From: an uncultured Candidatus Actinomarina sp. | Lineage (GTDB): Bacteria; Actinomycetota; Acidimicrobiia; Actinomarinales; Actinomarinaceae | Length of the DNA: 64,000 nt | Direction: 5' to 3' | NCBI GenBank assembly: GCA_902593795.1 | Contig: CACJJR010000001.1 | Location: 196,647 to 260,646, forward strand | Shown: positions 1-64,000 of the stretch, piece by piece | How positions within the stretch are numbered: the first letter of the stretch is position 1 | How the letters are laid out: each line of letters starts with the position of its first letter | Made by a program: the position numbers and the translations under genes | Notes under the pieces: model-generated | Database searches by the model: none | What the model was told of the DNA's origin: nothing | Seen by the model: the letters and a program-made list of their open reading frames with translations, nothing else

Positions 1-1
1 A

Positions 2-499
2 ATTGTTGGATTTATAGGGATTCTGTATTTGTTTATTACAGGAGAAACAGGCTTGTTGAACGATGGGGATATTTTACTTGGCGGAACATTAGCATTTTTT
101 GGTGTCCAGTGTATTGCATTGGCAACGGTTCTAAATAGAAAATATGCACCAAAGTATAAAGTTGCAACCTGGCTTACATATCAATATCCGCTAGTAATTA
201 TTTTAAGTATCGCTGCTTATATAATTTTTGATATAGAGCCGCAATCTTTATCAACATCTCAAATAATCAGAATAGGAGCGTTGGTAATTTCAAATCTTAG
301 TGCTTTTACAGCTTTTACTTGGCTTATTAGAAGGGTAAGCGCTTTGCAAGTTGCATCTGTAGACTACCTTGTTCCAATTGTCGGAGTTACAGCAGGTGTT
401 GTATTTTTAAATGAAGCATTTAATTCCAATATTGTTATTGCATCTATTTTTATTTTCTTCTCATTGTTACTAAACACCAAAGAGGAATTTTCAGAGTGA
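2..499 (+). CDS. DMT/EamA-family membrane transporter, C-terminal portion (5' end cut off by window start)
   Basis: ORF runs to window edge; polytopic hydrophobic protein with duplicated EamA-like TM pattern; no stop upstream in frame. Confidence 0.45.
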   Translation: MVGFIGILYLFITGETGLLNDGDILLGGTLAFFGVQCIALATVLNRKYAPKYKVATWLTYQYPLVIILSIAAYIIFDIEPQSLSTSQIIRIGALVISNLSAFTAFTWLIRRVSALQVASVDYLVPIVGVTAGVVFLNEAFNSNIVIASIFIFFSLLLNTKEEFSE

Positions 500-1069
500 G
501 TTAAGTTCTCTCTTGACTTTTTTTAAATCCTGCCATGTCAGCCACTTAGGCTTACCTTTTTCTTTTGATGGATTCCTTAGTAAATACGAAGGATGAAAAA
601 TTGGCATACACTTAATACTATCTTTTGTAATCCACCCTCCTCTCAATTTAGAAATAGGTTCACTAATTTCAAGATAAGACTGAACTGCAGTAGATCCTGC
701 TAATACGATAATTTTTGGTTTAATCATTGTAATTTGTTCAGTTAACCACGGACTACATTCTGAAACTTCTTGTAAGAAAGGCTTCCTATTATTTGGTGGC
801 CTACACTTTACGATATTTGATATATAACAGTCTTTATTTGTATCTATACCTACAGATAAAAATATGTTATCTAACATTTTTCCAGCTCTTCCAACGAAGG
901 CCAAGCCTTGGTCGTCTTCTTGTTGCCCCGGCGCTTCACCTATAACTAAAAGTTTGGCATTGGGATTTCCTCGACCAAAAACTACATTTTGTCGTGTGGA
1001 AGACAATGAGCATTTAATACATGCAGTACATTCTTTTTCTAAGATTTTAAATTTTGCTTGATTTACCAT
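491..1069 (-). CDS. Uracil-DNA glycosylase, family 4 (Fe-S type)
   Basis: N-terminal CxxC cluster, GEAPG motif and FHPSYLLR (HPS) motif characteristic of family 4/5 UDGs; 192 aa. Confidence 0.8.
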   Translation of the reverse strand: MVNQAKFKILEKECTACIKCSLSSTRQNVVFGRGNPNAKLLVIGEAPGQQEDDQGLAFVGRAGKMLDNIFLSVGIDTNKDCYISNIVKCRPPNNRKPFLQEVSECSPWLTEQITMIKPKIIVLAGSTAVQSYLEISEPISKLRGGWITKDSIKCMPIFHPSYLLRNPSKEKGKPKWLTWQDLKKVKRELNSL

Positions 1070-1406
1070 CGTATAAAATTTTAGCTAAATTTGTTAAATT
1101 GAACACCCCAAGAACAAAGTTCAAGGGATTTTTTGTATACCAACAAATTACAGGGAGCAATTTTTATGATTACTAATTTCATTATGGATTAGCGAATTAA
1201 ACACCTAATAAAATTGAGTTAAATAGTAAGTAAATTTAAAAAAGGTTAGGAAACGAGAAAACCCTTGAAAACTCCGCAATCTGTTTCCAGATTTCCTGTC
1301 TCAAGGGTTATCTCTTGATACTTCTTATAATGATCATCTATAAAGACTTTCTTCATAAAAAGTAATTTAAATCTAACTAAAGATGTTTTAAAAATCAAAA
1401 CAAATC

Positions 1407-2342
1407 TTAAGAATTTTTCCCACTTTTTCTTCTAGTAATAATCAAATTGAACAGAATTGCAACAACAGTTATGCCTAATAGAGCACTTAAAACAGTAGAT
1501 AAGAAATTATTATTGATTGCATTAATCCCATAATCGTCAAGAAGCAAAACAACTCCATCAGTTTGAGTAAATCCAAATTCTTCAGCAACCGACTCTAATC
1601 CATCTGGTGAGGATGAAGCAAAAGGTGTAATAAGACTTAAAAGCAATATCAAAATAATAAATAATCCATAAAAAGAAACTTTTGTTGTATTTTCACCGCT
1701 TCTGTCGTATGCGTAAACCAAATCTGGCCTGACGCGCATTAGTAGAGTAATTATTAAGGCAGTAATTATTCCTTCTCCCAACCCAATAATTAGATGAGTT
1801 GTAACCATAGCTATCAAAACTGTACCGACTGGAATAGATATTGTTCCGCCAATTGCGTATTGAATAGTAAACGCTATTGATGAAAAAACTACACTTAGAA
1901 TCCCGGCAAGGACACTAACAGTCACAATAGAGGTTTTATTTTTACCAATAAATTTTATCCAATATTTTACGATAAACCAGCTTGTTGCACTGGTAACTAT
2001 TGCCATATTTAGAACATTCACACCTAATGCACTAAGACCACCATCAGCAAAAAGTAGAGATTGTATTATGACAACTACTGATAGACAAATCAAACCTAAT
2101 CTTGGTCCTAAAACAATTACAGCAAGAGCCCCGCCAAGAAGATGACCACTTGTTCCAGCAGCCACAGGAAAATTAATCATTTGAAGAACAAATATTAATG
2201 CAGACATCATTCCAGTTAAAGCTATAAATTTATCCGCAATTAAGTCTTTTGCTGATCTTACATATGCCCACAAAGTTCCAAAACTTATTACACCAGTTGC
2301 GGCAGACATAGTAACATTCATAAATCCGTCAGGTACGTGCAT
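1407..2342 (-). CDS. ECF-type Ni/Co transporter substrate component, fused CbiM/NikM-CbiN/NikN
   Basis: Starts MHVPDGF (CbiM/NikM N-terminal signature), multi-TM; C-terminal ~90 aa has CbiN/NikN-like two-TM module with SSPDGLE loop. Confidence 0.6.
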   Translation of the reverse strand: MHVPDGFMNVTMSAATGVISFGTLWAYVRSAKDLIADKFIALTGMMSALIFVLQMINFPVAAGTSGHLLGGALAVIVLGPRLGLICLSVVVIIQSLLFADGGLSALGVNVLNMAIVTSATSWFIVKYWIKFIGKNKTSIVTVSVLAGILSVVFSSIAFTIQYAIGGTISIPVGTVLIAMVTTHLIIGLGEGIITALIITLLMRVRPDLVYAYDRSGENTTKVSFYGLFIILILLLSLITPFASSSPDGLESVAEEFGFTQTDGVVLLLDDYGINAINNNFLSTVLSALLGITVVAILFNLIITRRKSGKNS

Positions 2343-2395
2343 ACAAAATTATAAAACTAAGTGAACCTTATTGCAAACACATTGCAATAAGATGT

Positions 2396-3133
2396 TTAAA
2401 TAATTTTTTGCTCTCTAAACCACTGATGAATTTCACTCAATACAAATGTTCTGGTGTCTTGATTAAGGATCTCATGTTTAGAGTTCTCTACTTTGATAAA
2501 CTTTACATTTTCTAATTTAGAAATTTTGCTACTTGCTTTAACAGGTACAATTTTGTCTCCAGAACCGTGCAGGACCAATGTGGGTATTTTTAAATTTTGT
2601 ATATTTTCATTTACAAATTTTTGTTCATTATTTATTTCACTTCCAAACTTAAAGGTAAGACTTCTAAAGACCAGTGGATCATTAAAATAGTTTTCAACAG
2701 TTTCTATATCAGTAGATAAATTTTTCTTAGTTACCGGTGAAGGTGCTCGTAATTTTGGAAAAATCTTTGAAAGTCCTCCTGACATATTTTTAATAAATTT
2801 TGGGTAATAATCATCAAAGTGAGGGGCGGAGAGAATTAGATAGTCAGGCTTTATCCTATTTCTCAAAATTGCTGAAACTGATACTAGCGATCCATAGGAG
2901 TGGGCAAAAATAATTGTTTTATCTTTTTTTTCTAGTTCACTAAAAGCACTTGAAATTGCAGTCAAGTTCTCTTCCCATGACTCAATATGCCCTTTTTCAT
3001 TAAGTTCTCCATGTCCAGGCAAATTAAATGAAAAAGCCTCAATACCTAGTTTTTCTAACCATGCAACATTATCTTTGTGACGTCCTTTGTGTTCAAATAA
3101 TCCATGTAGTACTAATGCTCCAAAATTAGACAC
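2396..3133 (-). CDS. alpha/beta-hydrolase (lysophospholipase/monoacylglycerol lipase-like)
   Basis: HG oxyanion motif near N-terminus (LVLHGLFEH), nucleophile elbow AHSYGS, C-terminal His; 245 aa. Confidence 0.7.
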   Translation of the reverse strand: MSNFGALVLHGLFEHKGRHKDNVAWLEKLGIEAFSFNLPGHGELNEKGHIESWEENLTAISSAFSELEKKDKTIIFAHSYGSLVSVSAILRNRIKPDYLILSAPHFDDYYPKFIKNMSGGLSKIFPKLRAPSPVTKKNLSTDIETVENYFNDPLVFRSLTFKFGSEINNEQKFVNENIQNLKIPTLVLHGSGDKIVPVKASSKISKLENVKFIKVENSKHEILNQDTRTFVLSEIHQWFREQKII

Positions 3134-3165
3134 AAGCTCTCCTTTTTTTTATTAAATTAATAATA

Positions 3166-3876
3166 ATGAATATAGACTTCATAAAAGTACCATTTTTAAA
3201 TAATCCTTCTATGCAAAAGTATGATGGACCATTGTTCAACCATAATCCTGATAAAAAATATTTAGTTAAAAAAAAGGAAGAATTAGAGAAATATGGGGGT
3301 GATTTATACGGACAAACAAAACAATTTAAAAATTCCAACTTAAACAGCAAAGTTAATCAACTCCTAGGGCTAAATAAAAATGAGTCTTTTTTAAACACAG
3401 CAATGGAAATTGAAGAAGATTTGGCAGTAATGTATGAGGGAAATCTTGAAGCTATATGTTTTTGCTTTCCTAGCGGATGGATCCCAAGTAATGAATTAAA
3501 ATCAAATTTTTCTAAATTACATATGCCTGTTGCAGATAATGATCAGTTAATAAAATCAAGTAAAAAACTTACAGAACATATGACTAAAAAAACTATTCGA
3601 AGATGGGTATGGAATTTAACCACTATTTCGAATTTAAGCAATCACCCAAACGAAAATCGACCTGAGATTACTGATTTTGAAAGTCTATATTTCAGACTTG
3701 AAACACAAATATCAGTTCCTTTAGATAATAAATCAAGTTTATTTCTTGTAAAAGTAGAAGTATTTCCACTAAAGGAAGTTTGGGATGAAATAATTCTTGA
3801 AAGTATTAATTCAATGAGTGAAAATATTTTACATTATAAAAAATTAATTGAAATAAAGAAATTTTTAAATAGCTGA
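3166..3876 (+). CDS. hypothetical protein
   Basis: Long ORF with no overlapping alternative; no recognisable family from sequence alone (possible DUF3445-like). Confidence 0.4.
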   Translation: MNIDFIKVPFLNNPSMQKYDGPLFNHNPDKKYLVKKKEELEKYGGDLYGQTKQFKNSNLNSKVNQLLGLNKNESFLNTAMEIEEDLAVMYEGNLEAICFCFPSGWIPSNELKSNFSKLHMPVADNDQLIKSSKKLTEHMTKKTIRRWVWNLTTISNLSNHPNENRPEITDFESLYFRLETQISVPLDNKSSLFLVKVEVFPLKEVWDEIILESINSMSENILHYKKLIEIKKFLNS

Positions 3877-4128
3877 TTTTTTTTCTTTTACAATTAAATA
3901 CAAGATTAAACCAGTAAGTATCGTTGTTAATGAATTGGTTGTCATCAAAGGTATGTCGTTTAAATAACTTCCATATAGAAACCACGATAAAGAACCAAAG
4001 AAAAGAAATAAGTATGTCAGCATAGACAAACCCTCAACATTTCTTGTTTTTAAAGTTTTTATTGCTTGAGGCAAGAAAGACACAGTTGTAAAAAAAACAG
4101 CAAAATATCCAAATATAACAAAACTCAT
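3865..4128 (-). CDS. SemiSWEET / PQ-loop (MtN3-like) small sugar transporter
   Basis: 87 aa, three predicted TM helices, conserved PQ motif in TM1 (SFLPQAIKTLKTR). Confidence 0.65.
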   Translation of the reverse strand: MSFVIFGYFAVFFTTVSFLPQAIKTLKTRNVEGLSMLTYLFLFFGSLSWFLYGSYLNDIPLMTTNSLTTILTGLILYLIVKEKKSAI

Positions 4129-4157
4129 TACTAACTAAATTTTATACCCTACAAGAA

Positions 4158-5279
4158 TTATGAACTAAACAAATCATTAATTACCAAACTTACGTACTCT
4201 GCAAAGACTGACTTCGCATCATTCCAAGATATCTCGTAAATTAATTCAAAAGCTTCCTCAAAGTCTTTACCAGAAGCCATTACTGCATACATGTGCATAG
4301 CTGAATCAGCACCGGCCATTGCATTCATAGCTTCTACAGTTAAGAATCCGATAGAGTATCCTAGTACATAATCAGGATTCCTTATACACACACCTGGAAT
4401 GCTGTTGTTGTAGTAATTTAAAATTGTAGACGGTGAGTATTCATTATAAGGCGCTTTTATATGCCTACCAGTTACTTGCGATGATCTTATATCTAAGTAT
4501 TCTTCATATGTTCCTACTCCAAGTGATAAACCAGCTGCATGAGCAATCCCTTCATTCAACCAGCATGGAGAAGCATCATTAGCACTTTGTTGTGGATTTC
4601 TTGCATTTCCAATCCATTGAGCAGCAACAACTGAATGAGTTACTTCATGAATATGAAGAGGTCCATATCTATATGCATCTATTGAATCTGCGTTATTGAT
4701 ACCAAATGTACCTACACCAAAATGTGGAGGTCTTTGATATATTCCTGAGTTAGCTCCACTGCAGACTCCATCGCGACATGGCGCTCTAGCCATATCACCT
4801 TCAAATCCTGAACTATTCAATTCATTAATTGCCCAGTCAAGATCTCCATAGTTGTAGAAAAATCCATAATATTTTTCTGGCAGAGAAAAGTTTTGCCAGA
4901 AACTTATACCCTTCTGTATATATTGTTCGTTATCTAAAAAATATAGATCAGTTGAGGGACCAGTATTTAAAATTATTTCAAAAGTTTTATTTTCAAATTT
5001 TATATTTTCATTAGATATTCTCTGATAATCATTCCACGCAAATTGTGGCACATTATTAATATATGTGCTTAATTCTCCAATACTCACATACTCACAATCG
5101 TCACATTTATTTTTTACAATTGTCGTAGTGGTTGTATCTTGAACTGTAGTCGTGGTTGTATCTTGAACAGTGGTAGTTGTATCTATATTGTTTGAACTTG
5201 ATGCCACCTCATTATTGCCATCCTGAGATCCTCCACATGTAAAAAATAAAAGAAAACTTATTATTAAATATTTTTTCAT
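4158..5279 (-). CDS. secreted/lipoprotein zinc metalloprotease with Thr-rich repeat linker
   Basis: N-terminal signal peptide with Cys (LLFFTCGGS), tandem TTTTVQD linker repeats, HExxH motif (HIHEVTHS). Confidence 0.6.
   Translation of the reverse strand: MKKYLIISFLLFFTCGGSQDGNNEVASSSNNIDTTTTVQDTTTTTVQDTTTTTIVKNKCDDCEYVSIGELSTYINNVPQFAWNDYQRISNENIKFENKTFEIILNTGPSTDLYFLDNEQYIQKGISFWQNFSLPEKYYGFFYNYGDLDWAINELNSSGFEGDMARAPCRDGVCSGANSGIYQRPPHFGVGTFGINNADSIDAYRYGPLHIHEVTHSVVAAQWIGNARNPQQSANDASPCWLNEGIAHAAGLSLGVGTYEEYLDIRSSQVTGRHIKAPYNEYSPSTILNYYNNSIPGVCIRNPDYVLGYSIGFLTVEAMNAMAGADSAMHMYAVMASGKDFEEAFELIYEISWNDAKSVFAEYVSLVINDLFSS
5122..5185. repeat. in-frame ~24-nt tandem repeat (about 2.5 copies) encoding the Thr-rich linker of the metalloprotease
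   Basis: ggttgtatcttgaac unit repeated directly in sequence. Confidence 0.5.
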
Positions 5280-5309
5280 ATTTTAATCTTACAGAAGGTT
5301 TTTTAAAAT

Positions 5310-5387
5310 TGGTGGGCCTAGTTAGATTTGAACTAACGACCTCATCCTTATCAGGGATGCGCTCTAACCAGGCTGAGCTATAGGCCC
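5310..5387 (-). tRNA. tRNA-Ile (anticodon GAT)
   Basis: Reverse complement folds as GGGCCTA acceptor, anticodon loop CTGATAA, TTCAAAT T-loop, CCA encoded. Confidence 0.85.
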
Positions 5388-5475
5388 ATATGTCTAATTA
5401 ACATTAGTCTATCAATAGAAATATTTAATTTTTTTTTTCATTTACTGTAATATTCTGTGCATAATATTAATGCGA

Positions 5476-5548
5476 GGGGATGTAGCTCAGCTGGAAGAGC
5501 ACCTGCTTTGCAAGCAGGGGGTCGTGGGTTCAAGTCCCATCATCTCCA
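5476..5548 (+). tRNA. tRNA-Ala (anticodon TGC)
   Basis: GGGGATG acceptor with G3:U70 Ala identity pair, anticodon loop TTTGCAA, T-loop TTCAAGT; CCA not encoded. Confidence 0.85.
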
Positions 5549-5568
5549 CAACAAGCTAACCTAAATAT

Positions 5569-5754
5569 ATGGATAAAAAAGATTTAGAAAATTTGTCTGT
5601 AAGCGAGTTAAAAAAGCTTAAAGAATCAATTAATGATGAAATAGAAAACAAGCGTGTTCGCCAAACGCTTTCTAATGCAAACAGGAAGGGACTAGCTTTA
5701 GTTTGGGTAGCTATTGGAATAGCAATTACTTTATTTAGGCTCTTTGCTTCGTGA
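5569..5754 (+). CDS. small protein with C-terminal TM helix
   Basis: 61 aa; stop overlaps next start (ATGA); operonic with glpD-like gene. Confidence 0.3.
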   Translation: MDKKDLENLSVSELKKLKESINDEIENKRVRQTLSNANRKGLALVWVAIGIAITLFRLFAS

Positions 5755-5984
5755 TGGAGTACTTAATAGCCTTATTTATAGGTATAGTCATATTTAGGTT
5801 TTTACGAAACTCTATATCATCTTTAGCAAGCATACCTCCTGAATTAGACACAGATGATGTTGTAGAAATATCACAATCATTTATATGTAATAAATGTGGT
5901 ACAGAGCTAACAATCAATAGACAATCAGTTGTCGCAAACGAGCCTCCTAAACACTGCAAAGAAGCAATGGAACCTGTAGATTAA
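5751..5984 (+). CDS. small protein with N-terminal TM helix and C-terminal Cys pairs (possible zinc ribbon)
   Basis: 77 aa; CNKCG...HC motif; TAATG coupling to downstream gene. Confidence 0.35.
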   Translation: MMEYLIALFIGIVIFRFLRNSISSLASIPPELDTDDVVEISQSFICNKCGTELTINRQSVVANEPPKHCKEAMEPVD

Positions 5985-7447
5985 TGAATTTTTCGAGACC
6001 TGAACAATTACAGGAGCTTGAAAGCAAATCCGAATTTGACCTTTTGATCATTGGCGGTGGGATTGTTGGTTCTGCTGCTTTACAAATGGCTTCATCTAAA
6101 GGCCTAGATTCAATTTTGTTGGAAAAAAATGATTTTGCATCAGGAGCTTCAAGTAGAAGTACAAAACTTTTGCACGGAGGAATAAGATATCTTCCCCAAT
6201 TACAATTTGGTTTAGTTAAAGAAAGTCTCCTAGAGCAAAAAATATTAGTTAAATTGCTTGGAGACCTTTATAAACCTCTAAAACTTCTTGCACCAATATA
6301 TAAAGATGATGGATTTTCAGACCTACCAAAAATATTCCAATTTAATGCTGTCTCTTCAATTGCATTCAAAATTGGATTAACCTTATATGATTTTCTTGGA
6401 TCTAGAGATAAAAACCAAAAACATCTAAATATAGATAAATCTGAAACCAAGAAGCTATTCCCAATATTAAAACAAGAAAAATTAAAAAAAAGCTTTATGT
6501 TTCAAGATGCTCAGACAGATGATGCAAAACTGGTAGTAACCCTGCTAAGAAATGCTGTTGAGATAAATAATGCAAAAGCTATAAACTATATGGAAATAAA
6601 AGATATAACTAAAAGTTCATCAAAATATAAAATTAAAGTTTTAAACACACTAAATAACAGAGATCACACTTTATACGCTACTAATATTATTGCAGCTACT
6701 GGAGTGCATAATTTACCAGGAGAATACAAAGAAAAATCTTCAAAAATTAAATATAGTGGTGGTGCTCATCTTGTTCTTCGAGGAGATCCATTAAAAATTA
6801 ACGGACATGGAATACTCCTTCCAAGAACGGAAGATAATCGAATTATGTTTGTTTTACCTTGGTTTGGGAATACGATTGTTGGAACTACCGATACCGAATC
6901 ATTTTCAGGAACATTAGATAGACCTTTTGCAAACAATCAAGATAAAGAGTATCTAATTAGACATGTTAAAAAATATTTTGACATTGAAGATATAGAGTAC
7001 ATCTCTTCATGGTCGGGCGTAAGGGCGCTAATAGATAATAAGTTAACTTCAACAAAAAATGTTTCAAGAGGTCACTTTTTCAAAAATATCGATGATAAAT
7101 TTATTCAAATTTCTGGAGGGAAATTAACTGGTTTCAGGTTAATAGCAAAAGAGAGCCTCGAATTATTATTTGATAAGAAATTTGACCTAGAGCGTTTAAG
7201 CTTTACAGAAGAAGTTCTTGAGTTATCAAACCAATTTAGTGAAACAGATTTAGAAATATGTTTTCAACACTATTGTATTGCTAAACCATCGGACTATATG
7301 TTAAGAAGAACTCACTTAAGCTGGTTCAATGAAAATGGTGGAAAAAATGAGATTAGAAAGATTATTGGGAAGTTTGAAAATAAAAACATAGAAAAAGAAA
7401 CATTAAAAGAGCTGGATGATGAGGGACTGTTGTATAAAAATAACTAG
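5984..7447 (+). CDS. glpD: FAD-dependent glycerol-3-phosphate dehydrogenase
   Basis: N-terminal GGGIVG FAD fold; blocks matching E. coli GlpD (KLLHGGIRYL; IMFVLPWFG..IVGTTDTE; WSGVRAL). Confidence 0.75.
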   Translation: MNFSRPEQLQELESKSEFDLLIIGGGIVGSAALQMASSKGLDSILLEKNDFASGASSRSTKLLHGGIRYLPQLQFGLVKESLLEQKILVKLLGDLYKPLKLLAPIYKDDGFSDLPKIFQFNAVSSIAFKIGLTLYDFLGSRDKNQKHLNIDKSETKKLFPILKQEKLKKSFMFQDAQTDDAKLVVTLLRNAVEINNAKAINYMEIKDITKSSSKYKIKVLNTLNNRDHTLYATNIIAATGVHNLPGEYKEKSSKIKYSGGAHLVLRGDPLKINGHGILLPRTEDNRIMFVLPWFGNTIVGTTDTESFSGTLDRPFANNQDKEYLIRHVKKYFDIEDIEYISSWSGVRALIDNKLTSTKNVSRGHFFKNIDDKFIQISGGKLTGFRLIAKESLELLFDKKFDLERLSFTEEVLELSNQFSETDLEICFQHYCIAKPSDYMLRRTHLSWFNENGGKNEIRKIIGKFENKNIEKETLKELDDEGLLYKNN

Positions 7448-7698
7448 TTATAGTTTGTAGTCATAAGAAATCCTGCACCAATTAAACCTAAACCACTCCA
7501 GAGATACCATCTAGAAACAGAGCCTGGCAATAGGGTTAGATAATTTAAAACAATAAGCAATACACCGAGAATCATTAGAGACGACATCAATATGACATAC
7601 CATCGAGATGAAGGTTCATTACTTGATGTCATTTGACTAGAAATATTTTTTGATTTGGTAGGTCTATTATTTTGTTTTCTTTTTTTTGAAACCGGCAT
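7444..7698 (-). CDS. CrgA-like small two-TM cell-division protein
   Basis: 84 aa, basic N-terminus plus two TM helices; located next to pknB/PP2C module as in Actinobacteria. Confidence 0.45.
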   Translation of the reverse strand: MPVSKKRKQNNRPTKSKNISSQMTSSNEPSSRWYVILMSSLMILGVLLIVLNYLTLLPGSVSRWYLWSGLGLIGAGFLMTTNYN

Positions 7699-7714
7699 AT
7701 TTTACAAATTAGTA

Positions 7715-8545
7715 TTAATTAGAATTTATTTCAATAATATTTTTCTTTAAAATTATAAGATTGTCTTTCTCTAACCCATGAAGAGCTTTTTCAATTTTTT
7801 CTTCTTTTTCATCAATTTTTATATATATTTCGTCTCTTTTAATTTTATTATTTTCAAGTAAAAGTTTTAGTAGCTTTCCTCGTAGTTCTCTATTCGACCC
7901 TCTAAATTTTTCAATTGAATTATTTTTCTCAAAAAAATACTTACTACAAGTAATTTCTAATGGACAGATGTCACATTTAGGATTTGAACTTTTACATATA
8001 TAACTTCCAAAATCCATAAATGCTTGATTTAGCTCCCTAGAATTTACTTTTTTTAAAAAGTAATCAGAGTTATCCTTTATAAAATCTTTAGTATTATCGA
8101 TTCCAAAAAATCTACTAAAAATTCTTTCCACGTTTGTGTCTACTGCTAAAACTTTTTCACCGTATGCAAATGAAAGAAGAGCATTTTTTGTATATTGCCC
8201 GACACCGGGTAAAATTTCAAAATCTGGATATATTTTATCAAAACCATTTTCAGCAAGAATTTTTGATGATTCATAAAGCCTTCTTGCCCTATTGTTATAA
8301 CCTAATCCGGACCATATTGTTAGAACTTTTTTTAGCGATGAATTGGACATGGATGTTGGTGATGGAAATTCTTTTATAAATTTTTTATAGTAAGTATCAG
8401 CCCTTTCTATTTGTGTTTGTTGAGACAGTATTTCAATAAGAAGAATTTTCCATGGGTCTTTTGTTTCTCGCCACGAAAAAGTTCTCTTATTTTTTTTATA
8501 CCAAATAAGTAAAGTTTTCTTTAGTTGCTTAGTCTTAGTTTCCAA
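7715..8545 (-). CDS. HhH-GPD family adenine DNA glycosylase (MutY-like, lacks C-terminal MutT-like domain), 4Fe-4S
   Basis: EILSQQTQ motif (MutY-type), HhH-GPD element LPGVGQYTKNA, C-x6-C-x2-C-x5-C Fe-S loop. Confidence 0.65.
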   Translation of the reverse strand: METKTKQLKKTLLIWYKKNKRTFSWRETKDPWKILLIEILSQQTQIERADTYYKKFIKEFPSPTSMSNSSLKKVLTIWSGLGYNNRARRLYESSKILAENGFDKIYPDFEILPGVGQYTKNALLSFAYGEKVLAVDTNVERIFSRFFGIDNTKDFIKDNSDYFLKKVNSRELNQAFMDFGSYICKSSNPKCDICPLEITCSKYFFEKNNSIEKFRGSNRELRGKLLKLLLENNKIKRDEIYIKIDEKEEKIEKALHGLEKDNLIILKKNIIEINSN

Positions 8546-10304
8546 ATGTTAACTCTACGACGCCTTCTGGTTCCAAGAACTCACCTTTTCTAGGTATTTG
8601 TTTTCTAACTATTCCGTTGGTCTCACCATTTACTGTTACAACTAAATTAAGTTCTTCAAGGACTTTAATAGCATCTTCATAATTCAATCCCTCAACCTCA
8701 GGAACTTCTATTTTTATACCAAGCGATACTATAACTTGTATTACTTGGTCTGGGGCTACAATCTCACCAACTTCAGGTAATGTTCCTGATACTAAACCTA
8801 TTTCAACATCTTCTGAGTACTCTTCTATTAATTCATACTCAAAACCAAGAGTTTCTAGTATTTGAATAGCATCTTCTGGAGATTTTCTGGAAAGATCACT
8901 GATTTTTATAAGACTAGGTCCTTTGGAAACAACTAAGTCAACTGTTGAACCGGGACTCATTTTTGTACCAGCAACAGGGTTTTGAGAAATTATGAAACCT
9001 CTTGGTATATTATCATCATTAACTTCAAGTAATTGTCCTAAGGCAAAACCACTCTCTTCAACAACATATATTGCCCTATCAGTCTCTATGTCTAAAACAT
9101 ATGGAATAGGAAATGCTTCAGGCCCCACAGAAACAATGATTGTTACTAATGAGTCAGGATTCACTATAGTATTTGATTGTGGTTGAGTTTGAATTACGGA
9201 TCCAGAAGGAACAGAAGAGTCGGCTGCATTCTCAATACCAACTTTAAAACCCAGATTTTGAAGATCTTCCAATGCCTGTGCTTGGTCACTTCCAGTAAGA
9301 TCCGGAATCTCTATTAAAGTTGGCGCACCTCCATCAACAGGAAGACCATCGAAAACTTGAGTTAGGGTCCAGACTGTCCCTATAACTACTCCTATTGACA
9401 TAAGAAGCGCTGGTAAAGTAAATCTTAATTTAATCTTTGGATTAGTGAGATCTACTAAGTTTTCTCTAGTTTGTTCAGACTGTAAAGATTTTCTTTGCTG
9501 AAGGAGAGTTGCACGCAGGTCTTCGGCAGATTTAAACCTATCGTAAGTTGCTTTCTCAAGCAGTTTCATAATTGCACTTTCGACACCTTTAGGTAGGTCT
9601 CTTCTAAAACTAGATGGTTTTTCTGGTCTCTCAGTTAAATGCTTAGTTGCAGTAGATATGGGAGTATCTCCTGCAAATGGGGGTTTTCCAGATATGAGTT
9701 CGTAGAGGACTGTTCCTAATGAGTAAAGATCAGACTCTATAGAAACAGGTTTGCCTTGTGCTTGCTCAGGAGAAATATAGCTTGCAGTCCCCAGAATAGA
9801 ACCAGTTTTTGTAATATCACTTTCTTCATTTTGTAGTGAAACAATACCAAAATCTGTTACCTTCACCTTTCCATCAGGGGTAATCATAATATTTCCTGGT
9901 TTGATATCTCTATGCACCAATCCTTTCTCATGCGCAGCATGCAAACCGCTAGATACCTGAGCACCAATAAACAAAATATCACTGAGGCTGATAGTTCTAT
10001 TTTTTGCAATTATAGAAGTTAAGGTATTTCCTTCTATATACTCCATAACAAAAAAAGGTTCGTCTTCAATTCCCCAGTCAAAAATTTGAACAATATTTGG
10101 ATGGTTTAAGTTAGCTGCAGTTTTAGCTTCTCTTTTAAATCTTTCTACAAATGTTTCTTGATTAACATAGTTCGGCTTCAATGTTTTGATTGCAACTAGT
10201 CTCTCAAGTTGGGTATCGCGTGCTTTATAAACAAAAGCCATACCACCCTCGCCTAAAATTTCGAGAATTTCGTATCTGTCTTTTACAATCTGTCCTATTT
10301 TCAT
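8535..10304 (-). CDS. pknB: Ser/Thr protein kinase with C-terminal PASTA repeats
   Basis: Hanks kinase motifs (VAIK, HRDIKPGN, DFG, SPEQ), single TM, 3-4 extracellular PASTA-like repeats. Confidence 0.85.
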   Translation of the reverse strand: MKIGQIVKDRYEILEILGEGGMAFVYKARDTQLERLVAIKTLKPNYVNQETFVERFKREAKTAANLNHPNIVQIFDWGIEDEPFFVMEYIEGNTLTSIIAKNRTISLSDILFIGAQVSSGLHAAHEKGLVHRDIKPGNIMITPDGKVKVTDFGIVSLQNEESDITKTGSILGTASYISPEQAQGKPVSIESDLYSLGTVLYELISGKPPFAGDTPISTATKHLTERPEKPSSFRRDLPKGVESAIMKLLEKATYDRFKSAEDLRATLLQQRKSLQSEQTRENLVDLTNPKIKLRFTLPALLMSIGVVIGTVWTLTQVFDGLPVDGGAPTLIEIPDLTGSDQAQALEDLQNLGFKVGIENAADSSVPSGSVIQTQPQSNTIVNPDSLVTIIVSVGPEAFPIPYVLDIETDRAIYVVEESGFALGQLLEVNDDNIPRGFIISQNPVAGTKMSPGSTVDLVVSKGPSLIKISDLSRKSPEDAIQILETLGFEYELIEEYSEDVEIGLVSGTLPEVGEIVAPDQVIQVIVSLGIKIEVPEVEGLNYEDAIKVLEELNLVVTVNGETNGIVRKQIPRKGEFLEPEGVVELTFGN

Positions 10305-10306
10305 AA

Positions 10307-10960
10307 TTAAACTATATTTATAATAACCGCAGTTACATTGTCTTTAGGCTCTTGAAGCAAGACCTCACTAACTAAAGTATCGGCACTAATCCCTTCCTGA
10401 AGTTTTTTCTTCATATATTCTTCACCTATTTCGTTATACAGCCCATCGGTACATAGTAAAATCACATCCCCTTTATTTAATTGAAGATCTTTTGTTTGAA
10501 TATTTAGTTTTTCTTTTGTACCCAAGGCTTGCAGTAATACATTTTGAAACCCAGGAACATTTTCATCTTCAGTTAGTTTAATTAATTGCCTTTTTGAAAG
10601 AACATAGCATCTCGAATCTCCAACATGAGCAACATGTAAAACACCTGATAGATCTATTTTTACTGCAGTCATGGTTGTGCCCATTCCCTCAGAGTCAGAA
10701 TTGTTATTCTGGTATTCATAAATTTTTTTATTAGCATTTTGTACATATGAAACTAAATCATTAAATTCTTCATTCATAACCGAAGATGCTATATCACTTG
10801 CTACTTCACCTTTTTTGTGTCCACCCATACCATCAAAAACACCTGCCTTAAATGGCAACATGCCACTCCCAGAAATATTTGGATATGCAGCATCCTCATT
10901 CTTTTTTCTTACAGGTCCACACTCACTTTTTACAGACCAAACAACTTTAAAATTATCCAC
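10307..10960 (-). CDS. PP2C-family Ser/Thr phosphatase (soluble, PstP-like catalytic domain)
   Basis: PP2C metal-binding Asp motifs (FDGMGGH, DGLYN); 3-nt gap to pknB. Confidence 0.75.
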   Translation of the reverse strand: MDNFKVVWSVKSECGPVRKKNEDAAYPNISGSGMLPFKAGVFDGMGGHKKGEVASDIASSVMNEEFNDLVSYVQNANKKIYEYQNNNSDSEGMGTTMTAVKIDLSGVLHVAHVGDSRCYVLSKRQLIKLTEDENVPGFQNVLLQALGTKEKLNIQTKDLQLNKGDVILLCTDGLYNEIGEEYMKKKLQEGISADTLVSEVLLQEPKDNVTAVIINIV

Positions 10961-11061
10961 TTATCAACAATCTTAGTTGTGAAATGTATTTGTTTTCTTA
11001 CACTTAATAAAGAAGTAGAATATCTCACGAGAAGTAAATTCTTTGAAAAGTTGGTAATTAA

Positions 11062-12042
11062 ATGAGAAATATTTTTAGATATATTTTGTTAGTAATAGTC
11101 ATTTCAATTATGTCTACTGGTCTATTTCAATACTATCAAAATTTTGATGAAGCTAGATCTTATAACAACTTTTTAGATAGTGCAGGATTAATATCTTCAC
11201 TTCACTATGAAGCTTCAGATGAATTTAAAAAAATTCTTGATTTTTCTGAAATTAGCCGAGAAGAGTTTGAAGATAAGATAAATAAAGTAGTTTCAAATTC
11301 TAAAGAGGCTTATGAAATAATTAACAATACAGAATCTTCACTGACTCTGAAGGAAAAAGAATTACTTTCTCTAGCTACTATGTATTGGCTACAAGGCTTA
11401 GAGTTATTTGAAGTATCTATTATTACACTCATTGACAATCCAGATTCAGCAAAAATTCAAAATTCTATTGCTCAAAGTATTTCTGACATGTCTATAGGAG
11501 ATAGATCTTATTCTGAGTTTTTATTTTTAATTAAGCAGAATGCTTTGAATGAGGGTACATTCCTACCAGTGCTTTATGATATTGAATATGTCGGACTGGA
11601 AGATAATTCATTTAGATTTGCAGATTTACTAGTCGAGAAGGCAAAATCTAGTACTGGAGGCTTATTCCTTCGTAGAAACATAGCTATTTCTGGGGCTGAA
11701 TTTAAACCTATTCCAATTGCAATTACTGAAGATGATTATTCAGTACTGTTAAATGAAAAAATAGAGTTACAAATCGTTCTTACAAACGAAGGTAATGTTG
11801 ATGCTTACGATGTTGTGATTTTAATACTTATAACTGATGAGTATGGTGAAACTGTTTATGAACAACAATCTAAAATTGACTCAATTGGACCTCAAGAAAG
11901 CAGAATATTCTATAGTGATGCAATTAATATAGAACCAGGTGTTTTACATGAGTGGTTTATAAAATTAGAAGAAGTAGAAAAAGAGGAAGACTTGAATGAT
12001 AACTTATTTAGCGTATTTGGGTTCATTCCTCCTGAAGGATAG
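11062..12042 (+). CDS. hypothetical membrane-anchored protein
   Basis: N-terminal TM then ~300 aa soluble region; 4-nt gap to serS (co-transcribed). Confidence 0.35.
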   Translation: MRNIFRYILLVIVISIMSTGLFQYYQNFDEARSYNNFLDSAGLISSLHYEASDEFKKILDFSEISREEFEDKINKVVSNSKEAYEIINNTESSLTLKEKELLSLATMYWLQGLELFEVSIITLIDNPDSAKIQNSIAQSISDMSIGDRSYSEFLFLIKQNALNEGTFLPVLYDIEYVGLEDNSFRFADLLVEKAKSSTGGLFLRRNIAISGAEFKPIPIAITEDDYSVLLNEKIELQIVLTNEGNVDAYDVVILILITDEYGETVYEQQSKIDSIGPQESRIFYSDAINIEPGVLHEWFIKLEEVEKEEDLNDNLFSVFGFIPPEG

Positions 12043-12045
12043 AAA

Positions 12046-13299
12046 ATGCTAGACCCTGCATTATTAAAAAATGATTTAGAAACTCTTAAATTAAATATTT
12101 CAAGAAGAAACTTAAATGTAGATATTGACTTTTTAATAAATCTAAATGAAGAAAGAAAAAAACTTAGATTTGAAGCTGAACAAAAGCGTTCTGAACAAAA
12201 AGAGATTGGGAAAGAAATTGCAACCGCTGATGATAAAAGTAAAGAAGGCCTATTAAGTCAGGCATCAAGTATAAGTAATGAAGTCAAAGCTTTATTTGAG
12301 AAAGTTGACCAAAAGGATGAAGAATTTTTTAATAATTGGGTTAAAATTCCAAATATTATTTCAGAAACATCTCCAGACGGAAAATCCGACAGTGATAATT
12401 TAGAAATTAAAAAAATTGGCAATATTAAGGAAATGAAAAATCCGAGAGATCATTTAGAAATTGCATCAAAATTAAACCTTATAGATGTAGAAAAGGCTTC
12501 TGAGGTATCAGGTTCTAGATTTGCATATTTATTTGGAGATTTAGTCAAAATTGAATTCAATCTTGTTTCGTGGGCTTTAAATAAGCTATCAGACAAAGGT
12601 TTTACTCCAACTGTCCCACCTGTATTGGTTCGAGAAAATGCGCTATATGGAACAGGTTTTTTTCCTGATGATGCCGAACAAGTATATGAAATTCCTAATG
12701 ATGATTTATTCCTTGTAGGCACTTCAGAAGTGCCTTTGGCTGCACTACATACAAATGAGATATTAAATATAAAAAATTTACCACTCAGATATGCAGGATT
12801 CTCTACATGTTTCAGGAGGGAAGCTGGCACATATGGAAAAGACACAACGGGTATCTTTAGAGTTCATCAGTTTGATAAAGTTGAGATGTTCTCCTTTTGT
12901 GACCCTGTAAAGTCTAAAGAAGAGCATGAGTTTATCCTTTCTGTAGAAGAAGAATTATTGCAGGCTTTAGAAATTCCCTACAGAGTAGTAGACGTATGTG
13001 CTGGAGATTTGGGCGCATCTGCTGCGAAGAAGTTTGATATCGAAGCTTGGATTCCAAGTCAAAATACATACAGAGAAGTTACATCTTGTTCAAACACTAC
13101 AGACTATCAAGCAAGAAGGCTGAACATAAGGGCAAAAGATGAAGGTAGCACATCAGTTCTTCATACTTTAAACGGTACAGCAATTGCAGTTGGAAGGATA
13201 CTAATTGCACTCATTGAGAATAATCAAAATACAGACGGGTCAGTTGTATTTTCTGATAAGGTAGCTGAAATAATAGGGGTCGAGCAGTTAGGCAAGTAA
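12046..13299 (+). CDS. serS: seryl-tRNA synthetase
   Basis: N-terminal coiled-coil arm plus class II core motifs (FRRE, GLDTxxxF-like, GSALAVGRxLxA). Confidence 0.9.
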   Translation: MLDPALLKNDLETLKLNISRRNLNVDIDFLINLNEERKKLRFEAEQKRSEQKEIGKEIATADDKSKEGLLSQASSISNEVKALFEKVDQKDEEFFNNWVKIPNIISETSPDGKSDSDNLEIKKIGNIKEMKNPRDHLEIASKLNLIDVEKASEVSGSRFAYLFGDLVKIEFNLVSWALNKLSDKGFTPTVPPVLVRENALYGTGFFPDDAEQVYEIPNDDLFLVGTSEVPLAALHTNEILNIKNLPLRYAGFSTCFRREAGTYGKDTTGIFRVHQFDKVEMFSFCDPVKSKEEHEFILSVEEELLQALEIPYRVVDVCAGDLGASAAKKFDIEAWIPSQNTYREVTSCSNTTDYQARRLNIRAKDEGSTSVLHTLNGTAIAVGRILIALIENNQNTDGSVVFSDKVAEIIGVEQLGK

Positions 13300-13839
13300 C
13301 AAACTAGAGATCATACTTAAGGCAAGTAGTACATATACCAGCCTTTCTAATTTTGCATTTTTCAAGAGAAAGTTTTGCAATGCTTCACCTAAAAATAACC
13401 AGGTTATTACACACGGACCACCAACTAGTAAATAAATTAAATTTGCTTGCAAGTGAGGGATGTCAAAAGCCGTTAAGCCAGATACTGCCATTACAACACC
13501 CTTAGGATTTACCCATTGGAAAAGTGCTGCCTGAAAAAATGTAAAAGGCTTTTCAGAGCTATTAGTTTGTTTATCCGAAGTTTTTGTAAGTGCAATTTTA
13601 TATGCAATATAAGTAATTACAATATATCCAGCATATTGCAGATACTGAAAAACAACTTCAGGAATATAAGATAATAAATTTCCACCTAGAAAGAAAAGGA
13701 AATTAAACCCCAACCAAATTCCAAAAAAATGAGGAAGTGATTTTTTTCTTCCAAACCTTATTCCAGAGGCCATTAACATCGAATTATTTGGACCAGGAGT
13801 TATAGAGGTTACAAAAGCAAAAATTCCAAATTCAAACAT
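13288..13839 (-). CDS. LysE/RhtB-family amino-acid exporter
   Basis: ITPGPNN hallmark near N-terminus, ~6 TM, 183 aa. Confidence 0.7.
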   Translation of the reverse strand: MFEFGIFAFVTSITPGPNNSMLMASGIRFGRKKSLPHFFGIWLGFNFLFFLGGNLLSYIPEVVFQYLQYAGYIVITYIAYKIALTKTSDKQTNSSEKPFTFFQAALFQWVNPKGVVMAVSGLTAFDIPHLQANLIYLLVGGPCVITWLFLGEALQNFLLKNAKLERLVYVLLALSMISSLLLA

Positions 13840-13870
13840 TGTTATATATTAGATAGATAAATTATTAATG

Positions 13871-13959
13871 CGGAGGGGGTGGGATTTGAACTCAGGGAGT
13901 CTATAGAGACTCACGACATTTCGAGTGTCGCGCACTAGACCGGACTATGCGACCCCTCC
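13871..13959 (-). tRNA. tRNA-Ser (anticodon CGA)
   Basis: Reverse complement: GGAGGGG acceptor, anticodon loop CTCGAAA, long variable arm, TTCAAAT T-loop. Confidence 0.8.
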
Positions 13960-13979
13960 AGATGTGTATTATTAACATT

Positions 13980-14438
13980 ATGGATTATAAGACTGATGAA
14001 AAAAAGATGAAAGTTGCGCTTGAACAAGCAAATTTAGCTTTTGATAAAAACGAGGTACCTGTTGGCGCAGCAATATTTGATAGCAACAATAATTTGATTT
14101 GTGCAAATCATAATCGTAGAGAAGTTGATAATAACCCAACAGCTCATGCTGAAATACTCGTATTGCAAGAGGCAGCACAAATATTAGGTAGTTGGCGGCT
14201 TGAAAACACAACACTTGCAGTTACGTTGGAACCAGATGCGATGTGTGCTGGTGCAATAGTCATTGCAAGAATAAAGAAACTTATATACGGGGCAGCTAAT
14301 TTAAAAGCCGGTGCAGCATATTCACTTTACAATATTCCACAAGATGCTCGTCTTAACCACCATGTCGATATAAAAGATAATATTCTCTCCCATGAATCCG
14401 AAGCTATATTATCCTCTTTCTTTGACAGCAAGAGATAA
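13980..14438 (+). CDS. tadA: tRNA-specific adenosine-34 deaminase
   Basis: CDA-fold HAE zinc motif and (P-D-A-M-C-A-G-A) second motif; start moved to first ATG clear of the tRNA. Confidence 0.8.
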   Translation: MDYKTDEKKMKVALEQANLAFDKNEVPVGAAIFDSNNNLICANHNRREVDNNPTAHAEILVLQEAAQILGSWRLENTTLAVTLEPDAMCAGAIVIARIKKLIYGAANLKAGAAYSLYNIPQDARLNHHVDIKDNILSHESEAILSSFFDSKR

Positions 14439-14464
14439 CTAAAATAGAATCTCAGGTTTTTTTC

Positions 14465-14553
14465 GGAGGGATCGCATAGTCTGGCCTAGTGCGCACGCTT
14501 GGAAAGCGTGTAAGGGTTTATCCCCTTCGAGGGTTCGAATCCCTCTCCCTCCG
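14465..14553 (+). tRNA. tRNA-Ser (anticodon GGA)
   Basis: GGAGGGA acceptor, anticodon loop TTGGAAA, long variable arm, GAGGG/CCCTC T-stem. Confidence 0.85.
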
Positions 14554-14574
14554 CAAAAAAAAAAGAAGACATCT

Positions 14575-14660
14575 GGAGGGATGGCCGAGCGGACGAAGGC
14601 GATAGTCTTGAAAACTATTGTATGTATTCCATACCGTGGGTTCGAATCCCACTCCCTCCG
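14575..14660 (+). tRNA. tRNA-Ser (anticodon TGA)
   Basis: GGAGGGA acceptor, anticodon loop CTTGAAA, long variable arm. Confidence 0.85.
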
Positions 14661-14667
14661 CTGACTT

Positions 14668-14757
14668 GGAGAGGTGACTGAGTGGCCTAAAGTGCTCGCC
14701 TGCTAAGCGAGTGGGGAAGAAATTCCCTCGAGGGTTCGAATCCCTCCCTCTCCGCCA
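14668..14757 (+). tRNA. tRNA-Ser (anticodon GCT)
   Basis: GGAGAGG acceptor, anticodon loop CTGCTAA, long variable arm, CCA encoded. Confidence 0.85.
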
Positions 14758-14758
14758 T

Positions 14759-14832
14759 GCGCCTGTAGCTTAACTGGATAGAGCATCTGATTACGGATCA
14801 GAAGGTTGGGGGTTCGACTCCCTCCAGGCGTG
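14759..14832 (+). tRNA. tRNA-Arg (anticodon ACG)
   Basis: GCGCCTG acceptor, anticodon loop TTACGGA, 5-nt variable loop; begins 1 nt after the previous tRNA. Confidence 0.85.
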
Positions 14833-14843
14833 CTTATAATCTT

Positions 14844-15503
14844 TTAATAATTCCAAAGAGGTTCAGTCAAATTCCAATCTGGTGACTCACCCCATTTGTT
14901 AAGATATGTAACTTCTTCCACTGGCTTTCGTGCTGCAACTCCCCACTTACCAAGAGGATATCCGGCAGTAATAGTTGCATTTAACGTCCAACCTTTGTCG
15001 CTTGGTACATTAAGAACTTTATAAACATCCTCTGTTTTAAAGTTCATAACTGTAGTTAAGCAAGTGCCAACCCCATGACCTCTAGCGGCAAGCATTAGGT
15101 TCCATATTGCAGGATAGATTGATGATCCAGTTGGATCATTTCTAGAAAAAGCTAAAACCAATAAGGGTACTTTGTGGTAATTTTCTGCCAGCCAACTTGC
15201 GGAGTTGCTAATTCTTTTTACCGTTTCAATTTCATCTTTATTTTTTAAGCTTGATGCACCAAGGTCTTCCGAATCATTGTAAAAAGATTTAACATAATAA
15301 TCCCAAGTTTCACGATATATATCAGCGAGTTCTTCTCTAGTCTTCTTATCAGTAACTACAAGAAATTTCCAATCTTGTCGGTTTGAACCACTAGGAGCAC
15401 GAATTGCAGAATCCATTATTGATTTTATAACATCATCAGGAATTGAATCTTCTTTTACCCGCCTCATTGCTCTTGTCGTATAAAGAGCTTCAAATACATC
15501 CAT
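14844..15503 (-). CDS. nitroreductase-family oxidoreductase
   Basis: SNRQDW..FLVV and nitroreductase fold pattern; 219 aa. Confidence 0.7.
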   Translation of the reverse strand: MDVFEALYTTRAMRRVKEDSIPDDVIKSIMDSAIRAPSGSNRQDWKFLVVTDKKTREELADIYRETWDYYVKSFYNDSEDLGASSLKNKDEIETVKRISNSASWLAENYHKVPLLVLAFSRNDPTGSSIYPAIWNLMLAARGHGVGTCLTTVMNFKTEDVYKVLNVPSDKGWTLNATITAGYPLGKWGVAARKPVEEVTYLNKWGESPDWNLTEPLWNY

Positions 15504-15529
15504 AAAAATATTTTACTAAGATAATTTGT

Positions 15530-16339
15530 ATGGTTGATAAGTTAATAAAAGAAATTAAGAATGATGTTGCATATATTTGGATTAATAGACCTGATAAAAA
15601 AAATGCTTTAGATTTTGATGTTTGGTTCGGAATACCTGACTTAATAGATGAAATAGTCGAAAAAGATGAGGCAAAGTGTATTTTACTTCTTGGCAAAGGC
15701 GATTCATTTTCTGCGGGTATAGATATTACTGTTTTAATGCAAGATATGAATTTAAATGAAAATTTATCTTCGACTGCCAGTGACAGAAGAGAGACGATGA
15801 AGCTCATATCAGATCTACAAAATGCATTTACAAGAATCGCTAAATCACCTATTCCAACAATTGCTTTAGCACATGGTTTTTGTATTGGAGGAGCTACAAG
15901 TATGATTTCAGCTTGCGATATCAGGCTCTCTACTCGTGATGCTACTTTTTCTATTGGCGAGACAAAATTAGGTCTAGTTGCAGACGTAGGGATTTTACAA
16001 AGAATGCCAAAAATTGTTTCAAAAGGGGACTTAAGAGAGTTAGCCTTTACCGGAAGAAAATTTAATGGAGAACATGCAGAAAAAATACGTTTTGTAAATA
16101 GTACCTATGACAGCGTAGAAGAATTATATAAAGCAGGACAAGACCTTGCTGAAGAAATTGCTTCAAACTCAAAGCATATAGTTCAAGGAACTAAGGAAAT
16201 TTTACATAAAGGAGAGGACCTAACTACAGATCAAGCTCTTGACCTTGTAAAACTTTGGAATACATCTTACCTAATTTCTGAAGACCTCAAAGAGGGAGTC
16301 ATTGCTTTCCTAGAAAAAAGAGATCCAGATTTTAGTTAA
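15530..16339 (+). CDS. enoyl-CoA hydratase/isomerase (crotonase) family protein
   Basis: Crotonase oxyanion-hole region (AGIDI...), FCIGGA motif. Confidence 0.75.
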   Translation: MVDKLIKEIKNDVAYIWINRPDKKNALDFDVWFGIPDLIDEIVEKDEAKCILLLGKGDSFSAGIDITVLMQDMNLNENLSSTASDRRETMKLISDLQNAFTRIAKSPIPTIALAHGFCIGGATSMISACDIRLSTRDATFSIGETKLGLVADVGILQRMPKIVSKGDLRELAFTGRKFNGEHAEKIRFVNSTYDSVEELYKAGQDLAEEIASNSKHIVQGTKEILHKGEDLTTDQALDLVKLWNTSYLISEDLKEGVIAFLEKRDPDFS

Positions 16340-17312
16340 TTTTTTCAAAGGTTGATATAGCAAACCTATCTGTCATTCCTGCAACATAGTCTACAGAGTT
16401 TGCAATATCACTCTGATCTTGAACATAATTTATTGGAAGTTTGTCTGGATTTTTTTCATAATAAATTACTAAAGCTTCTACAATTTTTTTTGCTTCAGCT
16501 CTTTGAGATATCGTCTCTTCACGAAGATATACTTTATCAAACATAAATTCTCTTAACTCATTCATAATCTCTAAGATTGTTTCGTCCATTTGCAAACTAC
16601 CACTCGAGGATGCTTTGAAGACCCCTGATATTAATGAGTTAATCCATGTCTTTCCTGGAGAACCAAGAACCGCAGTGATTCTTTTGGGTATATCTTCCTC
16701 TCTCAACACACTTGCTCTTATAGCATCTTCAACATCGTGCGATAGATAAGCAATCCTATCTGCAAAGCGACAAATCAAACCTTCTGGGGAGAAGGGAGGT
16801 TCTTCATATCTCCAAGGATGTTTTTCAATTCCGTTAATGGTTTCCTTTGTTAGATTAAGAGGTTCAATTATTGATAGCATCCTTACAGAATTTTCTGAGT
16901 GGCTCCATCCACCATCTAGTATTTCATTCAAAACTTCTTCACCAGTATGACCAAAAGGTGAATGGCCTACATCATGACCTAAACAAATTGCTTCAGTTAA
17001 ATCAGGGTTTAATCCTAGAGTTCTCGCAATAGATCTTCCAACTTGAGTTACATTTAAAGTATGTGTCATTCTAGTAATAAAATGATCACCATCTGGATTG
17101 ATAAAAACTTGTGTCTTATGTTTTAGCCTTCTGAATGTTTTAGAGTGGATGATTCTATCACGGTCTCTTTCAAAACATGTTCTGAAAACATCAGGTTCTT
17201 CGTTTACATTTCTTCCTAAAGAGTTAGAAGCAAAAGTTGCATTGTTAGATAAAGTAACACGTTCATTTTGTTCTCTCCAGAGCCTATCACGAAGGATAAA
17301 TGAATCGTTCAT
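16332..17312 (-). CDS. dGTP triphosphohydrolase-like HD-domain phosphohydrolase
   Basis: HSKTFRRL..K.QVF, H..D HD motif (GHDVGHSPFGH). Confidence 0.75.
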   Translation of the reverse strand: MNDSFILRDRLWREQNERVTLSNNATFASNSLGRNVNEEPDVFRTCFERDRDRIIHSKTFRRLKHKTQVFINPDGDHFITRMTHTLNVTQVGRSIARTLGLNPDLTEAICLGHDVGHSPFGHTGEEVLNEILDGGWSHSENSVRMLSIIEPLNLTKETINGIEKHPWRYEEPPFSPEGLICRFADRIAYLSHDVEDAIRASVLREEDIPKRITAVLGSPGKTWINSLISGVFKASSSGSLQMDETILEIMNELREFMFDKVYLREETISQRAEAKKIVEALVIYYEKNPDKLPINYVQDQSDIANSVDYVAGMTDRFAISTFEKIN

Positions 17313-17321
17313 ACAACTACT

Positions 17322-17900
17322 CTACAAGTTGTAACTTTCTAGTAAAGAATTTAATTCTAACCAATTATTGAGATCCTTTGTCCCTGCAATCGGTCTATTG
17401 TATGGGCGCACAAATCTTAGGATTAGCTTGTCAGGAACATTTTCAACAAAGCTCTTTAACTGGTGCGGTGCATCGTCGATATAAACATCACAATCAATTT
17501 TCCATTTGTCTTCTAAAAAATGAATTTCTTTGGAGGGAATTTTATTTTCACCAAGCCAAACAAGAGTATCATGAATTGACCACCATGGCTTTGACGATAT
17601 AATTACAACTTCATGGCCGGACTTAGAGACTTCATACAGGACCTCGACAGCATTATCATAAGTTTTTAAATTTCTAAATATTGACGAACCATTAAAATCT
17701 TTTGCCCAATTCCAAAAATCAATTTCCTCTTCAAAATGGGTAAGTGGTTTAGACAAACCCCATTCTGTAATATTTTCTTCTTTAATTTCCTTATTGAAGT
17801 CTATTTTGTACTGAGAGGTCCATCCTTCGGTAAAATCAGCAACAACACCGTCTAAATCTACACCAATTCTCATTTGACTTAGTCTAATTGTATGATGCAT
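17322..17900 (-). CDS. HAD-family 5'(3')-deoxyribonucleotidase-like
   Basis: DLDGVVADF (HAD motif I) at N-terminus, ~190 aa NT5C-like. Confidence 0.55.
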   Translation of the reverse strand: MHHTIRLSQMRIGVDLDGVVADFTEGWTSQYKIDFNKEIKEENITEWGLSKPLTHFEEEIDFWNWAKDFNGSSIFRNLKTYDNAVEVLYEVSKSGHEVVIISSKPWWSIHDTLVWLGENKIPSKEIHFLEDKWKIDCDVYIDDAPHQLKSFVENVPDKLILRFVRPYNRPIAGTKDLNNWLELNSLLESYNL

Positions 17901-17932
17901 TATGGAAAGTAAAGATAGTAAGATTTATTAAT

Positions 17933-19486
17933 ATGCAAGAAGCACTTTATAGAAAACACAGGCCAGCCACTCTTGAGGAGTTGGTGGGGCAACCAGATGC
18001 GGTAGCACTCATAAGTGAACAAATTAAAAAAAATAATTTAAGTCATGCTTACTTGTTCTCAGGACCTAGAGGAGTTGGCAAAACTTCTTTAGCCAGAATT
18101 ATTGCAACCACAATCGGCTGTGACCCAGTATTTGATATAACTGAAATAGATGCAGCTTCTCATAATAAGGTTGATGATATTAGAGAATTAAATGACAACA
18201 TTAATTTTATCGCAAGCAGTCCAGGTAAAAAAAGGGTCTTTATACTAGATGAAGCACATATGCTTTCTAATGCTGCATCTAATGCTTTTCTTAAGACTCT
18301 TGAAGAACCTCCTGAACATGTAATCTTTATACTTGCTACAACAGAGCCTGAAAGAGTAATCGAAACTATAAGAAGCAGAACTACACACTTAGCATTTAAA
18401 AGAATAGGCAGTGAGGAAATAATTACTTCTCTGGAAAAAATTAGTAAGAAAGAAAAAATAAAATTATCTAAAGAAATTTTAGAGTATATATCTAATCAAA
18501 GTGATGGATCTTTACGGGATGCTATCAATTTATTTGAACAAACTTTTTCTACATTTGGAAACAAAGCAACAATTGAGGAGCTTTACAGTATTTTAGGCAA
18601 AGTAACCACTGCAGATTTACACCAGATAATTGAAGCAATGGGAACACAAGATACATCAACCGTTCTAAAGATACTTCGGGATAATTATAGAAGTGGATTA
18701 CAGGCTATTGATATTCTGAATTCAATAACAGACTTGTTTAGAAATATATTTTACTTTAAGTATCTTCCTGAGGATGAAAATTTCACTTCATTAAGTGATT
18801 CAGAAAAAGATCTAGTAAATAGCTGTAATGATATTATTTCTGCAAAAGACCTCTCAAAAATTTTAGACATGCTTGATGATATCAATCAAAATATCAAATC
18901 TTCACCCTCTCAGGAACTAAAGCTGGAATTATTTCTAGTTAGGTTAATTAAGCCACAACTAGCTACAGACATTAAATCTGTAAGTAGGAGAGTTGATATT
19001 TTAGAAAGTAGAGAGCAAGAAGATACTAAATATCAGGAAAAAGAAAATTTAAAAGATAAAAAAAAACTAATTAATGAAGCAAAGCCTGACAAAAAAGAGA
19101 CTCCTAAAAAAAAGGCCCCTTCCTCAAAAAATAAAGTAGGAAAGAAAGATATTGAAAACTTCGATGTTTATTGGCCAAAAATATTACAGGAAGCAAAATC
19201 AGTTCTTACACCTAGAAAATATTCGTACCTAACGCTTGTTAAGCCAGAGGTTGTTGATTCTGAAAATTTAGTTTTATATATAGATAGTGAAAACGAGTAT
19301 TTGATAACAGAACTTCGAAAGTCAGAGGATGTTATTGAATTAATTAAATCAAGTGTTGCGAAAAAAATTGGAGTGGATATTTCTATAAGCATACAACCGC
19401 ATGAAAGTCCTCAAAGTGGTGATCAAACAAGTGAAGAAATTCAGAGCAATATTAATGAAATATTTGATGTAGAAAGTATTGATTAA
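17933..19486 (+). CDS. dnaX: DNA polymerase III subunit gamma/tau
   Basis: AAA+ clamp-loader motifs (GPRGVGKTS Walker A, ILDEAHML, SRT sensor); start trimmed to internal ATG. Confidence 0.85.
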   Translation: MQEALYRKHRPATLEELVGQPDAVALISEQIKKNNLSHAYLFSGPRGVGKTSLARIIATTIGCDPVFDITEIDAASHNKVDDIRELNDNINFIASSPGKKRVFILDEAHMLSNAASNAFLKTLEEPPEHVIFILATTEPERVIETIRSRTTHLAFKRIGSEEIITSLEKISKKEKIKLSKEILEYISNQSDGSLRDAINLFEQTFSTFGNKATIEELYSILGKVTTADLHQIIEAMGTQDTSTVLKILRDNYRSGLQAIDILNSITDLFRNIFYFKYLPEDENFTSLSDSEKDLVNSCNDIISAKDLSKILDMLDDINQNIKSSPSQELKLELFLVRLIKPQLATDIKSVSRRVDILESREQEDTKYQEKENLKDKKKLINEAKPDKKETPKKKAPSSKNKVGKKDIENFDVYWPKILQEAKSVLTPRKYSYLTLVKPEVVDSENLVLYIDSENEYLITELRKSEDVIELIKSSVAKKIGVDISISIQPHESPQSGDQTSEEIQSNINEIFDVESID

Positions 19487-19824
19487 TTTTCTTTAAGATT
19501 TAATTCACTCAAAGCAACAGTAATTCTTCTAGATCCTTGATTTTGTGCACTTTTACAAAGTTCAATAAAACTTCTAAGTTCACCAGTACGAAATTTTTTT
19601 AATTCATCTCCTGATTCTACTTTTGTGTTTCTTTCTCTTTCTAATAGCTTAATTTCTATCTCTTTAGCTCTTGCTAGATAAGTGCTGCTTACTTCAAATA
19701 ATGTATCAACACCGTCAGCTATGGGTGGCTTCATATGTCCCATTAAGACATCTATATATTCATTGATTTCATTGTGCAAATCTTGAGCACTAGACAAACC
19801 TTTTTTAAGTGGAAATTTTTGCAT
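19483..19824 (-). CDS. hypothetical protein (translationally coupled to murJ)
   Basis: 113 aa; TAATG overlap with murJ stop. Confidence 0.35.
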   Translation of the reverse strand: MQKFPLKKGLSSAQDLHNEINEYIDVLMGHMKPPIADGVDTLFEVSSTYLARAKEIEIKLLERERNTKVESGDELKKFRTGELRSFIELCKSAQNQGSRRITVALSELNLKEN

Positions 19825-21302
19825 TATCTTCTTTTAGTAATATTAATATACTCAAAGTTTAGCAAACTTAGTGAGACAAAAATTATAACGATAGTTAGCA
19901 CTAAGCTAACAATTAGATTTACTATCCCAGTAAGTGTAATTATGATTTCACACATTAAATATACAAAAGAAATCGTCAATGAAATTTTAATAAACTCAAA
20001 AACAAGTTTTTTATTTAAGACCAATTCAGAATTAAATTTAAGATATGAGAGCAAAGTTGCACAATAAATATATAAGGAAATAATAATAATCCATGCATAA
20101 GCTTCTGCATCTTTAGCAGTGTTAAAAAGCACAAGAGAACTGAGCAACGTTATAAAGCTGCCAATTACAACAGGAAACCAGAATCGTTGTTGAACATAAT
20201 ATGACCTTGTAAGTACTTGATTAATTGACCAAGGTATTATCGCTAAAGAAATAATTGTAAAAACTGAACTTACTCTAACGGTATCTTCATTGGTAAAGGC
20301 ACCACGTTCATAAATTATTCCTATTAAATATTCAGCATTTATAATTGCAAACACCATAAGCGCACCACCAATAAGGAACAAATAAGACATTTGCTTCTTG
20401 ATAAGTTGTACTAATTCTTCAATTTCATTCTTTTGAAAAAGTCTTGAAAGTAATGGATAGCTTGCAACACCAACTGCTTGAGCAACAATTCCAATTGGCA
20501 GGAGAGCTATTCTTCTTGCGTACCTAAACGTTGCTATGCTTCCGGCTGCAAGAAAAGAACCAAAAATCCTAAATAACTGTTCGTCTATTACTGCAATAGA
20601 TTGACCTAAAATCAAGGGAAGTGAAATAGTGATGTAATTTTTTATGTGGATGAACTTTGGCGAAATAAGATAAAAACTTAACCCAGATCTCTTTGCACCA
20701 TATATCTGAATTAAAAAGTGACCTAACACAGAGCCTATTAGAGTTCCGATAGCAAAACCCTTAATTGTCCCTTCAGGCGTTGAAGAGTTTATCCATCCAA
20801 AAAAAATAATTGTTGAATTGTACACTACAGGGGCTATCGCGGCGTATTTAAAATTATCATGAAAATATTGATAAGACATGAGTATTGCACCTACGAAGAA
20901 AAATACTTGGCTAAAAATAATCGGTGTAAATACTTCTACAAAAAAATCTAACGATGTTACACCGAGTAATTCTGCAAATTGAAATCTAAATGAGTATGTT
21001 ATCAGTGAAAATATTACAAAAATTAATGACATACCATAAAGTATTGAAAGAAAATAATTGTTTAATTCACTTTTTTTCTTCTCACTCATAATGGGAATTA
21101 AAGTAATTGCAAGATACCCACCTGCCGAAAGATAAAATAAGAAATCAGGAATTATAAATGCTAAATCTAATGTATCAGTAGCTTCAGAAACACCAGCCCA
21201 ATTAGCAAGTAGTATTTCTCTAAAAAATCCAAGCAATCTACTTGCGGCATATGAAAAAGTAATTATGGTTATTGAGCCAATTAATTTTTTATAATTTTCC
21301 AT
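19824..21302 (-). CDS. murJ: lipid II flippase MurJ/MviN
   Basis: ~14 TM MOP-superfamily protein with MurJ N-terminal pattern (FFREILLANWAG). Confidence 0.8.
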   Translation of the reverse strand: MENYKKLIGSITIITFSYAASRLLGFFREILLANWAGVSEATDTLDLAFIIPDFLFYLSAGGYLAITLIPIMSEKKKSELNNYFLSILYGMSLIFVIFSLITYSFRFQFAELLGVTSLDFFVEVFTPIIFSQVFFFVGAILMSYQYFHDNFKYAAIAPVVYNSTIIFFGWINSSTPEGTIKGFAIGTLIGSVLGHFLIQIYGAKRSGLSFYLISPKFIHIKNYITISLPLILGQSIAVIDEQLFRIFGSFLAAGSIATFRYARRIALLPIGIVAQAVGVASYPLLSRLFQKNEIEELVQLIKKQMSYLFLIGGALMVFAIINAEYLIGIIYERGAFTNEDTVRVSSVFTIISLAIIPWSINQVLTRSYYVQQRFWFPVVIGSFITLLSSLVLFNTAKDAEAYAWIIIISLYIYCATLLSYLKFNSELVLNKKLVFEFIKISLTISFVYLMCEIIITLTGIVNLIVSLVLTIVIIFVSLSLLNFEYINITKRR

Positions 21303-22167
21303 GAAAATCTTTCATTTTAGATAGTAATTCATAAGGAACCTTTATAGGGGAATTTTCATAACCTATGCCTAGTAAGTTGTTTGGTTTTCTGTGTCCATGA
21401 AAATCACTTCCACCTGAAACTAAAAGTTTTTGGTTTTCGCATATACTCAACAATGTATTTATTGTGTTATGGGTATATCCGGGATAATAAACTTCAACTC
21501 CATCTATGCCGATATCTTTTAATGATTGAATATAATCATGAAATTTATTATTTATCCAGTTGTCAGATTTGGAATACTGTTGATTACTCATAAGTGTATG
21601 AGGATGTGCAAGAAAGACTAAAGATTTAGAATTTTTAGCTAGCTTTACTATTTCATCAATACTTAATTGATGATTATCAATATCATCAATTTTTCCATTC
21701 CCTAAATATTTTGCAAAAGCTTCAGAAAGGTTAGTAACGTATTCTTTTTTGACCATAAGTTCTGCAATATGGGGCCTTCCTGGCACTTTGGTTTCTAAGT
21801 CATCAAGGTCTTTTTTTTCTATAGTTATTCCAAATTCTTTTAAATTATCAAGGATTGAATAGTTTCTTTGAATTTTATTTAGCCTTAGTTCATGAAGCTT
21901 ATTATTTAAAGGAGAGTCTTCTTCTAGGAAATAAACAAGTAAATGTGTACCTCCAAATTTGTTATCATTCTCAAGAAGCTTCCAACTAACACTAATTTCC
22001 GCTCCATGAATAATTTCTATATCACTTCGTTTGGGAACTTTTGTTAAGTATTCATGATCAGATATACAGATTGCTTCCAATTGAAGCTCATTAGCAGACT
22101 CCAATATAGCCTCAATTGTTTCCGTTCCGTCAGAATTTATTGAATGAACATGTAAATCTATACTCAT
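21289..22167 (-). CDS. PHP-domain phosphoesterase (TrpH/YciV-like)
   Basis: N-terminal DLHVHS..SDG PHP motif; overlaps murJ start. Confidence 0.7.
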   Translation of the reverse strand: MSIDLHVHSINSDGTETIEAILESANELQLEAICISDHEYLTKVPKRSDIEIIHGAEISVSWKLLENDNKFGGTHLLVYFLEEDSPLNNKLHELRLNKIQRNYSILDNLKEFGITIEKKDLDDLETKVPGRPHIAELMVKKEYVTNLSEAFAKYLGNGKIDDIDNHQLSIDEIVKLAKNSKSLVFLAHPHTLMSNQQYSKSDNWINNKFHDYIQSLKDIGIDGVEVYYPGYTHNTINTLLSICENQKLLVSGGSDFHGHRKPNNLLGIGYENSPIKVPYELLSKMKDFHGKL

Positions 22168-22223
22168 AAAAACTAGAGTACTAGGGTCTTTAATTCTTTA
22201 ATAAATTAATTAGACTGTTTCCT

Positions 22224-23432
22224 ATGGCATTAATAGTACAAAAATTTGGTGGAACAAGTGTTGCAGACACTGATTCTCTCAGAATCGTTGCAGAGAGAAT
22301 TATTGAATGCAAAAAGAACGGATATGATGTAGTGGTTGTTCCGTCTGCAATGGGTTCTAGTACAGATGAGCTAATTCAATTAGCTAATAATCTTTCTGAA
22401 AACCCAACACCAAGAGAAATGGATATGCTTCTATCAGCAGGTGAGAGAATAACTATGTCATTGTTGTCAATGCACTTAAATAGTTTGGGATACACTTCAT
22501 TTTCGCTAACTGGTTCTCAAGCTGGCATTATTACAACTTCGAAACACGGACAAGCAGAAATAGAGGAAATTACTGGCGAAAGAGTTAAAGATGGTCTAGA
22601 TAATGGAGATATTGTCATAGTCGCTGGTTTTCAAGGATTCAATAGAGACACAAAAGAAATAACAACACTTGGCAGAGGCGGTTCTGATGCAACCGCGGTA
22701 GCCCTGGCCGCAGCTTTAGGAGCAGAAAGGTGTGAAATATTTACTGATGTAGAAGGAGTGTACACTGCAGACCCAAGAGTGGTTAAATCAGCAGAATTAA
22801 TTTCGGAAATAACCTATGAAGAAATGTTGGAGATGTCCTCTTCTGGGGCTGGAGTTTTGATGGCTAGGTCTGTAGAATTTGGCAGAAGGTATAATGTACC
22901 AATAATTGTAAAATCTACTTTCAAAAATAATGAAGGTACTGAGGTAAAAGAAAAAGTAATGGAAGAAGCATTAGTAAGTGGAGTGACCCATAATACAAAA
23001 GAAGTTAAGTTCACTCTTTTTGAAGTTCCAGACCAACCCGGCATTGCGGGAACAGTCTTTGGTTCTTTGTCAGAAATTGGAATAAATGTGGATATGATTG
23101 TTCAAAATGTTTCTAAAGAATCAATTACTGATATATCTTTTACTGCACCCACAGAGCAAAAAGATAAAGTTGAAAAAGAATTAATTGATATCTCAAATGA
23201 ACTTAATGCAAAAGGTTATGACATTGATGAAAATGTTGGAAGGGTATCAATAATTGGTGCTGGTATGAAGTCAGAATCTGGAGTAGCTTCAAAAATGTTT
23301 AAAATTTTAGGAGAACATTCTATAAATATATCAATGATTTCAACTTCACCTATTAGAATTTCTTGTGTGATTGATAGTAAAGATATCGAGACTGCTTTGG
23401 AAGTTCTGCATAAGGAATTTATAGAAAAATAA
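22224..23432 (+). CDS. lysC: aspartate kinase
   Basis: KFGGTSV amino-acid-kinase N-terminus, two C-terminal ACT domains. Confidence 0.9.
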   Translation: MALIVQKFGGTSVADTDSLRIVAERIIECKKNGYDVVVVPSAMGSSTDELIQLANNLSENPTPREMDMLLSAGERITMSLLSMHLNSLGYTSFSLTGSQAGIITTSKHGQAEIEEITGERVKDGLDNGDIVIVAGFQGFNRDTKEITTLGRGGSDATAVALAAALGAERCEIFTDVEGVYTADPRVVKSAELISEITYEEMLEMSSSGAGVLMARSVEFGRRYNVPIIVKSTFKNNEGTEVKEKVMEEALVSGVTHNTKEVKFTLFEVPDQPGIAGTVFGSLSEIGINVDMIVQNVSKESITDISFTAPTEQKDKVEKELIDISNELNAKGYDIDENVGRVSIIGAGMKSESGVASKMFKILGEHSINISMISTSPIRISCVIDSKDIETALEVLHKEFIEK

Positions 23433-24418
23433 TGAAGATTGCAATTGTTGGTGCAACAGGCCTTGTTGGTAGCAACATTATTCAACTATGTGAAAAAAAT
23501 TTTAATCCAGAAGTTGAATATACTCTCTTTGCCTCAAAATCTTCTGATGGCAAAAAAGTAACAATTAGCAATAGAGAATATTTCGTTAAGGAACTAAAAA
23601 AAGAAAATATCGAAGCATATGATATTTCGCTTTTCTCAGCTGGCGGAGAAAGATCCAAACATTATGCTAAATATTTTGTTAATAATGGGTCATTTGTAAT
23701 TGACAATTCTTCTGCTTTTAGGATGAATGAGGATGTACCACTTGTTGTACATGGAATAAATGAAAATGAAATTACAACAAGTTCAAAATTAATCTCTAAT
23801 CCAAACTGTACAACTATGGGACTTGTAATGGCATTAAAGCCTCTACATGACGAGTATACTTTAGTATCTATGACTCCAGTTGCATATCAAGCTGTTTCTG
23901 GGTCAGGTTCTGAGGCAGTACAATCTTTAAACAATGAAACTTTATTGGGTGATAAATTAGATTCAAATTATAAAGATACATATTACCCAAAACCAATAGC
24001 CAGAAATGTAATTCCTTTAGCAGGCAACTTAACTGATAATGGATATTCAGATGAAGAAATGAAGTTTGTAAACGAATCAAGAAAGATCCTTGGAATACCA
24101 AATTTGATTGTTGAACCTTCTAATGCAAGAGTTGGGGTTAGAACTGGTCATGGAACTTTTTGCTCTGCAGTGTTTGAAAATGAAATTGATTTGGAAGAAT
24201 GCACTAATTTATTAAACAATTTTGAAGGTGTAGAAGTATGGAATGATTCATTACCAACTCCAATTGACGTTGAAGGAAAAAATGAAGTATTAATATCTCG
24301 GCTTAGACAGGGACTTTCGTCTAAAAATATTTTAAATTTTTGGGTAGTGTCGGATAATTTACTCAAGGGAGCTGCTTTGAACGCAGTACAGATTGCAAAA
24401 TTTGTAGAGAAATTATGA
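23432..24418 (+). CDS. asd: aspartate-semialdehyde dehydrogenase
   Basis: GATGLVG Rossmann start, NCTT active-site Cys region; ATGA overlap with lysC. Confidence 0.85.
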   Translation: MKIAIVGATGLVGSNIIQLCEKNFNPEVEYTLFASKSSDGKKVTISNREYFVKELKKENIEAYDISLFSAGGERSKHYAKYFVNNGSFVIDNSSAFRMNEDVPLVVHGINENEITTSSKLISNPNCTTMGLVMALKPLHDEYTLVSMTPVAYQAVSGSGSEAVQSLNNETLLGDKLDSNYKDTYYPKPIARNVIPLAGNLTDNGYSDEEMKFVNESRKILGIPNLIVEPSNARVGVRTGHGTFCSAVFENEIDLEECTNLLNNFEGVEVWNDSLPTPIDVEGKNEVLISRLRQGLSSKNILNFWVVSDNLLKGAALNAVQIAKFVEKL

Positions 24419-25065
24419 TTTCAACAACAGACAATATAGCCCAAAAAAAAAGAAAAGTTCTTGGACCACTTGGACGGTTTTTGTTAAAGATATTTAGATG
24501 GGAAATTAAAGGAAAGATTCCTAATTTAGAAAAAATGATACTGATTGGGATTCCACACACAGCAATGAGGGATGCATGGTATGGACTTTTAGCAGTTTGG
24601 GCTTTAGATTTAAAAATTAACTTTTTTGGTGCTGCTTGGGTGTTCACTAGGCTTCCAAGCTTGTTTACAGTATCTAAAAATTTAGATAGATTAGGAATTC
24701 CGTGGCCATTCTGGTGGTTACAGAGATATTTGTTGCTGAAACTCGGAGGCATACCTGTTTATCGTGTAAATTCTCGAGGATTAATTAGGGGAGCTGTTGA
24801 GGAATTCAAAGTGATGGATAATTATATTCTTGTTATAGCTCCAGAAGGTGGTGTTGAAGCTGTAGATCAATTTAGAAGTGGTTTTTACTATTTAGCAAAA
24901 GGATTAAACATACCTTATGTGCCGATTGAAATTGATTTCAAAAATAGGTGTTTTGGAATTCAGGAACCAAAATTTATAAACGGTACATTTGAACAAGAGT
25001 CAGAAAGAATAGCTAAATTATTTGATGGAGTTATTGGAGCAACAAGAACTTTTAAAATGTTATAA
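24415..25065 (+). CDS. PlsC-family lysophospholipid acyltransferase-like
   Basis: HxxxxD motif (HTAMRD) and APEGG block. Confidence 0.55.
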   Translation: MISTTDNIAQKKRKVLGPLGRFLLKIFRWEIKGKIPNLEKMILIGIPHTAMRDAWYGLLAVWALDLKINFFGAAWVFTRLPSLFTVSKNLDRLGIPWPFWWLQRYLLLKLGGIPVYRVNSRGLIRGAVEEFKVMDNYILVIAPEGGVEAVDQFRSGFYYLAKGLNIPYVPIEIDFKNRCFGIQEPKFINGTFEQESERIAKLFDGVIGATRTFKML

Positions 25066-25735
25066 ACAATGGAACAAAAAGACTTAAGATATAATTTCCA
25101 ACTGGTATCTGCTTCAAACCTAGCAAATTAATTCCTACTCCCACAAGCAAAACTCCTCCAATTCCAGCAATTGAATCAGCAACAACTTGATCAATTGATC
25201 CACCAAGTCCGAGTGCACACAGTGTAAAAAATCCTTGATAGATAAGAATGGAAACTCCAGAGTACACTGCGCCCTTTCCACCACTTGAAGTTAGGAATAG
25301 AACTAGAAAACAATCAAGTGCAGTTTTGATTAAAAGCAATTCTATATTACCTTCAACAACATCAAGAAAGGGACCAACTATTGCAAGAGGTCCAGTGATT
25401 ACTATTAATGATGCAGTTAAATAACTTTCTATAAACTTATTTTTCTCTGAACTTTCTTTTTCAAATTTATTATGAAGGTACTCTCCAAAATTTTTTATCC
25501 TTTCTTCAATTTTTAAATATGTTCCGATAATTGCACCAATTAACACTGCAATTAATGTAAGTAAAAATTCAGGACTTTTTAAAGACTCTCTTATTCCCAA
25601 TGTCAGAACTAGAAGACCAAGGGGTAGTAAATTATTTTCAAAATTTTTTATTTCTTTTTTAACAAAGATTCTTGTTACGATTCCAACACCAATTACAGCA
25701 AAAGAATTAATTATTGTACCAATTCCTGGAATCAT
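25052..25735 (-). CDS. polytopic membrane protein (DUF554/YqgA-like)
   Basis: ~6 TM, Gly-rich helices; no catalytic motif. Confidence 0.4.
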   Translation of the reverse strand: MIPGIGTIINSFAVIGVGIVTRIFVKKEIKNFENNLLPLGLLVLTLGIRESLKSPEFLLTLIAVLIGAIIGTYLKIEERIKNFGEYLHNKFEKESSEKNKFIESYLTASLIVITGPLAIVGPFLDVVEGNIELLLIKTALDCFLVLFLTSSGGKGAVYSGVSILIYQGFFTLCALGLGGSIDQVVADSIAGIGGVLLVGVGINLLGLKQIPVGNYILSLFVPLFITF

Positions 25736-26298
25736 TAGTTATTAAAGTCGTTGTGACTCCTACTTGGAGTAGGCCCTTCTTGACCCTGGTATTTGCTACC
25801 GTAAATACCAGATCCATATTTAGATTCTGAAGGTGAATTGAGATAATAAAAAGAAATTTGTCCGATTTTCATTTCGGGATAAATTTTTATTGGTAAATTT
25901 GCTACATTTGAAAGTTCTAGTGTCAAGTAACCTGAAAACCCAGGATCTACAAAACCCGCAGTAGAGTGAATCAATAACCCAATCCTGCCAAGAGAACTTT
26001 TACCTTCAAGTCTTGCAACAACTTTATTAGAAAGAGACACTTTTTCAAAAGTAGTTCCAAGAACAAATTCACCGGGATGAAGTACAAAGGGCTCTTCCAT
26101 AGATGAAGTAACAAGAGTTGTAAGGTCATCTTGTTTTGCTTTTGGGTCTATGTGGGAATATTTATGATTTTCAAAAACCCTAAAATCGGCACCTACCCTT
26201 AAATCAACACTTGATGGTTGAATAAATTCTTCAATTAATGGGGAGATTTCAATGTCTTTATTTTTAATTGAACTTTTTATATCAACATCTGATAACAA
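25735..26298 (-). CDS. dcd: dCTP deaminase
   Basis: MLSD start and dUTPase-like fold motifs typical of Dcd (GxFxPG, TLELSN). Confidence 0.85.
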
Positions 26299-26344
26299 TT
26301 TATTCCCCTCACTCTTTGAATATGATACTCGATTTTAAAAAATT

Positions 26345-26545
26345 TTATCTGTTTATTAAGGAGGCGATAGACCAGAGAGTTATTATTAGTCCAACAATAG
26401 TTAAAAATACTGACCTCTTGATATAAAGGTTTTCATAATTTTCATTTTTGTTGAAAAAAGCAGCTACATTTCCAGCAACCATTGCTGCTCCAATACCTAG
26501 CAGTAGAAGAATAATTGTTAAATCTAGTGCAAATGGATCATTCAT
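26345..26545 (-). CDS. small two-TM membrane protein
   Basis: 66 aa hydrophobic ORF in otherwise empty gap. Confidence 0.25.
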   Translation of the reverse strand: MNDPFALDLTIILLLLGIGAAMVAGNVAAFFNKNENYENLYIKRSVFLTIVGLIITLWSIASLINR

Positions 26546-26555
26546 AACTTATATT

Positions 26556-27413
26556 ATGATAATGAATATGTTCAAATCTAGTGAAGTGATAGAAATATTT
26601 TTAAATTATGATATTTCAAATACAAAAGATGAAAGTAAATATGAAATATCAGAACTAGATGGCATAACAAATACAAGCTTTGTTGTAGGAGTTGATAACA
26701 AAAAGTTTGTTTTAAGAATCCCCGGAGACAACCCAGATGTAATTAATAGATCATCTGAAAAACAGAATAGTACAAAGGCACAGGAATATGGGTTAACACT
26801 TCCATATTTAATTTTTGATGAAAATACAGGAATTAAAATTTCACAATTTTTTGATATTTATACATACAAACTTTCAGATTTTAAAAATGAAAATATGAGA
26901 AATAATGCGTTTAATGTATTAAACAAATTACATAAATCCGATTTAGTATTTGAAAATAATTTCTCACCTTTAACTGTATTTAAGGATATTGCAGACAGTT
27001 CAAACCCAATAGAAGAAGAAGCAAAAGAAGTAGGGATTAAAATTGTGAAAACACTAAATGATATTGGTATTAATAATAGTCCGTGTCATCAAGACCTTTA
27101 TTCAGGAAACTTTATTTTGCACAAGGATAAAACTTTCTTGATAGATTGGGAGTACTCATCAATGGGGGACAATTATTTTGACTTTGCTGACTTATTTTGG
27201 CAAAATGAATTTGATTTAGATATAAATCTCCGCAATGATGCGCTTAACGAAATTGGAATTTCTAAGAAGGATGAAGTAGAAAAATTTGAAAACTTTGAAA
27301 TTTTATCAATGATTACATGGGGTTTATGGGCTTTAAAAAGATCCCCTAATGACAGCGGTGGTCATATGGCTTTAAACAGGGCAATCAAAATTAGCATTGA
27401 TAAAAAACTTTAA
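26556..27413 (+). CDS. phosphotransferase-family kinase (choline/ethanolamine-kinase-like APH fold)
   Basis: Brenner motif HQDLYSGNFIL and IDWEYSSMGDNYFDFAD; start trimmed to first in-frame ATG clear of opposite ORF. Confidence 0.65.
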   Translation: MIMNMFKSSEVIEIFLNYDISNTKDESKYEISELDGITNTSFVVGVDNKKFVLRIPGDNPDVINRSSEKQNSTKAQEYGLTLPYLIFDENTGIKISQFFDIYTYKLSDFKNENMRNNAFNVLNKLHKSDLVFENNFSPLTVFKDIADSSNPIEEEAKEVGIKIVKTLNDIGINNSPCHQDLYSGNFILHKDKTFLIDWEYSSMGDNYFDFADLFWQNEFDLDINLRNDALNEIGISKKDEVEKFENFEILSMITWGLWALKRSPNDSGGHMALNRAIKISIDKKL

Positions 27414-27484
27414 AAAGATTTTCAATTAATGATGAAAATCCGTTAGACTTTCGCAGTCAGGAAAAAAGGAAAATTGTTTAATTT

Positions 27485-27580
27485 ATGGGATCTTTGATTA
27501 AAAAAAGGCGTAAAAAAATGTCAAAACATAAATATCGTAAACGTCGTAAATCAAATAGACATAAGAAGAAAAGCGTTTAG
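27485..27580 (+). CDS. 31-aa ultra-basic micro-protein resembling actinobacterial ribosomal protein bS22
   Basis: MGSLIKKRRKKMSKHKYRKRRKSNRHKKKSV; matches the MGSVIKKRRKRM-type N-terminus I recall for bS22; absent from the ORF track because of size. Confidence 0.55.
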   Translation: MGSLIKKRRKKMSKHKYRKRRKSNRHKKKSV

Positions 27581-28429
27581 CTAAACATCTCTCTCTTCAT
27601 TTAAGAAATCTTCGATTTGTTGAACAAGATTGTCTTCTGAAAAATTATCTTCAATACTGACGTCTGCTTCTTCCAGCTTAGAAACATACTCAGCTAGATC
27701 TTCTGAATTTTCCATTGCTTTGTTAATCTTTAACTCAAACTGCTGGCCTTCACTTTGGATTCCAGAGTCATCGATTTCGATTTTTAAAATTTCTGATGTT
27801 TTATTAAGAAGTGCACTCATCCCCTTAGGGTATCCGCCACTACTTAAATAATGAGGTACTGCTGCCCACAGCCCAGCAGTCTCAATACCACTATCTCTCA
27901 AATTTTGACCGACAACACTTGTTATGCCTGTAGGTCCAGAATAATTAGGATTAAGCACATTGTGTCTTGAATGGAAAGTTGGATCACCGCTCACACCGAA
28001 TATTGGAACAGGCAATGTATGTGCTACCTGTCCAAAGAAAGCACCTAATGTTACAGCTTTTTTTACTCCAAGCTCGAGGAGAGTATCTGAAATATTTCTT
28101 GAATAATCTTTCCATTTCATGGAAGGTTCCTCACCAAAGACAAGTATTAAGTCACTTTTTAACTTGTAGTCTTCGATTGAGTAAAAGGAAGTTTGAGGCC
28201 AATGAAAGTTTCTTTCTCCAAAGTCTTTAACCTCTACAACGGGCCTTCTCATTTGATAGTTGTAATAAGAATCTGAATCTAGTTCAGCAAATGGTTCTAC
28301 ATCATACGTACTACTCAAATTTTCTACGCATCCTGTTGCAGTGTTTCCAGCATCGCTCCAACCCTCGAATGCAAGAACTGCAACGGGTTCTGATAAAAGT
28401 GGCTTTCTATACCAAACTACATCTTCCAT
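27581..28429 (-). CDS. PAC2-family (proteasome-assembly-chaperone-like) protein
   Basis: 282 aa, N-terminal LAFEGWSDAGN pattern typical of actinobacterial PAC2 proteins. Confidence 0.45.
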   Translation of the reverse strand: MEDVVWYRKPLLSEPVAVLAFEGWSDAGNTATGCVENLSSTYDVEPFAELDSDSYYNYQMRRPVVEVKDFGERNFHWPQTSFYSIEDYKLKSDLILVFGEEPSMKWKDYSRNISDTLLELGVKKAVTLGAFFGQVAHTLPVPIFGVSGDPTFHSRHNVLNPNYSGPTGITSVVGQNLRDSGIETAGLWAAVPHYLSSGGYPKGMSALLNKTSEILKIEIDDSGIQSEGQQFELKINKAMENSEDLAEYVSKLEEADVSIEDNFSEDNLVQQIEDFLNEERDV

Positions 28430-28472
28430 ATTTGAAGGATAATGTTGAAACAGATTTATTTAAGATTTAATT

Positions 28473-30554
28473 CTAGAGTTTTCTTGATGAGTTAACTACT
28501 ACAGAGATACTTGAAAGGGCCATTGCTAGAGCAGCTAAATTAGGTGTAATGATGCCTATTACTGCAATGGGGATCATCAAAGTGTTGTAAATAAATGCTA
28601 GAAAGAGGTTTTGGTATATTCTAAGTTTTGATTTTTTAGATAATTTGAATATTTTATTTAAAGTTTCTAAACCACCCTTGTGAATTAAAATATCACCAGA
28701 AACTTGTGCTATTTGACTACTTGAAGATGTAGTTACTCCAACATCTGCTTGCTTGATAGAAGGAGAATCATTAATACCATCACCGATAAAAATAACTTGA
28801 TTGCTTTCTTGCTTGTTTTTTATAAACTCTAATTTTTCTTCAGGATTTTTGCCAAAGTGATATTCATCTACGTTAAGATTGTCAGCAAATTTTTTAACAT
28901 TAATTTCTTTATCACCTGAGAGAATTATTATTTCTTTTTCTAACTTAAGTTCATTCAAAAAGTCTGTTGAAACGGAGGATTCCTCTTCTAAGTAAATAAT
29001 ATAGACTTTCTCATTGATTGTAACCTTTAGAGAGGACTCTTTCGAGTCAACATTATTTTGAATCTTAATATGTTGTCCTTCAACCACTCCTTCTATACCA
29101 ACACCTGATTGTTCTTTAACGTCTTGAGCTGAAAGCAGTGTTATTTCTCTTATCTCGGATTGATAAACTATACTTTTTGCAATCGGATGTTGTGAGAAAT
29201 TCTCAACACTTGCAACCCACTGTAAGAAAATTTCTTCAGACATAATCTCATCTGGCATTTCTATTTTTGTAATTTTAAAAATTCCTGACGAAAGAGTTCC
29301 TGTTTTATCAAAGATCAGTGTATTAATGTCACCAAACTTTTGTAGAATATCAAAATTCTTAAAAAGAAAGCCACGTGCTTTACTTTTTGTTGCTGTTTTA
29401 AATAAAACAATAGGTGTTGCAAGTCCTAATGCGCATGGACATGCAATTACAAGAACAGCAATTGAATTTTTCAATGCTTCTATCAATACAACATCTTGAA
29501 TAAAGTATTTGTATATAAACGTAATAAGACTTATAAATAAGACGCTAGGTACAAAAAATTGTGTAATTTTGTCTAGAGATTTTTGAATTTCTGGCTTTGT
29601 ACCTTGAGCCTTTCTTATCAAATCTTCAATGATGTTATATGTTGATTTTTGGTAAGATTCTTTGACCTCAACTTCGAGACTTCCTTGCAAATTTATACTT
29701 CCCCCTACTACTGCATCACCAATGTTCTTTGGTAAAGGAATTGACTCTCCAGTTAAGAGGCTTTCGTCAACTGTTGTTTCTCCCTTGATAACTTTTCCAT
29801 CAACAGGAATAATTTCACCTGCTAAAACAATAAATACATCTTTGGTTTGCACATCCTTCGTGTGTATTTCGATATTTTCATCATTTCTCTTAACAATTAG
29901 TGTTTTAGGCATTCTGCTCTTAATGGATTCAGAAGTTCTTACAGATTCTTCAATAACCCTGTCTTCAATTGACTTTCCAATAAGTAAAAATGAAATAATA
30001 AATGCTCCGGTATCAAGAAACATTTTATTTTCTCCTGCTGATGAGACCAACTCAGAAGGCAAAATAGAAATTAGTAGAGAGCTCAAGCTCCCTAAAGAGA
30101 TTAAAGTGTCCATGTTAAAATCAAGATTTTTAATTTTTTTATAAGCAGAAATATGAAAATTTCTTCCTAGAAAGAGTACAACAATAAAACCAACAATATA
30201 GGCTACGGTGTCAAACCCTGCTTCAAAAAGATACTTCAGCGATAAAGTCATTATCAAAGAAGTTATGGGTAAAAGTAACTTAAGTTTTATTTTTTTATCT
30301 ACAACTTCATCTGATGCTTCTTTGGCTTTGTAACCAATTTTATTTACAGATTTTATTATTTCTTCTAAGTTATCATTCTCGTCTGTAACATCAACAATTG
30401 CAGATTTTAGAGGAAAGCTTACAGATGCATCTAGAACATTTTTATTTTTAGAAAGAATTCGCTCAATACGTGCTGCACAGGCAGCACAGGTCATTCCATC
30501 AATATCTAGATTTATTGATTTAACTTGACTGGACAACTGTGTAACCTTGCTCAT
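28473..30554 (-). CDS. copA: copper-translocating P1B-type ATPase
   Basis: N-terminal HMA (GMTCAACAARIE), CPC in TM6, DKTGT phosphorylation motif, GDGINDSP. Confidence 0.9.
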   Translation of the reverse strand: MSKVTQLSSQVKSINLDIDGMTCAACAARIERILSKNKNVLDASVSFPLKSAIVDVTDENDNLEEIIKSVNKIGYKAKEASDEVVDKKIKLKLLLPITSLIMTLSLKYLFEAGFDTVAYIVGFIVVLFLGRNFHISAYKKIKNLDFNMDTLISLGSLSSLLISILPSELVSSAGENKMFLDTGAFIISFLLIGKSIEDRVIEESVRTSESIKSRMPKTLIVKRNDENIEIHTKDVQTKDVFIVLAGEIIPVDGKVIKGETTVDESLLTGESIPLPKNIGDAVVGGSINLQGSLEVEVKESYQKSTYNIIEDLIRKAQGTKPEIQKSLDKITQFFVPSVLFISLITFIYKYFIQDVVLIEALKNSIAVLVIACPCALGLATPIVLFKTATKSKARGFLFKNFDILQKFGDINTLIFDKTGTLSSGIFKITKIEMPDEIMSEEIFLQWVASVENFSQHPIAKSIVYQSEIREITLLSAQDVKEQSGVGIEGVVEGQHIKIQNNVDSKESSLKVTINEKVYIIYLEEESSVSTDFLNELKLEKEIIILSGDKEINVKKFADNLNVDEYHFGKNPEEKLEFIKNKQESNQVIFIGDGINDSPSIKQADVGVTTSSSSQIAQVSGDILIHKGGLETLNKIFKLSKKSKLRIYQNLFLAFIYNTLMIPIAVIGIITPNLAALAMALSSISVVVNSSRKL

Positions 30555-30729
30555 CTAGCATCTCAGATACAAGAGATAAGTTTAAGTCACTAGTAGATTT
30601 TACTGCTACTGATTTTTGTTCAATATCTACAGCCACACTTACTACAGATTCAATATTGCCAACAGTTGATTCAATAGTTTCTTTACAATGTCCACAACTA
30701 ATTTCAGGTACGGTGAATTTTGTTTCCAT
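30520..30729 (-). CDS. copZ: copper chaperone CopZ (HMA domain)
   Basis: 69 aa, MxCxHC-type metal site (SCGHCKETIE). Confidence 0.8.
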   Translation of the reverse strand: METKFTVPEISCGHCKETIESTVGNIESVVSVAVDIEQKSVAVKSTSDLNLSLVSEMLDEQGYTVVQSS

Positions 30730-30758
30730 ATGTTTATTTTAATAATGTTAGGTTATAA

Positions 30759-30788
30759 AATAAGCCCCTTTTTAACAAGGGGCTTATT
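30759..30788. promoter_or_regulatory. perfect 12-bp-arm palindrome AATAAGCCCCTT-N6-AAGGGGCTTATT between small CCCH gene and copZ (operator or terminator hairpin)
   Basis: Reverse-complement arms read directly; C4/G4 tracts resemble CsoR-type operators; also foldable as a hairpin. Confidence 0.4.
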
Positions 30789-30790
30789 GA

Positions 30791-30828
30791 AAATCTCTTG
30801 GGGGGGAGATTTCGTTAAGGGGGGTTAA
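30791..30828. promoter_or_regulatory. two tandem G-tract motifs flanked by short inverted repeats (AAATCTCTT-G7-AGATTT; TTAA-G6-TTAA)
   Basis: G6/G7 runs are conspicuous in this AT-rich DNA; architecture resembles RcnR/CsoR type-1 sites. Confidence 0.35.
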
Positions 30829-30831
30829 AAC

Positions 30832-31026
30832 TTAAGCAGTTTCTTGGAGAATTCTGCCTCTTACCCTTGGGTATTTCACTGGAGCGTGATTGAAGCAATG
30901 ATCTCTTTTGTTGTAAATACTAAGTTGAGTGCTGCAAGATTCATCTTTGCATACTCTGCCCTGGTCAAAACTTTTTGATGGCCTAATACCACCTTTAATT
31001 TGACTAGCTTTTAATCCGTCTGTCAT
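30832..31026 (-). CDS. small CCCH zinc-ribbon-like protein (paralog of 54245..54448), unknown family
   Basis: 64 aa; C-x4-C-x12-C-x2-H, shared HAPV.YPRVRG C-terminus and ASQ.K.G.R.SK N-terminus with the dnaK-upstream paralog. Confidence 0.5.
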   Translation of the reverse strand: MTDGLKASQIKGGIRPSKSFDQGRVCKDESCSTQLSIYNKRDHCFNHAPVKYPRVRGRILQETA

Positions 31027-31045
31027 TTTTATCCTTTATATACTT

Positions 31046-31061
31046 TGTGAATATATTCACA
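31046..31061. promoter_or_regulatory. perfect CRP/FNR-type palindrome TGTGA-ATATAT-TCACA
   Basis: Exact match to TGTGA-N6-TCACA consensus, centred ~27 nt upstream of the small CCCH gene start codon. Confidence 0.45.
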
Positions 31062-31091
31062 AGCTTAACACTTTTATTTTAGATGACAACC

Positions 31092-32990
31092 TTATTTTGA
31101 CAAGTTTTTTTGAGACAAAAATGCTTTATCATTCCATTTCCTGCCCAAAAAATTTTTTACCATATATTCTGCAGGTATAGTCCCTCCAGGCTTGAGAATT
31201 TTGTCTTTATATTCAACCCCAACTTTATTTGAAAGAACTCCCTCATTTTCGAACCTACTAAATAGATCATCACCAATAATTTCAGCCCAGATATAACCAT
31301 AATAGGCTGCATCATAGCCACCGAGAAGATGTCCAAATGCTGCTAAGTGGTTTATGTCGTCAGGATAAGCTATGGTAGTTACTTTTTGAGAAGTTTGCTC
31401 AACTTCAATTAGTGAATCGTTAAAGTTTTCACCATGTAAGTGTTGGTCAGCTAGGCCAAATGAAACTTGACGAAGTGTGAGTAAGCTGACACCGATATTT
31501 TTTGATTTATTTAATTTTGCACATATCTGCTCAGATAATGATTCCCCAGTTTCAATATGTTTTGATATTCTTGTTAAGCACTCTACTTTCCATACCCAGT
31601 GTTCCATAATCTGACTGGGTGCTTCAACAAAATCCCATTCACAGTTTGCACCAACAAATCTTGTGTATTTTGATTTACCAATTCCATTATGTAAAACATG
31701 ACCAAATTCGTGAAAAAGAGTTTCAACTTCGTCAAAGGTCATTAATCCATCTCCTGTATTTGGGTTTGGAAAGTTTGCAACCATTGAACATACGGGAAGC
31801 TCCTGTCTTTCTGTTCCACCGGAAGATATATCAAAGACTGCTGCATGTGTAAATTTTCCATCTCTTGGATGAAGGTCTAAATAAAAATAAGCTAATTGTG
31901 GACCATCTTTTTCCCATAGTGACCAAAGTTCTACATCATCATGCCAAGCATTATGGTTTGATTCACGCTTTATTTTTAAATCAAAAACTTCTTCACAGAC
32001 TTTAAACATTTCATTTTTAACATCATGAATATAAAAATATTTTTTTAACTCGCTATTTTCAACGTTGCTTACTTTGGCTCTTTCTGCCGAAACAAAGTAT
32101 CTAATATCCCATGGAGCAATGTCATTAATTTTAATATTATCTATGACAAGCTCATTCTTTTCTTTATCTGCAGCTTTTTGTAATTTTGGAATTAACTCTT
32201 CATACATGGATGAAACATTTGACGGTCCTTTGGCCATTCTATTTTGCAATCTATATTCTGACCATGTATTAAAACCAAACAAATTTGCTTTTTCATTTCT
32301 CAATACCACCGCTTCTTCAAGAATTGGACTGTTTTCTTTAACGGATCGATTATTAAAGGCTTTCCAAACAACTTCTCTTGTTTTTCGCACAGAACAGTTT
32401 TCTGAAACTGCATTTATATCAGGGTAAGCCATTGTTATAACAAAGTTGCTTCCTTCTTTTCTAAGATTTTGAAGTTCGTTTTGACTCAATCCCTTTAGCT
32501 CATTTTCTAAAAACATAAGTTCAGTTTTATCTTTCGCTATATTTTCTGAGAAGGAAATCCCTAATTCAATAAGTTTCTTTTCAATTTCTGTGAGGCGTTC
32601 TTTTTTTTCTGCTGATAGTCCATGACCAGCATCTTTAAAATCTAGTCCTAAATCCTTATGAAATGAAAGATCTTCTTCATCTAAATTTAAAATATCAATA
32701 TCATTGTATTTTTCATAAAGACCTGAATCGTTGAATATTTCAAGTGCAAAATTTTGAATTTTGGAATCTGCTTCGTTACCAAAATCTCTGATTTTTTCAT
32801 CTGGGTGCACATCTCCAAGAAACGCGACTCTTCCAGAAAGATCATAAATCATACTTTCCATATCATTAAAATTATTTAATTTAACTTCTGATGATGCCTT
32901 AAGATCTTTAATTAACTCTTTACATTCAGAAATAGTATTATCTAAATCTTTTCGTAAACTTTCTACTGTTACGTCTGAATAGTTAAACAC
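31092..32990 (-). CDS. M3-family zinc metallopeptidase (oligopeptidase/Dcp-like)
   Basis: HEFGHVLH HExxH motif with downstream Glu, ~630 aa. Confidence 0.8.
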   Translation of the reverse strand: MFNYSDVTVESLRKDLDNTISECKELIKDLKASSEVKLNNFNDMESMIYDLSGRVAFLGDVHPDEKIRDFGNEADSKIQNFALEIFNDSGLYEKYNDIDILNLDEEDLSFHKDLGLDFKDAGHGLSAEKKERLTEIEKKLIELGISFSENIAKDKTELMFLENELKGLSQNELQNLRKEGSNFVITMAYPDINAVSENCSVRKTREVVWKAFNNRSVKENSPILEEAVVLRNEKANLFGFNTWSEYRLQNRMAKGPSNVSSMYEELIPKLQKAADKEKNELVIDNIKINDIAPWDIRYFVSAERAKVSNVENSELKKYFYIHDVKNEMFKVCEEVFDLKIKRESNHNAWHDDVELWSLWEKDGPQLAYFYLDLHPRDGKFTHAAVFDISSGGTERQELPVCSMVANFPNPNTGDGLMTFDEVETLFHEFGHVLHNGIGKSKYTRFVGANCEWDFVEAPSQIMEHWVWKVECLTRISKHIETGESLSEQICAKLNKSKNIGVSLLTLRQVSFGLADQHLHGENFNDSLIEVEQTSQKVTTIAYPDDINHLAAFGHLLGGYDAAYYGYIWAEIIGDDLFSRFENEGVLSNKVGVEYKDKILKPGGTIPAEYMVKNFLGRKWNDKAFLSQKNLSK

Positions 32991-33027
32991 TCAACTCCTT
33001 TAACTTTTTATATGATACTATTTAGTT

Positions 33028-33264
33028 ATGGAAATCAAACTTGAATTTTGTGTAGTTTGAAACTACACACCTCGTGCAGTTGGCACGATTGAAGACGTTT
33101 TAGAAATATATGGAAATAAAGTTACTTCTATTAATTTGATTCCAAGCGGTGGTGGAGTATTTGAATTTCATTTAAATGAAAAATTATTATTTTCAAAAAA
33201 AGAACTTGGAAGACACTCTGATGATGGAGAAATACTAAAACTAATCGAAGAAGAAGTTGGTTGA
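33028..33264 (+). CDS. selW: SelW-like (Rdx family) selenoprotein, in-frame UGA=Sec at 33058..33060
   Basis: MEIKLEFCVV-U-NYTPRAVG: CxxU redox motif; downstream LIPSGGGVFEF...FSKKELGRH matches bacterial SelW-like PGSGG.FE..WSKK..GRFP; 67 stop-free codons after the TGA. Confidence 0.8.
33072..33088 (+). promoter_or_regulatory. bacterial SECIS-like hairpin for the SelW-like gene
   Basis: 17-nt stem-loop tCGTGC-AGTTG-GCACGa beginning exactly 11 nt after UGA, GU in apical loop; fits the E. coli fdhF minimal SECIS geometry. Confidence 0.55.
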
Positions 33265-33995
33265 GTTTTCCATTTGATTTAACTTTTATAGAAGTAACTT
33301 TTATTGCAATATTACTTTTTATCAGCTCCTCAGTTCAAGGTGTTCTAGGTTTTGGCTTTGCGGTCATTGCTTCACCAATCATCATCCAAATCGAGCCTTA
33401 TCTTGTCCCCCAGTTGCTTTCTTTATTGGGATTGCCATTGGCAATTAGAGTTTTTTACAGAGAAAAAGACCAAGTTGACTTTTCTAAGGTTAAGCCACTT
33501 ATATTAGGTCGACTAATAGGCGGACCAATTGGACTTTTATTTCTGTTGAATCTACCTCAAAGATATCTTTCAATCTCTGTAGGTTTTATAGTATTTATAG
33601 CTGGCGTAGGCTCTTTTTTTGGTTGGGTCATAAATAGGAATAATGTAAATTCTTTTTTAGCAGGAACTTTTTCTGGTATTTTTGGAATGATTGCTGCAAT
33701 TGGGGGTCCCCCAGTTGCTTTACTATATAGAAATACCAAATCGCAAGAATTCAGACCATCACTAAACAGTGTATTTAGTATAGGAATTTTAATTACGCTA
33801 TCACTTTTAATCTTTAGCGGTAACTTATTATTGGACCATATAATACTTTTTCTTCTATTCATTCCATTTGTATTGGCCGGAATTAGATTTTCTAGTTCTC
33901 TTTTTTCCAAAGTATCTGATAACTTTATTGCGCAGTCAGTAACTTATTTTTCAATTATTTCTGGTCTTTATGTTATTTTGAGAAACATAAATTAG
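33261..33995 (+). CDS. TSUP/TauE-SafE (DUF81) family membrane transporter
   Basis: Two-repeat 4TM architecture with GxGxxxxP motifs (VLGFGFAVIASP; IAAIGGPPVALL); start overlaps SelW-like stop (GTTGA). Confidence 0.7.
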   Translation: MSFPFDLTFIEVTFIAILLFISSSVQGVLGFGFAVIASPIIIQIEPYLVPQLLSLLGLPLAIRVFYREKDQVDFSKVKPLILGRLIGGPIGLLFLLNLPQRYLSISVGFIVFIAGVGSFFGWVINRNNVNSFLAGTFSGIFGMIAAIGGPPVALLYRNTKSQEFRPSLNSVFSIGILITLSLLIFSGNLLLDHIILFLLFIPFVLAGIRFSSSLFSKVSDNFIAQSVTYFSIISGLYVILRNIN

Positions 33996-34032
33996 TTTAT
34001 TTCAATTAAGGGAATTATTAACATATAAGCAT

Positions 34033-35529
34033 ATGTTTATGAACGCCACTATTGCCGGCTTGCTATATTTCTTAAGTTTTCCTCCATATGATTTTTGGTA
34101 TTTAATTTTCCCCGCACTTTATATTTTTTATTTTTCACTGCTATCAAAAGAAAAGTCTTTTCTATCAGGTTTCATATTTGGGTGTGTTGCGTACGGTGTA
34201 ATTTTATTAGGAATTCAATCAATAGGACTGGAAGCCTGGATTCCACTAACAATTTTAATGGGATTGATGTACGGAATATTCGCAAAACTATTTTCTTATT
34301 TAAACGAAAAATCTGAAAACAATTTTTATGTTTTATTGTCAGTTGTAGCAGTTTTTGATTTACTTAGAGCGTATTTTCCATTTGGAGGTTTCCCTTGGGG
34401 TTTCCCATCAACAGTATTATTAACTGGCCCTATAGACAGCTTTTACATGACAGGTGCTCGTTTATCTTTTGAAGGTTTTGGACCAACGGGAGTCTCTCTT
34501 TTATTACAATCCCTTCCATTAATCATTTCACTCAGAGTCTTTTCAAAAAATAAACAAAAAAATTATTTTAAAAATTACATAATATTTCCATTAGTAGTTT
34601 TTTCAATATACGTTTTCAATCTTATAATCATTGATTTTAATTATCAGGATTCTGATACAGAAACATCAGAACTAAACATCGCAATCGTTCAAGGCAACAG
34701 TCCGTGTCCTGGTGCAAAAAACAGATGTACTAATGAAAGGCAAAAAATCTATGATAGCCATTTAACCCAAACTCAATCTCTTGATGGGAATTTTGATCTT
34801 ATAGTTTGGCCTGAAAGCTCAACAGGATTTAACAATGATCCTGGAATACATAGTAGAGTTCAAAACGATATTTCTACTCAAGCTTTGCGATTAGATTCAT
34901 TTTTTTTAATAGGAGGAGACAGACCTGTACAAAACCAATATTTTGAAAATTATGGAATCTTTATAAATCAAGATGGTGAGATTGTAGACCAGTATTTAAA
35001 ACAGCACCCTGTTCCCTTTGGAGAGTATATTCCATTTAGAAAATATTTAGATTGGATTCCCCCATTAGCATTAGTTCCTCGTGACATGATTAGGGGCGAT
35101 GGTCAAAAAATATTTATAGTAAACGATACAAAAATTTCAACTGTTATTTCATTTGAAGGTTCGTTCCAAAGATATATTCGAAACAGTGTCCAGGATGGTG
35201 CAGAATTAGTTGTAATCCTTACTAACCAAGCAAGCTACGGAGAGAGCGGCATGTCAGATCAATTTATATTAATGTCTAGGGCAAACGCAATTTCAAACGG
35301 TAGGCCGATTGTACACGCAGCAATAACTGGTAAATCAGCATTTATTGACCATAAGGGAAAAGTAATTTCCAAAACTGAATTATTTGAAACAGTAGTACTG
35401 ACTGAAAAAATTCACGCAAAACAGAAAGAAACTCCTTACAGCAAATATGGAAATTATTTAAATTATATTTTTATAGCATTTGGAGCAATCAGTCTTTTGT
35501 GGCCAAAGAATATATTGAAAAAAATTTAA
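34033..35529 (+). CDS. lnt: apolipoprotein N-acyltransferase
   Basis: N-terminal multi-TM domain plus C-terminal CN-hydrolase domain (E..K..C-type triad region, VWPES). Confidence 0.8.
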   Translation: MFMNATIAGLLYFLSFPPYDFWYLIFPALYIFYFSLLSKEKSFLSGFIFGCVAYGVILLGIQSIGLEAWIPLTILMGLMYGIFAKLFSYLNEKSENNFYVLLSVVAVFDLLRAYFPFGGFPWGFPSTVLLTGPIDSFYMTGARLSFEGFGPTGVSLLLQSLPLIISLRVFSKNKQKNYFKNYIIFPLVVFSIYVFNLIIIDFNYQDSDTETSELNIAIVQGNSPCPGAKNRCTNERQKIYDSHLTQTQSLDGNFDLIVWPESSTGFNNDPGIHSRVQNDISTQALRLDSFFLIGGDRPVQNQYFENYGIFINQDGEIVDQYLKQHPVPFGEYIPFRKYLDWIPPLALVPRDMIRGDGQKIFIVNDTKISTVISFEGSFQRYIRNSVQDGAELVVILTNQASYGESGMSDQFILMSRANAISNGRPIVHAAITGKSAFIDHKGKVISKTELFETVVLTEKIHAKQKETPYSKYGNYLNYIFIAFGAISLLWPKNILKKI

Positions 35530-35563
35530 AAAAGCCTATCTATGAAACTTGTTAGGGATTAAT

Positions 35564-36775
35564 TTATATTTCAGAATCAATTATTGGCAAGCCTCTTGCA
35601 GCAGCAGCTTCCACTGTACCGTCTTGAAATGCTCTTAGTCCAAACTTTGGTAAAACTGCAAAAATATGATCAAATATATCAGATTGTATACCTTCGTATT
35701 CAACCCAATCAATTGTATTTGTAAAGGTATAGAGCTCTAAAGGAACTCCTGTGGTAGTAGGCGAAAGTTGCCTTACTAGTAAAGTCATCGTTTCTGTATT
35801 GAGACCATCATGATTTTGTAAATACTTCACAAGGTATGCTCTAAAAGTTCCTAGGTTCGTGAGCTTTCTTTTTTCTTTTGCTTCATCTACCAAAGAGTTG
35901 AATTTTTCAATATCTTTTATTTTTTCAGAGAGATATTTATTTATAGTCGGTATTTTCATTAGCTTATCGATATCTTTTTGCTCCATAAACCTAACACTCG
36001 AAATATCTATGGAGATTGATCTTTTAATTCTTCTTCCCCCATACTCTGACATTCCTCTCCAGTTTTTTACAGATGTGGTGACGATCTTTGATGTAGGAAT
36101 CGTTGTGATGGTTTTATCCCAGTTTTGGACTTTAACTGTATGTAGGGCAATATCTATAACATCACCATCAGCACCATATTCTGGAACCTCAATCCAGTCT
36201 CCATTATTAATAATGTTATTCTGGCCAATCTGTACAGATGCTATAAATGATAAGATTGTGTCCTGGAACACTAACAATAGAACTGCAGTAAGGGCACCTA
36301 AGCCACTAATGTAGTAACTAACTGGCTGACCAGTCATAATTGCAAAAATAATTATGAATATAAAAGAGTTAACAACAATTTTAATAATTTGAACGTAGCC
36401 CTTAATTGGCTTATTTTTAAGTGATTTAATATTTTCTGAAACCTTATTTAACACATTCAACATTTCAAGAAGGGTAAGGCCAACGAATAATGTTAAAAGG
36501 GCACTAGAAACTCTTTTAGAAATTTCAGTATTAAATATTTCTAAATTGAACTGGGGTGTAGCAATTAAAAAATTAAATAAAACAAGAACGAATACATAAG
36601 AAACTCTATTTAAAAATTTTTTATCTAGGAATAGGTCGTCTATGTATGTACTTGTTTTACTGGCACCACGTTTAATTATTGGAAAAACTACTGATCGCAT
36701 TATTAGATAGGAAGCAGTAAGAATTCCTACTAAATAGGCAAGTGTAAGCAAGACTGAAGCTGTTAAATTATTCAC
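35564..36775 (-). CDS. mechanosensitive channel, MscS family
   Basis: N-terminal TMs followed by MscS beta-domain signature (pore-lining TM3 with Gly/Ala pattern, DGDVIDIAL..V). Confidence 0.8.
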   Translation of the reverse strand: MNNLTASVLLTLAYLVGILTASYLIMRSVVFPIIKRGASKTSTYIDDLFLDKKFLNRVSYVFVLVLFNFLIATPQFNLEIFNTEISKRVSSALLTLFVGLTLLEMLNVLNKVSENIKSLKNKPIKGYVQIIKIVVNSFIFIIIFAIMTGQPVSYYISGLGALTAVLLLVFQDTILSFIASVQIGQNNIINNGDWIEVPEYGADGDVIDIALHTVKVQNWDKTITTIPTSKIVTTSVKNWRGMSEYGGRRIKRSISIDISSVRFMEQKDIDKLMKIPTINKYLSEKIKDIEKFNSLVDEAKEKRKLTNLGTFRAYLVKYLQNHDGLNTETMTLLVRQLSPTTTGVPLELYTFTNTIDWVEYEGIQSDIFDHIFAVLPKFGLRAFQDGTVEAAAARGLPIIDSEI

Positions 36776-36789
36776 ACATTAATCCTAGT

Positions 36790-37530
36790 CTAAAAACCTT
36801 TTTGTTGACTTTTCCATGGGGCTGGTATGTCATTAATAAATTCATCAACACTCGGACCGCTCAAAGACTGAAGTCTATTTTGTCCAATGATATAAGTAAT
36901 GACCAATAAAATTAATGTTGTTTGATTTGATGATAAAAGTTTAATTGTTACAAGTATCTCAGGGGAATTGAAAAAAATTATTTGCAGACCACCCTTTATA
37001 AATAAGTATAAAGTCCAAATTATTGCAACCCTTGTATACGCAGGACGAACAAGTTCATGTAGGTACCACTCTTGGGGCCATTTTCTAATTGCCTTAGAAC
37101 TATAGATAGTGAATGGTTTCCTAATTATTATTGAAACAAAACCAACAACAGCAATTGAAATATCCCTAATGATTCCAGGAATAAAAAAACCAGAAGCACT
37201 TCCTTGAACTCTTGCCAGAAGAAGCGCTACTAATGTTCCTACTAATCCGTAGAATACAAATTTTAAATCTTGCTTTCTAAGAAGACGATAAAGAAACAAA
37301 AGTAGTAACAAAATACCCGTATATAAAATTGCCTGATTAAGAGTTGTAAAATTATTTGTTACTACAAAAAAGATTGGGGCAATTACAGAATCAAAAACCC
37401 CTTCTTGATTAAAATTTAATTCTTTTAGCTCTTCATTGATTTCTAAATATTTTTTATAAAATTTTCTCAATTTATTTGAACTTATTATTAAAAGATTCTT
37501 CATCATTTGAGAGCGAAGTTTCTTTTTCAA
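36790..37530 (-). CDS. polytopic membrane protein (DUF3159-like)
   Basis: ~6 TM; 5' end overlaps purB so true start is probably an internal Met. Confidence 0.4.
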   Translation of the reverse strand: MKKKLRSQMMKNLLIISSNKLRKFYKKYLEINEELKELNFNQEGVFDSVIAPIFFVVTNNFTTLNQAILYTGILLLLLFLYRLLRKQDLKFVFYGLVGTLVALLLARVQGSASGFFIPGIIRDISIAVVGFVSIIIRKPFTIYSSKAIRKWPQEWYLHELVRPAYTRVAIIWTLYLFIKGGLQIIFFNSPEILVTIKLLSSNQTTLILLVITYIIGQNRLQSLSGPSVDEFINDIPAPWKSQQKGF

Positions 37531-38746
37531 TAAAATCTAAAATTAAATTTGAATCAATCTTAAATTTTTCAGAGAGTTTTGTCACAATCTCTTTAGTTGA
37601 GAAATTCTCAAATGTTAAATCCTGTACCGATCTATAAGCTTCATCTCTATCAATATCATTTTTTACTAAGACTGAAAGAATTTTCTGACTGCTTAATTTA
37701 TCTGCTGCATCACTTAGATTTTTTTCTATAGCTTTGTAGTTTATATGAAGACCATTAAAAATTGATATTAAATCTTTAGTGATAAAACAGATTAAGTTAA
37801 AAGTATCTGGAAGGATAATTCTTTCAACGGAGGAATTAGAGATATCTCTCTCATGCCAGAGAACTATGTTTTCCATACTGCTTAACGCATAGCCCCTAAC
37901 AACTCTTGCTAATCCCGTAATTCTCTCACTTGCTATTGGATTTTTTTTATGTGGCATAGCTGATGAACCTTTTTGCCCATCTTTAAACGGTTCACTTAGT
38001 TCTGAAACTTCAGATCTTTGGTAACCCCTAATATTTGTTGCAATTCTTTCAAAACTACTAGCAAGTATTGCAAGGCTTGTGATAATTTCGGCATATCTAT
38101 CTCTTGCTACGATTTGGCTTGCGAAGATTTCCGCTTCTAGTCCAAGTTTTTTAAGAGTTGTTTCCTCAATATTTTCATCTACTACAGTGTGGTTTCCAAC
38201 TGGTCCACTTAGTTTTCCTATAGAAATAGTTTTTACACAATCTTCTAAGCGCTCCTTGTTTCTTTTTATTTCTTGGTGCCAGTTACCAAAAATATTTCCC
38301 AAAAAGGTTGTTTCGGCAAAAACGCCATGAGTCCTACCTATTACAGGCGTATGCATCTCCTGTTTAGCTTTGGCCTCAATCTGTATTAAAAGTTCATCTA
38401 GTAAGTCGATAGTTATAGATAAAGACTGTTTGATTAATAAGCTATTCGCTGTGTCAACTACGTCTGAGCTAGTGAGGCCATAATGAATCCAATTTGAATT
38501 GTCACCAACTTTGGATTGAAGTATATCGACAAATGAAGCTAAATCGTGATTTGTAATTTTCTCTCTTTCATATACTTCATCCTTTAAAACTTCAGTTTTT
38601 TCAATAACCTTAGCTATTCCACTTGGAGAAATATTATTTTCTTCTAAGGTTTCAAGGTATTTTTGTTCTACAAGTTTCCAGGTATCAAATTTATTTTGAT
38701 CATTCCAAATTTTTTCAATTTCGCGGTATTGGTATCTTTCAATCAT
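37472..38746 (-). CDS. purB: adenylosuccinate lyase
   Basis: Fumarase/ASL signature GSSAMPHKKNP, 424 aa. Confidence 0.85.
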   Translation of the reverse strand: MIERYQYREIEKIWNDQNKFDTWKLVEQKYLETLEENNISPSGIAKVIEKTEVLKDEVYEREKITNHDLASFVDILQSKVGDNSNWIHYGLTSSDVVDTANSLLIKQSLSITIDLLDELLIQIEAKAKQEMHTPVIGRTHGVFAETTFLGNIFGNWHQEIKRNKERLEDCVKTISIGKLSGPVGNHTVVDENIEETTLKKLGLEAEIFASQIVARDRYAEIITSLAILASSFERIATNIRGYQRSEVSELSEPFKDGQKGSSAMPHKKNPIASERITGLARVVRGYALSSMENIVLWHERDISNSSVERIILPDTFNLICFITKDLISIFNGLHINYKAIEKNLSDAADKLSSQKILSVLVKNDIDRDEAYRSVQDLTFENFSTKEIVTKLSEKFKIDSNLILDFIEKETSLSNDEESFNNKFK

Positions 38747-40019
38747 CAGTGATAACTATATTTTGGTTCCTTTCAGGCCCTACAGATATAAATGTTATAG
38801 GAACTTCAATAAAGTCCTCAATAGCATTTATATATTTTTTAGCATTTTCAGGTAAATCATCAAATTTATTAACAGAAGTGATGTCTTCAGTCCAACCATC
38901 TAGAATTTCATATACTGGTTCAGCAGTATTTAAAATATTTTGATCATAGGGATAGTCATTAATAACTTCATTTTCATTTTCATATCCTACGCAAAGTTTT
39001 AACTCTTCAAGACCAGAGAGAACATCAAGTTTTGTTATAAAAAGTTCAGTTAATGAATTAACTCTTACTGAGTATTTTAAGGAAATTAGATCTAGCCACC
39101 CACACCTTCTTCTTCTGCCAGTAACTACTCCAAACTCTGCACCTTTTTCTATTAGATAATCTCCAATTTCATTTTCTTGCTCTGTTAGAAATGGTCCACT
39201 TCCAACACGAGAAATATAAGCTTTAGTCACTCCAACAATTTTGTCTAAATTTTTTGGACCGATTCCCGATCCAGTAGCAGCATTTCCTGAGGAGGTATTT
39301 GAGCTAGTTACAAAAGGGTACGTTCCATGATCAATATCTAATAATGTCCCCTGAGCTCCTTCAAATAGAATTGTTTTATTATCTTTTATTGCATTTGCTA
39401 TTAATAGTGATGTGTCTGCAACATGACTAGAAACCATTTCAATATAATCATTAAACTCCTCAATAATCTTGTCAGCTACTAAAGGTGCTTGGTTATATAT
39501 TTTTGTAAGAGTTAAGTTTGTTTCTTCAATATTATTTTTGACTTTTTCAACAAAAATATTTTTATCCAGTAAGTCTTGAACTCTAATGCCTTTTCTCTGA
39601 ATTTTATCTGCATAACATGGCCCAATTCCTTTTTTAGTTGTTCCAATTTTGTTTTCTCCTAAGCTCTCTTCTATAAGTTCATCAAGTAATTTATGGTATG
39701 GCATTACCAAATGAGCATTTGGAGAAATGACTAATTTTTTTGTATTGATGTTTTTTTTGTTTAGCATTTCTAGTTCTTGCTTTAAGAACCCAAGATCGAC
39801 CACACAACCTGAGCCAATTACTGGTGTACAACTAGGGTAAAGAACTCCCGAGGGTGTTAGTGACAATGCTATTTTATCTTCTCCAACAACAATTGTGTGA
39901 CCAGCATTATTTCCACCTTGAAACCTGACTACGTAGTCGGCAGTTGAAGCAAAAAAATCTGTGACTTTACCTTTACCTTCATCACCCCATTGGGCTCCAA
40001 GTACTACGGTAGTGGACAA
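38739..40019 (-). CDS. purA: adenylosuccinate synthetase
   Basis: GAQWGDEGKGK P-loop start, GIGP motif, 426 aa. Confidence 0.9.
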   Translation of the reverse strand: MSTTVVLGAQWGDEGKGKVTDFFASTADYVVRFQGGNNAGHTIVVGEDKIALSLTPSGVLYPSCTPVIGSGCVVDLGFLKQELEMLNKKNINTKKLVISPNAHLVMPYHKLLDELIEESLGENKIGTTKKGIGPCYADKIQRKGIRVQDLLDKNIFVEKVKNNIEETNLTLTKIYNQAPLVADKIIEEFNDYIEMVSSHVADTSLLIANAIKDNKTILFEGAQGTLLDIDHGTYPFVTSSNTSSGNAATGSGIGPKNLDKIVGVTKAYISRVGSGPFLTEQENEIGDYLIEKGAEFGVVTGRRRRCGWLDLISLKYSVRVNSLTELFITKLDVLSGLEELKLCVGYENENEVINDYPYDQNILNTAEPVYEILDGWTEDITSVNKFDDLPENAKKYINAIEDFIEVPITFISVGPERNQNIVITDD

Positions 40020-40172
40020 TTTTTCTCCTTAGGTACAACATAAAATAATAATGGATTTTTCTCGTAATCAGTAGGGGTTTCTTAGCGAATTTAGATTAAA
40101 TTGCAAATTATTAGTTTTTTTCAATAATTATTCATTGATACATAAACATAACTATATTAAATTGAATACAAT

Positions 40173-40192
40173 ACAGCTTCTTTAAAAGCTGT
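40173..40192 (+). promoter_or_regulatory. inverted repeat ACAGCTT-N6-AAGCTGT in 5' leader of the ABC substrate-binding gene
   Basis: 7-bp perfect arms 28 nt upstream of the TTG start / AAAAGGAG RBS. Confidence 0.3.
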
Positions 40193-40219
40193 GTACTTTT
40201 AATTAAAAGGAGATAAACA

Positions 40220-41299
40220 TTGAATAAAAAAGCAATTGTTTTTCTTTTAGTATTTGCAATGGTAATCGTCGCTTGTGGAGACACAACCGAAGAAGTTGCT
40301 GTTGAAGCTACTGAAGAAGAACATGACCACGAAGACGAGTCAACGCTTGAACAAGTTCAAGAAAGAGGATTCCTTAAGTGCGGTGTTAGCACCGGTGCTA
40401 CTGGATTCACTGAAGTAGGGGACGACGGTTCTTACTCTGGATTTGACGTTGACTATTGTTACGCAGTTGCTGCTGCTATTTTCGGCGATTACAGTAAAGT
40501 TGAATTTAAACAACTTACTTCAGCTGAAAGATTTACAGCACTTAGCGCTGGCGAAATCGATGTCTTAATAAGAAATACAACTTGGACTCAAAGTCGTGAT
40601 ACCGAATTAGGTAACGATTTTGGACCAACAACTTATTATGATGGTCAACAATTAATGGGTAGAGTAGCTGATGGTTTGTCAAACAGCTCAACTGTCGCAG
40701 ATATTGACGGTTTAAGAGTATGTACAAATGCTGGAACAACAACTGAGAAAAATATTACTGAGCGTGTTGGTCTTGCAGGTGGAACAATTCAGCTTATTAC
40801 AGTAGAAGCATTCTCTGAAGCAATTGATAAATTTATTGCTGGTGAGTGTGACATTGTAACAACTGACGGTTCTGGACTTGTTGGTAGAAGAGCGGTAAAT
40901 GATGCTCTTAATGATTGGGTAATTTTCCCAACATCACCAATTTCTAAGGAACCGCTTGGTCCTACTTATAGATCAAACGATAGCCAGTGGGCTGACATCA
41001 TTAACTGGACTGTATATGCAACAATTATCGCTGATGAATATGGCGTTACTAAAGCAAATGTAGATTCAGCTGATCTTGAAGCTAACCCAGAATTAGGAAG
41101 ACTCTTTGGTGCAAACGATGGAGAACTTCAAACTAAGATGGGTCTTGATGCAAAGGCTTACTACAACGTTATCAAGCAAGTCGGTAACTATGATGAAATC
41201 TTTTCAAGAAACCTAAATCCATTAGGTCTCTATAGAGAAGGTGGAGATAACGACCGATGGGCAGACGGCGGATTAATTTACGCACCTCCTGCTAGGTAA
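40220..41299 (+). CDS. amino-acid ABC transporter substrate-binding lipoprotein (AapJ/general L-amino-acid type)
   Basis: TTG start after AAAAGGAG RBS; lipoprotein signal LVFAMVIVAC; type-3 SBP fold pattern. Confidence 0.8.
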   Translation: MNKKAIVFLLVFAMVIVACGDTTEEVAVEATEEEHDHEDESTLEQVQERGFLKCGVSTGATGFTEVGDDGSYSGFDVDYCYAVAAAIFGDYSKVEFKQLTSAERFTALSAGEIDVLIRNTTWTQSRDTELGNDFGPTTYYDGQQLMGRVADGLSNSSTVADIDGLRVCTNAGTTTEKNITERVGLAGGTIQLITVEAFSEAIDKFIAGECDIVTTDGSGLVGRRAVNDALNDWVIFPTSPISKEPLGPTYRSNDSQWADIINWTVYATIIADEYGVTKANVDSADLEANPELGRLFGANDGELQTKMGLDAKAYYNVIKQVGNYDEIFSRNLNPLGLYREGGDNDRWADGGLIYAPPAR

Positions 41300-41320
41300 T
41301 CGTTAAAAAATTATTGCGAA

Positions 41321-41347
41321 AAGAGCCTTCGGGCTCTTTTTGCTTTT
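41321..41347 (+). terminator. rho-independent terminator
   Basis: AAGAGCC-TTCG-GGCTCTT stem-loop followed by TTTTGCTTTT. Confidence 0.65.
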
Positions 41348-41395
41348 GTAGTAATTTGAGTTTCATTTAACAGTTCAATCAAGTAATATTTTTCT

Positions 41396-42946
41396 ATGGT
41401 CAAATTGCTAAGTAAAATTGGAGCATTCTTCAGAAATGTTGTTGTTTTAAAGTGGGCAGTACAATTTATTTTCCTCGGTGGCCTAATAGCTCTTATTTTC
41501 AACTATTTAAATATTGCTGTTGGTAATTTAGCTAATACAAATATTGCTTTCTCATGGGGCTTTTTAGGCGAAACTCCTGGAGTTTCTATTGCTGAAGGGC
41601 TTTATACGCTTCCTAAATCTGGTCTTCAAATGCTTCAAACTGGAATGCTTAATATGTTACGTATTACAGTAACGGGGATAATAGCAGCAACATTCTTTGG
41701 TACGATTCTTGGCATAGCACGATTATCTAATAACTATATTGTAGAAAAGACTGCTACCTCTCTTTTAGAGGTCGTCAGGAATGTTCCTCTATTAGTTCAA
41801 ATATTATTTTTTCAGGCTTTAATTCTATCTCTACCAAGATTAGAAGTTTATGATGTTGGATCTGTATTGTTCCATGCCAGTTCTAAAGGGGTAGCTCTAT
41901 CATGGCCAAACAGACAAGATGGAGCATGGATGTTCATGCTATATTTTTTAATAACCTTATACATCAGTAATCGTGTGTACAAACAAAGAGTAAAATTATT
42001 AGAAGAACAAGGAAGAGAAACAAAACCTTTTCTTTGGTCTTTGTCAGCTTTAGTTATTTTGTTTGCTGTTGGCTGGTATGGAGGCTACAGGATTGTTGGA
42101 ATAATCGGATTTGTCTCTGGTTTTATCTCACAAGGTCTTGAGGTACTGCCAGGTATTTTTTATCAAATTTTATTATCTGTTGTAGCAGGCTACATATCGA
42201 TTACATCCGTAAGAAAGCAGATTAGTAGTAAAAGATCTGGAGAATTGCAAGGCAAATATAGTGATGATGACTACTTCAAAATGATTATTACTATTGTTAT
42301 CGCTATTGTGTTCATCGCTTTAATGTTTGCTCCTGTTGGCCAAGGTATTGCCAAATTTTTAGTTGGAGACGAACCAACATTCAAATCTGATTGGGGATTA
42401 CCACAATTTTTTGGTGGAATTTCAAATGCACTTGACTGGTCTATTACAGGCGCTCCCTACGAGTTAAATATGGCTGAAATTGAACAAGTTGGAACAACCA
42501 AATTTAAGAAATATTCGACTGAGGTTGGAAAAAGCTTAACTGTTGGATATTTTGCTACATGGCTTGGTGTTGTTATTTATACAGCAATATTTATTTCTGA
42601 AATAGTCAGAGCTGGAATTATGGCAGTTTCCAAAGGTCAATCTGAAGCAGGATTATCTCTCGGTTTAAGAAGAAGTTCACTACTAAGGCTCATTGTTCTT
42701 CCACAAGCGGTTAGAATCATGCTCCCTCCAATGGGAAACCAATATCTTAATTTAGCAAAAAATACATCTCTAGGAATTGCGGTTGGGTTTCCAGAAGTAG
42801 TTGCTGTTGGGCAAACCCTATATAATCAAGAAGGTCAAACCTTACCGGTTTTCCTTATTTGGATGATATTTTTTAGTACTGTGAGTTTAACTCTTTCAAC
42901 TATTGTTAATTATTACAATCGAAAACTAAAGATAGTAGAGAGATAA
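41396..42946 (+). CDS. amino-acid ABC transporter permease (AapQ-like) with extended N-terminal TM region
   Basis: C-terminal EAA-like permease core (SEIVRAGI...EAGLSLGL); 516 aa. Confidence 0.75.
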   Translation: MVKLLSKIGAFFRNVVVLKWAVQFIFLGGLIALIFNYLNIAVGNLANTNIAFSWGFLGETPGVSIAEGLYTLPKSGLQMLQTGMLNMLRITVTGIIAATFFGTILGIARLSNNYIVEKTATSLLEVVRNVPLLVQILFFQALILSLPRLEVYDVGSVLFHASSKGVALSWPNRQDGAWMFMLYFLITLYISNRVYKQRVKLLEEQGRETKPFLWSLSALVILFAVGWYGGYRIVGIIGFVSGFISQGLEVLPGIFYQILLSVVAGYISITSVRKQISSKRSGELQGKYSDDDYFKMIITIVIAIVFIALMFAPVGQGIAKFLVGDEPTFKSDWGLPQFFGGISNALDWSITGAPYELNMAEIEQVGTTKFKKYSTEVGKSLTVGYFATWLGVVIYTAIFISEIVRAGIMAVSKGQSEAGLSLGLRRSSLLRLIVLPQAVRIMLPPMGNQYLNLAKNTSLGIAVGFPEVVAVGQTLYNQEGQTLPVFLIWMIFFSTVSLTLSTIVNYYNRKLKIVER

Positions 42947-44745
42947 TGAATATCGATATAAAAAAACAAACTAGAGTCATAAAAGAAAATTTATTTTCCT
43001 CTCCTGTGTCTACATTGTTGACTTTTATTACAAGCTATATAATGATAAGTTTCTTTCGAGGAATGTTTGGCTTTGCAACAGCTCCAGATAAAGATTGGTT
43101 ATCGGTATTAAATAATATGCAACTTTATATGGTCCAAGCTTATCCCGAATCTGATTTCATAAGAATCTGGATTTGTGTCGGTTTAGGTTTTATATTTTCT
43201 GGGCTTTCTGTAGGATTATGGGAAACTGAAGAAAAAACATCTCTTAGTAAGCTGTGTTTAACATTTTCAAAAATAGTTTCCGGCATTATTTTTCTTACAA
43301 TTATTGCTCCAACCAATTCTGTTGTGGTAAGCACCGCTACAGGAATAAGAGAACAAGTAGAAGTTTTTTCATATGCTGAAAGAATTCCTTTATTAAGTAT
43401 ATTAATTGGATTATTAGTAGTATTTTTTCTTATCTCAAAAATCAACTTAAGCTTTAACAAGTCATTACTAGTATCAATATATTTATTCGTTCCGATAATT
43501 CTTTTGTGGATTATGAAAATTCCAACTATTCAACTCGATTCTGAAAATCAAAGAGTATTCCCGGATCCTTTAATGCCAATAGCAAATTCTACGAAAATAC
43601 CTTGGACCTTAATTTGGATTTCCTTTGTGGTGGCTTACTTAGTTGGTGTATATTTTAAAAATAAAAAACAGTTCAAAAATGCAGTTTCTATTTCGTGGGT
43701 ACTGCTACCTTTATTGATATTTTCATGGATTTTTAAAAAACCTCTTATTGATCTGAACGAACTTATAAGAAATGACATTCCAGTATTTATTGGATTTTTA
43801 TTGATAGGAGTTTTAACCATATACCTTATTAATAATAAAATTGTTGAGAAGTTCTATAGTTATTATTTAGGTTTTCTTGTAGTCGTTACAATAGCTTCCC
43901 TATTTTTAAAAGTTATCCTACTTGTAAAAGCTGCTTTATTACTACTTTTGCTATTTTCAGCTATTATTCCAGCAGTTTCCACTTCTGCAAAAGGGAAAAG
44001 AAGCTTGACTATTGTGTGGATAGTGTCTTTAACAACAACTGCATTTTTACTTGAAGGAGGAACATCGACTACTCAAATAGTTGTTCCTGGCTCAAGTATT
44101 TTTGGGGGATTCTCACTAACCTGGTTGCTAGCAATATTTGGTACATATGTTTCCTTCCCCCTTGGAGTTCTGTTAGCCTTAGGCAGAAATTCTTCACTTC
44201 CAATTATTAGAGGTGTTTGCACAGGGATAATTGAACTTGTTAGATCTGTGCCATATATTACATGGTTATTTTTTGCTAGCGTTACCATGGCAGTATTTTT
44301 ACCTGACGGCGTAGAGTTCAATCTTATTGTTAGAGTTTTGATTGTTACAGCTTTTTTTAGTGGTGCTTATTTTGCAGAAAATATTAGAGGTGGTCTACAG
44401 TCAATTCCTAAAGGACAATTTGAGGCTGCAGATGCAATTGGTATGAATACTGTGCAAAAGACATCATTAATTGTGCTTCCACAAGCCTTGAGGGCAATAG
44501 TTCCAACTTTAGTTAGTAGTATAATTACGTCATTTAAAGACTCTAGCCTTGTTACAATTATCGGATTATTTGATTTTCTCACAATTGGTCGAATGGTAAT
44601 TGGAAATCAATCAATTCCTATTAACTTCATAGGACACGATAGAGAAAACTTACTATTTATTGCATTTGTCTATTGGATTTTTACATTTACATTATCTAGA
44701 AGAAGTATGAAATTTGAAAAGCGATTAGGATTAGGTGAAAGGTAA
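42946..44745 (+). CDS. amino-acid ABC transporter permease (AapM-like) with ~350-aa extra N-terminal multi-TM extension
   Basis: C-terminal permease core with EAA loop ([24 protein letters not shown]); ATGA overlap with upstream permease. Confidence 0.75.
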
Positions 44746-45478
44746 TAATATGAGCATTATAGAGGCTAAAGATGTAAAGAAATGGTTTGGAGATTTCCAG
44801 GCACTAAAAGGTATATCTATGGAGATTCAAGAGGGAGAAGTACTTGTAGTTTGTGGTCCATCAGGTTCTGGAAAATCAACTTTCATTAGATGTATAAACA
44901 GATTAGAACAACACCAGGAAGGATCAATTATTGTTGACGGGATTGAGTTGACAAATGATATTAAAAATATTGAAGCAATCAGATCTGAAGTAGGGATGGT
45001 TTTTCAGAGTTTTAATCTATTTCCACACCTTACAGTTTTACAAAACATAACTCTTGCCCCTACATGGGTTAGAAAAAAAAGTAAATCTGATTCTGAGCAG
45101 AAAGCTATGGAACTTCTAGAGCGTGTAGGAATTCCAGAGCAAGCAAATAAGTTTCCTGGACAGCTATCAGGTGGACAGCAACAAAGAGTTGCAATAGCAA
45201 GAGCCCTTGCTATGGAACCAAAAATTATGCTTTTTGATGAGCCAACATCAGCATTAGACCCTGAAATGATTAAAGAAGTTTTAGATGTAATGAAAGAATT
45301 AGCAAAATCTGGAATGACCATGATTGTTGTAACTCATGAAATGGGATTCGCTAAAGAAGTTGCTGATAGAGTAATGTTGTTTGATGACGGGTTAATGGTT
45401 GAAGAAAATACTCCAAATGAATTTTTTGATAATCCAAAAAATGACAGAACAAAGCTTTTTTTAAGCCAAATACTTTAA
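44735..45478 (+). CDS. amino-acid ABC transporter ATP-binding protein
   Basis: Walker [10 protein letters not shown], signature LSGGQQQR, Walker [12 protein letters not shown]. Confidence 0.9.
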
Positions 45479-46617
45479 AGTTTATCCCAAAGATTCTTTT
45501 CAGCTAAATCTATTATTGAAGCTCCCATTGCGTATGCTCCATCATAAATAGCTTTATGTCCGCCCGCTGTTATCGTAGCCGCTGCGTACTCTGGTTGATG
45601 ATTAACCGCTTTTTTTTCGCCAATACCAAGCATTGGATGTATAGATGGGAAGATTTGAGATACATTTCCCATATCAGTGGAACCTAAACCTGGCCTCGTA
45701 GCATCTTTTTGCAAAATCATTTCTCTACCTACATCTTGAGCATTTTCCATAAAAAGTTTATACAGTGTTTCATTATTGTTAATTTCCTCATATCTGTAAT
45801 CAGGAGATGTAACTTTTACTTCACATTTTGTTGATAGTGCAGCAGCATTAGCAAAATTATAAAAGTCTTGTTCTAGTTGATTTAGCCCTTCTTCATTAAG
45901 TGATCTTAAATACCATTCAGATTTTGTATATGATGGAATTATATTTGGCTTAAAACCGCCCTCTCTAATCACCCCATGCATTCTATTGCTCTGAACCATT
46001 TGTTGTCTGTAAGTTGATGCATTTACAAATAGTTGTATTTGCGCATCGAGAGCATTAATTCCCTGATCTGGAGCACCCGCTGCATGGGCATCTTTACCAA
46101 AATATTCAACTGTGTATTGTTCAATTGTTGTAAAGGTTGGATTAACCACATCTTCATAGCCTGGATGTATCATCATAGAGCAAGAAGCATCTTCGAAGGC
46201 ACCTTCGTTAATAAGAATAATTTTTCCACCACCACCTTCTTCTGCAGGGGTTCCTAAAAGTTTTACTCTTATACCTAATTTTGATGCAATATCTTTTAAT
46301 CCCAATCCCGCACCTATAGAAGCTGTAGCAATAATATTGTGTCCACAAGCATGTCCGATTTCAGGCAAAGCATCATACTCAACACAAATAACAACTAGAG
46401 GACCATCCTCACCGAATGTTACATCAAAAGCTGTTTCAAGACCATGTGAAGGATAATTTACAGATTTAGAGTTTTTCTGAATGTAGTCAACCAGATGCTT
46501 TGATGTTTTGAATTCTTGAAATCCTAATTCTGGATTTTCATACATCCAGTCACTTACTTCACACAAGCTTTTATGTAACTCATCCAAATAATTTTTAAAT
46601 TCAACTTTGAAGCTCAT
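45475..46617 (-). CDS. M20D-family amidohydrolase (hippurate-hydrolase/aminoacylase-like)
   Basis: HACGHN metal-binding motif, M20 dimerisation-domain pattern. Confidence 0.8.
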
Positions 46618-47888
46618 GATTCAATTTTAGTAAAGAAATCTTCTTGATACACACTAGAATTATTCCAAATTATCCAATCAAGACCCTTGTCCTCAGCTGC
46701 TTTAATATTTAACGCAACATCTTTTGATGAGTGCCAAAATCCTTGAAGGAATGGCCTTAGTTGTTTTTGATCCACCCCTCTTGAAAGGCCTTGATTCAAG
46801 GATGCTGTGACAACTTCATATGGGTGATTATTTGGATAATTATACCCAAAAGAACCTCTTGAATAATGAGATGGGTAAACCATTGGCGAAATAAAATCTA
46901 CCGTGTTTACGATTGTTTCTAAGTATTGACCTATTCCATTATCACTTTTGGCATTTAGAACATATCCGAATATATCTGCTGAAGCTAAACAGCCGATATC
47001 GTGTAAGGCATTTGTAGCACTGAGAAGAAACGAATCAATATTCTTTGTTCTATTTTCAAAGTTACTTTCTTCATCGTAGATAAGACCTTGGTAAGAGGTA
47101 TCTGGATATCGAATATAATCAAATTGAATTTCATCAAAACCAAGCAAGCATGCTTCAAGTGCAATATTTAATATATAATCTTTACTGTTTTGATCGCTTG
47201 GATCAAGAAAGTATTGACCATCTTGTGAGTAGGGAGTGTTTGTTTTTGAATCTATAATTGCCGATTCTGAATATTTTCTTGAAAAAATTGGATCTTGAAA
47301 AGCCACAACACGACCAATCAAATAAATATTCAGTTCCTCCTTCAAATATTTAAGTGTTGTTGAGTCATATTTTATTCTTTCATTATTTAGTTCTTCAACA
47401 GATTCTATTTGACTGTCATACATTAAATGGCCGTTGTCAGTTTTGACATCGAGAACTATCGTATTCACAATTGTATTATTTACTATTTCTTTGATTGGAT
47501 TAATTTTTTCCTCTCTTAATAAATGATAACCACTCAAATAAATGCCTTTAATGCCGTTATTCGTTTTACTAAATGTTTCCCATCTATGTTTGGCGATAAG
47601 AGCATTTACACCCTTCAATGTATCAATTTGTAAACTTTCATATTGATTAAAAAAGCCATTTTGTGAATTGGTTACAGAATTAAGGTTTTTACGAATCTGA
47701 GCTTTTTGCTCTTCCGAAATAATAATTTCTACTTCTTTTACTGGTTCTGAATCTTTTATTAATCCAGCTCCAATTTCAGTAATTAGTTCAAAGTAACTGA
47801 TTCCTTCACTGTTTACATTATTTATGCTTAAAGGAATTACTAATAATGAAATAAATAGTATTAAAAAAAATACCCTGTTCATAATCAT
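46614..47888 (-). CDS. secreted hypothetical protein, possible TIM-barrel glycoside-hydrolase-like (DUF4015-like)
   Basis: N-terminal signal/TM; otherwise weak family resemblance only. Confidence 0.4.
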   Translation of the reverse strand: MIMNRVFFLILFISLLVIPLSINNVNSEGISYFELITEIGAGLIKDSEPVKEVEIIISEEQKAQIRKNLNSVTNSQNGFFNQYESLQIDTLKGVNALIAKHRWETFSKTNNGIKGIYLSGYHLLREEKINPIKEIVNNTIVNTIVLDVKTDNGHLMYDSQIESVEELNNERIKYDSTTLKYLKEELNIYLIGRVVAFQDPIFSRKYSESAIIDSKTNTPYSQDGQYFLDPSDQNSKDYILNIALEACLLGFDEIQFDYIRYPDTSYQGLIYDEESNFENRTKNIDSFLLSATNALHDIGCLASADIFGYVLNAKSDNGIGQYLETIVNTVDFISPMVYPSHYSRGSFGYNYPNNHPYEVVTASLNQGLSRGVDQKQLRPFLQGFWHSSKDVALNIKAAEDKGLDWIIWNNSSVYQEDFFTKIES

Positions 47889-47938
47889 ATTTTAGATTAC
47901 TAATACTAATCTTTCATAGCTAGTTTTATAATATCTAT

Positions 47939-48688
47939 ATGAATAATCAGAACTATTTGAAAGCAGAAAAGTTTTTTGAAGTACCTGTAATGATTTCGGT
48001 TCTTATGTTAATCCCAGTGTTAATAATTGAATATACACAGCAATCTCTCAGCACAGTTGCTTTGTATTTGAACTGGGGAATTTGGATAGTTTTCTTACTG
48101 GAGTACGTAATTTTATTCTATTTTGCAGAAGATAAAATGAGATTTGTTAAAAGCCATAAAATTGAATTAATTATTGTAATTTTTTCATTTCCAATTGTGC
48201 CTGAGGGCTTGGAGTCATCTGGTTTTCTAAGGTTTGCTCGATTGCCTAGATTATTAAATGCATTAAGATTTTTTAGACTTGCAGCTTTACTAAGCAGGTT
48301 CGGAACAACTGTTAAATCAATCTTTAATTCAAAAGGGTTAAGATTTATTGTGTATGCAACGATTGCTATTGTTTTATTCTTTGGATTTCTCTTTTATATT
48401 TCTGAACCAGATGTTCAATCATATAGTGACGGATTGTGGTGGGCACTCGTAACAATAACTACCGTTGGATATGGAGATATTACTCCACTTACAAATCTTG
48501 GACGAATAATTGCAAGCTCTTTGATGATTATGGGCATCGGGTTTATTGCAACAATTACAGCTGCTGTATCTTCTTATTTTATTTCTAGCTTTAACGACAA
48601 AGAACTTACAATTAATGAACTAGGTGATAAGTTAGATAAACTAGAAGAAGAAATAAAAAGCTTAAAAAAGGAAATCAATGAGAAATAA
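47939..48688 (+). CDS. voltage-gated potassium channel (6TM, Kv-like)
   Basis: Selectivity filter TTVGYGD; S4-like helix with Arg every third residue (RFARLPRLLNALRFFRL). Confidence 0.8.
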   Translation: MNNQNYLKAEKFFEVPVMISVLMLIPVLIIEYTQQSLSTVALYLNWGIWIVFLLEYVILFYFAEDKMRFVKSHKIELIIVIFSFPIVPEGLESSGFLRFARLPRLLNALRFFRLAALLSRFGTTVKSIFNSKGLRFIVYATIAIVLFFGFLFYISEPDVQSYSDGLWWALVTITTVGYGDITPLTNLGRIIASSLMIMGIGFIATITAAVSSYFISSFNDKELTINELGDKLDKLEEEIKSLKKEINEK

Positions 48689-50369
48689 CGAATTGCAACA
48701 GCTCTCAAGTGACTTTTTTCAAAACTCTCTAGACTCTTCTCCTACATCAGCAATCATGAGAGGTCACAAGCAATATTTTGATCAAATAGAAGAGATGACT
48801 GATGAAACTTTTAAAAAAGAAACAAAAAAAGTAAATGATTTTATTTCAAGGCTTGAAGGCATAAACCCAGAATCTTTATCAAATAGAGAAAAAGTTACTC
48901 ATGGGATGTTGGAGTTTGCTTTAAGTTCTAACAAAGATTCTTTGTTAGATAGGAGCTGGGAGTTTGGAGCTGGCGTCTCTGGCTTCACAGGATTTCTTAT
49001 TGATTATAACCAACAAATGTTTGTTCCAGATTCAGAATCTGCTGATATGTTGTTAAAAAGACTTGAACTTTATAAAAGACTTTATACACAGATCGCAGAA
49101 GTACAAAAAATCGGCTTAAACAATAACAGGGTAGCTACAGAACGAAATTTACTTAGAACAATTGATCAATTGGAAAATTATTTGGGTTCATCGCTGGAAG
49201 ATGATCCACTATTACTAATTAATTTTTCACCAGAAATTTCAGAATCTTTTATATCTGATTGGAAAGAAAAAGCTAAAAAAATTATAGATGTAAGCATAAG
49301 GCCTACAGTATTAGCTTATTTAGATCAATTAAAAACAGAACACATTCCTAAAGGACGTACAGATGAGCATTCTGGAATAATGTGGATTGAGGGCGGGGAA
49401 GAGACGTATTTAAGAGCATTAAGAAAATACACAGGTCACAAAGATATAACTGTACAAGAAGTTCATAATGTAGGACTTTCTGAAATAGATAGGCTAAAAA
49501 AAGAATTTTTTGAGATTGGAGAAAATGTATTTCCTGGAGTCAGCACTCCAGAAGAAGTCTTACAAAAAATGCAAACAGAGCCTTCAATGAGATATGAAAG
49601 CAAAGAGCAGATGTTACAGTTAGCTGTTGATACTATTGAACGAGCATATAAACCCTTAGAAGAGTGGTTTACAGTATTTCCAAAATCTCCTTGCAAGGTC
49701 TTGCCAGTGCCAGCTGAGTCTGAACAGCATGCTCCACCTGCATATTATTACCCACCTTTACCTGATGGTTCAAGGGATGGGACATATTTTCTTAACACTT
49801 ACAAAGCAGAAACAAAAAGTATTTTTGAAGCAGAATCTGTAGCTTTTCATGAGGCGATACCAGGTCATCACCTTGATAGAACTATTGCAGTTGAGCTACA
49901 AGATGTACCAGACTTTCAAAAGTATGTAGCTTCAACAGCATTTGTTGAGGGCTGGGGACTTTATTCAGAGCAATTAGCTAATGAAATGGGCCTTTATTCC
50001 AATGATGTTCAACAGCTAGGAAGACTTGGAAATGATGCATGGAGAGCTTGTCGTCTTGTTCTTGATACAGGAATGCATGGAATGGGCTGGTCAAGAGACA
50101 AAGCAATTAAGTTTTTCAAAGCAAATTCTCCAATTGAAGCTATAAATGCAGAAATTGAGACCGACAGATATATTGCCTGGCCTGGACAAGCATGTTCATA
50201 TAAAATGGGCCAATTGAAGATTGAAGAACTACGAAGAAAAGCTGAAAATGAACTAGGTGATAAGTTTGATATTAGGTATTTTCATGATGAAGTCTTATGC
50301 GATGGGGGAATAACGCTTCCAATTTTAGAAAATAAGATTGATACATTTATTGCAAAGCATAAAAGCTAA
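48678..50369 (+). CDS. DUF885-family putative metallopeptidase
   Basis: HEAIPGHH zinc-binding-like motif in a ~560-aa protein typical of DUF885. Confidence 0.65.
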   Translation: MRNNELQQLSSDFFQNSLDSSPTSAIMRGHKQYFDQIEEMTDETFKKETKKVNDFISRLEGINPESLSNREKVTHGMLEFALSSNKDSLLDRSWEFGAGVSGFTGFLIDYNQQMFVPDSESADMLLKRLELYKRLYTQIAEVQKIGLNNNRVATERNLLRTIDQLENYLGSSLEDDPLLLINFSPEISESFISDWKEKAKKIIDVSIRPTVLAYLDQLKTEHIPKGRTDEHSGIMWIEGGEETYLRALRKYTGHKDITVQEVHNVGLSEIDRLKKEFFEIGENVFPGVSTPEEVLQKMQTEPSMRYESKEQMLQLAVDTIERAYKPLEEWFTVFPKSPCKVLPVPAESEQHAPPAYYYPPLPDGSRDGTYFLNTYKAETKSIFEAESVAFHEAIPGHHLDRTIAVELQDVPDFQKYVASTAFVEGWGLYSEQLANEMGLYSNDVQQLGRLGNDAWRACRLVLDTGMHGMGWSRDKAIKFFKANSPIEAINAEIETDRYIAWPGQACSYKMGQLKIEELRRKAENELGDKFDIRYFHDEVLCDGGITLPILENKIDTFIAKHKS

Positions 50370-50454
50370 ACAAAAAGATAAGTAAGTTTTCTCAAGAACA
50401 GCAAAGCCCCTGATAAAGTCAAGGTTTGTAATTCTTTGAGAAGAATTCATTTAA

Positions 50455-50670
50455 TTATTCTTCTTCGATATAACTTTTATTAAACATCCAAAGTATTGTG
50501 TAAGCCAAAGCAAGTCCGAATATAAAGAAATTAAAATTTGGAAGTTCGTTAATTTCCAATTCAAAAATACCATCAACTATAGCTATCAAAACTCTGAGAA
50601 CGATTCCAGAACCAATTAGCCTACTAAAACTAAATTTTTTTAAAAATGAAATTATATTTCCGGTATCCAT
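50455..50670 (-). CDS. small membrane protein
   Basis: 71 aa, two hydrophobic helices, downstream of hspR. Confidence 0.25.
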   Translation of the reverse strand: MDTGNIISFLKKFSFSRLIGSGIVLRVLIAIVDGIFELEINELPNFNFFIFGLALAYTILWMFNKSYIEEE

Positions 50671-50680
50671 TGATTTTATT

Positions 50681-51070
50681 TTAGAAGGTTTTTCTTATTG
50701 TTTGATTATTTTTTTTAACGATTTCGTTCTTATAACTTTTATGAATTTCTTTTGCTTTATTTTTAGAATCAATTTTTTCACTTGAGATTTCATTTTCTAA
50801 AGAAATAATTTTTTCTTGTAGTTCTTCAATCTTATCTCTCATCTCATAAATTATTTTTATACCATCTAAGTTGATTCCTCTTTGAGACAGATTTTGAATT
50901 TGTATCAACTTATCTATATCTTCTTGAGAATAACGTCTTGTTCCCCCTCCAGTCCTGAACGGTTTTATTAACCCTTTTTCTTCATAAGTCCGAATTGTTT
51001 GTTGATGTATGCCCGAGAGTGTAGAGGCTACGGATATAAAGTATATTGCGTTTGACTCTTCACTACTCAT
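50681..51070 (-). CDS. hspR: MerR-family heat-shock repressor HspR
   Basis: MerR HTH (ISVASTLSGIHQQTIRTYE), terminal gene of dnaK-grpE-dnaJ operon. Confidence 0.75.
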   Translation of the reverse strand: MSSEESNAIYFISVASTLSGIHQQTIRTYEEKGLIKPFRTGGGTRRYSQEDIDKLIQIQNLSQRGINLDGIKIIYEMRDKIEELQEKIISLENEISSEKIDSKNKAKEIHKSYKNEIVKKNNQTIRKTF

Positions 51071-51932
51071 CTAAATACTTTCTTGGAGAATCACCAGATT
51101 CAAACTGTTCTTTAAATTTTTCCAGATGTTTTTTTGCAGACCTTGATAAGTTCACAGGGGGAGTAATAAATACCTTCACATATAAATCACCGGACCTTCT
51201 TCCTTGAGGAGCTATACCCTCACCTCGAATTTTAAATGTTTTTCCACTAGGTGTTCCAGATGGAATTTTTAATGTGACAGATTTTGTTAATGTGGGAATC
51301 TTAATGCTCGCACCTAGGGCAGCTTCAGTAAAGAGTAGGGGGATTTCTAAAATTAAGTCCATATTGCTTCTTTTAAAGAACTTATGAGGCTGAACGGAAA
51401 CTTGTACCAATAGATCTCCATCAGGTGCCCCAGCAGCTCCAGGACCTCCACGGCCCCTAAGCCTAATTACACTTCCATTATCTACACCTGCTGGAACTTT
51501 TATTTTTATCGATTCGTTTTCTATAGGTAGTACTACTTCAATACCAGAGGCAGCTTCAGCAAATGATATAGTGATATTAGTTTGGTATGTTTGACCTTTT
51601 CTTCTTCCGCCAAAACCAAAAATATCACCAAGGTTTTCAAAGATATCTCCAAAGTCATCAACAGTAAAACCCTGACTAGTGAAACCTCCAAAACCTGAAC
51701 TTCCCATTGCTCTGATTTGATCATATTCTTGACGCTTCCTATCATCGCCTAATACAGCGTGTGCTTCAGAAATTTCTTTAAACTTTTTTTCTGCTTCAAT
51801 GTTTTCTGGGTTTAAATCTGGATGATTTTCCCTTGCTAATTTTTTGTAAGCTTTTTTTATTTCATCTGAGGTTGCATTTTGGGGTACGCCAAGTGTGGCA
51901 TAGAAATTTTTATCTAGCCAATCTCTACTCAC
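51063..51932 (-). CDS. dnaJ: J-domain co-chaperone DnaJ, class B (no zinc-finger domain)
   Basis: J-domain HPD motif, G/F-rich linker, C-terminal beta domains; zero Cys residues. Confidence 0.8.
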   Translation of the reverse strand: MSRDWLDKNFYATLGVPQNATSDEIKKAYKKLARENHPDLNPENIEAEKKFKEISEAHAVLGDDRKRQEYDQIRAMGSSGFGGFTSQGFTVDDFGDIFENLGDIFGFGGRRKGQTYQTNITISFAEAASGIEVVLPIENESIKIKVPAGVDNGSVIRLRGRGGPGAAGAPDGDLLVQVSVQPHKFFKRSNMDLILEIPLLFTEAALGASIKIPTLTKSVTLKIPSGTPSGKTFKIRGEGIAPQGRRSGDLYVKVFITPPVNLSRSAKKHLEKFKEQFESGDSPRKYLDE

Positions 51933-52413
51933 TTTTAACCTTAACCATGGCAGGTCGAATTAGGTTCCCTTGAAATTGATACCCTTTACGTAAAACTACA
52001 TCAATTTTTTGTATATTACCTTCACCAGTATGTTCAACAGCCTCATGTAAAGCAGGGTCAAAATCCTCTCCAGCATCTCCAATTTCTGTGACTTGAAGAC
52101 TTTCTAAAACTGACGACAATAGGCTGCTAAATGTTTCTACTTCTTTGGCAATTTTATCTTGAGACATAGCCATTTCAAAATTGTCTATAAGAGGAAATAA
52201 AGTATTTACAAAATACGCAATAGAGGCTGAGCCAATATTTTCCTTCTCTTTTTCAGATCTTTTTTTATAATTATCAAAGTCAGCAGCAAGTCTTAAGTAG
52301 TCGTCTTTTATTTTTTCGTACTGAGAAAGAGGGACGCTTGATTCATCAGCTTCTATATTTTCATTTTCAGAAGAATCATCAGGTTCTTCAGTATGTTCCT
52401 CTTCGTTACTCAT
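51925..52413 (-). CDS. grpE: nucleotide exchange factor GrpE
   Basis: Acidic N-terminus, coiled-coil then GrpE C-terminal beta domain; overlaps dnaK and dnaJ. Confidence 0.8.
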
Positions 52414-54214
52414 CTTCTATGACTTCACCTTCTACCACGTCATCGGATTCACTTGAAGACGGATCAGGAGTATCATTTTGTGTCTCTGAATATAACTTTT
52501 CAGCAAATGATTGACTAGCTTTAGAAAGCTCTTCAATAGCAACCTTGAGATCATTAACTTCGTTATCTTCATTTTCTAAGAGTTTCTTTAGATTTTCATT
52601 TGCATCAGTAATTGATTTAATCTCATCATCAGTTGCTTTATCTTTGTTGTCTTCCAACATTTTTTCTGTTGAAGTAACCATTCCTTCAGCCATATTTCTT
52701 GTCTCGACAAGATCTTTCTTTTTTGCATCTTCATTTGCATGTTGTTCTGCATCTTTTATCATTCGGTCTATCTCATCGTCTTCTAAAGCAGTTCCACCAG
52801 TAATTGTTATTGCTTGCTCCTTACCAGTGCCAAGGTCTTTAGCATTTACATTGACAATTCCATTTGCATCAATATCAAAAGTTACCTCTATTTGAGGTGT
52901 ACCAGCCATTGCTGCAGGAATATCGGTTAATGTGAATCTACCCAAAGATTTGTTACCAGAGGCCATATCTCTTTCACCTTGCAAGATGTGTATTTCAACC
53001 TGAGTTTGATTGTTTTCAGCAGTACTAAATACTTCTGACCTCTTAGTTGGAATAGTAGTATTTCTTTCGATCATCTTTGTCATGATTCCACCTTTTGTTT
53101 CAACACCAAGTGTAAGTGGAGTGACATCAAGTAAAAGAACATCCTTTACATCACCTTTAAGAACGCCAGCTTGTATGGCAGCACCAGAAGCAACCACTTC
53201 GTCTGGGTTGACACCTTTATGAGGATCTTTACCAGTTAAAGCTTTAACAAGCTCTTGCACTGATGGCATTCTTGTAGAACCACCAACTAATATTATGTGA
53301 TTTATATCTGAAAATTTCATTCCAGCATCAGACAAAGCATTTTCAACAGGTGCTTTTGTACGCTCTACTAAATCAGCTGTAATTTTTTCAAATTCAGACC
53401 TACTTAACTTTTCTAATAAATGTTGGGGACCAGCATCGTTAGCAGTAATGAAAGGTAAATTAATTTCTGTTTCACTAGTCGAAGAAAGTTCAATTTTTGC
53501 TTTCTCTGCACCTTCCTGAATTCTCTGGATAGCCATTTTGTCTTTTGATAAATCAATACCTGTTGATGATTTAAATTTATCAATTAACCAGTCCATAACT
53601 CTCTGATCCCAGTCATCACCACCTAGTTTTGAATCACCAGAGGTTGACTTTACCTCAAAGACTCCTTCAGAAATTTCCAGAATAGAAACATCGAATGTAC
53701 CACCACCCAGATCAAATACTAAAATTTTTTGATCTTGATTATTTTCTAAACCATACGCAAGTGATGCAGCTGTAGGTTCGTTAATGATTCTTAATACGTT
53801 TAATCCAGCTATCTGACCTGCTTCTTTAGTCGCTTGTCTTTCTGCGTCATTAAAATATGCAGGCACAGTAATAACAGCTTCAGTAACGTCATCTCCTAAG
53901 TATGCTTCAGCATCCCTTTTTAATTTTTGAAGTATTCTTGCTGATATTTCTTGTGGAGTATAATCTTTCCCTTCAAAGCTTTCTTTCCAATCAGTTCCGA
54001 TGTGTCTTTTAATTGATCTTATGGTGTTATCAGGATTTGTTATTGCTTGTCTTTTTGCAAGCTCTCCAACCAGTACTTCTTCAGACTTGAAAGCAACTAT
54101 GGATGGAGTCGTCCTATTTCCCTCTGCATTCGCAATTACAGTTGGTTCGCCGCCTTCTAATACTGCAACAACACTATTTGTTGTTCCTAAATCAATTCCT
54201 ACAGCTTTTCCCAT
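52406..54214 (-). CDS. dnaK: molecular chaperone DnaK (Hsp70)
   Basis: [29 protein letters not shown] Hsp70 signatures. Confidence 0.95.
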
Positions 54215-54244
54215 TTTGGATTATCCTTTCTTAAAAATTTCTAA

Positions 54245-54448
54245 TTATGAGATAGGTTCTTGTTCTCTTGGTAAATGGCCTCTTACCCTTGGGTAGGAGA
54301 CAGGTGCATGAAGAAAACAAAATTTCTTTTTGTTGTACACACTTATTACTGTTTCACAAGCATCAAATGCGCATATACGACCTGTAGTGTATTTTTTTGA
54401 CCTTCTAACACCAGGCTTAACTTGAGATGCAGTTAATGTTCCGCTCAT
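54245..54448 (-). CDS. small CCCH zinc-ribbon-like protein (paralog of 30832..31026), unknown family
   Basis: 67 aa; ~55% identical to the copZ-upstream paralog; 30-nt gap to dnaK start on same strand. Confidence 0.5.
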   Translation of the reverse strand: MSGTLTASQVKPGVRRSKKYTTGRICAFDACETVISVYNKKKFCFLHAPVSYPRVRGHLPREQEPIS

Positions 54449-54613
54449 TTTTTACCTTTCTAATCTATACATTATTATATATAAAATCTATGTAAATTTA
54501 CTTAGATTTGTATTAAATATAACATAATACAGATATTAGGCAAAAAAAAATAAAAAAAATTTTAAAAAATGGCTTTATTTAACCTCCTATCATTTAACTG
54601 ATATTATTGAAGA

Positions 54614-55408
54614 ATGGAAAAATTAGATATTCACATAGTTGGTTTGGGTAATTTAGGATCTGCATTCTTAAAAGGTTTAAATAATGTAGAAGATATCAAC
54701 TTGTTTTTATACGATGATTTAGAATCTGTTAGAAATTCTGTTAACAATGAATTTTCTATTATTCCTAAAGACTCAATAATTTCTATTCAAAATGGAGTTG
54801 TTATTCTTTGTATTAAACCTCAAAATATAAATAATTTTTTTGCAAATAACAAAAATAAAATAAGTCCAGATGTTTTAATTTGTTCCCCTGTTGCTGGGCT
54901 AGAAATCAAAACAATTGAGAGCTTTATGGGAAATAAAGTTCTCCGAATAATGCCTAACTTGCTTATCGGCAACAACAAAGGCTTCATTCCGTATGTTTCA
55001 AATTATGATGGAGATTATTTCACTTTTAATGAGAATGTCTTGGAGAAACTTGGTGTTACAAAAGAATTTGACGAGGACATGTTTCCACTTATCACAGCTT
55101 TATCGGGAAGTGGTCCTGCCTGGTACTATGAGTTATCAAGTCAGTTGGTTAACTCTGGCCAAGAATTAGGACTTAGCTTAGATGATTCCGAAATGATAAT
55201 TAAAGAACTCATAAAAGCTCTTCCAGCATTGGTTGCAGAAGACATTTCATTTAAAGATTTAGTCAATAAAGTAAAGTCACCTAATGGGACAACTGAGGCA
55301 GGCCTCAATTCGCTTAATAATGATTCATTTGATAGAATAATTCACGATGCTATTCAAAAAGCAACTCATAAATCTACTGAAATATCAAGAGAACTAAGTA
55401 GTGAATAA
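54614..55408 (+). CDS. pyrroline-5-carboxylate reductase-like NAD(P)-dependent oxidoreductase
   Basis: N-terminal Rossmann GxGxxG (VGLGNLGSAF) and ProC-like C-terminal dimerisation region. Confidence 0.55.
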   Translation: MEKLDIHIVGLGNLGSAFLKGLNNVEDINLFLYDDLESVRNSVNNEFSIIPKDSIISIQNGVVILCIKPQNINNFFANNKNKISPDVLICSPVAGLEIKTIESFMGNKVLRIMPNLLIGNNKGFIPYVSNYDGDYFTFNENVLEKLGVTKEFDEDMFPLITALSGSGPAWYYELSSQLVNSGQELGLSLDDSEMIIKELIKALPALVAEDISFKDLVNKVKSPNGTTEAGLNSLNNDSFDRIIHDAIQKATHKSTEISRELSSE

Positions 55409-57560
55409 GTTTTTAAACAAATATAAAGCAAATGATTACGTGCTTTTGTTTTCTGCAGGAGCAGCAGTAGGAACTCTTTTTTTGTGGGCGGCAAGCTATG
55501 TATTTCCAGAGGGTGAAATTGTAGGTGGAAGAAGAGTATTTGAAAATATTCCTAAAGTGCTTCAATACATATTTTATGTTCTAAGTGCTACAACAATTTA
55601 TATATCAGGTTATTTATTTTCTCTTAGAGTAAAAAACTGGACAAGAGGCAAAGAGGAGAAGCGAAATGTAAAGTTGTCACAGAGAATTTTCAATCTTTTT
55701 GATGGTTTAACTATGAGAACTGTACTTAGATTTAGAGCTGCCGGGTTAATGCACTCGCTTATTTATATTGGGTTCTTAGGTTTGTTTGCTGGGACTATTA
55801 CATTAGAGATTCATCACCTAATGCCACCTTCATTGAAGTTTCTACAGGGCACAACTTATATCGTATATTCATTTACCTTAGAGTTAGCTACTATTGCATA
55901 TTTAATAGGTCTTTTTTGGGCTTTAGCAAGACGTTTAATTGGTACTGAGTACAGAATTAAAACAAAAACAACAATAGATGATTATTTAACTCTTTCCTTA
56001 TTAATTTTTATTGGTATTTCAGGTATTACTACTGAAGCTGGAAGAATAGCCTTAGAAAACTTTCCAGATTATGAAAGATGGTCATTTATTGGATACGCTG
56101 TAGGTGAAATTTTAAATCTTTCAAACCCTGGTCTCTTTCATAGAATTTCATGGGTTCTGCACGTTGTATCATTTTTTGTTTTCCTAATTGCTATTCCATT
56201 ATCAAAGTTGAGACATATTTTTACATCACCAATAAATATGTTTATGTCTCCAAAAGATAGACCAAAAGGCGCAATGAAATTTATTGGAAATTTACTAGAG
56301 GCAGAAGATATAGATTCTGTTGGTGCTGGAATTGTTGACCACTTTACCTGGAAGCAATTAATGGATTTAGATGCCTGTACGGTTTGCGGTCGCTGTACTT
56401 CAGTATGTCCTGCTAATCAAACTGGTAAATCTTTAGATCCTAGAGAGATTATTTTAAAAGTTGGTCAAGTAATGTCTGAATCAGGAAAACCTGCTGTACC
56501 AGCTACTGTTTCAACACCGGGCCCCTTACGCGTTAATTCTGACAATGTATTTGAAAGAATAACTTCTGAAGAGCTATGGGCTTGCACCTCTTGCAAGGCA
56601 TGTGATGAGATTTGTCCTGTAAATATAGAAATTTTGGACAAGATATTGGATATGAGAAGGCATTTAGCTTTAATGGAATCGGACTTTCCTGCTGAGCTTG
56701 GTAAAGCATATGTTGCGATGGAGAACTCATCAAACCCTTGGGGAGCATCTCAAAACGATAGATTGAAATGGACTGAAGATCTGGACTTTGAAGTTCCCGT
56801 TATTGATGAAAAAAACCATGAAGAATATGATTATCTATATTGGATAGGATGCGCGGGGGCTTTTGACGATAGAAATGTTCCTGTAACAAAAGCAGTAGCC
56901 ACTCTTTTAAAGCGAGCCGGGGTTTCTTTTGCTGTACTTGGTCCTAAAGAAGTATGTACAGGAGATTCAGCAAGAAGAACCGGAAATGAATTTGTATTTC
57001 AACAATTAGCAATTCAAAATATCGAAAATATGAATAATCTAAAAGTAGATAAAATTATCACTCAATGCCCACACTGTTTTAATACAATAAAAAATGAGTA
57101 CCCACAATTAGGTGGTAATTATGAAGTAATTCATCATAGCCAATTATTAACTGAATTAGTACAGTCTGGAAGAATTGAAGTTGGAACAAGCGATAAGCCT
57201 TATAAGATAACTTATCATGATTCCTGCTACCTAGGCAGACATAATGATATTTATACTGCTCCACGAGAAATAGTAGGCTCTATTGGTGGAATTGAAATTC
57301 GTGAAATGAAGAGACAGGGAACACAAAGCTTCTGCTGTGGTGCCGGAGGTGGAAGAATGTGGATGGAAGAATCTGTAGGGAAAAAAGTCAATATTGAGAG
57401 ATCTCAGGAAGCTATTGAAACAGGTGCGGATGAAGTTGCAGTTGCTTGTCCTTTTTGTTACATAATGATGGATGATGGTGTTAAGGAATTGGGTTATGGC
57501 GACAATGTCAGAGTAAGAGACGTATCTTTAATTCTCTTAGATAATCTTAAGAAAGATTAA
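55401..57560 (+). CDS. membrane-anchored Fe-S oxidoreductase (HdrD/GlpC-like: 2x[4Fe-4S] + CCG domains)
   Basis: N-terminal ~6 TM, two ferredoxin motifs (CTVCGRCTSVCP; CTSCKACDEICP), two Cys-rich CCG domains (CCGAGGG). Confidence 0.75.
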   Translation: MNKFLNKYKANDYVLLFSAGAAVGTLFLWAASYVFPEGEIVGGRRVFENIPKVLQYIFYVLSATTIYISGYLFSLRVKNWTRGKEEKRNVKLSQRIFNLFDGLTMRTVLRFRAAGLMHSLIYIGFLGLFAGTITLEIHHLMPPSLKFLQGTTYIVYSFTLELATIAYLIGLFWALARRLIGTEYRIKTKTTIDDYLTLSLLIFIGISGITTEAGRIALENFPDYERWSFIGYAVGEILNLSNPGLFHRISWVLHVVSFFVFLIAIPLSKLRHIFTSPINMFMSPKDRPKGAMKFIGNLLEAEDIDSVGAGIVDHFTWKQLMDLDACTVCGRCTSVCPANQTGKSLDPREIILKVGQVMSESGKPAVPATVSTPGPLRVNSDNVFERITSEELWACTSCKACDEICPVNIEILDKILDMRRHLALMESDFPAELGKAYVAMENSSNPWGASQNDRLKWTEDLDFEVPVIDEKNHEEYDYLYWIGCAGAFDDRNVPVTKAVATLLKRAGVSFAVLGPKEVCTGDSARRTGNEFVFQQLAIQNIENMNNLKVDKIITQCPHCFNTIKNEYPQLGGNYEVIHHSQLLTELVQSGRIEVGTSDKPYKITYHDSCYLGRHNDIYTAPREIVGSIGGIEIREMKRQGTQSFCCGAGGGRMWMEESVGKKVNIERSQEAIETGADEVAVACPFCYIMMDDGVKELGYGDNVRVRDVSLILLDNLKKD

Positions 57561-57874
57561 AAATTTCGACCCATAAAAAATTTTTGAATATTTCCATCTG
57601 AATTTCTAATACTGTAAATTATGTATAAGGCAATAGTAAAACTTCCCATTATCATAACAAAAAAAGTCCAAAGAGCTGCTGGTATTACATTTTCTTTATA
57701 AAATATCCAAATACTAAACAATATAAATCCTGAATAAAGATCAACTAAGGAAACAATACCCCATGGCATTCCTGCAATAGGCGAGTCAAAAATTGACACT
57801 TCACCCTGAGCCCAAATAATTACTCCTGCCATAGAAACAGTTATAAAGTATGAAATAAGTTTTGTTATAGTCAT
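57557..57874 (-). CDS. small polytopic membrane protein
   Basis: Start set to internal Met (MTITK) to avoid overlap with divergent gene; 105 aa, 3-4 TM. Confidence 0.35.
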   Translation of the reverse strand: MTITKLISYFITVSMAGVIIWAQGEVSIFDSPIAGMPWGIVSLVDLYSGFILFSIWIFYKENVIPAALWTFFVMIMGSFTIALYIIYSIRNSDGNIQKFFMGRNF

Positions 57875-57906
57875 AAGATAGATTTTAAATAAGGAAAAAA
57901 TAAATA

Positions 57907-58524
57907 ATGAGTGAAAGACAAATATTCTCCAAAATCTTACGTCTTGATAAATATATATACAATGAGCTGATTGTCCTTGACGGAGCTTTACAAAGAGGAA
58001 TAGCAATTTTCTTGGCCGTTACAACTTTAACTACCTTGAGTGCTTTTAGACTTTTTAATAGCTTAATTGAATTCCTTGAGAGCAATCTTGTTTTGTTTAG
58101 TGGTGAAATGTCTGACGAAGAGTTTGCAATGTTTAAAGCCTTGATTGATGAACTTTCTATAATTTTTATTCAACAAGACTCTACCACTACACTACTCTTC
58201 TCATCAATAGCTTCAACAACAGTTACTTCTCTGATAGGTCTTGTTATTTGCTTTTTAATTCTTAAATTTTTGTTTAGAAAAGAACCCAGGCCAATTGATT
58301 TAATTATTATTTCGTTCTTTTCAAGCGCTCCTGGTTTACTTGTATTTCCAGTTCTTTTTATTTCAGATACCTTTATTCAAGCAATATTAGTACTAGTGAC
58401 TTCTTTATACGCTCTTGTTGCTTTTGGATCTGGACTTAAGCAGGTTTATTTATTAAGAAACATTGAAGTAATTTTGGTAATAATAGCTCTTACTTTTGGC
58501 GGTTCAATACTGGGAGGATTTTGA
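57907..58524 (+). CDS. polytopic membrane protein (Yip1-like topology)
   Basis: 205 aa, cytoplasmic N-term then ~5 TM. Confidence 0.35.
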   Translation: MSERQIFSKILRLDKYIYNELIVLDGALQRGIAIFLAVTTLTTLSAFRLFNSLIEFLESNLVLFSGEMSDEEFAMFKALIDELSIIFIQQDSTTTLLFSSIASTTVTSLIGLVICFLILKFLFRKEPRPIDLIIISFFSSAPGLLVFPVLFISDTFIQAILVLVTSLYALVAFGSGLKQVYLLRNIEVILVIIALTFGGSILGGF

Positions 58525-59123
58525 TTATGAACGCAGCAGTTATACTTGCGGCTGGTGATTCAAGCAGAATGGGCTTCCCAAAACAGCTAGCAGAAGTAAA
58601 AGAGAAATCTTTACTACAACTAATTATTGATAAAGTTAATAATAAATTTGAATATTCTTCTGTTGTTTTAGGCTCAGAAAATGAAGTTATTTCAGAAAAA
58701 GTTGATTTTAAAAATTCAAACATCTTGATAAATGAAAACTGGTCAGAGGGCATTACATCTTCTATTAGGACATCATTGTTCTTTTATCAAGGTCAAAAAG
58801 AAATCGATAATGTAATATTTTTTCTTGCTGATCAACCAGAGGTAGAAAGTGAAGTTATAGATAGCCTGATAAATGATCATCATGATGGTACAAAAATTTT
58901 AATTCCACAATATAGATACAAATTAGGATTTCCTATTTTAGTTCCAAGATTATTTTGGCCAAAGCTAGAACTTATAACACAAGACGATGATGTGGATGAA
59001 GAAAAATCTGTTTTTCAGGATTTTGATTTAATCGATTTCTTTATTTCATCAGAAACTGAAACTAAAAATTTAAATTTTAATTTTTTAGAGCCAATCGATT
59101 ATGACGAAGAAAAAGATTTTTAA
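58521..59123 (+). CDS. MobA/MocA-like molybdopterin nucleotidyltransferase-family protein
   Basis: ILAAGDSSRMG..K N-terminal NTP-transferase motif, NENWSEGITSS, FFLADQP. Confidence 0.65.
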   Translation: MIMNAAVILAAGDSSRMGFPKQLAEVKEKSLLQLIIDKVNNKFEYSSVVLGSENEVISEKVDFKNSNILINENWSEGITSSIRTSLFFYQGQKEIDNVIFFLADQPEVESEVIDSLINDHHDGTKILIPQYRYKLGFPILVPRLFWPKLELITQDDDVDEEKSVFQDFDLIDFFISSETETKNLNFNFLEPIDYDEEKDF

Positions 59124-59186
59124 GAGTGGGAAAAACTCTTAAAAAAAATCGTTTGTTTATCTAAATTATTTTGTAAAATTTAAAAC

Positions 59187-59591
59187 ATGAATTCAATTGA
59201 CTCTATAAATGGTATGACACATACCGAAGCAACAAAATTAAGAAGAGCTAGAGTCAGAACAACAACTACTTTCTTACAGATCGCATCTTCCAGGTCTGGT
59301 AGGGCACTACTTACAAAAGAAACCGGTATAAGCTCCCCAAAACTTTTACACTGGGCAAGAAGAGCAGAATTAATGAAGATTAAAAATCTTGGAAGAGATT
59401 ACGCAGACTTACTTGAAGCAGCTGGTGTAGAAAGTGTGTCTGAGTTAAAACGTAGAAACCCTGAATCTCTTCATGAAATGATGGCAAAGATTAATTTAAA
59501 AAGAAATATTGTGGACAGGATGCCTTCTTTAAAAAGAGTATCAAAGTGGATTGACGATTCTAAAGATATAGAAATTAAGGTTTCTTCATAA
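59187..59591 (+). CDS. hypothetical protein, DUF4332-like (tandem helix-hairpin-helix-like repeats)
   Basis: 134 aa with two LL.AAGV.S...L-type repeats. Confidence 0.4.
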   Translation: MNSIDSINGMTHTEATKLRRARVRTTTTFLQIASSRSGRALLTKETGISSPKLLHWARRAELMKIKNLGRDYADLLEAAGVESVSELKRRNPESLHEMMAKINLKRNIVDRMPSLKRVSKWIDDSKDIEIKVSS

Positions 59592-59617
59592 CCAAACATC
59601 CCATCTATCATTAAATT

Positions 59618-61324
59618 GTGAATAAAAAAACCTTAAGAATTACTGGTGCTCAAATGTCATTTCCAGTTGGCGCGATACAGAAGAACAAGCAAACTATCTT
59701 AGACTGTTTTGAAATAGCCGAAGAAAAAGAAACTGACATCTTGATATTCCCAGAGTTGGCTTTAACAGGATATCCTCCAGAAGATTTACTCTTGAGAGAA
59801 AGCTTTATTGGTAAAAACTTTGCAGTTCTAGAAGAGCTTGCAGAGTTTTCTAGCAATACCAGTGGTGTTATTGGTTTTGTCGATAGAAACTTAGATGAAG
59901 ACCATACAGATAAGCAAAAAAGAGGCATAGCAAATGCCGCAGCAATAATTCAAAATGGTGATGTAAAAGGAATTTATCATAAGTGTTACCTTCCAAATTA
60001 TTCTGTTTTTGACGAAGCAAGGTATTTTGCTAAAGGAAATAACCCTGGCAACCTTTTTTGGTACAACGATGTTGCAATAGGAATAAGTATTTGTGAAGAT
60101 ATTTGGATTGATGAAGGGCCTTCATTACAACAGGTTGAAAACGGAGCATCTTTAATAATAAATATAAATGCTTCACCTTATGACCAAAACAAAAGTAACT
60201 CCCGAAAAGAACTTGTAATCAGTCAGGCAAAAAAACTTAAAGTACCAATAATTTATTTAAATATGGTTGGCGGTCAGGATGAACTTGTTTTTGATGGCGG
60301 TTCATTTGTTGTAGATGGGAAAGGAAAAGTAATTTATCAAGCCAAGCAATTTGAGGAAGAATTATTTCATATTGATATAGATCTTGAAGTAAAAAAACAA
60401 CCTACTGGATCAACTTTAGAGATTAGAGAAAAAAGCACAGAACTAGAAAATTTACAGTCATCTGAAATACTCTCAAAAAATGAATCTTTATACGCAGCAC
60501 TAGAACTTGGCCTTTTCGACTATGTAAAGAAAAATAATTTTGAAAAAGTACTTATAGGGCTATCCGGAGGAATTGATTCAGCATTAACAGCTACAGTTGC
60601 GGTAGATGCTCTTGGTTCTAAAAATGTTATTGGTGTTGCAATGCCATCTAAATATAATTCAAAAGAATCTCTTCTTGATGCCAAGTCATTAGCTGAAAAT
60701 CTTAAAATAGAATTTAAGACTATAGAAATTGAAAGAATAGTAGAAAATTTTAGAGCTACATTAACTGGCGTAATCAATGAAGAGCTTGGACAAACAACTG
60801 ATGAAAATATACAGTCAAGGGTTAGGGGTAATATTTTAATGGCTCTTTCTAACCAAACCGGAGCCATGGTTGTATCTACAGGCAATAAATCAGAAATGGC
60901 AGTTGGCTATTCAACACTTTACGGCGATCTAGCGGGAGGCTTTGCGTTATTAAAAGATTTATATAAAACAGAAGTTTATAATTTATCAAATTTTAGAAAC
61001 ACAATTTCCAAGGTAATACCACAAAACACAATTGATAAGGAGCCAAGTGCAGAACTTAGGCCAAATCAGTTTGATAAAGATTCACTTCCAGAATATGACC
61101 TGCTTGATAAAATATTACATTTGTACATTGAGGAAGACAGCTCTTCAGAAAAAATTATCTCTACTGGAATTGATGAAAAAATTGTTTATGATGTCTTGTC
61201 TAAAGTTGATAGAAATGAATATAAAAGAAAACAGGTTGCTCCAGGGGTAAAATTAACTGAAAAAGCATTTGGCAAAGATAGAAGAATGCCGATTACAAAT
61301 ACATATATTAGAGAACGGGATTAA
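59618..61324 (+). CDS. nadE: glutamine-dependent NAD+ synthetase
   Basis: N-terminal CN-hydrolase domain plus C-terminal NAD-synthetase PP-loop (GLSGGIDSA). Confidence 0.85.
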   Translation: MNKKTLRITGAQMSFPVGAIQKNKQTILDCFEIAEEKETDILIFPELALTGYPPEDLLLRESFIGKNFAVLEELAEFSSNTSGVIGFVDRNLDEDHTDKQKRGIANAAAIIQNGDVKGIYHKCYLPNYSVFDEARYFAKGNNPGNLFWYNDVAIGISICEDIWIDEGPSLQQVENGASLIININASPYDQNKSNSRKELVISQAKKLKVPIIYLNMVGGQDELVFDGGSFVVDGKGKVIYQAKQFEEELFHIDIDLEVKKQPTGSTLEIREKSTELENLQSSEILSKNESLYAALELGLFDYVKKNNFEKVLIGLSGGIDSALTATVAVDALGSKNVIGVAMPSKYNSKESLLDAKSLAENLKIEFKTIEIERIVENFRATLTGVINEELGQTTDENIQSRVRGNILMALSNQTGAMVVSTGNKSEMAVGYSTLYGDLAGGFALLKDLYKTEVYNLSNFRNTISKVIPQNTIDKEPSAELRPNQFDKDSLPEYDLLDKILHLYIEEDSSSEKIISTGIDEKIVYDVLSKVDRNEYKRKQVAPGVKLTEKAFGKDRRMPITNTYIRERD

Positions 61325-61329
61325 GCAGC

Positions 61330-62154
61330 GTGTATTTTATAAATGAGGAAGAGGTTGAGAAAGAGCACTTTCACATACCAGTTGAAAATTTAGCTGTATG
61401 GCGAGGTGATGGAGTTTTTGAAGCATTAAAGATACATGATTATTACCCTTTTGGTATAGACAAGCATATTGAAAGACTAAAGCAGTCTTGTAGAAAACAA
61501 TTATTTGAAAATGTTGATTTCAACCTTATTGAGAATAATATTTTAAAAATTGCGTCACAGTATAAAAATGGCTACGTCAGGATTCTTATTTTGAGAAATA
61601 GCTCTGATGAAGATTTTACAATTTATTCTTTTTATCAACTGCCAATTAATATTCCAGAGAATTATAAATTAGAATCTCAACCTGCTCCCTGGCATCCTGG
61701 GGGAGATTTTGAAGTTAATAGTGATAATATTGTTGGGTCTAAATCAACTTCATATGCATACAATATTAAACAGACAAGAGAAGCTATAAGGAATGGGTTT
61801 AGTGATGCGTTGCTTCTTAGTAGCAAAGGAGTAGTTCTAGAAGGCCCCACGTTCTCAGTGGGGTGGATTAAAGATGAGATAATATATGTTCCAGATTTAG
61901 ACCTGGGGATACTCGATTCAATTACTAGGAAATATTTGCTTGAATTTGGAAGTAAAAATAAAATTAATACAGCAGTATCTAGAGTGACTATAGATGAGTT
62001 GTATATGGTAGATACAGTTTTTGCTATGTCCACTGCCAAACATGGAATATTTGTATCTAAAATTGATGACAAAGAGTACAAGCAATCACCTTTATTGAAC
62101 ACTATTCAAGATTTATTCAAGAAAGAAGTTTTAAAGGAAAAACAAGAAAGTTAA
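61330..62154 (+). CDS. class IV (fold type IV) PLP-dependent aminotransferase / aminodeoxychorismate-lyase-like
   Basis: BCAT/PabC-like length and N-terminal RGDGVFE pattern. Confidence 0.7.
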   Translation: MYFINEEEVEKEHFHIPVENLAVWRGDGVFEALKIHDYYPFGIDKHIERLKQSCRKQLFENVDFNLIENNILKIASQYKNGYVRILILRNSSDEDFTIYSFYQLPINIPENYKLESQPAPWHPGGDFEVNSDNIVGSKSTSYAYNIKQTREAIRNGFSDALLLSSKGVVLEGPTFSVGWIKDEIIYVPDLDLGILDSITRKYLLEFGSKNKINTAVSRVTIDELYMVDTVFAMSTAKHGIFVSKIDDKEYKQSPLLNTIQDLFKKEVLKEKQES

Positions 62155-62164
62155 GGAGGGTAAA

Positions 62165-63193
62165 GTGAGACTTACAGAGTATTCTCATGGCTCTGGTTGA
62201 GCATGTAAACTCTCCCAAGGAGAGCTTGCTCAGGTTCTGAAGCAATTACAACAAAATAATCACAACAATTCTGAAATTTTAGTTGGACTAGATAACCCTG
62301 ATGATGGCGCAGTTATTGATTTGGGAAATAATTTAAAAATAGTTCAAACTGTAGATTTTTTTACACCTATCCTTGATGACCCTTATGACTGGGGTAGAGT
62401 TGCTGCTGCGAATGCATTGTCTGACATATACGCCATGGGTGGAGTGCCTATTTCTTCACTTCAGTTAGTAAGTTGGCCAAGAGATGAGATAGGATTTGAT
62501 ATCTTATCAAGAGTTATTAATGGCGGTTCAGATGTGATGAAATCAGCAAAGTGCAGTATTGTAGGCGGGCATAGTATTGATGATAAAGAGCCAAAATATG
62601 GCTTTGCTGTGACAGGGATAATTAATGAAAAAATATATAAAAAAACTGAAATTAAAAAAGGTGATAGACTCTTTTTGACCAAACCACTTGGCTCAGGAAT
62701 AATTGCGACAGCAATCAAAAAAGGTAAAGCTGAAAAAGAAGCTATAAGTCAAGTTACAGAGATTATGACAACATTAAATGATAGAGGTTTAGCAGTAGCC
62801 AATAATCTAAATGCCAACGCTGTTACAGATGTCACAGGCTTTGGACTTCTTGGGCATTTAAGTGAAATGTTGATTAATGATAATTTGTCAGCAAATTTAA
62901 TCTTTAACGACATTCCAATAATTGAGTATGCAAAAAAATATTTTGAGGAGGGAATTTATCCGTCTGGCAGTCAAAGAAATTTTAATACTTTGAAGGATTC
63001 CATAACATTTGAAAATGAAGACGAAGCATTACTATTATCTGATGCTCAAACTAGTGGAGGTCTTTTAATTGCTGCCCCTAAGGAAACAAATGTAGATTTT
63101 AGCGACATTGAAAAATCACATGGAGTAATAATAAAAGAAATTGGGAATATAACTGATAGATATAATAAAAAAATAAATATTATTAGTAATTGA
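62165..63193 (+). CDS. selD: selenophosphate synthetase (selenide, water dikinase), Sec-containing; UGA=Sec at 62198..62200
   Basis: GTG start 10 nt after AAGGAGGG RBS; RLTEYSHGSG-U-ACK aligns with E. coli RLTQYSHGAGCGCK (Sec at Cys17 position); downstream DFFTPILDDPYDWGRVAAANALSDIYAMGG matches SelD core. Confidence 0.85.
62207..62227 (+). promoter_or_regulatory. candidate SECIS hairpin for selD
   Basis: CTCTCC-CAA-GGAGAG stem-loop (extendable by 2 bp) starting 9 nt after UGA. Confidence 0.4.
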
Positions 63194-63999
63194 TGATAAA
63201 AACATTAACTAAAATATTCGCACTAACAGCAGTGACTAAAAGCTTACTTGAAACGAAGAAAAGTCAGTCTGAGGGAACAACTCAGTTACATCCAAGTAAA
63301 ATTCCCGGAAGAACTCTATTTATCAGAGAAAAAGAGTTTTTTGTTAGAGAGAATACTGTAGAGGGAACAGTACCAGTTGTATTTCTTCATAGCTGGGGAT
63401 CTGACTCTTTAGGAAGCTGGTTTAAAATACTCCCAAAAATAAAGAAAGAGAGTTCGTTTGTAGCAATCGATATGCGTAATCATGGAAAGTCTGATGCTAG
63501 CTGGGATAGATGGGATGTTGACGAGAATGCAGATATTGTTATAAGTATTTTAAAAGAGCTAAGTATTTCAGAATGTAATATAGTTGGATGGTCAATGGGC
63601 AGTGCTGTTGCGATGTCTGTAGCAAAAAAAAATAAATCACTAGTAAATAAACTTGTTTTGATAACCCCATTCAGCTGGCTTGGTGGAGCCGTCTACAATG
63701 ACAAACTAGCTTTCAAAGTTTTTGTAAGTTTTGTACGAATTAGGGAACGACTATTCCCAAACTTTAATCCAAAATCTAAATTTTCATTTTTAAGAAAATC
63801 AAACTCTATAAATGACGAATATACAGAATGGGCATGGAACAACTTACATAAGTCAAAAGACGACTTTATTTATGCAGATGGAGGAAGATTTGTTGTACCA
63901 TACGATGCACGTCCTTGGATAGAAGAGATAGAAGCTGAAACATTGGTCATTACAGGTGGCAAAGATAAGCTTGTACCTGAGGAGACATCAAACGATGTT
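63193..63999 (+). CDS. alpha/beta-hydrolase, 3' end beyond window
   Basis: ATG overlaps selD stop (TGATG); HG-type N-terminus (VVFLHSWGS), GWSMG nucleophile elbow; frame open to window end. Confidence 0.6.
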   Translation, partial: MIKTLTKIFALTAVTKSLLETKKSQSEGTTQLHPSKIPGRTLFIREKEFFVRENTVEGTVPVVFLHSWGSDSLGSWFKILPKIKKESSFVAIDMRNHGKSDASWDRWDVDENADIVISILKELSISECNIVGWSMGSAVAMSVAKKNKSLVNKLVLITPFSWLGGAVYNDKLAFKVFVSFVRIRERLFPNFNPKSKFSFLRKSNSINDEYTEWAWNNLHKSKDDFIYADGGRFVVPYDARPWIEEIEAETLVITGGKDKLVPEETSNDV

Positions 64000-64000
64000 G

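Follow-up and report, generated by a model that had tools for sequence, protein, structure and literature searches.

In Enterococcus hirae, the genes of the copYZAB operon include the order copY-copZ-copA; the product of copY is a winged-helix protein of 145 aa that carries a C-terminal CxCx4CxC site and has TACAnnTGTA as its operator. The repressor HspR has an operator known as HAIR, which reads CTTGAGT-N7-ACTCAAG. Another gene relevant here, rbpA, is a target of SigR. In Streptomyces, RbpA combines a CHCC zinc site with disordered tails (PMC3675491). Ruc (Rv0991c) of M. tuberculosis is under the dual control of SigH, which induces it, and HrcA, which represses it, the sites of the two overlapping; it is a redox-regulated, zinc-binding, and largely disordered chaperone that interacts with DnaK (PMC7448276). 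The Wbl gene whcE of C. glutamicum is controlled by SigH, and the SigH/SigR-type promoter consensus is GGAA[CT]-N16-19-[CG]GTT (PMC3489674).

Here, we describe two short paralogous genes, one next to copZ-copA and the other next to dnaK, in a 64,000-nucleotide stretch of DNA (referred to as the window) from an uncultured Candidatus Actinomarina species. The G+C content of the window is approximately 33%. Acidimicrobiia, a class that comprises Ca. Actinomarina, occur in abundance in oceans, soils, and wastewater, and the Actinomarina genome is among the smallest of free-living organisms; to our knowledge, regulation in this class is almost unstudied.

Two paralogues and their family

Both ORFs were confirmed at the positions originally predicted, each on the minus strand. 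P1 (30832..31026) encodes a 64-aa basic protein with a putative Cys3His zinc knuckle and is the copZA-linked paralogue, and P2 (54245..54448) encodes a 67-aa paralogue and is the probable first cistron of the dnaK operon. Paralogy, proposed earlier with an estimated identity of approximately 55%, holds at a measured 52% over 62 aa (BLASTP, E=2e-25). Just as had been described, the two proteins have in common the pattern C-x4-C-x12-C-x2-H, the C-terminal sequence HAPV.YPRVRG, and the sequence ASQ[IV]K.G[IV]R.SK at the N-terminus. P1 has a pI of 9.7 and a net charge of +6. The nearest relatives of both proteins are from Candidatus Actinomarina, where P1 orthologues are 89-100% identical, and a word-index search returned homologues from Actinomarina relatives only, many of them frameshifted. 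Relative to the window copy, P1 has a pN/pS of 0.037, calculated from 50 distinct sequences of orthologues, and P2 has one of 0.19. Because of these ratios and the conserved Cys and His ligands, P1 and P2 are not chance ORFs; they are real genes under strong purifying selection.

An exhaustive HMMER search with the family profile identified 937 cluster representatives at E<=1e-3 and 93 at E<=1e-10, the clusters having been made at 50% identity. One match, a 1316-aa repeat protein (P0098), was rejected as a spurious, low-complexity hit. Among the 150 matches listed, most are 60-80 aa long, with about 65 aa being typical. The family motif is R-x-C-x4-C-x4-S-x-YN-x4-C-x2-H-x5-PRxRG: in 68 diverse members, residues R24, C31, Y38, N39, C44, and H47 (P2 numbering) are invariant, and C26, S36, R54, R56, and G57 are at least 90% conserved. 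The putative zinc ligands are C26, C31, C44, and H47; the original prediction had named the invariance of the Cys and His residues as a point to be checked, and in these homologues they proved to be invariant or nearly so. Beyond the ligand His, the proteins continue for 7-20 residues. The median pI of the family is 10.1-10.2, and the net charge is +8 to +9 in approximately 65 aa. The AlphaFold2 model of P2, obtained with the family alignment as input, is confident (mean pLDDT 84.5), and its secondary structure amounts to just a two-residue beta bridge pair, with no helices. A knuckle that is held by a metal and has extended arms would be expected to show such a near absence of secondary structure.

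No match was found for P1 or P2 in Pfam and NCBIfam even at E-values up to 10 or for P2 among PDB chain sequences, and the family profile found nothing significant in Pfam, NCBIfam, or PDB. Foldseek searches with the P2 model gave no match in PDB and no significant match among viral models (BFVD). The suggestion that the two proteins belong to an unknown family was thus borne out. Judging by sequence, P1 and P2 both belong to a family of small, very basic Cys3His proteins that had not been described before.

Genomes, one per GTDB species, were scanned with a hand-built codon-level pattern of the conserved residues, which yielded at least 120 loci. The motif is present in all but one of the 120 loci listed, and in the great majority of them the ORF that carries it has approximately 60-110 codons. 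Titles among the matches listed are mostly Acidimicrobiia, Acidimicrobiales, Actinomarina, Microthrix, or just Actinomycetes/Actinomycetota. A few MAG records among these matches carry other phylum labels or none, and for at least one of them (L053) the odd label probably reflects a binning error. Within this sample, the family does not extend beyond the class Acidimicrobiia, apart from its phage relatives. Paralogy is common in the family, as several genomes contribute two loci each (L030 and L044, L043 and L110, L024 and L115).

The phage relatives are found in different settings. In one phage-like contig (L127), the family gene is flanked by genes for replication initiation and Erf-like annealing, and in another (L130), a two-domain variant adjoins a portal gene. 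PHROG 10853, a phage protein family of unknown function, has a profile that matches 33 of the 68 family members, the best E-value being 2.5e-5; of the window proteins, P2 alone was scanned, and it fell short of the threshold. A tblastn search with two family members against isolated phage genomes gave no match.

The copZA and dnaK loci

P1 lies 5' of copZ and copA on the same strand, as predicted, with a gap of 102 nt. The copZ gene (30520..30729, minus strand) encodes an HMA-domain copper chaperone (Pfam PF00403), copA (28473..30554, minus strand) encodes a P1B-type copper ATPase (Pfam HMA, E1-E2_ATPase, and Hydrolase domains), and a PAC2-family gene (27581..28429, minus strand; Pfam PF09754) closes the conserved block. 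On the other side of P1 is the gene for an M3 zinc metallopeptidase (31092..32990, minus strand; Pfam PF01432), the most conserved upstream neighbour of the P1 lineage. Two hairpins are predicted on the minus strand in the gap between P1 and copZ: hairpin 1 (30791..30812) is formed by AAATCTC/GAGATTT, and hairpin 2 (30755..30785) has a terminator-like stem, AAGCCCCTT/AAGGGGCTT, together with a T run. The latter stem is kept in two relatives (L033 and L126) via a compensatory T-A to A-T change and is absent from four others (L041, L030, L053, and L085). Because the terminator-like hairpin is present in the window, L033, and L126 only, and not in other Actinomarinales loci, co-transcription of P1 with copZA is likely to be partial and lineage-dependent.

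The putative sigma-70-like promoter of P1 (31062..31089, minus strand) consists of a -35 element TTGTCA (31089..31084), a 16-nt spacer, and a -10 element TAAGCT (31067..31062); a consensus promoter scan chose a neighbouring pair at 31103..31076 instead. In three related loci (L030, L041, and L053), the corresponding -35/-10 pair is TTGCAT/TTGCAG, a 17-nt spacer, and TAAnCT, which abuts the P1-box, and in L085 a weaker -35 element, TTGATT, is followed by a 16-nt spacer and TAAGCT. The P1-box (31044..31063) is a candidate operator, a 20-bp near-palindrome that reads CTTGTGA-ATATAT-TCACAAA on the minus strand and is one mismatch from perfect; it abuts the -10 element TAAGCT, overlapping the -10 region and the likely transcription start. 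It comprises 20 consecutive invariant columns in seven Actinomarinales loci, the flanks of which have diverged, and a scan of the window revealed no further near-matches. Of 121 exact matches to the P1-box in metagenomes, 60 are directly upstream of P1 orthologues. A wider P1-box regulon was sought among the remaining exact matches, all of which belong to unrelated organisms; among Actinomarinales-like DNA, the exact box was found only before P1.

The placement of P2 was also as predicted: it is 5' of dnaK-grpE-dnaJ-hspR on the same strand, and the gap is exactly 30 nt. All four genes are on the minus strand: dnaK (52406..54214; Pfam HSP70), grpE (51925..52413; Pfam GrpE), a dnaJ-like gene without the zinc finger (51063..51932; Pfam DnaJ and DnaJ_C), and the MerR family gene hspR (50681..51070; Pfam MerR_1). 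The operon already encodes a repressor of its own, HspR. The gap between P2 and dnaK is 17-34 nt in all nine of nine Actinomarinales loci, no terminator was found between the two genes in the window, and P2 is probably the first cistron of the dnaK operon. Its putative promoter (54516..54543, minus strand) has a -35 element TTGCCT, a 16-nt spacer, and an extended -10 element TGtTATATT, and it is kept as TTGCAT...TATATT in orthologous loci. A second candidate operator, the P2-box (54487..54506), lies 6-9 nt downstream of the extended -10 element. It is a palindrome, TCTAAGT-AAATTT-ACATAGA, with the consensus ATCTAAGT-N6-ACTTAGAT, and it is kept in five relatives (L019, L021, L034, L050, and L077) and, with a 7-nt spacer, in four more (L001-L004). 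The P2-box is found at P2 only and nowhere else in 740 kb of low-GC loci. Canonical HAIR is absent near P2 and dnaK. The P2-box (TCTAAGT-N6/7-ACTTAGA) and HAIR have an AGT-N-ACT core in common, whereas the outer bases and, mostly, the spacing differ.

The P1-box and the P2-box have equal 7-6-7 geometry, each lies over the -10/+1 region, and each is invariant in Actinomarinales. Their positions over the -10/+1 region imply repressor control of P1 and P2 through these candidate operators.

Stress promoters and gene neighbourhoods across the family

Promoters were counted in regions of up to 160 nt upstream of family genes, with control windows taken from the same loci. A SigH/SigR-type promoter was found for 56 of 115 family genes (49%) compared with 11 of 1150 control windows (1%; p about 1e-80). 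In high-GC copZA-linked orthologues, this promoter is located 60-68 nt upstream of the start codon, and in the ...PRTRGKKIA subfamily the -10 element is approximately 10 nt from the ATG. In the ...EFTEEF (E-type) subfamily, TTAGCACTAA/TTAGTGCTAA repeats that resemble CIRCE half-sites overlap the SigH-like promoter, and in one locus (L089) they are inside its spacer; canonical CIRCE is absent upstream of family genes at up to 4 mismatches. Both window genes lack an ECF promoter and have sigma-70-like promoters and palindromes instead. High-GC orthologues of P1 contain a GGCCC...AGGAGGGCC hairpin predicted to sequester the Shine-Dalgarno sequence, the sole hairpin that RNAalifold supports, and neither the window nor the 5' leaders from 18 high-GC loci matched any Rfam family. 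No palindrome or motif common to the upstream regions of all family genes was found that would point to sequence-specific DNA binding by the family as a whole. Family genes are, from their upstream sequences, members of a heat and thiol-oxidative stress regulon. The link between the paralogues and stress operons in the original prediction is therefore real and wider than first seen: it includes the SigH/SigR-type promoters as well as adjoining sigH-rshA-like pairs, copZA, and dnaK.

Flanking ORFs of the 120 loci listed were clustered, and scanning of representatives against Pfam revealed four recurrent settings. The commonest among the loci listed is ECF sigma factor, zf-HC2 anti-sigma factor, the Cys3His gene, Zincin_2 (PF10103) metallopeptidase, and TilS, in this order. 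An ECF sigma factor gene is upstream in 30 of these 120 loci, and a Zincin_2 gene is downstream in 38. In the P1 lineage, an M3 peptidase gene is upstream on the same strand in 24 of the loci listed, although the peptidases are just 35-50% identical, and cop genes are downstream on the same strand in approximately 20 (at least 19 are copZA-linked); M3/cop neighbours occur in other orientations in five more loci. The proteins encoded by these neighbours are just 30-50% identical to their window counterparts, which points to an old linkage. The dnaK setting, in which a divergent proC gene precedes the Cys3His gene and dnaK-grpE-dnaJ-hspR, was seen in nine of the loci listed, all from Actinomarinales. 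In a smaller group, the Cys3His gene follows an acyl-CoA synthetase gene and precedes a gene for an HTH_17/B12-binding regulator. Overall, a zinc metallopeptidase gene, either for Zincin_2 (38 loci, downstream) or for M3 peptidase (approximately 29 loci), adjoins about two thirds of family genes, and none of the family genes in the 120 loci listed is inside a ribosomal protein operon.

Within the P1 lineage, the PAC2 gene directly follows the Cys3His gene in two loci (L051 and L060) and follows copZ in another (L037), the block lacks copZA in L051, L060, and L065, and a MerR/CueR-like gene lies between the Cys3His gene and copZ in five loci. Because PAC2 directly follows the Cys3His gene in L051 and L060 and follows copA in the window, the stable block appears to consist of the M3 peptidase gene, the Cys3His gene, and PAC2, with copZA as a frequent but variable insert. 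Conservation of the neighbourhood, which had been proposed as a check, thus holds for this block, whereas copZA is variable within it and the placement before dnaK is specific to Actinomarinales. The variability of copZA within the larger block and the CueR-like gene before copZ in five relatives indicate that the Cys3His protein is probably not a dedicated copper regulator. The original interpretation is supported in part, namely in its link to stress; sensing of metal or redox state by the two proteins would be conjectural.

Proposed function and comparison with known systems

Our preferred reading, held tentatively at a probability of roughly 0.45, is that members of the family are stress-induced factors associated with nucleic acid or RNA polymerase and built on a zinc knuckle. 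The knuckle would be held together by zinc, contacts to nucleic acid or an RNA polymerase-promoter complex would be made by the PRVRG tail and by the basic arm at the N-terminus, and the protein would act as a small stress-induced transcription-associated factor; the Cys3His site may double as a thiol or metal switch. In high-GC relatives, transcription would start from SigH/SigR-type ECF promoters, usually just after a sigH-rshA-like pair. The P1 lineage is found in a conserved block of M3 peptidase, Cys3His gene, optional CueR-like gene, copZ, copA, and PAC2, and P2 is an Actinomarinales-specific duplicate inserted ahead of dnaK-grpE-dnaJ-hspR. In the streamlined Actinomarina, both genes would depend on sigma-70-like promoters, each overlapped by its own 20-bp palindromic operator. 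The association with nucleic acid or transcription is suggested by the high pI and charge, the multiple paralogues, and the phage copies in DNA-metabolism modules, as well as by the fact that the sole sequence-level likenesses are to DNA-binding C-x4-C...C-x2-H fingers. The invariant non-ligand residues (R, Y, N, and PRxRG) point to one specific conserved partner. On the other hand, membership in a stress regulon fits a chaperone equally well, and the adjacency to zinc metallopeptidases is left unaccounted for by this reading.

The chaperone in question would be a redox-controlled holdase similar to Ruc: the zinc centre would keep it inactive, upon oxidation the Cys residues would release zinc, and the unfolded basic protein would bind clients and pass them to DnaK/DnaJ/GrpE. 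We consider this unlikely, even though the regulation comes close to that of Ruc, which is SigH-induced and HrcA-repressed (PMC7448276): SigH-type promoters are common in the family, TTAGCACTAA repeats similar to CIRCE half-sites lie over the SigH-like promoter of the E-type subfamily, P2 heads the dnaK operon, and the neighbours Zincin_2, M3 peptidase, and PAC2 suggest proteostasis. However, where Ruc has a four-Cys zinc ribbon, the family has a Cys3His knuckle, and it lacks a long disordered tail at the C-terminus; its conserved non-ligand surface residues and high pI suit a specific partner better than promiscuous clients, and phage copies in replication modules are hard to explain for a holdase. 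The size, the pI, and the extended predicted shape, which recall zinc-binding ribosomal proteins and nucleocapsid-type knuckles, could also indicate a small basic zinc-knuckle RNA chaperone or a ribosome-bound stress factor, for which stress-type (SigH/SigR) promoters would be suitable. This is quite improbable, given that no ribosomal protein model in Pfam or NCBIfam matches and that ribosomal protein operons in the 120 loci listed are free of family genes.

The two boxes raise the question of whether P1 and P2 are autorepressors. P1 would act as a CopY-like dimer on the P1-box and be released as Cu(I) from CopZ displaces zinc, and P2 would co-control the dnaK operon from the P2-box. Each paralogue does have an invariant 7-6-7 palindrome to itself across the -10/+1 region, the exact P1-box being found only before P1 in Actinomarinales-like DNA and the P2-box only before P2; the order P1-copZ-copA mirrors copY-copZ-copA of E. 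hirae, and there is no further regulator gene in the Actinomarina cop locus. SBP-domain factors, which are copper-responsive in algae and plants, carry a similar finger. Nevertheless, we find this decidedly doubtful: such a palindrome is lacking both in high-GC orthologues, whose promoters are of the ECF type, and in a third Actinomarinales paralogue (L044), and a 64-aa protein without helices would be unusual for dimeric recognition of a palindrome. Moreover, the P1-box is a perfect CRP/GlxR-type TGTGA-N6-TCACA site, and the P2-box may simply be a HAIR-like site for HspR that has diverged, hspR being in the operon. Equally speculative is a bolder version, in which the family would be a new bacterial class of single-zinc-knuckle transcription regulators with a fold related to SBP zinc finger 1. 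Its Cys3His site would sense Cu(I) or thiol oxidants directly. At the P1-box, P1 would serve as a copper-responsive autorepressor of a P1-copZ-copA operon, and at the P2-box, P2 would repress the dnaK operon in response to redox state or heat; phages would have taken over the module and used it to reprogramme transcription in their hosts. Finally, the proteins might handle metal, as a zinc or copper chaperone or buffer for the adjoining zinc metallopeptidases or CopA; about two thirds of family genes adjoin a zinc metallopeptidase gene, the P1 lineage is linked to copZA in at least 19 loci, and a Cys3His site could bind Cu(I). This seems very improbable, since a single metal site per 65 aa makes a poor buffer, the chaperone role is already filled by CopZ, the block occurs without copZA in L051, L060, and L065, and the high positive charge and the phage homologues would be left unexplained.

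Whichever function applies, this is a large family of small proteins (937 clusters) that is new and lies outside every domain library searched (Pfam and NCBIfam). It is tied statistically to the SigH/heat-shock regulon and is also tied to copper and proteostasis loci. The two candidate operators are sharply delimited and probably control copZA and dnaK, and, if the zinc site is a sensor, it would represent a new minimal metal or redox switch.

The best PDB profile match of the family is to SBP zinc finger 1 (PF03110; e.g., PDB 8j49), with E=0.27. Like the family, this finger is of the Cys3His type and has its ligands in the order C-x4-C ... Y-[HN] ... C-x2-H, after which comes a basic stretch, and hhalign of the family with 24 SBP proteins aligned the four ligands (probability 1.15%, P=0.046). 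However, the SBP domain is eukaryotic and nuclear, has approximately 76 aa, C-x16-C, and a second, Cys2HisCys site, whereas the family has C-x12-C and one site. Membership in SBP (PF03110) was rejected on the basis of the one Cys3His site, the lack of a Pfam match, and the hhalign probability; the resemblance appears to be at the pattern level only and is not significant. Matches below the Pfam gathering thresholds, with best E-values from 0.006 to 0.09, were obtained with CxC6 (PF18721) for 20, EsV_1_7_cys (PF19114) for 7, and Zf_WRKY19 (PF24906) for 4 of the 68 members. The Cys/His spacing of these three is apparently similar to that of the family, but they are eukaryotic, viral, or transposon-associated repeats, unlike this bacterial family.

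Proteins with a closer niche are no closer in sequence. CopY offers an analogy with P1, as in both cases the gene for a zinc-binding protein heads a copZ-copA cluster with a palindromic operator over the promoter; membership in the CopY/BlaI type was rejected, there being no Pfam match, no helices in the AlphaFold2 model, a different operator (CTTGTGA-N6-TCACAAG), and no sequence relation. Ribosomal zinc-ribbon proteins (bL31, bL32, bL33, bL36, bS14, and bS18), which the original prediction had already set aside, were likewise rejected: there is no matching Pfam or NCBIfam model, and the neighbours are never ribosomal genes. The earlier exclusion of WhiB was also upheld. Wbl proteins are analogous to the family in their niche, as they are small Cys-cluster proteins of actinobacteria, have basic tails, and are present as several paralogues in a genome, but they have four Cys (C-xn-C-x2-C-x5-C), a [4Fe-4S] cluster, and a G[VI]WGG turn, none of which is seen in the family; P1 and P2 have three Cys and one His and no Pfam match, and G[VI]WGG was not found in any frame of the window. 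Many family members open with M-[AS]-[DE]-x-[LV]-[KR]-G-x-[RK]-[LI], which resembles the N-terminal tail of RbpA, although this likeness is anecdotal. RbpA has a beta-barrel core with a CHCC site, a basic linker, and a C-terminal sigma-interaction domain, the helices of which the family lacks, and its ligand order is different; hhalign with an approximate sequence of RbpA from M. tuberculosis aligned 2 columns. RbpA (PF13397) was rejected given no Pfam match, no RbpA chain in the PDB profile search, and no helices after PRVRG. Ruc, which is small, zinc-binding, largely unstructured, controlled by SigH and HrcA, and linked to DnaK both genomically and physically (PMC7448276), parallels the family, in which SigH-type promoters, CIRCE-like half-sites (in the E-type subfamily), and the link of P2 to dnaK are seen. 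It differs in that an N-terminal zinc ribbon with four Cys and a long, disordered C-terminal region take the place of the Cys3His site and the short tail, and there is no sequence similarity; membership in Ruc/Rv0991c was rejected on the pattern C-x4-C-x12-C-x2-H, the 7-20 residues after the His, and the absence of a zinc-ribbon Pfam match. The family is a candidate for a missing small stress factor of Acidimicrobiia, whose role could compare with that of Wbl proteins, RbpA, or Ruc elsewhere in Actinobacteria.

The copZA block and the leaders of P1 orthologues

A PAC2-family gene (proteasome assembly chaperone-like; window 27581..28429, minus strand) lies 3' of copA. In relatives without copZA, the PAC2-family gene directly follows the gene for the small Cys3His (CCCH) protein; this arrangement suggests that the M3 peptidase-CCCH-PAC2 block is older and that copZA was placed into it later by insertion. 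The gap between P1, the 64-aa CCCH protein upstream of copZ, and copZ itself carries C-rich tracts (CCCCCC and CCCCCCC) followed by two hairpins (window 30755..30826, minus strand). The second hairpin resembles an intrinsic terminator and is kept only in L033 and L126, via a compensatory stem change; it could act as an attenuator of read-through into copZA.

High-GC orthologues of P1 share a conserved 5' leader (alignment A4), in which a predicted GGCCC...AGGAGGGCC hairpin sequesters the Shine-Dalgarno sequence (L013, L037, L051, L073, L074, L087, L096, L099, L105, L116, L120, and L124) and a TTTAC(C) loop element is also conserved. The leader had no family matches in Rfam; it may be a translational control element, e.g., a thermometer. 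A second ECF-like motif, GGAAC-N17-CGTCT, is found approximately 170 nt upstream of the CCCH gene in L037, L124, L073, L074, L015, L060, and L013, immediately past the stop codon of the M3 peptidase gene and upstream of the SigH-type promoter. In the loci with a MerR/CueR-like gene (L013, L073, L099, L105, and L120), the dyad TTGAGTGCACAGTCAAGG and its variants are conserved upstream of the CCCH gene, and this dyad may be the operator of the adjoining MerR-family regulator.

Family variants and genome labels

Longer members of the family (~105-150 aa; L130 5001..5345, L131, P0095, P0129, P0148, P0159, P0163, P0192, and P0205) have an extra C-terminal CxxC...H...C...LCE module, which could form a second metal site. 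The variant in L130 adjoins a phage portal gene. A third, divergent Actinomarinales paralogue (MSIEAHRSWKGRKPKTYPAGRTCAFEQCEIVLSTYNKKKFCFNHAPKTYPRVRGYITL...) is encoded in L044 (QBZE01000003.1, oriented position 6037..6240), where the gene context differs, the neighbours are unannotated, and the palindromic operator is absent.

Several contigs from MAGs labelled Methanobacteriota, Acidobacteriota, or Kiloniellales (L053, L037, L074, L124, L114, and L057) have a gene order typical of Acidimicrobiia or Actinomarina, and one of them, L053 (NYXO01000052.1), encodes a close P1 homologue adjoining copZA. These labels likely result from binning contamination.

DnaJ and tRNA genes of the window

The dnaJ gene of the dnaK operon (window 51063..51932, minus strand) encodes a 289-aa protein with J and C-terminal domains and no CXXCXGXG zinc-finger domain; PF00684 is present in the syntenic 359-aa DnaJ of the more distant Actinomarinales loci L001-L004. 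The dnaK-operon DnaJ in the window lineage is CbpA-like. The Rfam scan of the window matched a cluster of five tRNA genes (13871..14832) and a divergent tRNA pair (5313..5548), and nothing else.

Repeats upstream of E-type genes

Genes of the E-type subfamily, whose products end in EFTEEF, are preceded by a repeated 10-bp element, TTAGCACTAA/TTAGTGCTAA, in direct or inverted orientation (L005, L035, L089, L114, and L052). In L089, the repeat overlaps a SigH-like promoter. The element resembles a half-site of CIRCE.

Follow-up and report, generated by a model that had tools for sequence, protein, structure and literature searches.

We found that positions 33028..33264 (plus strand) of a 64,000-nucleotide stretch of Candidatus Actinomarina DNA, which as a whole is referred to here as the window, very probably encode a 78-residue SelW-like selenoprotein of the Rdx family, in which the TGA at codon 11 is predicted to be read as selenocysteine (Sec). 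A hidden SelW-like selenoprotein gene had been proposed at this place by the initial annotation of the window, and the proposal is supported by a family match, a conserved TGA, a covarying hairpin, a predicted fold, use of the standard genetic code and the presence of selD. Actinomarina are among the most abundant surface-ocean bacteria.

Results

The gene occupies a gap of exactly 270 bp, as had been claimed, between the gene of an M3 peptidase and that of a TauE/TSUP transporter (33261-33995, plus strand). The M3 peptidase gene (31092-32990, minus strand) is its divergent neighbour. The SelW-like gene is composed of an ATG (33028-30), nine codons, a TGA (33058-60, codon 11), 67 sense codons and a TGA stop, amounting to 78 codons plus the stop. 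Its translation, MEIKLEFCVV*NYTPRAVGTIEDVLEIYGNKVTSINLIPSGGGVFEFHLNEKLLFSKKELGRHSDDGEILKLIEEEVG*, where the asterisks mark the two TGA codons, is identical to the 78-aa product that had been described for reading through the TGA at 33058..33060. The second TGA (33262..33264, plus strand), the true stop of the gene, lies inside a TTGA overlap with the TTG start of the next gene, and no hairpin is present 3' of it.

The initial annotation had also drawn on the 67 stop-free codons that follow the first TGA. The count is right, but openness is weak evidence when taken alone, as 6.5% of the triplets in the window are stops, giving P ~0.011 for 67 stop-free codons. A mechanical screen of the window for ORFs of at least 45 codons with one TGA, located in DNA not covered by other ORFs, returned nine. 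The case for the SelW-like gene therefore rests on homology and conservation.

Gene callers represent this gene poorly. The mechanical ORF list reports here only a 42-aa fragment (TTG 33136..33264), and the public gene calls are pieces of the protein, namely P0083 and P0086 (42 aa) and P0074 (58 aa, 'hypothetical protein'); truncated fragments carry the JGI label "selenoprotein W-related protein". Most full-length database entries run to 84 aa, with both TGAs translated as W (e.g. P0001 and P0057), and show the TGA to be conserved down to 49% identity. These entries come from short metagenome contigs, which is consistent with a gene-caller artefact.

In order to place the protein in a family, profile searches were run with the TGA (U) written as Cys. 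Significant full-length matches were obtained to both Rdx/SelW profiles, the result on which the initial annotation had made its proposal depend: PF10262 (Pfam Rdx) matched at E=2.6e-15, with 56.8 bits against a gathering cutoff of 22.6 and over profile positions 2-73 of 74, and TIGR02174 (CXXU_selWTH, "SelT/SelW/SelH family") at E=9e-12, with 45.1 bits against a cutoff of 34.2 and over positions 1-73 of 74. The best NCBIfam model was NF041051 (SelTWH_Campy; 75.4 bits, E=3.1e-21, profile positions 1-69 of 70), whose equivalog threshold of 88 bits lies above this score, and therefore the gene can be assigned only to the broad TIGR02174/PF10262 family. Searching PDB sequences matched 2fa8, 3dex, 2ojl, 2p0g and 2obk, which are Cys-type bacterial SelW-related proteins whose CxxC motif aligns so that the second Cys falls on the TGA. 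The CxxU redox motif had been recognised correctly: C8-V-V-U11 (TGT GTA GTT TGA, 33049..33060, plus strand) is in register with the C-x-x-C of solved SelW-related proteins and aligns with CtqC of 2fa8, 3dex and 2ojl.

An AlphaFold2 (AF2) model was made for database entry P0001, in which residue 11 is W. The model (pLDDT 85.6; E2-8, H14-31, E34-40, E45-49, E52-56, H68-82) has the beta1-alpha1-beta2-beta3-beta4-alpha2 topology of Rdx proteins, and the redox motif, represented with W11, is found at the beta1/alpha1 junction. When this model was compared with the PDB using Foldseek, the top 21 matches were all bacterial SelW-related proteins (TM 0.80-0.84, rmsd 1.2-1.5 A), followed in rank by MIEN1, mouse SelW and thioredoxins. 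Taken together, the profile matches and the predicted structure show that the product would be a small thioredoxin-like protein with Cys8-x-x-Sec11 at the start of helix 1.

In order to study conservation of the TGA, relatives were collected in a scan of one genome per species, which gave 566, and the best 80 were kept. Within these best 80 of 566, TGA was found at the CxxU position in 80/80 loci, comprising 27/27 loci of Actinomarina/OCS155 and 53/53 others from Marinimicrobia/Fidelibacterota, Gemmatimonadota, Chloroflexota, Firmicutes and other Actinomycetota, and no frameshift was seen in any of the 80. The comparison of orthologous loci that had been suggested as a check thus revealed a conserved TGA and no disruption of the frame. 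Among the Actinomarina genomes in this set, protein identity was 84-94% in 19 of 27 and 63-71% in the other eight.

The 24 distinct Actinomarina alleles all share the ATG start, the TGA at codon 11 and the TGA at codon 79. Coding-type conservation was found among them both 5' and 3' of the first TGA. For codons 1-10, pairwise comparison of the 24 alleles gave 687 synonymous and 109 nonsynonymous differences, examples of the former being Leu5 (CTT/TTA/CTA), Cys8 (TGT/TGC) and Val10 (GTT/GTC), and this prevalence of synonymous change indicates that the segment 5' of the TGA is translated in frame with the 3' part. Protein-level conservation is absent from the five to six codons past the second TGA, which lie inside the TSUP gene and in a different frame. 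The alleles split at residue 19 into G19 and S19 forms; in an S19-clade protein the peptide downstream of the Sec position is AVSTIEDILEIYGNK.

A candidate bacterial SECIS-type hairpin, UCGUGC-AGUUG-GCACGA, is located at 33072..33088 (plus strand), with its stem at 33072-77/33083-88 and its loop at 33078-82. It is 17 nt long and starts 11 nt after the UGA, leaving 17 nt from the UGA to the loop, in which position 2 is G. It folds at -7.7 kcal/mol (z = -4.17), and none of 200 shuffled sequences folds as well. By its sequence, the hairpin agrees with what has been published for bacterial SECIS elements with respect to both the distance from the UGA to the apical loop, 16-37 nt (PMC10778597), and the presence of a G at loop position 1 or 2 (PMC13582414; PMC1088965).

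Pairing of the Actinomarina hairpin is complete (100%) in 14 distinct sequences, with the loop bases AGUU invariant and the closing pair present as UA in nine, CG in four and GC in one. The closing pair is maintained by compensation, in which a synonymous third-position change in a Pro codon offsets an Ile/Leu/Val change. Covariation within Actinomarina is modest, being made up of one fully compensated pair and one G-C/G-U pair in closely related sequences, and part of the conservation of the hairpin reflects protein-level constraint, because the hairpin sits in coding sequence. In the other phyla, the hairpin is found 4 nt further downstream, with the loop G at +26 as compared with +22 in Actinomarina, and there it covaries as well: double changes occur at four pairs and add up to 41 double-change cells, as compared with 9.9 in shuffles; none of 500 shuffles reaches the observed value, and sliding the register collapses the pairing. 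Rfam gave no relevant family, either at the gathering threshold for the whole window or at E<=10 for 32950-33350, where only chance snoRNA-like matches appeared. This result was expected and is uninformative, as Rfam to our knowledge holds no general bacterial SECIS model.

Comparison of orthologues led to a putative extended -10 promoter, TG-A-TACTAT (TGnTAnnnT), at 33013..33021 (plus strand). The sequence TGATA[C/G]TAT precedes the ATG by a constant distance in 26 of the 27 Actinomarina loci (among the best 80 of 566 relatives), and is kept in both upstream contexts, that is, with the M3 peptidase gene present or absent. A generic scan for sigma-70 promoters and terminators returned nothing convincing for the SelW-like gene and did not call the TGnTAnnnT element. 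The element ends 7 nt before the ATG, with no Shine-Dalgarno sequence in between, an arrangement that suggests a leaderless or near-leaderless mRNA and from which we infer promoter function and the transcription start. Leaderless mRNAs are common in Actinobacteria.

The TauE/SafE (TSUP) membrane transporter gene (33261..33995, plus strand; complete PF01925 match, E=1.4e-19) begins with a TTG, shares 4 nt (TTGA) with the end of the SelW-like gene and is preceded by only a weak purine-rich stretch. In the 27 Actinomarina loci (among the best 80 of 566), the TTGA overlap is invariant, the spacing from the Sec TGA to the TSUP gene is identical at +203 nt and the gene order selW-TSUP-lnt is kept, 27/27 in each case. 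Judging from the overlap of stop and start, the SelW-like and TSUP genes most likely form one operon, from which we infer coupled translation.

This linkage was not seen beyond Actinomarina. For the homologues outside Actinomarina, 52 downstream and 51 upstream neighbours were compared; they included no TauE protein and no conserved partner in common with Actinomarina, and our literature search found no link between TauE/TSUP and selenium. In Marinimicrobia, a protein of ~745 aa with a FecR domain is encoded upstream of the homologue. A further possibility considered for this locus, prompted by the "K07090" selenoprotein group of a recent preprint, was a Sec-containing N-terminal extension of the TSUP protein. 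It was rejected, since a tandem TGA TGA and several more in-frame stops lie upstream of the TSUP gene and PF01925 is matched completely without such an extension.

The same window contains a second hidden selenoprotein gene, selD (selenophosphate synthetase; 62165..63193, plus strand). The truncated ORF at 62321-63193 matches TIGR00476 only from profile position 55 onwards, and its frame extends upstream through the sequence VRLTEYSHGSG-TGA-ACKLS to a GTG start at 62165, which follows an AAGGAGG ribosome-binding site. The TGA of this sequence (62198-62200), the predicted Sec codon, lies in the SHGSG-U-ACK active-site motif. When the TGA was read through, the TIGR00476 match extended over positions 1-309 of 311 and rose to 379.7 bits, as compared with 317.5 for the truncated form (cutoff 125), and two candidate SECIS hairpins could be folded for this gene. 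The selD product supplies the selenium donor for Sec synthesis. Apart from the SelW-like gene and selD, we found no hidden selenoprotein in the window, and the other gap ORFs with one TGA look spurious. The 64-kb window did not yield selA, selB or tRNA-Sec, and no tRNA-Sec was found beside the SelW-like gene, either here or at 21 related loci. According to the preprint "Actinomarina, resolved" (10.64898/2026.04.03.716425), selA, selC, selD and a divergent selB are present in each of the 84 complete Actinomarina genomes.

Discussion

The assignment of this gene as SelW-like is correct and well supported; it borders on what is already known and brings no new mechanism. SelW-like proteins have been known as the most abundant marine selenoprotein family since 2005; they are documented in the Sargasso Sea and GOS metagenomes, and were also the most abundant in GOS, where 427 Sec forms stand against 56 Cys forms (PMC1088965, PMC2398784). 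The function of the bacterial members has been described as unclear (PMC1088965). Also known is a 78-aa predicted selenoprotein in the genus: the preprint mentioned above predicts ~5 selenoproteins per Actinomarina genome, among them a Sec form of selD and a 78-aa "uncharacterized" family with two N-terminal variants, its selenoprotein families being defined by their first 20 residues (10.64898/2026.04.03.716425). That family is very probably the SelW-like gene described here, given the equal length and the fit of the two N-terminal variants with the G19 and S19 alleles.

The protein shares with the metagenome SelW-like selenoproteins (PF10262, former PF05169; TIGR02174) its domain, a length of ~75-85 aa, the CxxU motif, a small hairpin, directly after the in-frame UGA, whose apical loop contains G, and an origin in marine surface water; the present gene differs from them in being assigned to a named lineage, Candidatus Actinomarina. 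Compared with the homologues of other phyla, the Actinomarina gene has its hairpin 4 nt closer to the UGA (loop G at +22 and not +26) and is joined to TauE/TSUP by the TTGA overlap, a link that is lineage-specific among the neighbours compared. The Cys-type proteins of solved structure, Atu0228 (2FA8), SAV_2001 (3DEX), Bordetella Q7WAF1 (2OJL) and those of Vibrio cholerae (2P0G) and Pseudomonas (2OBK, 2OKA), have the same fold as that predicted here (TM 0.80-0.84, rmsd 1.2-1.5 A) and the same sequence blocks, (E/Y)C-x-x-C/U-N/R-(W/Y)-x-x-RA and (I/L)PS-x-GG-x-FE, but they have CxxC instead of CxxU, are ~100-108 aa long as deposited and show only 16-24% identity to the Actinomarina protein. Mouse SelW (2NPB), which is also a selenoprotein, and MIEN1 (2LJK) have the thioredoxin-like Rdx fold too, with the CxxU/CxxC motif at the same position, but are much more distant (TM 0.65-0.68, rmsd 2.5-3.6 A). 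In eukaryotes the SECIS element is placed in the 3'UTR and not directly after the UGA (PMC10778597).

A parallel to the Actinomarina hairpin is the SECIS element of E. coli fdhF, the paradigm for bacterial Sec insertion, which likewise is a small intragenic hairpin shortly after the UGA and exposes G and U in a loop of 4-5 nt. For function, fdhF needs at least a 17-nt upper stem-loop located 11 nt after the UGA, whose loop bases G23 and U24 contact SelB. The Actinomarina hairpin is also 17 nt long and also starts 11 nt after the UGA, with G22 and U23 in its loop, but unlike fdhF it has no bulged U, no long lower stem and a different stem sequence. SelB binding is a prediction in the case of Actinomarina, whose SelB is reported to be divergent (10.64898/2026.04.03.716425).

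Could the TGA be a sense codon, read as Trp (code 4) or Gly (code 25), so that the locus encodes an ordinary 84-aa protein without selenium? The predominance of 84-aa database entries with W at both TGAs (P0001, P0057) and the AT-rich genome (33% GC) would favour this reading, but alternative code tables 4 and 25 were rejected on the basis of the window itself, in which code-11 ORFs tile compactly over 93% of the sequence, 9 of 58 long ORFs end in TGA and Trp is already encoded by 213 TGG codons. If TGA is taken as sense, ORF coverage is inflated to 119% of the window length, with many overlapping ORFs. Moreover, the TGA aligns with Cys, and not with Trp or Gly, in CxxC homologues; the six residues past the second TGA are unconserved and fall, out of frame, within the TSUP gene; the entries with W stem from short metagenome contigs, as a gene-caller artefact would; and the organism is an actinobacterium. 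We regard a sense TGA as effectively refuted, with a negligible probability. Even less credible is a non-coding region, such as a regulatory leader or small RNA for the TSUP gene, in which the ORF is fortuitous. The position directly upstream of, and overlapping, the TSUP start and the stable hairpin are compatible with such an element, for which Rfam gave no match, whereas the protein homology (Pfam E=2.6e-15) and fold match, the codon periodicity of the substitutions and the existence of homologues in other phyla without a TSUP neighbour all speak for a protein-coding gene. On protein homology we consider the non-coding reading refuted, its probability being practically nil.

The remaining alternatives accept that the region is, or once was, coding. 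A decaying pseudogene, in which a Cys codon (TGT/TGC) has become TGA, or a locus from which only the 42-aa C-terminal ORF (TTG 33136..33264) is made, could explain why the public calls are only truncated (P0083 and P0086, 42 aa; P0074, 58 aa) and why the ORF list gives nothing but 33136..33264. Nevertheless, it is very improbable, because the TGA is present in 80/80 loci (best 80 of 566) from five or more phyla without frameshifts, and purifying selection acts on the 10 upstream codons, the ATG and Cys8 among them (687 synonymous and 109 nonsynonymous differences). We saw no orthologue with disrupted N-terminal codons and an intact C-terminal ORF. The 42-aa fragment would be deprived of strand beta1, the redox motif and helix alpha1, and it scores 23.9 bits with TIGR02174, below the cutoff of 34.2. 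Slightly less remote, although still very improbable, is read-through of the UGA without Sec machinery, by near-cognate Trp or Cys incorporation or another form of programmed read-through, which would give a CxxW or CxxC protein. This would be in line with the fact that Sec insertion is a prediction here and with the description of SelB as divergent in the genus (10.64898/2026.04.03.716425). Against it stand a hairpin of SECIS geometry, with a compensatory change, exactly where SelB needs it, the Sec-type selD of the same genome, and membership of a classic Sec/Cys family with 427 Sec and 56 Cys forms in GOS; furthermore, TGT or TGC is one mutational step away and would be far more efficient for inserting Cys, and yet 80/80 loci (best 80 of 566) keep TGA.

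For the SelW-like selenoprotein we propose the following mechanism, in analogy with established bacterial Sec decoding. Ribosomes would start on an mRNA that is probably leaderless and reach the UGA at codon 11, where the 17-nt hairpin located 11 nt downstream (loop AGUUG) would recruit SelB-GTP-Sec-tRNA(Sec), so that selenocysteine would be inserted and termination avoided. The second UGA (33262), after which there is no hairpin, would terminate translation. By analogy, the Cys8/Sec11 pair of the finished protein may then cycle between the selenolate/thiol and selenenylsulfide states, as in a thiol-dependent redox protein.

What this analysis adds is, in the first place, a family name for an "uncharacterized" 78-aa protein, the most common predicted selenoprotein of that kind in Actinomarina. 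It also defines a candidate SECIS element (17 nt, 11 nt after the UGA, loop AGUUG), with compensatory support, in a lineage whose SelB is reported to be divergent, and describes a hairpin register shifted relative to other phyla and an invariant overlap with the TSUP gene. For genome annotation, the implication is that standard gene callers miss the SelW-like gene, cut it to 42-58 aa or mistranslate it; the code-4 mistranslation, an 84-aa protein with two false Trp residues, is the main form in public protein collections.

A more speculative possibility, which we consider rather unlikely, is that translation of the TSUP gene may depend on ribosomes that have decoded UGA-11 as Sec, a selenium-gated translational coupling suggested by the weak TTG within the TTGA overlap and the weak purine-rich stretch ahead of it (27/27 Actinomarina loci among the best 80 of 566). 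If this were true, the SelW-like gene would be both a redox protein gene and a sensor of selenium availability, which would adjust how much is made of a transporter whose substrates may be sulfite- or selenite-like anions. In a milder version of its significance, the SelW-like gene of this abundant picoplankter may explain much of the dominance of SelW-like proteins in surface-ocean metagenomes.

selD, a predicted second selenoprotein gene

Besides selW, the gene of the SelW-like protein, the window holds the gene of a second hidden selenoprotein, the selenophosphate synthetase selD (62165-63193, + strand). The selD ORF as called begins at 62321 and is missing some 55 profile positions at its N-terminal end. 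Reading through the Sec TGA at 62198-62200 gives a full-length match to TIGR00476 and regains the active site SHGSG-U-ACK. The start is then a GTG at 62165 with an AAGGAGG ribosome-binding site, and the TIGR00476 score is 379.7 bits for the full-length form versus 317.5 bits for the truncated form. We found two SECIS candidates downstream of the TGA, a proximal hairpin at 62210-62224 with a CAA loop and a distal bulged hairpin at ~62226-62245 with GGUU in the loop.

Upstream of selD lies a four-gene cluster on the same strand (55401-59591, +), made up of the gene for a 719-aa Fe-S/CCG-domain oxidoreductase that weakly matches the 'diclust_near_Sec' family, a 205-aa ORF for which no hits were obtained, and genes for a MocA/YgfJ-like molybdenum cofactor cytidylyltransferase and a DUF4332 protein. 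Genes of the YgfJ type are in some cases linked to selenium-dependent molybdenum enzymes.

Elsewhere in the window, a compact tRNA cluster (13870-14833) adjoining serS (12046-13299) and tadA (13947-14438) contains four tRNA-Ser genes, with CGA, GGA, TGA and GCT anticodons, together with tRNA-Arg; tRNA-Sec is not among the tRNA genes of this cluster.

Genomic neighbourhood of selW

In one Actinomarina clade (seven selW-carrying loci, L021-L027) the M3 peptidase gene is missing, in contrast to the window, where it occupies 31092-32990, and to the Actinomarina loci L001-L020. The SelW-like gene of this clade is directly preceded on its 5' side by a 64-aa ORF and a copper-type P-type ATPase, and the block formed by selW, the TSUP transporter gene and lnt is the same as in the window and in L001-L020. 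The 64-aa ORF (30832-31026, - strand in the window) always has the P-type ATPase on one side and the selW region on the other, also in loci that lack the M3 peptidase, and shows 89-100% protein identity in all Actinomarina loci that reach far enough upstream (25 of the 27). This unusually conserved small protein had no match in Pfam or NCBIfam.

The surroundings of selW in Marinimicrobia/Fidelibacterota (L028-L073) form a different, lineage-specific conserved neighbourhood. Here a ~745-aa FecR-domain protein is encoded upstream of the SelW-like gene on the same strand in 20 loci. Downstream, an ORF of ~255-275 aa without a Pfam match often overlaps the SelW-like gene.

The SelW-like gene in public predictions

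Protein database entries P0001-P0073 correspond to window positions 33028-33282. The majority of public 'full-length' selW predictions are 84 aa long and carry Trp at both TGAs (...FCVVWNYT..., ...GWVFHLI); these entries are code-4 mistranslations from short metagenome contigs. Other entries are truncations of 42-58 aa (for example P0083, P0086 and P0074). P0074 is labelled 'hypothetical protein' of Flavobacteriaceae bacterium TMED206; the TMED206 taxonomic label does not seem to fit the close genomic matches, all of which come from Actinomarina.

We take K07090 to be a TauE/TSUP-type uncharacterized membrane protein. A group of predicted selenoproteins 'matching K07090' was described in 49 genomes in a preprint which assigned its predictions to genes via same-strand overlap (10.64898/2026.04.03.716425). 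In the window, the TSUP ORF (33261-33995, +) leaves no room for a Sec codon, and it overlaps the selW ORF by 4 nt. Given this overlap and that manner of assignment, we therefore speculate that the K07090 selenoprotein group may be a mapping artefact of the SelW-like gene.

Follow-up and report, generated by a model that had tools for sequence, protein, structure and literature searches.

The minimal SECIS of Escherichia coli fdhF, as a review summarizes it (Liu et al. 1998 via PMC8659212), is a 17-nt upper stem-loop that spans nt 15-31 and lies 11 nt from the UGA codon; U17 bulges out of its 5′ strand, and the loop carries G23/U24. The Zhang and Gladyshev model of the bacterial SECIS (bSECIS), in the outline given by PMC13188914, calls for an apical loop of 3-9 nt, an upper stem of 4-16 bp, a G within the first two loop positions that is usually followed by G or U, a distance of 16-37 nt from UGA to the apical loop, and an MFE of -7.5 kcal/mol or lower. 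SelW-like proteins, with 48 genes, rank first in abundance among the selenoprotein families of the Sargasso Sea data (PMC1088965). For Actinomarina, a preprint has reported selC, selA, selD and a divergent selB in 84 of 84 complete genomes, with about five predicted selenoproteins per genome; the commonest selenoprotein family is 78 aa long and labelled 'uncharacterized', and the Rfam models used there gave no SECIS in Actinomarina (bioRxiv 10.64898/2026.04.03.716425).

Here we describe a SelW-like gene of an uncultured Candidatus Actinomarina sp., located in a window of 64,000 nt, which is the whole stretch of DNA that was analyzed. The initial annotation had proposed a two-hairpin recoding signal at this gene, with one hairpin (hairpin 1, H1) holding the UGA codon in its loop and a second one (hairpin 2, H2) downstream. 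Counted from the U of UGA, H2 occupies nt 15-31, and the likeness to the 11-nt/17-nt geometry of the minimal fdhF SECIS holds in this respect, as far as that element is laid out in the review (PMC8659212).

A SelW-like gene with an in-frame UGA codon

The gene extends on the forward strand from ATG 33028 to TGA 33262-33264 (33028-33264) and comprises 78 codons, and its translation places an in-frame UGA (33058-33060) at codon 11. When UGA is read as U, the product starts with MEIKLEFCVV-U-NYTPRAV and is predicted in full to be MEIKLEFCVV-U-NYTPRAVGTIEDVLEIYGNKVTSINLIPSGGGVFEFHLNEKLLFSKKELGRHSDDGEILKLIEEEVG, in which C8-V-V-U11 represents the N-terminal CxxU redox motif. Using a query in which U was replaced by C, we found matches to the Pfam Rdx model PF10262 (E = 2.6e-15; 56.8 bits, cut-off 22.6) and to NCBIfam TIGR02174 'SelT/SelW/SelH family' (45.1 bits, cut-off 34.2). 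Both scores exceed the curated cut-offs for membership of the Rdx family, which supports the earlier designation of the gene around the UGA as SelW-like. In the alignment to the Rdx models, UGA falls on the second redox residue of CxxC/U.

A genome scan with one genome per species detected 570 relatives, from which 80 loci were retrieved. The 31 closest loci belong to Ca. Actinomarina/Actinomarinales (OCS155), and the remaining ones to Marinimicrobia/Fidelibacterota, Gemmatimonadota, Chloroflexota, Firmicutes and others. All 80 loci, from several phyla, carry the CxxU motif with an in-frame TGA at its second position and a coding sequence that stays intact downstream. The 31 Actinomarinales species genomes were found via protein similarity alone; together with a metagenome scan, these species loci gave a pooled set of 147 genes with 96 distinct sequences, of which the 5′ region is represented by 66-68 distinct sequences. 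Several AACY GOS contigs were among the orthologues retrieved. The reading frame past UGA is conserved throughout, in the 80 loci as well as in the 96 distinct gene sequences.

TGA also serves as an ordinary stop in this DNA, where it ends 8 of the 54 long ORFs in the window, the SelW-like gene included. The public protein entries for the SelW-like gene are 84 aa long and show W at both TGAs. Because these entries also translate through the terminal TGA, they are an artefact of gene calls with code 4 on short contigs, and the wrong-code translations can now be corrected.

Within the sequences compared, the gene family and the conservation of UGA are evident. As the explanation of the whole locus, we think it fairly probable that 33028-33264 encodes a small SelW-like (Rdx) thiol/selenol oxidoreductase in which the UGA at codon 11 (33058-33060, forward strand) is decoded as selenocysteine, with H2 as the signal and H1 not required. 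Neither tRNA-Sec nor SelB was found within the 64-kb window, nor was a selD-like motif. The 78-aa 'uncharacterized' family of the preprint is probably the same gene, in which case the most widespread selenoprotein of Actinomarina can thereby be named as a SelW-like (Rdx) protein.

The region upstream of the gene contains an extended -10-like element, TGATACTAT (TGnTAnnAT; 33013-33021, forward strand), which ends 6 nt before the ATG. Among the upstream regions of orthologues, 66 of which are distinct, its positions T33013, T33016, A33017, A33020 and T33021 never vary, and a simple -35/-10 scan did not flag the element at 33013-33021. No Shine-Dalgarno sequence precedes ATG 33028. From this arrangement we infer a candidate promoter for a leaderless transcript starting at or near A33028; in such a transcript the distance to the 5′ end would be 21 nt for H1 and 30 nt for UGA. 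Downstream lies a gene for a TauE/SafE-family membrane protein (33261-33995, forward strand; Pfam PF01925, E = 1.4e-19). Its TTG start codon and the stop codon of the SelW-like gene share bases (TTGA), so the two genes are probably organized in one operon and translationally coupled. This overlap was found in 31 of 31 Actinomarinales species loci and in none from other phyla. On the other side, a divergent M3 peptidase gene is located upstream, and the divergent intergenic region spans 37 bp.

The downstream hairpin as a bacterial SECIS

The sequence around the UGA codon is composed of TGTGTAGTT (33049-33057), TGA (33058-33060), AACTACACA (33061-33069), CC, TCGTGC (33072-33077), AGTTG (33078-33082) and GCACGA (33083-33088). 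RNAfold of 33040-33100 returned exactly two hairpins, with the MFE structure equal to the centroid; the energy is -17.9 kcal/mol (z = -3.15), a value that was not reached in 200 dinucleotide shuffles. The coordinates given earlier are right: a perfect stem of nine Watson-Crick pairs closes on UGA, its 3-nt loop, and 11 nt after UGA comes a hairpin of 17 nt. The latter, H2 (33072-33088, forward strand), consists of a 6-bp stem (33072-77/33083-88) and the loop AGUUG (33078-82). The folding does not sequester this 17-nt element, as its probability P(H2) was 0.97-0.99 in every context tried. H1 was considered as an insulator of SECIS folding and rejected, since P(H2) kept these values with or without H1.

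H2 is placed inside the ORF just 3′ of a UGA at the second redox position, as the bSECIS model has it. Its 5-nt loop and 6-bp stem are both within the size ranges, the loop A-G-U-U-G/A carries G-U at loop positions 2-3, and the distance from UGA to the loop is 17 nt (33061-33077). The MFE of H2 in the window is -8.5 kcal/mol; many orthologues with G-U pairs reach -6.5 to -6.7 kcal/mol, weaker than the cut-off of -7.5.

All cells (100%) of the H2 stem are paired in the 66-68 distinct orthologues, the metagenomic part of which was retrieved with a search pattern that preset codons 16-18 and some positions of the codons on either side, the loop AGUU included. The closing pair, which links the third base of the Pro15 codon with the first base of the Ile/Val/Leu21 codon, is UA in 47, CG in 17, GC in 1 and UG in 1 of the 66 orthologues. 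Two other pairs alternate, one between GU (44) and GC (22) and one between GC (64) and GU (2). The three Watson-Crick types of closing pair recur in the 31 genomes that were found by protein similarity alone, and the loop AGUU is invariant in these genomes. RNAalifold retained H2 as the only helix of its consensus. The compensatory changes that the initial annotation had proposed to seek in orthologues are therefore present in H2, as U-A, C-G and G-C at its closing pair. The 6-bp helix reappeared in just 0.055% of the resamples in which the peptide was recoded synonymously, and the codons that form H2 are rare ones (CGT, 7% of Arg; ACG, 5% of Thr; GGC, 14% of Gly). The full pairing, the covarying closing pair and the RNAalifold consensus agree with the reading of the 17-nt hairpin 11 nt past UGA as a SECIS, and from sequence comparison we regard H2 as a well-supported, genuine bacterial SECIS.

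Rfam searches at the SelW locus, with gathering thresholds and by E-value, returned only chance matches (E > 2). To our knowledge, Rfam apparently holds no bacterial SECIS model. The sole other match to this type of SECIS in the window, at 54088, is antisense to a 602-aa ORF, and about 150 Actinomarinales loci contained only three non-SelW matches, all implausible. H2 defines a SECIS that the preprint's Rfam models missed in one of the most abundant marine bacteria, and its layout (6-bp stem, AGUUR loop, 11 nt past UGA) may serve as a template for annotating other selenoprotein genes of Actinomarina.

The binding of SelB to H2 and the geometry of decoding can be proposed by analogy with established SelB/SECIS biology. 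With UGA in the A site, the 11-nt spacer would lie within the mRNA channel and H2 at the channel entrance; the ribosome tunnel covers about 11 nt of mRNA (PMC4513850). The loop A-G-U-U-G and the 6-bp stem would bind SelB carrying GTP and Sec-tRNASec, and SelB, competing with RF2, would deliver Sec. During decoding itself, the 5′ arm of H1 would be in the E/P sites, its 3′ arm would account for 9 of the 11 spacer nucleotides, and H1 would be melted. With both arms inside the ribosome, H1 would hence not be part of the structure that SelB meets at decoding.

The hairpin enclosing the UGA codon

H1 (33049-33069, forward strand) is a perfect 9-bp stem (33049-57/33061-69) whose 3-nt loop is the Sec codon. 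Its arms encode Cys-Val-Val (TGT GTA GTT) and Asn-Tyr-Thr (AAC TAC ACA); the family shows little or no variation at Cys, Asn and Tyr, while Val, Val and Thr are lineage-specific. A perfect 9-bp hairpin alone is not rare in this AT-rich window, where Markov-1 simulations yield 3.7 +/- 1.9 of them with loops of 3-8 nt and we counted 11, two of which have a 3-nt loop against 0.67 expected. What is non-random is the centring of H1 on the Sec codon and its recurrence in orthologues.

Among the 31 Actinomarinales species, H1 has 9 bp in 15, 8 bp in five and 7 bp in eight, that is at least 7 bp in 28 of 31. L026 and L027 harbor a weak 5-bp remnant (-1.6 to -2.7 kcal/mol), and L025, in which the motif reads CITUNYT, has no H1; UGA and H2 are kept in all three. 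H1 also reaches only -2.9 kcal/mol in an ATT-type Cys-Ile-Val clade (11 sequences of the 147-gene pool). Across 66 orthologues 93.4% of the H1 cells are paired, and four pairs vary by mismatch only. The breaks affect mostly the terminal pairs through synonymous variants, namely the loop-closing U-A pair in 18 and the outer U-A pair in 10 of the 66. The sole compensatory pair results from a change of GTA/TAC to ATA/TAT (GC 56, AU 7, GU 1, other 2), which appears from its distribution to be essentially a single event, and H1 is missing from the RNAalifold consensus.

Outside Actinomarinales, a stem enclosing UGA is absent in most loci. It was found in 5 of 43 loci from other phyla against 1.5 expected when the arms were permuted (P ~0.01), and one of the five, from a Firmicute, is built from TGC/GCA instead of TGT/ACA. 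L201, an unrelated AT-rich lineage with CVVUNYE, has a 6-bp core of H1 beside a SECIS of the family type.

A bipartite signal would have H1 compensated and retained wherever UGA and the SECIS are, and by this test H1 fails. The proposal of a two-hairpin recoding signal is accordingly upheld in part: both hairpins exist and the 17-nt one is a SECIS with covariation, but the upstream hairpin does not stand as a required part, since RNAalifold drops it, four of its pairs vary by mismatch only, three of the 31 Actinomarinales species show it weakened or not at all although they retain UGA and the SECIS, the same is true of it in most other phyla, and it is largely predicted by the codons of the peptide. 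Covariation of the upstream stem in homologous genes, likewise anticipated, came down to one compensatory pair.

How far the peptide accounts for H1 can be seen from synonymous resamples drawn with the codon usage of the window, 8% of which gave 9 bp including G-U pairs and 33% at least 7 contiguous bp. The energy of H1 in the window ranks in the top 0.7% of these resamples, and nine Watson-Crick pairs arose in only 0.36%; the rank is this high because the minority codons AAC (25%) and TAC (26%) are used. In 32 synonymous variants of the arms, the folding probability of H2 showed no significant correlation with H1 (Spearman -0.19).

The codons of H1 are conserved at the nucleotide level. Third-position changes are about 3-fold rarer at H1 codons than in codons 23-78, codon identity between deep clades is 0.77 at H1 codons vs 0.52 in the rest of the gene, and AAC and TAC at H1 require 3-4 Fitch steps, compared with 7-11 for the other Asn/Tyr codons of the gene. 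The same suppression of synonymous change is seen at codons 2-7, which are in neither hairpin, and low synonymous change runs from the gene start through the SECIS (codons 2-22). L025 retains AAC-TAC-ACA without the complementary arm. Because codons 2-7 are equally suppressed and the arm of L025 has no partner, the low synonymous rate is not creditable to H1. The promoter of the divergent M3 peptidase gene was examined as a cause of this 5′ codon conservation and discarded, as the conservation persists in L025-L031, where this neighbour is absent.

The folding predictions present H1 as a real and stable helix in the free mRNA, which would be formed mainly by the lineage-specific Val, Val and Thr codons complementing the family-invariant Asn, Tyr and Cys codons. 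We lean toward the interpretation that a codon-palindromic peptide gives rise to H1 essentially as a by-product, or that H1 is at most a modulator that can be dispensed with. In the genomes compared, UGA and the SECIS are kept where H1 has been lost, which makes H1 dispensable for their retention at the level of these sequences. A codon-palindromic peptide can thus yield a striking hairpin with no need of a function.

A tentative alternative, to which we give perhaps a third of the weight of the by-product reading or somewhat more, is that H1 is a selected accessory of a bipartite signal, located 21 nt from a leaderless 5′ end, where it would slow the first ribosome or tune early elongation so that, although only 10 codons precede UGA, synthesis and folding of the SECIS and its loading with SelB are complete when the ribosome arrives there. 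The -10-like box 6 nt before an ATG that lacks a Shine-Dalgarno sequence fits such a leaderless start, and the retention of H1 with at least 7 bp in 28 of 31 species, its energy in the top 0.7% of synonymous resamples and its one compensatory pair fit selection on the stem. The maintenance of AAC and TAC while the other Asn/Tyr codons of the gene drift points the same way, but codons 2-7 outside both hairpins are equally suppressed, and AAC-TAC-ACA persists in L025 without its partner arm. The excess of UGA-enclosing stems in other phyla and the recurrence in L201 also favour this alternative. Against it, most SelW-like genes have no H1, RNAalifold rejects H1, its compensation is essentially a single event, and it has been weakened or lost at least three times with UGA and the SECIS kept.

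A more specific version, which we hold to be somewhat less likely still, is that H1 is a helix particular to selenoprotein mRNAs with UGA near a leaderless 5′ end, guarding the codon and the spacer until SelB is loaded. H1 would then time the first ribosome, or would limit termination by RF2 on mRNAs whose SECIS lacks SelB, and the three-fold synonymous suppression in codons 2-22 would mark one integrated initiation-plus-recoding module. Should H1 indeed tune Sec decoding, bacterial recoding would gain a new accessory feature.

The 21-bp palindrome might also act in the DNA of the divergent promoter region, for instance as an operator to which a dimeric regulator binds, with the overlap with the Sec codon being coincidental. 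The perfect 9-3-9 inverted repeat about 21 bp past the putative transcription start, near the 37-bp divergent intergenic region, would suit this role. We consider it very improbable, however, since the repeat is centred to the nucleotide on UGA and made of in-frame complementary codons, persists in genomes of the L025-L031 type that have another upstream neighbour, and includes variants that create G-U pairs in RNA (AAT in nine sequences, ACG in three), which are mismatches in DNA.

Slightly less credible still is a long, fdhF-like SECIS in which the 5′ 36 nt including UGA pair 3′ of the apical hairpin as a lower stem. This structure is in fact the MFE of 33028-33130 (-22.9 kcal/mol, z = -2.26), with UGA paired in the lower stem and H2 at the apex, and P(H1) drops to 0.15 in this context. 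The lower helices, however, are only 64-80% paired in 68 orthologues, with many pairs broken in a third to half of the sequences; they are not recovered by RNAalifold, and folding of the whole gene restores the two-hairpin form. Two other pairings were set aside as well. The pairing UCAAAC (33035-40)/GUUUGA (33055-60), which was spotted by eye, is destroyed in the L011 clade (ATAAAATTA), and a pseudoknot of the loop AGUU with the AACU just past UGA was judged sterically unlikely, as a single nucleotide would be left to span a helix of 4 bp.

The least plausible reading, that UGA is a true stop (leaving a pseudogene or a 10-residue peptide) or has been reassigned to Trp or Gly, draws on the W in database entries, but these entries read past the terminal TGA too, which is the mark of code 4, TGA terminates 8 of 54 long ORFs in the window, in the Rdx models the position corresponds to the second redox residue of CxxC/U, the frame beyond UGA is kept in 80 loci and 96 distinct gene sequences, and Sec machinery is reported for the genus.

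Relation to known SECIS systems

H2 shares its position (nt 15-31) and the G-U dinucleotide of the loop with the E. coli fdhF mini-SECIS, in the form in which the review presents the latter (PMC8659212). By the same account, H2 differs in having no bulged U17, in carrying G-U at nt 22-23 instead of 23-24, one position earlier, and in its build of 6 bp and a 5-nt loop, compared with 5 bp plus a bulge and a 6-nt loop in fdhF. The partner protein is different as well, as the SelB of Actinomarina is reported to be divergent (bioRxiv 10.64898/2026.04.03.716425). With the bSECIS consensus, H2 has in common an in-ORF hairpin 3′ of UGA, a 5-nt loop with GU, a 6-bp upper stem and a 17-nt distance; it belongs to the short, weak end of the model and is devoid of a lower stem.

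The SelW-like genes from the Sargasso Sea and GOS data (PMC1088965, PMC2398784) are of the same family and have the CxxU motif. Because the drawings in these papers start after UGA, showing only the sequence 3′ of it, an upstream arm is invisible there, and they assigned the genes neither to Actinomarina as host nor to an operon with TauE (PMC1088965, PMC2398784).

The SECIS elements of SelW-like genes in Marinimicrobia/Fidelibacterota, Gemmatimonadota, Chloroflexota and Firmicutes are found at the homologous position, within the conserved PRAxxxx segment. They have a 5-nt loop with G-U (GGUCU or AGUUU) and covary strongly, with one helix pair occurring as CG 28, GC 6, AU 6, GU 3 and UA 2 and another as CG 20, UG 16 and UA 13. 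In contrast to Actinomarinales, their stems are longer and GC-richer, there is usually no UGA-enclosing stem, and their register is displaced by 4 nt in the 3′ direction (loop at +22..+26 vs +18..+22). Given this 4-nt shift between homologous helices, the SECIS of Actinomarinales has been moved to a new register inside the conserved PRAV(G/S)T(I/V) segment, and a coding-region SECIS can on this evidence shift its register by 4 nt inside a conserved peptide.

In eukaryotes, a Sec redefinition element (SRE) beside some UGA-Sec codons was reportedly described by Howard and colleagues in 2005. Like H1, the SRE is a coding-region hairpin near the Sec codon and additional to the SECIS. It is located downstream of UGA, however, and works with a SECIS in the 3′UTR, whereas H1 encloses UGA and must unwind first, and the two are not homologous. 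Set against these systems, the upstream helix is an unproven accessory, and H2 is an element of known type in a new host.

SECIS register and the UGA-enclosing stem

In the SelW-like genes of other phyla (loci L032-L080), the SECIS lies in the region UGA +18 to +30, shifted by 4 nt in the 3′ direction relative to that of Actinomarinales (33072-33088 in the window), and carries the loops GGUCU or AGUUU with strong covariation. The SECIS was re-registered inside a conserved peptide segment. A distant AT-rich relative with 49% identity and the motif CVVUNYE (L201, 505-744) retains the GUAGUU/AACUAC core around the UGA alongside the family-type SECIS register. Thus, the UGA-enclosing stem (33049-33069) is independent of the Actinomarinales SECIS shift. 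One low-coverage metagenome contig (L203, 95-352) carries a variant of the gene with a different N-terminus, MIDVTLEYCMSU..., led by a Shine-Dalgarno sequence; the UGA-enclosing stem is absent here, while the SECIS and the downstream gene are identical. This variant may represent a recombinant or a chimeric assembly.

Elsewhere in the window, a 563-aa ORF (48678-50369) contains a hairpin at 48927-48949, TCTAACAAAG-ATT-CTTTGTTAGA, whose stem of 10 bp is perfect and whose loop is 3 nt long.

The 5′ end of the SelW-like gene

Synonymous change is suppressed about three-fold across the whole 5′ end of the SelW-like gene (codons 2-22, 33031-33093), including codons 2-7, which lie outside both hairpins. 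The low synonymous change at this end is kept in loci with a different upstream neighbour. The region just upstream (33013-33027) contains no Shine-Dalgarno sequence ahead of the ATG but harbors a conserved, extended -10-like box, TGATACTAT, ending 6 nt upstream of the ATG, which was not picked up by a simple promoter scan. The SelW-like mRNA is probably leaderless.

Gene neighbourhood

The SelW-like gene is followed by a gene encoding a TauE/SafE-family membrane protein (33261-33995), whose TTG start overlaps the SelW-like stop codon (33262-33264) in the sequence TTGA. Since this 4-nt overlap is found in 31/31 Actinomarinales species loci but in 0/49 loci of other phyla, the arrangement suggests a lineage-specific SelW-TauE operon that would be translationally coupled.

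Two tRNA arrangements were also observed in the window. Four tRNA-Ser genes (cga, gga, tga and gct) and one tRNA-Arg gene are located inside 1 kb (13870-14833). A divergent tRNA-Ile/tRNA-Ala pair occurs at 5310-5549, and the window contains no rRNA gene close to it.

Database and preprint annotations

In public databases, the SelW-like gene is entered as an 84-aa product (P0001-P0079) in which both the Sec UGA and the terminal UGA are read as Trp. The entries stem from gene calling with code 4 on short contigs and are therefore mis-annotated. K07090 is a TauE-type family. The third predicted selenoprotein group of a recent preprint is 'K07090' (bioRxiv 10.64898/2026.04.03.716425), which may correspond to the TauE-family gene next to the SelW-like gene. 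This selenoprotein prediction could be an artefact, because in-frame TGAs at 33222 and 33177 are located shortly upstream of the TauE frame. The top Actinomarina selenoprotein family by abundance in the same preprint, described as '78 aa, uncharacterized' (bioRxiv 10.64898/2026.04.03.716425), is very probably the Rdx/SelW-like gene of the window (33028-33264, forward strand).

Follow-up and report, generated by a model that had tools for sequence, protein, structure and literature searches.

The stretch of DNA analysed here (the window, 64 kb) belongs to Candidatus Actinomarina (order Actinomarinales, class Acidimicrobiia), has a GC content of about 33% and would represent a chromosome segment near the origin. 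It shares 99.7% nucleotide identity with GCA_045563255.1, and the SelD proteins of the window and of SAG AG-390-E09 have 96% identity. Its gene content includes PknB with PASTA domains, a PP2C phosphatase, CrgA-like and bS22-like proteins and the dnaK-grpE-dnaJ-hspR set. This fits the streamlined low-GC actinobacterium recognized in an earlier sequence-only reading of the same DNA. That reading had also claimed two UGA-Sec genes, SelW-like and SelD, located 29 kb apart. Both are found exactly at the coordinates given, each with one in-frame TGA. The features considered below are the following.

12046..13299, plus strand: serS, seryl-tRNA synthetase (TIGR00414, 462.5 bits)
33028..33264, plus strand: predicted SelW-like (Rdx family) selenoprotein gene with a CVVU motif, 78 codons, ATG at 33028 and TGA stop at 33262-33264
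33058..33060, plus strand: UGA predicted to be read as Sec, codon 11 of the SelW-like gene (MEIKLEFCVV-U-NYTPRAV...)
33072..33088, plus strand: candidate SECIS of the SelW-like gene, UCGUGC-AGUUG-GCACGA, predicted fold with a 6-bp stem and a 5-nt loop containing GU
33261..33995, plus strand: TauE/SafE-family membrane protein gene (KEGG K07090 type), TTG start (Pfam PF01925, 71.2 bits)
62153..62160, plus strand: Shine-Dalgarno sequence AAGGAGGG, 4 nt upstream of the selD GTG, read from the sequence
62165..63193, plus strand: selD, selenophosphate synthetase (selenide, water dikinase), 342 codons, GTG at 62165 and TGA stop at 63191-63193
62198..62200, plus strand: UGA predicted to be read as Sec, codon 12 of selD (VRLTEYSHGSG-U-ACK)
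62205..62229, plus strand: candidate SECIS of selD, GUAA.CUCUCC-CAA-GGAGAG.UUGC, predicted fold

The serS gene is a housekeeping gene that gives context for the Sec trait and has no dedicated part in it. A gene for a MobA-like NTP transferase (58521-59123) is located near selD.

Only two in-frame TGAs occur among the 19,587 codons of the 59 window genes. There are 208 TGG codons for Trp, and TGA is the terminal stop of nine genes, both selenoprotein genes included. Given these counts, the presence of the two in-frame TGAs is not a matter of chance. Both are located at the catalytic Cys/Sec position of their own family, with profile matches that span each TGA. They are predicted to be conserved Sec codons and not errors. 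Recoding according to translation table 4 or 25, taken as sense use of TGA at Trp or Gly positions, was considered for the window and such use was not seen there. As anticipated in the sequence-only reading, gene callers truncate both genes: the public SelD call has 290 aa and starts at TTG 62321, and the public SelW call is a 42-aa fragment (P0083) starting at TTG 33136. Other pipelines apply table 4 and place W at the internal TGA of the SelW-like gene as well as at its terminal one, which results in an 84-aa product. The further hidden selenoproteins that had been expected (peroxiredoxin, thioredoxin-like protein, formate dehydrogenase) did not appear, no other TGA-interrupted gene being found in the window or in the adjoining 18 kb beyond it.

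The 78-codon gene encodes a member of the Rdx / SelT-SelW-SelH family. The protein scores above the curated cut-offs with Pfam Rdx PF10262 (56.8 bits, cut-off 22.6) and with NCBIfam TIGR02174 CXXU_selWTH (45.1 bits, cut-off 34.2), in both cases over residues 3-74 and across the TGA, and has its CxxU at the start of the domain. In alignments with the solved Rdx-family proteins 2FA8, 3DEX and 2OJL, the U residue takes the place of the second Cys of their CxxC motif (CVVU versus CTQC). The TGA is kept in all homologs examined (more than 25 loci), at identities down to 49%. In the closest group, the codon changes upstream of the TGA comprise five synonymous and no non-synonymous ones. No Shine-Dalgarno sequence is present upstream of this gene. 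A conserved extended -10-like sequence, TGATAsTAT, is located 6 nt before the ATG, and this proximity suggests that the mRNA may be leaderless. The start of the TauE/SafE gene overlaps the stop of the SelW-like gene by 4 nt, and the two genes are therefore probably co-translated. The same arrangement is found in loci L132-L141. TauE/SafE is confined to this lineage; loci L142-L151 of the P0057 lineage do not have it. For the SelW-like gene, the P0057 variant by itself is recorded on 892 contigs.

The selD product matches TIGR00476 with 379.7 bits (cut-off 125) over residues 2-307. It has the features of a full-length SelD, namely the AIRS and AIRS_C domains plus Sec and Lys in the N-terminal loop. 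Compared with E. coli SelD (3U0O; 265 bits, i.e. moderate identity), U12 corresponds to C17 and K15 to K20. The motif is GAG-C-GCK in E. coli and GSG-U-ACK in Actinomarina, with Sec or Cys at the same position of the N-terminal glycine-rich loop, followed by the conserved Lys. The Shine-Dalgarno sequence ahead of GTG 62165 indicates that translation would start before the TGA, and its GGAGG is conserved in all relatives (13 Actinomarinales selD loci). The TGA is kept in 13 out of 13 of these loci, with 58–100% amino acid identity. In the codons upstream of the TGA, variable sites number 3, 1 and 8 at the first, second and third codon positions, and six codons vary only synonymously. SelD looks to be of the Sec type in every Actinomarinales lineage sampled. 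Since the UGA lies in the glycine-rich loop of SelD itself, synthesis of the protein would depend on its own product. That SelD relies on Sec insertion in this way is already known (Guimaraes et al. 1996, cited in bioRxiv 10.64898/2026.04.03.716425). Nothing essential differs between the Actinomarina protein and the Sec-containing SelD of Haemophilus influenzae or Aquifex aeolicus.

Downstream of both UGAs, short candidate hairpins are predicted within the coding sequence. In the E. coli fdhF minimal SECIS, the UGA and the hairpin are separated by 11 nt, and the apical loop contains G and U. The candidate hairpins resemble this type in that they lie within the coding sequence, directly 3' to the UGA, and the SelW-like one also by its 11-nt distance and its GU loop. 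In contrast, their stems are much shorter (5–6 bp) and a bulged U is not evident. For the SelW-like hairpin, 95.2% of the cells are paired across seven distinct relatives, versus 9–45% in slid controls. Two pairs are changed on both sides (U-A to C-G and U-A to A-U), a covariation that was matched in only 8 of 500 shuffles. In selD, the upper 6-bp helix begins 9 nt after the UGA, with 87.5% of cells paired versus 21–46% in slid controls. Only one double-sided change is seen in selD, and the conservation of this hairpin could thus reflect constraint on the coding sequence. In folding energy, the hairpins showed no significant gain over shuffles (z from -0.03 to -2.15), and no Rfam family matches either candidate. 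We infer that both hairpins may act as SECIS elements.

The search for the selC, selA, selB and ybbB genes proposed in the sequence-only reading was successful for selC. By walking along contigs that share synteny with the DNA on the right-hand side of selD, a tRNA-Sec with anticodon TCA was found about 26 kb beyond selD in two Actinomarina relatives (L162:3711-3803 and L163:4087-4179) with ARAGORN and with Rfam RF01852 (74.7 and 75.4 bits, gathering score 47). At the nucleotide level these relatives are 78% identical to the strain of the window; selC was found in them and not in this strain. No tRNA-Sec was found inside the 64-kb window. Neither the window nor any of the Actinomarina loci obtained contains selA, and a metagenome scan with the SelA PLP-site motif gave no Actinomarina-like contig among the matches listed. 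Likewise, selB did not appear in any Actinomarina sequence obtained, including about 100 kb surrounding the SelW-like and selD genes; the analysis covered about 9% of the genome. No ybbB/selU is present among the annotated ORFs of the window. At the genus level, Nielsen & Lui (“Actinomarina, resolved”, 7 April 2026; bioRxiv 10.64898/2026.04.03.716425) reported selA, selC and selD in 84 out of 84 complete Actinomarina genomes, without YbbB in any of them. In that preprint selB is sub-threshold in KofamScan (268 versus 306 bits); with such scores the selB calls could be cross-hits of another translational GTPase. Expressed as chromosome fraction from dnaA, selD is located at 0.075–0.09 and selC at 0.10–0.11, with selA placed on the opposite side of the origin. 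The position of selC in our relatives agrees with their Supplementary Table 8 (selC-selD distance of 0.022–0.026 genome lengths).

It is very probable, in our view, that the organism uses the standard bacterial Sec system, part of which is encoded on this near-origin segment of the Actinomarina chromosome. Charging of tRNA-Sec with serine by seryl-tRNA synthetase is the first step of Sec synthesis. The enzyme encoded in the window would perform this step with the selC product, encoded outside the window, selenophosphate would be made by the window-encoded SelD, and SelA would convert Ser-tRNA-Sec into Sec-tRNA-Sec. A SelB-type factor would then bring Sec-tRNA-Sec to UGAs followed by a short hairpin 9–11 nt downstream in the coding sequence. 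Its targets in the window would be the CxxU redox motif of the SelW-like protein and the N-terminal glycine-rich loop of SelD. The recoded TGAs and their conservation are observed, as are the use of TGA as a normal stop elsewhere, selD, and the selC of syntenic relatives. For the presence of selA and selB and for actual Sec insertion we infer or follow the literature.

Other explanations of the two TGAs were weighed. Reassignment of TGA to Trp (table 4) or Gly (table 25), which would make both TGAs ordinary codons, might be suggested by the small and AT-rich genome, as in known table-4 lineages, and by ENA calls on short low-GC contigs, from which the 84-aa product originates. We regard it as extremely improbable in view of the TGG usage for Trp, the rarity of in-frame TGAs, the nine genes with full-length family matches that terminate at TGA, the location of both in-frame TGAs at catalytic Cys/Sec and not Trp or Gly positions, and the tRNA-Sec of the relatives. 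Hardly more credible is that the TGAs are real stops, in pseudogenes, through assembly errors, or ahead of functional downstream pieces corresponding to the 290-aa SelD and 42-aa SelW that standard gene callers yield from exactly those TTG starts. The short SelD would be devoid of the N-terminal loop bearing the catalytic Cys/Sec and Lys, and the short SelW of the entire CxxU motif. Moreover, the TGA and the preceding 10–11 codons are conserved across independent SAGs, MAGs and metagenomes of many samples, most substitutions before the TGA are synonymous, and the upstream selD start has a strong Shine-Dalgarno sequence ahead of it.

SelD alone does not discriminate between the three selenium traits, and orphan SelD organisms exist, some Actinobacteria among them (Peng et al. 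2016). The protein could serve tRNA selenouridine synthesis or, considering the MobA-like gene nearby, a Se-dependent molybdenum hydroxylase cofactor, in which case Sec would be over-interpreted. This is very unlikely: Sec insertion is required to make this SelD, a second and unrelated gene has a conserved Sec codon, relatives carry selC, and the 84 complete genomes have no YbbB. Any additional use of selenium would not replace the Sec trait. A further explanation, improbable as well but to a lesser degree, is that Sec insertion is non-canonical, with SelB strongly reduced or absent and delivery via minimal hairpins or EF-Tu. The sub-threshold score of the preprint is the sole published evidence for selB, our search around the two genes did not find it, and the candidate hairpins are very small. 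However, the 268-bit match is most simply explained by a divergent true SelB, and the search took in only a small part of the genome. The SelW-like hairpin has the usual spacing and a GU-containing loop. To our knowledge, SelB is present in all known Sec-decoding bacteria. Taken more broadly, as delivery at these 5–6-bp hairpins 9–11 nt after the UGA by a SelB too divergent for the KEGG profile threshold, or by none, a reduced system is doubtful, if somewhat less so. If true, this apparatus for Sec recoding would be the smallest found naturally in bacteria.

The standard Sec system that we favor is in line with previous work. The statement of the sequence-only reading that Sec use in such a genome could not be matched to earlier descriptions no longer holds, as the preprint of Nielsen & Lui reports the trait genus-wide. 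The trait is already known, and the present analysis confirms it and adds a few details. Both studies find a Sec-containing SelD (342–346 aa in the preprint) and a 78-aa family, the commonest selenoprotein there, and the reported gene positions fit the window and the selC walk. About five selenoproteins are predicted per genome in the preprint, and families beyond SelD and the 78-aa one are not named. The 78-aa family, which these authors call uncharacterized, is SelW-like. They suppose a Cys-type SelD in about half of the genomes, whereas the TGA at all 13 loci seemingly makes SelD a Sec-type protein throughout. Several Actinomarinales selD loci start with GTG, and a grouping by the prefix “MRLT” would split such loci off. 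No SECIS was found by them with Rfam models, in contrast to the short candidate hairpins proposed here. Their placement of selC inside a hypervariable region looks like an orientation artefact. In the Global Ocean Sampling survey, the two selenoprotein families found most widely in surface-ocean metagenomes were SelW-like and SelD, with 427 Sec forms versus 56 Cys forms for the CxxU-containing SelW-like proteins (Zhang & Gladyshev 2008, PMC2398784). That survey dealt with reads without assignment to organisms. Exactly this pair is found here in an abundant surface-ocean bacterium. Many of the SelW-like and SelD reads that dominate among selenoproteins in surface-ocean metagenomes may come from Actinomarina.

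The two window genes interrupted by an in-frame TGA encode a SelW-like protein and SelD:

33028-33264, forward strand: SelW-like gene, 78 codons, from ATG at 33028 to stop TGA at 33262-33264
33058-33060, forward strand: internal TGA of the SelW-like gene, in MEIKLEFCVV-U-NYTPRAVGT...
62165-63193, forward strand: selD, 342 codons, from GTG at 62165 to stop TGA at 63191-63193
62198-62200, forward strand: internal TGA of selD, in VRLTEYSHGSG-U-ACKLSQGEL...

The sequence-only reading had proposed two UGA-Sec genes here, and the ends it gave, from the start of the SelW-like gene to the end of selD, are exact. When Cys is put in for the TGA, the SelW-like protein scores above the cut-offs of Pfam Rdx (56.8 bits against 22.6) and NCBIfam TIGR02174 'CXXU_selWTH' (45.1 bits against 34.2), both over residues 3-74. 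In alignments to the Rdx-family structures 2FA8, 3DEX and 2OJL, its TGA falls on the second Cys of CxxC. SelD, treated in the same way, matched AIRS, AIRS_C and NCBIfam TIGR00476 (379.7 bits over residues 2-307, cut-off 125), with the TGA aligned to Cys17 of E. coli SelD (structure 3U0O). The GTG start of selD is preceded by AAGGAGGG at 62153-62160.

Both UGAs very probably encode Sec. The TGA was present in every full-length SelW-like homologue, down to 49% identity, among the 97 found by protein search (in table-4 translations it appears as W). In DNA from 25 loci, five codon changes within the closest group lie before this TGA, and every one of them is synonymous. Likewise, TGA occupies the same selD codon in 13 of 13 Actinomarinales loci read (the window, L001-L009 and L159-L161), all of which carry GGAGG ahead of an ATG or GTG start and then RLT(E/Q)(Y/F)SHGSG before the TGA. 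Several of these loci start with GTG, so that a translation would read VRLT and not MRLT. Over the 11 codons before the selD TGA, 3 variable sites are first codon positions, 1 is a second and 8 are third positions; six of these codons vary synonymously only. Because the TGA and the upstream codons are conserved across relatives, with mostly synonymous changes upstream, pseudogenes, assembly errors and downstream starts are excluded. SelD is thus predicted to be of the Sec type in every lineage sampled (13 loci). A table-4 or table-25 genetic code is rejected by a codon census of 59 window genes (19,587 codons, 92% of the window): in-frame TGA occurs only twice, in the SelW-like gene and selD, Trp is encoded by TGG 208 times, and nine genes end with TGA, including both selenoprotein genes. 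A read-through scan of the window, the intergenic gaps and 18 kb beyond for further TGA-interrupted genes gave shadow ORFs only.

A candidate hairpin follows each UGA. That of the SelW-like gene, UCGUGC-AGUUG-GCACGA (33072-33088), begins 11 nt past the UGA. In seven distinct sequences 95.2% of its cells are paired, versus 9-45% with a slid partner; double-sided changes occur at two pairs (U-A to C-G and U-A to A-U), and this covariation was equalled in only 8 of 500 shuffles. The most distant SelW-like homologue, L152, has another sequence that again forms a hairpin at the same place. The SelD candidate, GUAA.CUCUCC-CAA-GGAGAG.UUGC (62205-62229), has 87.5% of its cells paired versus 21-46% in slid controls, with a double change at one pair only. 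By folding energy alone the hairpins do not stand out (z from -0.03 to -2.15), and no Rfam family matches them. Their position and loop content would fit the E. coli minimal SECIS. A perfect 9-bp hairpin at 33049-33069 on the forward strand, UGUGUAGUU-UGA-AACUACACA, has the Sec codon of SelW as its 3-nt loop, with a stem made from the codons for CVV and NYT. It was rejected as a functional element: it is not conserved in relatives and is probably incidental, since synonymous changes disrupt it in the homologous loci L142 and L155.

As the sequence-only reading had noticed for its gene caller, public annotations of this lineage truncate, drop or mistranslate both genes. Among public calls of SelW-like homologues (P0001-P0079, ENA/JGI), ENA pipelines applied table 4 to short low-GC contigs, placing W at the Sec TGA and at the true stop to give an 84-aa product, and other pipelines called only a 42-aa tail. 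JGI labels such truncated C-terminal fragments 'selenoprotein W-related protein'. In the NCBI genome GCA_045563255.1, no product is recorded at selD. Automated metabolic reconstructions consequently miss these proteins or give short contigs the wrong code.

GC is 0.32-0.37 along the window, and a search of the SelD protein against one genome per GTDB species returned matches from Actinomarinales only. The best was the single-cell genome 'Candidatus Actinomarina sp. AG-390-E09' (96% amino acid identity), followed by other Actinomarina MAGs (65-81%) and the Actinomarinales MED-G99 and TMED189 (58%). Window positions 61491-64000 are 99.7% identical in nucleotides to a contig of GCA_045563255.1; for the left flank, exact-protein look-ups returned one 1.3-kb contig or nothing. 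The actinobacterial markers proposed from the sequence alone were all found in the window:

7444-7698, reverse strand: CrgA-like, full length, below the curated cut-off
8535-10304, reverse strand: PknB with four PASTA domains
10307-10960, reverse strand: PP2C phosphatase
27485-27580, forward strand: bS22-like, full length, below the curated cut-off
50681-54214, reverse strand: dnaK-grpE-dnaJ-hspR

The trait itself is real, and its interpretation in the sequence-only reading is supported. That reading could place it in no prior description, and this part does not stand, since a preprint of 7 April 2026 already reports Sec machinery and selenoproteins for Actinomarina (Nielsen & Lui, 'Actinomarina, resolved', bioRxiv 10.64898/2026.04.03.716425). 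Its authors, who state that the trait was unreported before, found selC, selA and selD in 84 of 84 complete genomes, selB only as hits that fall short of the KofamScan threshold (268 versus 306), and no YbbB. They count about five deep-Sep-predicted selenoproteins per genome, including a Sec-SelD of 342-346 aa, the most abundant being a 78-aa 'uncharacterized' family. Earlier, SelW-like proteins and SelD had been recognized as the most widespread selenoproteins of surface-ocean metagenomes, with organisms unassigned (Zhang & Gladyshev 2008), and Peng et al. (2016) listed Sec-using and orphan-SelD Actinobacteria. The 78-aa family of the preprint is this SelW-like protein, a CxxU member of the Rdx family. 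The preprint's guess of a Cys-form SelD in about half of the genomes is questioned by our sample, in which all selD loci appear to be of the Sec type; this estimate may stem from sorting predictions by their first 20 residues. Supplementary Table 8 of the preprint marks 32 genomes 'selC in HVR = Y'. In all of these, selA, selC and selD each sit at about 1-x of where they are in the 52 'N' genomes (one example is 0.109/0.890/0.911 versus 0.90/0.105/0.082), and selC-selD spacing is constant between the two groups. From these mirrored positions, 'selC inside hypervariable region' looks like inconsistent chromosome orientation rather than selC mobility. New here are the SelW-like identity of the 78-aa family, its overlap with a TauE/SafE gene, the predicted Sec-type SelD throughout the sample and this orientation reading.

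The overlapping neighbour is the following:

33261-33995, forward strand: TauE/SafE membrane protein gene (PF01925, KEGG K07090 type)

Its start overlaps the SelW-like stop by 4 nt (gTTGA), and the pair is kept in the homologous loci L132-L141. We speculate that same-strand overlap mapping may have caught this neighbour and so given rise to the 'K07090' selenoprotein group of the preprint. In the sister lineage P0057, recorded on 892 contigs, neither the TauE/SafE gene nor the M3 peptidase stands beside the SelW-like gene. We infer that the SelW-like protein most likely acts as a small thiol/selenol oxidoreductase, and any connection with the TauE-type exporter or with the nearby copper ATPase/CopZ genes would likewise be inferred. 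No Shine-Dalgarno sequence lies before its ATG (33003-33027, forward strand). An extended -10-like TGATA(C/G)TAT, which ends 6 nt before the ATG, is common to the window and the distant L142 lineage; a simple promoter scan did not call it. Together, the conserved motif and the missing Shine-Dalgarno sequence suggest a leaderless mRNA.

The rest of the Sec machinery was not found in the window. Among its seven tRNA genes none is tRNA-Sec (ARAGORN, Rfam), and no SelA or SelB homologue was found in the window with Pfam/NCBIfam on essentially all ORFs or with tblastn using E. coli SelA and SelB. Nor were tRNA-Sec, selA or selB found within 10 kb of selD in eight other GTDB genomes. Metagenome contigs were scanned for selA with a hand-made low-GC DNA pattern (PLP-site motif GDKLLGGPQ, AT-rich codons), and the loci were screened by GC, tetranucleotide z-score correlation, gene content and SelD identity. 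At least 120 loci matched, none Actinomarina-like among the matches listed. The best candidates among these came from a Firmicute-like contig (L126) and from a marine lineage with rplS-MFS-selA-selB (L031, L094, L128). Two matches to the motif in viral contigs were both irrelevant.

The preprint's supplementary table places selC 0.022-0.026 genome lengths beyond selD. The short-chain dehydrogenase, the rightmost gene of the selD locus L002, led to L159-L161, which include selD and reach about 19 kb beyond it through genes for a hydrolase, GT4, RmuC, acyl-CoA dehydrogenase, PfkB, a copper-binding protein and SDR, then isocitrate lyase, a cta/cox operon, a Na/Ca exchanger and a luciferase-like gene. 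A fragment of the last led to L162-L164, which continue via M1 peptidase, 6-phosphogluconate dehydrogenase and HflX. A search for selC, proposed with the sequence-only reading, thus yielded a tRNA-Sec in related Actinomarina, with none in the window:

L162, 3711-3803: tRNA-Sec, anticodon TCA (ARAGORN tRNA-SeC)
L163, 4087-4179: tRNA-Sec, anticodon TCA (ARAGORN tRNA-SeC)

Both match Rfam RF01852 (74.7 bits in L162 and 75.4 in L163, gathering score 47). L163 is syntenic with L159, at 78% nucleotide identity over the cox genes and a GC of 0.34, and the chained distance from selD to tRNA-Sec, about 26 kb, agrees with the preprint's table. The selC gene is therefore independently confirmed for the genus, from relatives of the window's strain. 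The tRNA-Sec stands alone (L162:3660-4160, L163:4036-4540), with a divergent HTH-domain gene (198 aa) on one side and, on the other, a 106-aa ORF that lacks annotation and is followed by hflX; selA, selB and selD are not adjacent.

The standard bacterial Sec pathway is the best-supported account of the trait. SerRS (12046-13299) would load tRNA-Sec with serine, SelA would convert Ser to Sec on the tRNA with selenophosphate from SelD, and SelB would bring the charged tRNA to UGAs followed by hairpins. SelD would then need its own product for its synthesis. That a free-living organism with a 1.1-Mb genome keeps a four-gene recoding system for so few proteins is a sign of the value of Sec to this sunlit-ocean photoheterotroph. 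An abundant organism is also linked here to the two commonest marine selenoprotein families, SelW-like and SelD.

Other window loci deserve mention. Flanked by proC-like and MobA-like genes is the gene for a 719-aa membrane protein (55401-57560, forward strand), in which a nitrate-reductase-gamma-like domain occurs with a 4Fe-4S dicluster and two CCG domains (heterodisulfide-reductase-like); a selenium link is not evident. At 12046-14833, serS precedes the full set of four tRNA-Ser isoacceptors (CGA, GGA, TGA and GCT) and tRNA-Arg; with a tadA-like deaminase gene also in the cluster, the serine-decoding set is unusually complete. Two small Cys-rich paralogues of 64-67 aa (30832-31026 and 54245-54448, both reverse strand), without Pfam or NCBIfam match, share C..C...S.YN....CF.HAP..YPRVRG. 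One is located upstream of dnaK; the other adjoins the CopZ/CopA copper ATPase genes and, in the P0057 lineage, stands directly beside the SelW-like gene.
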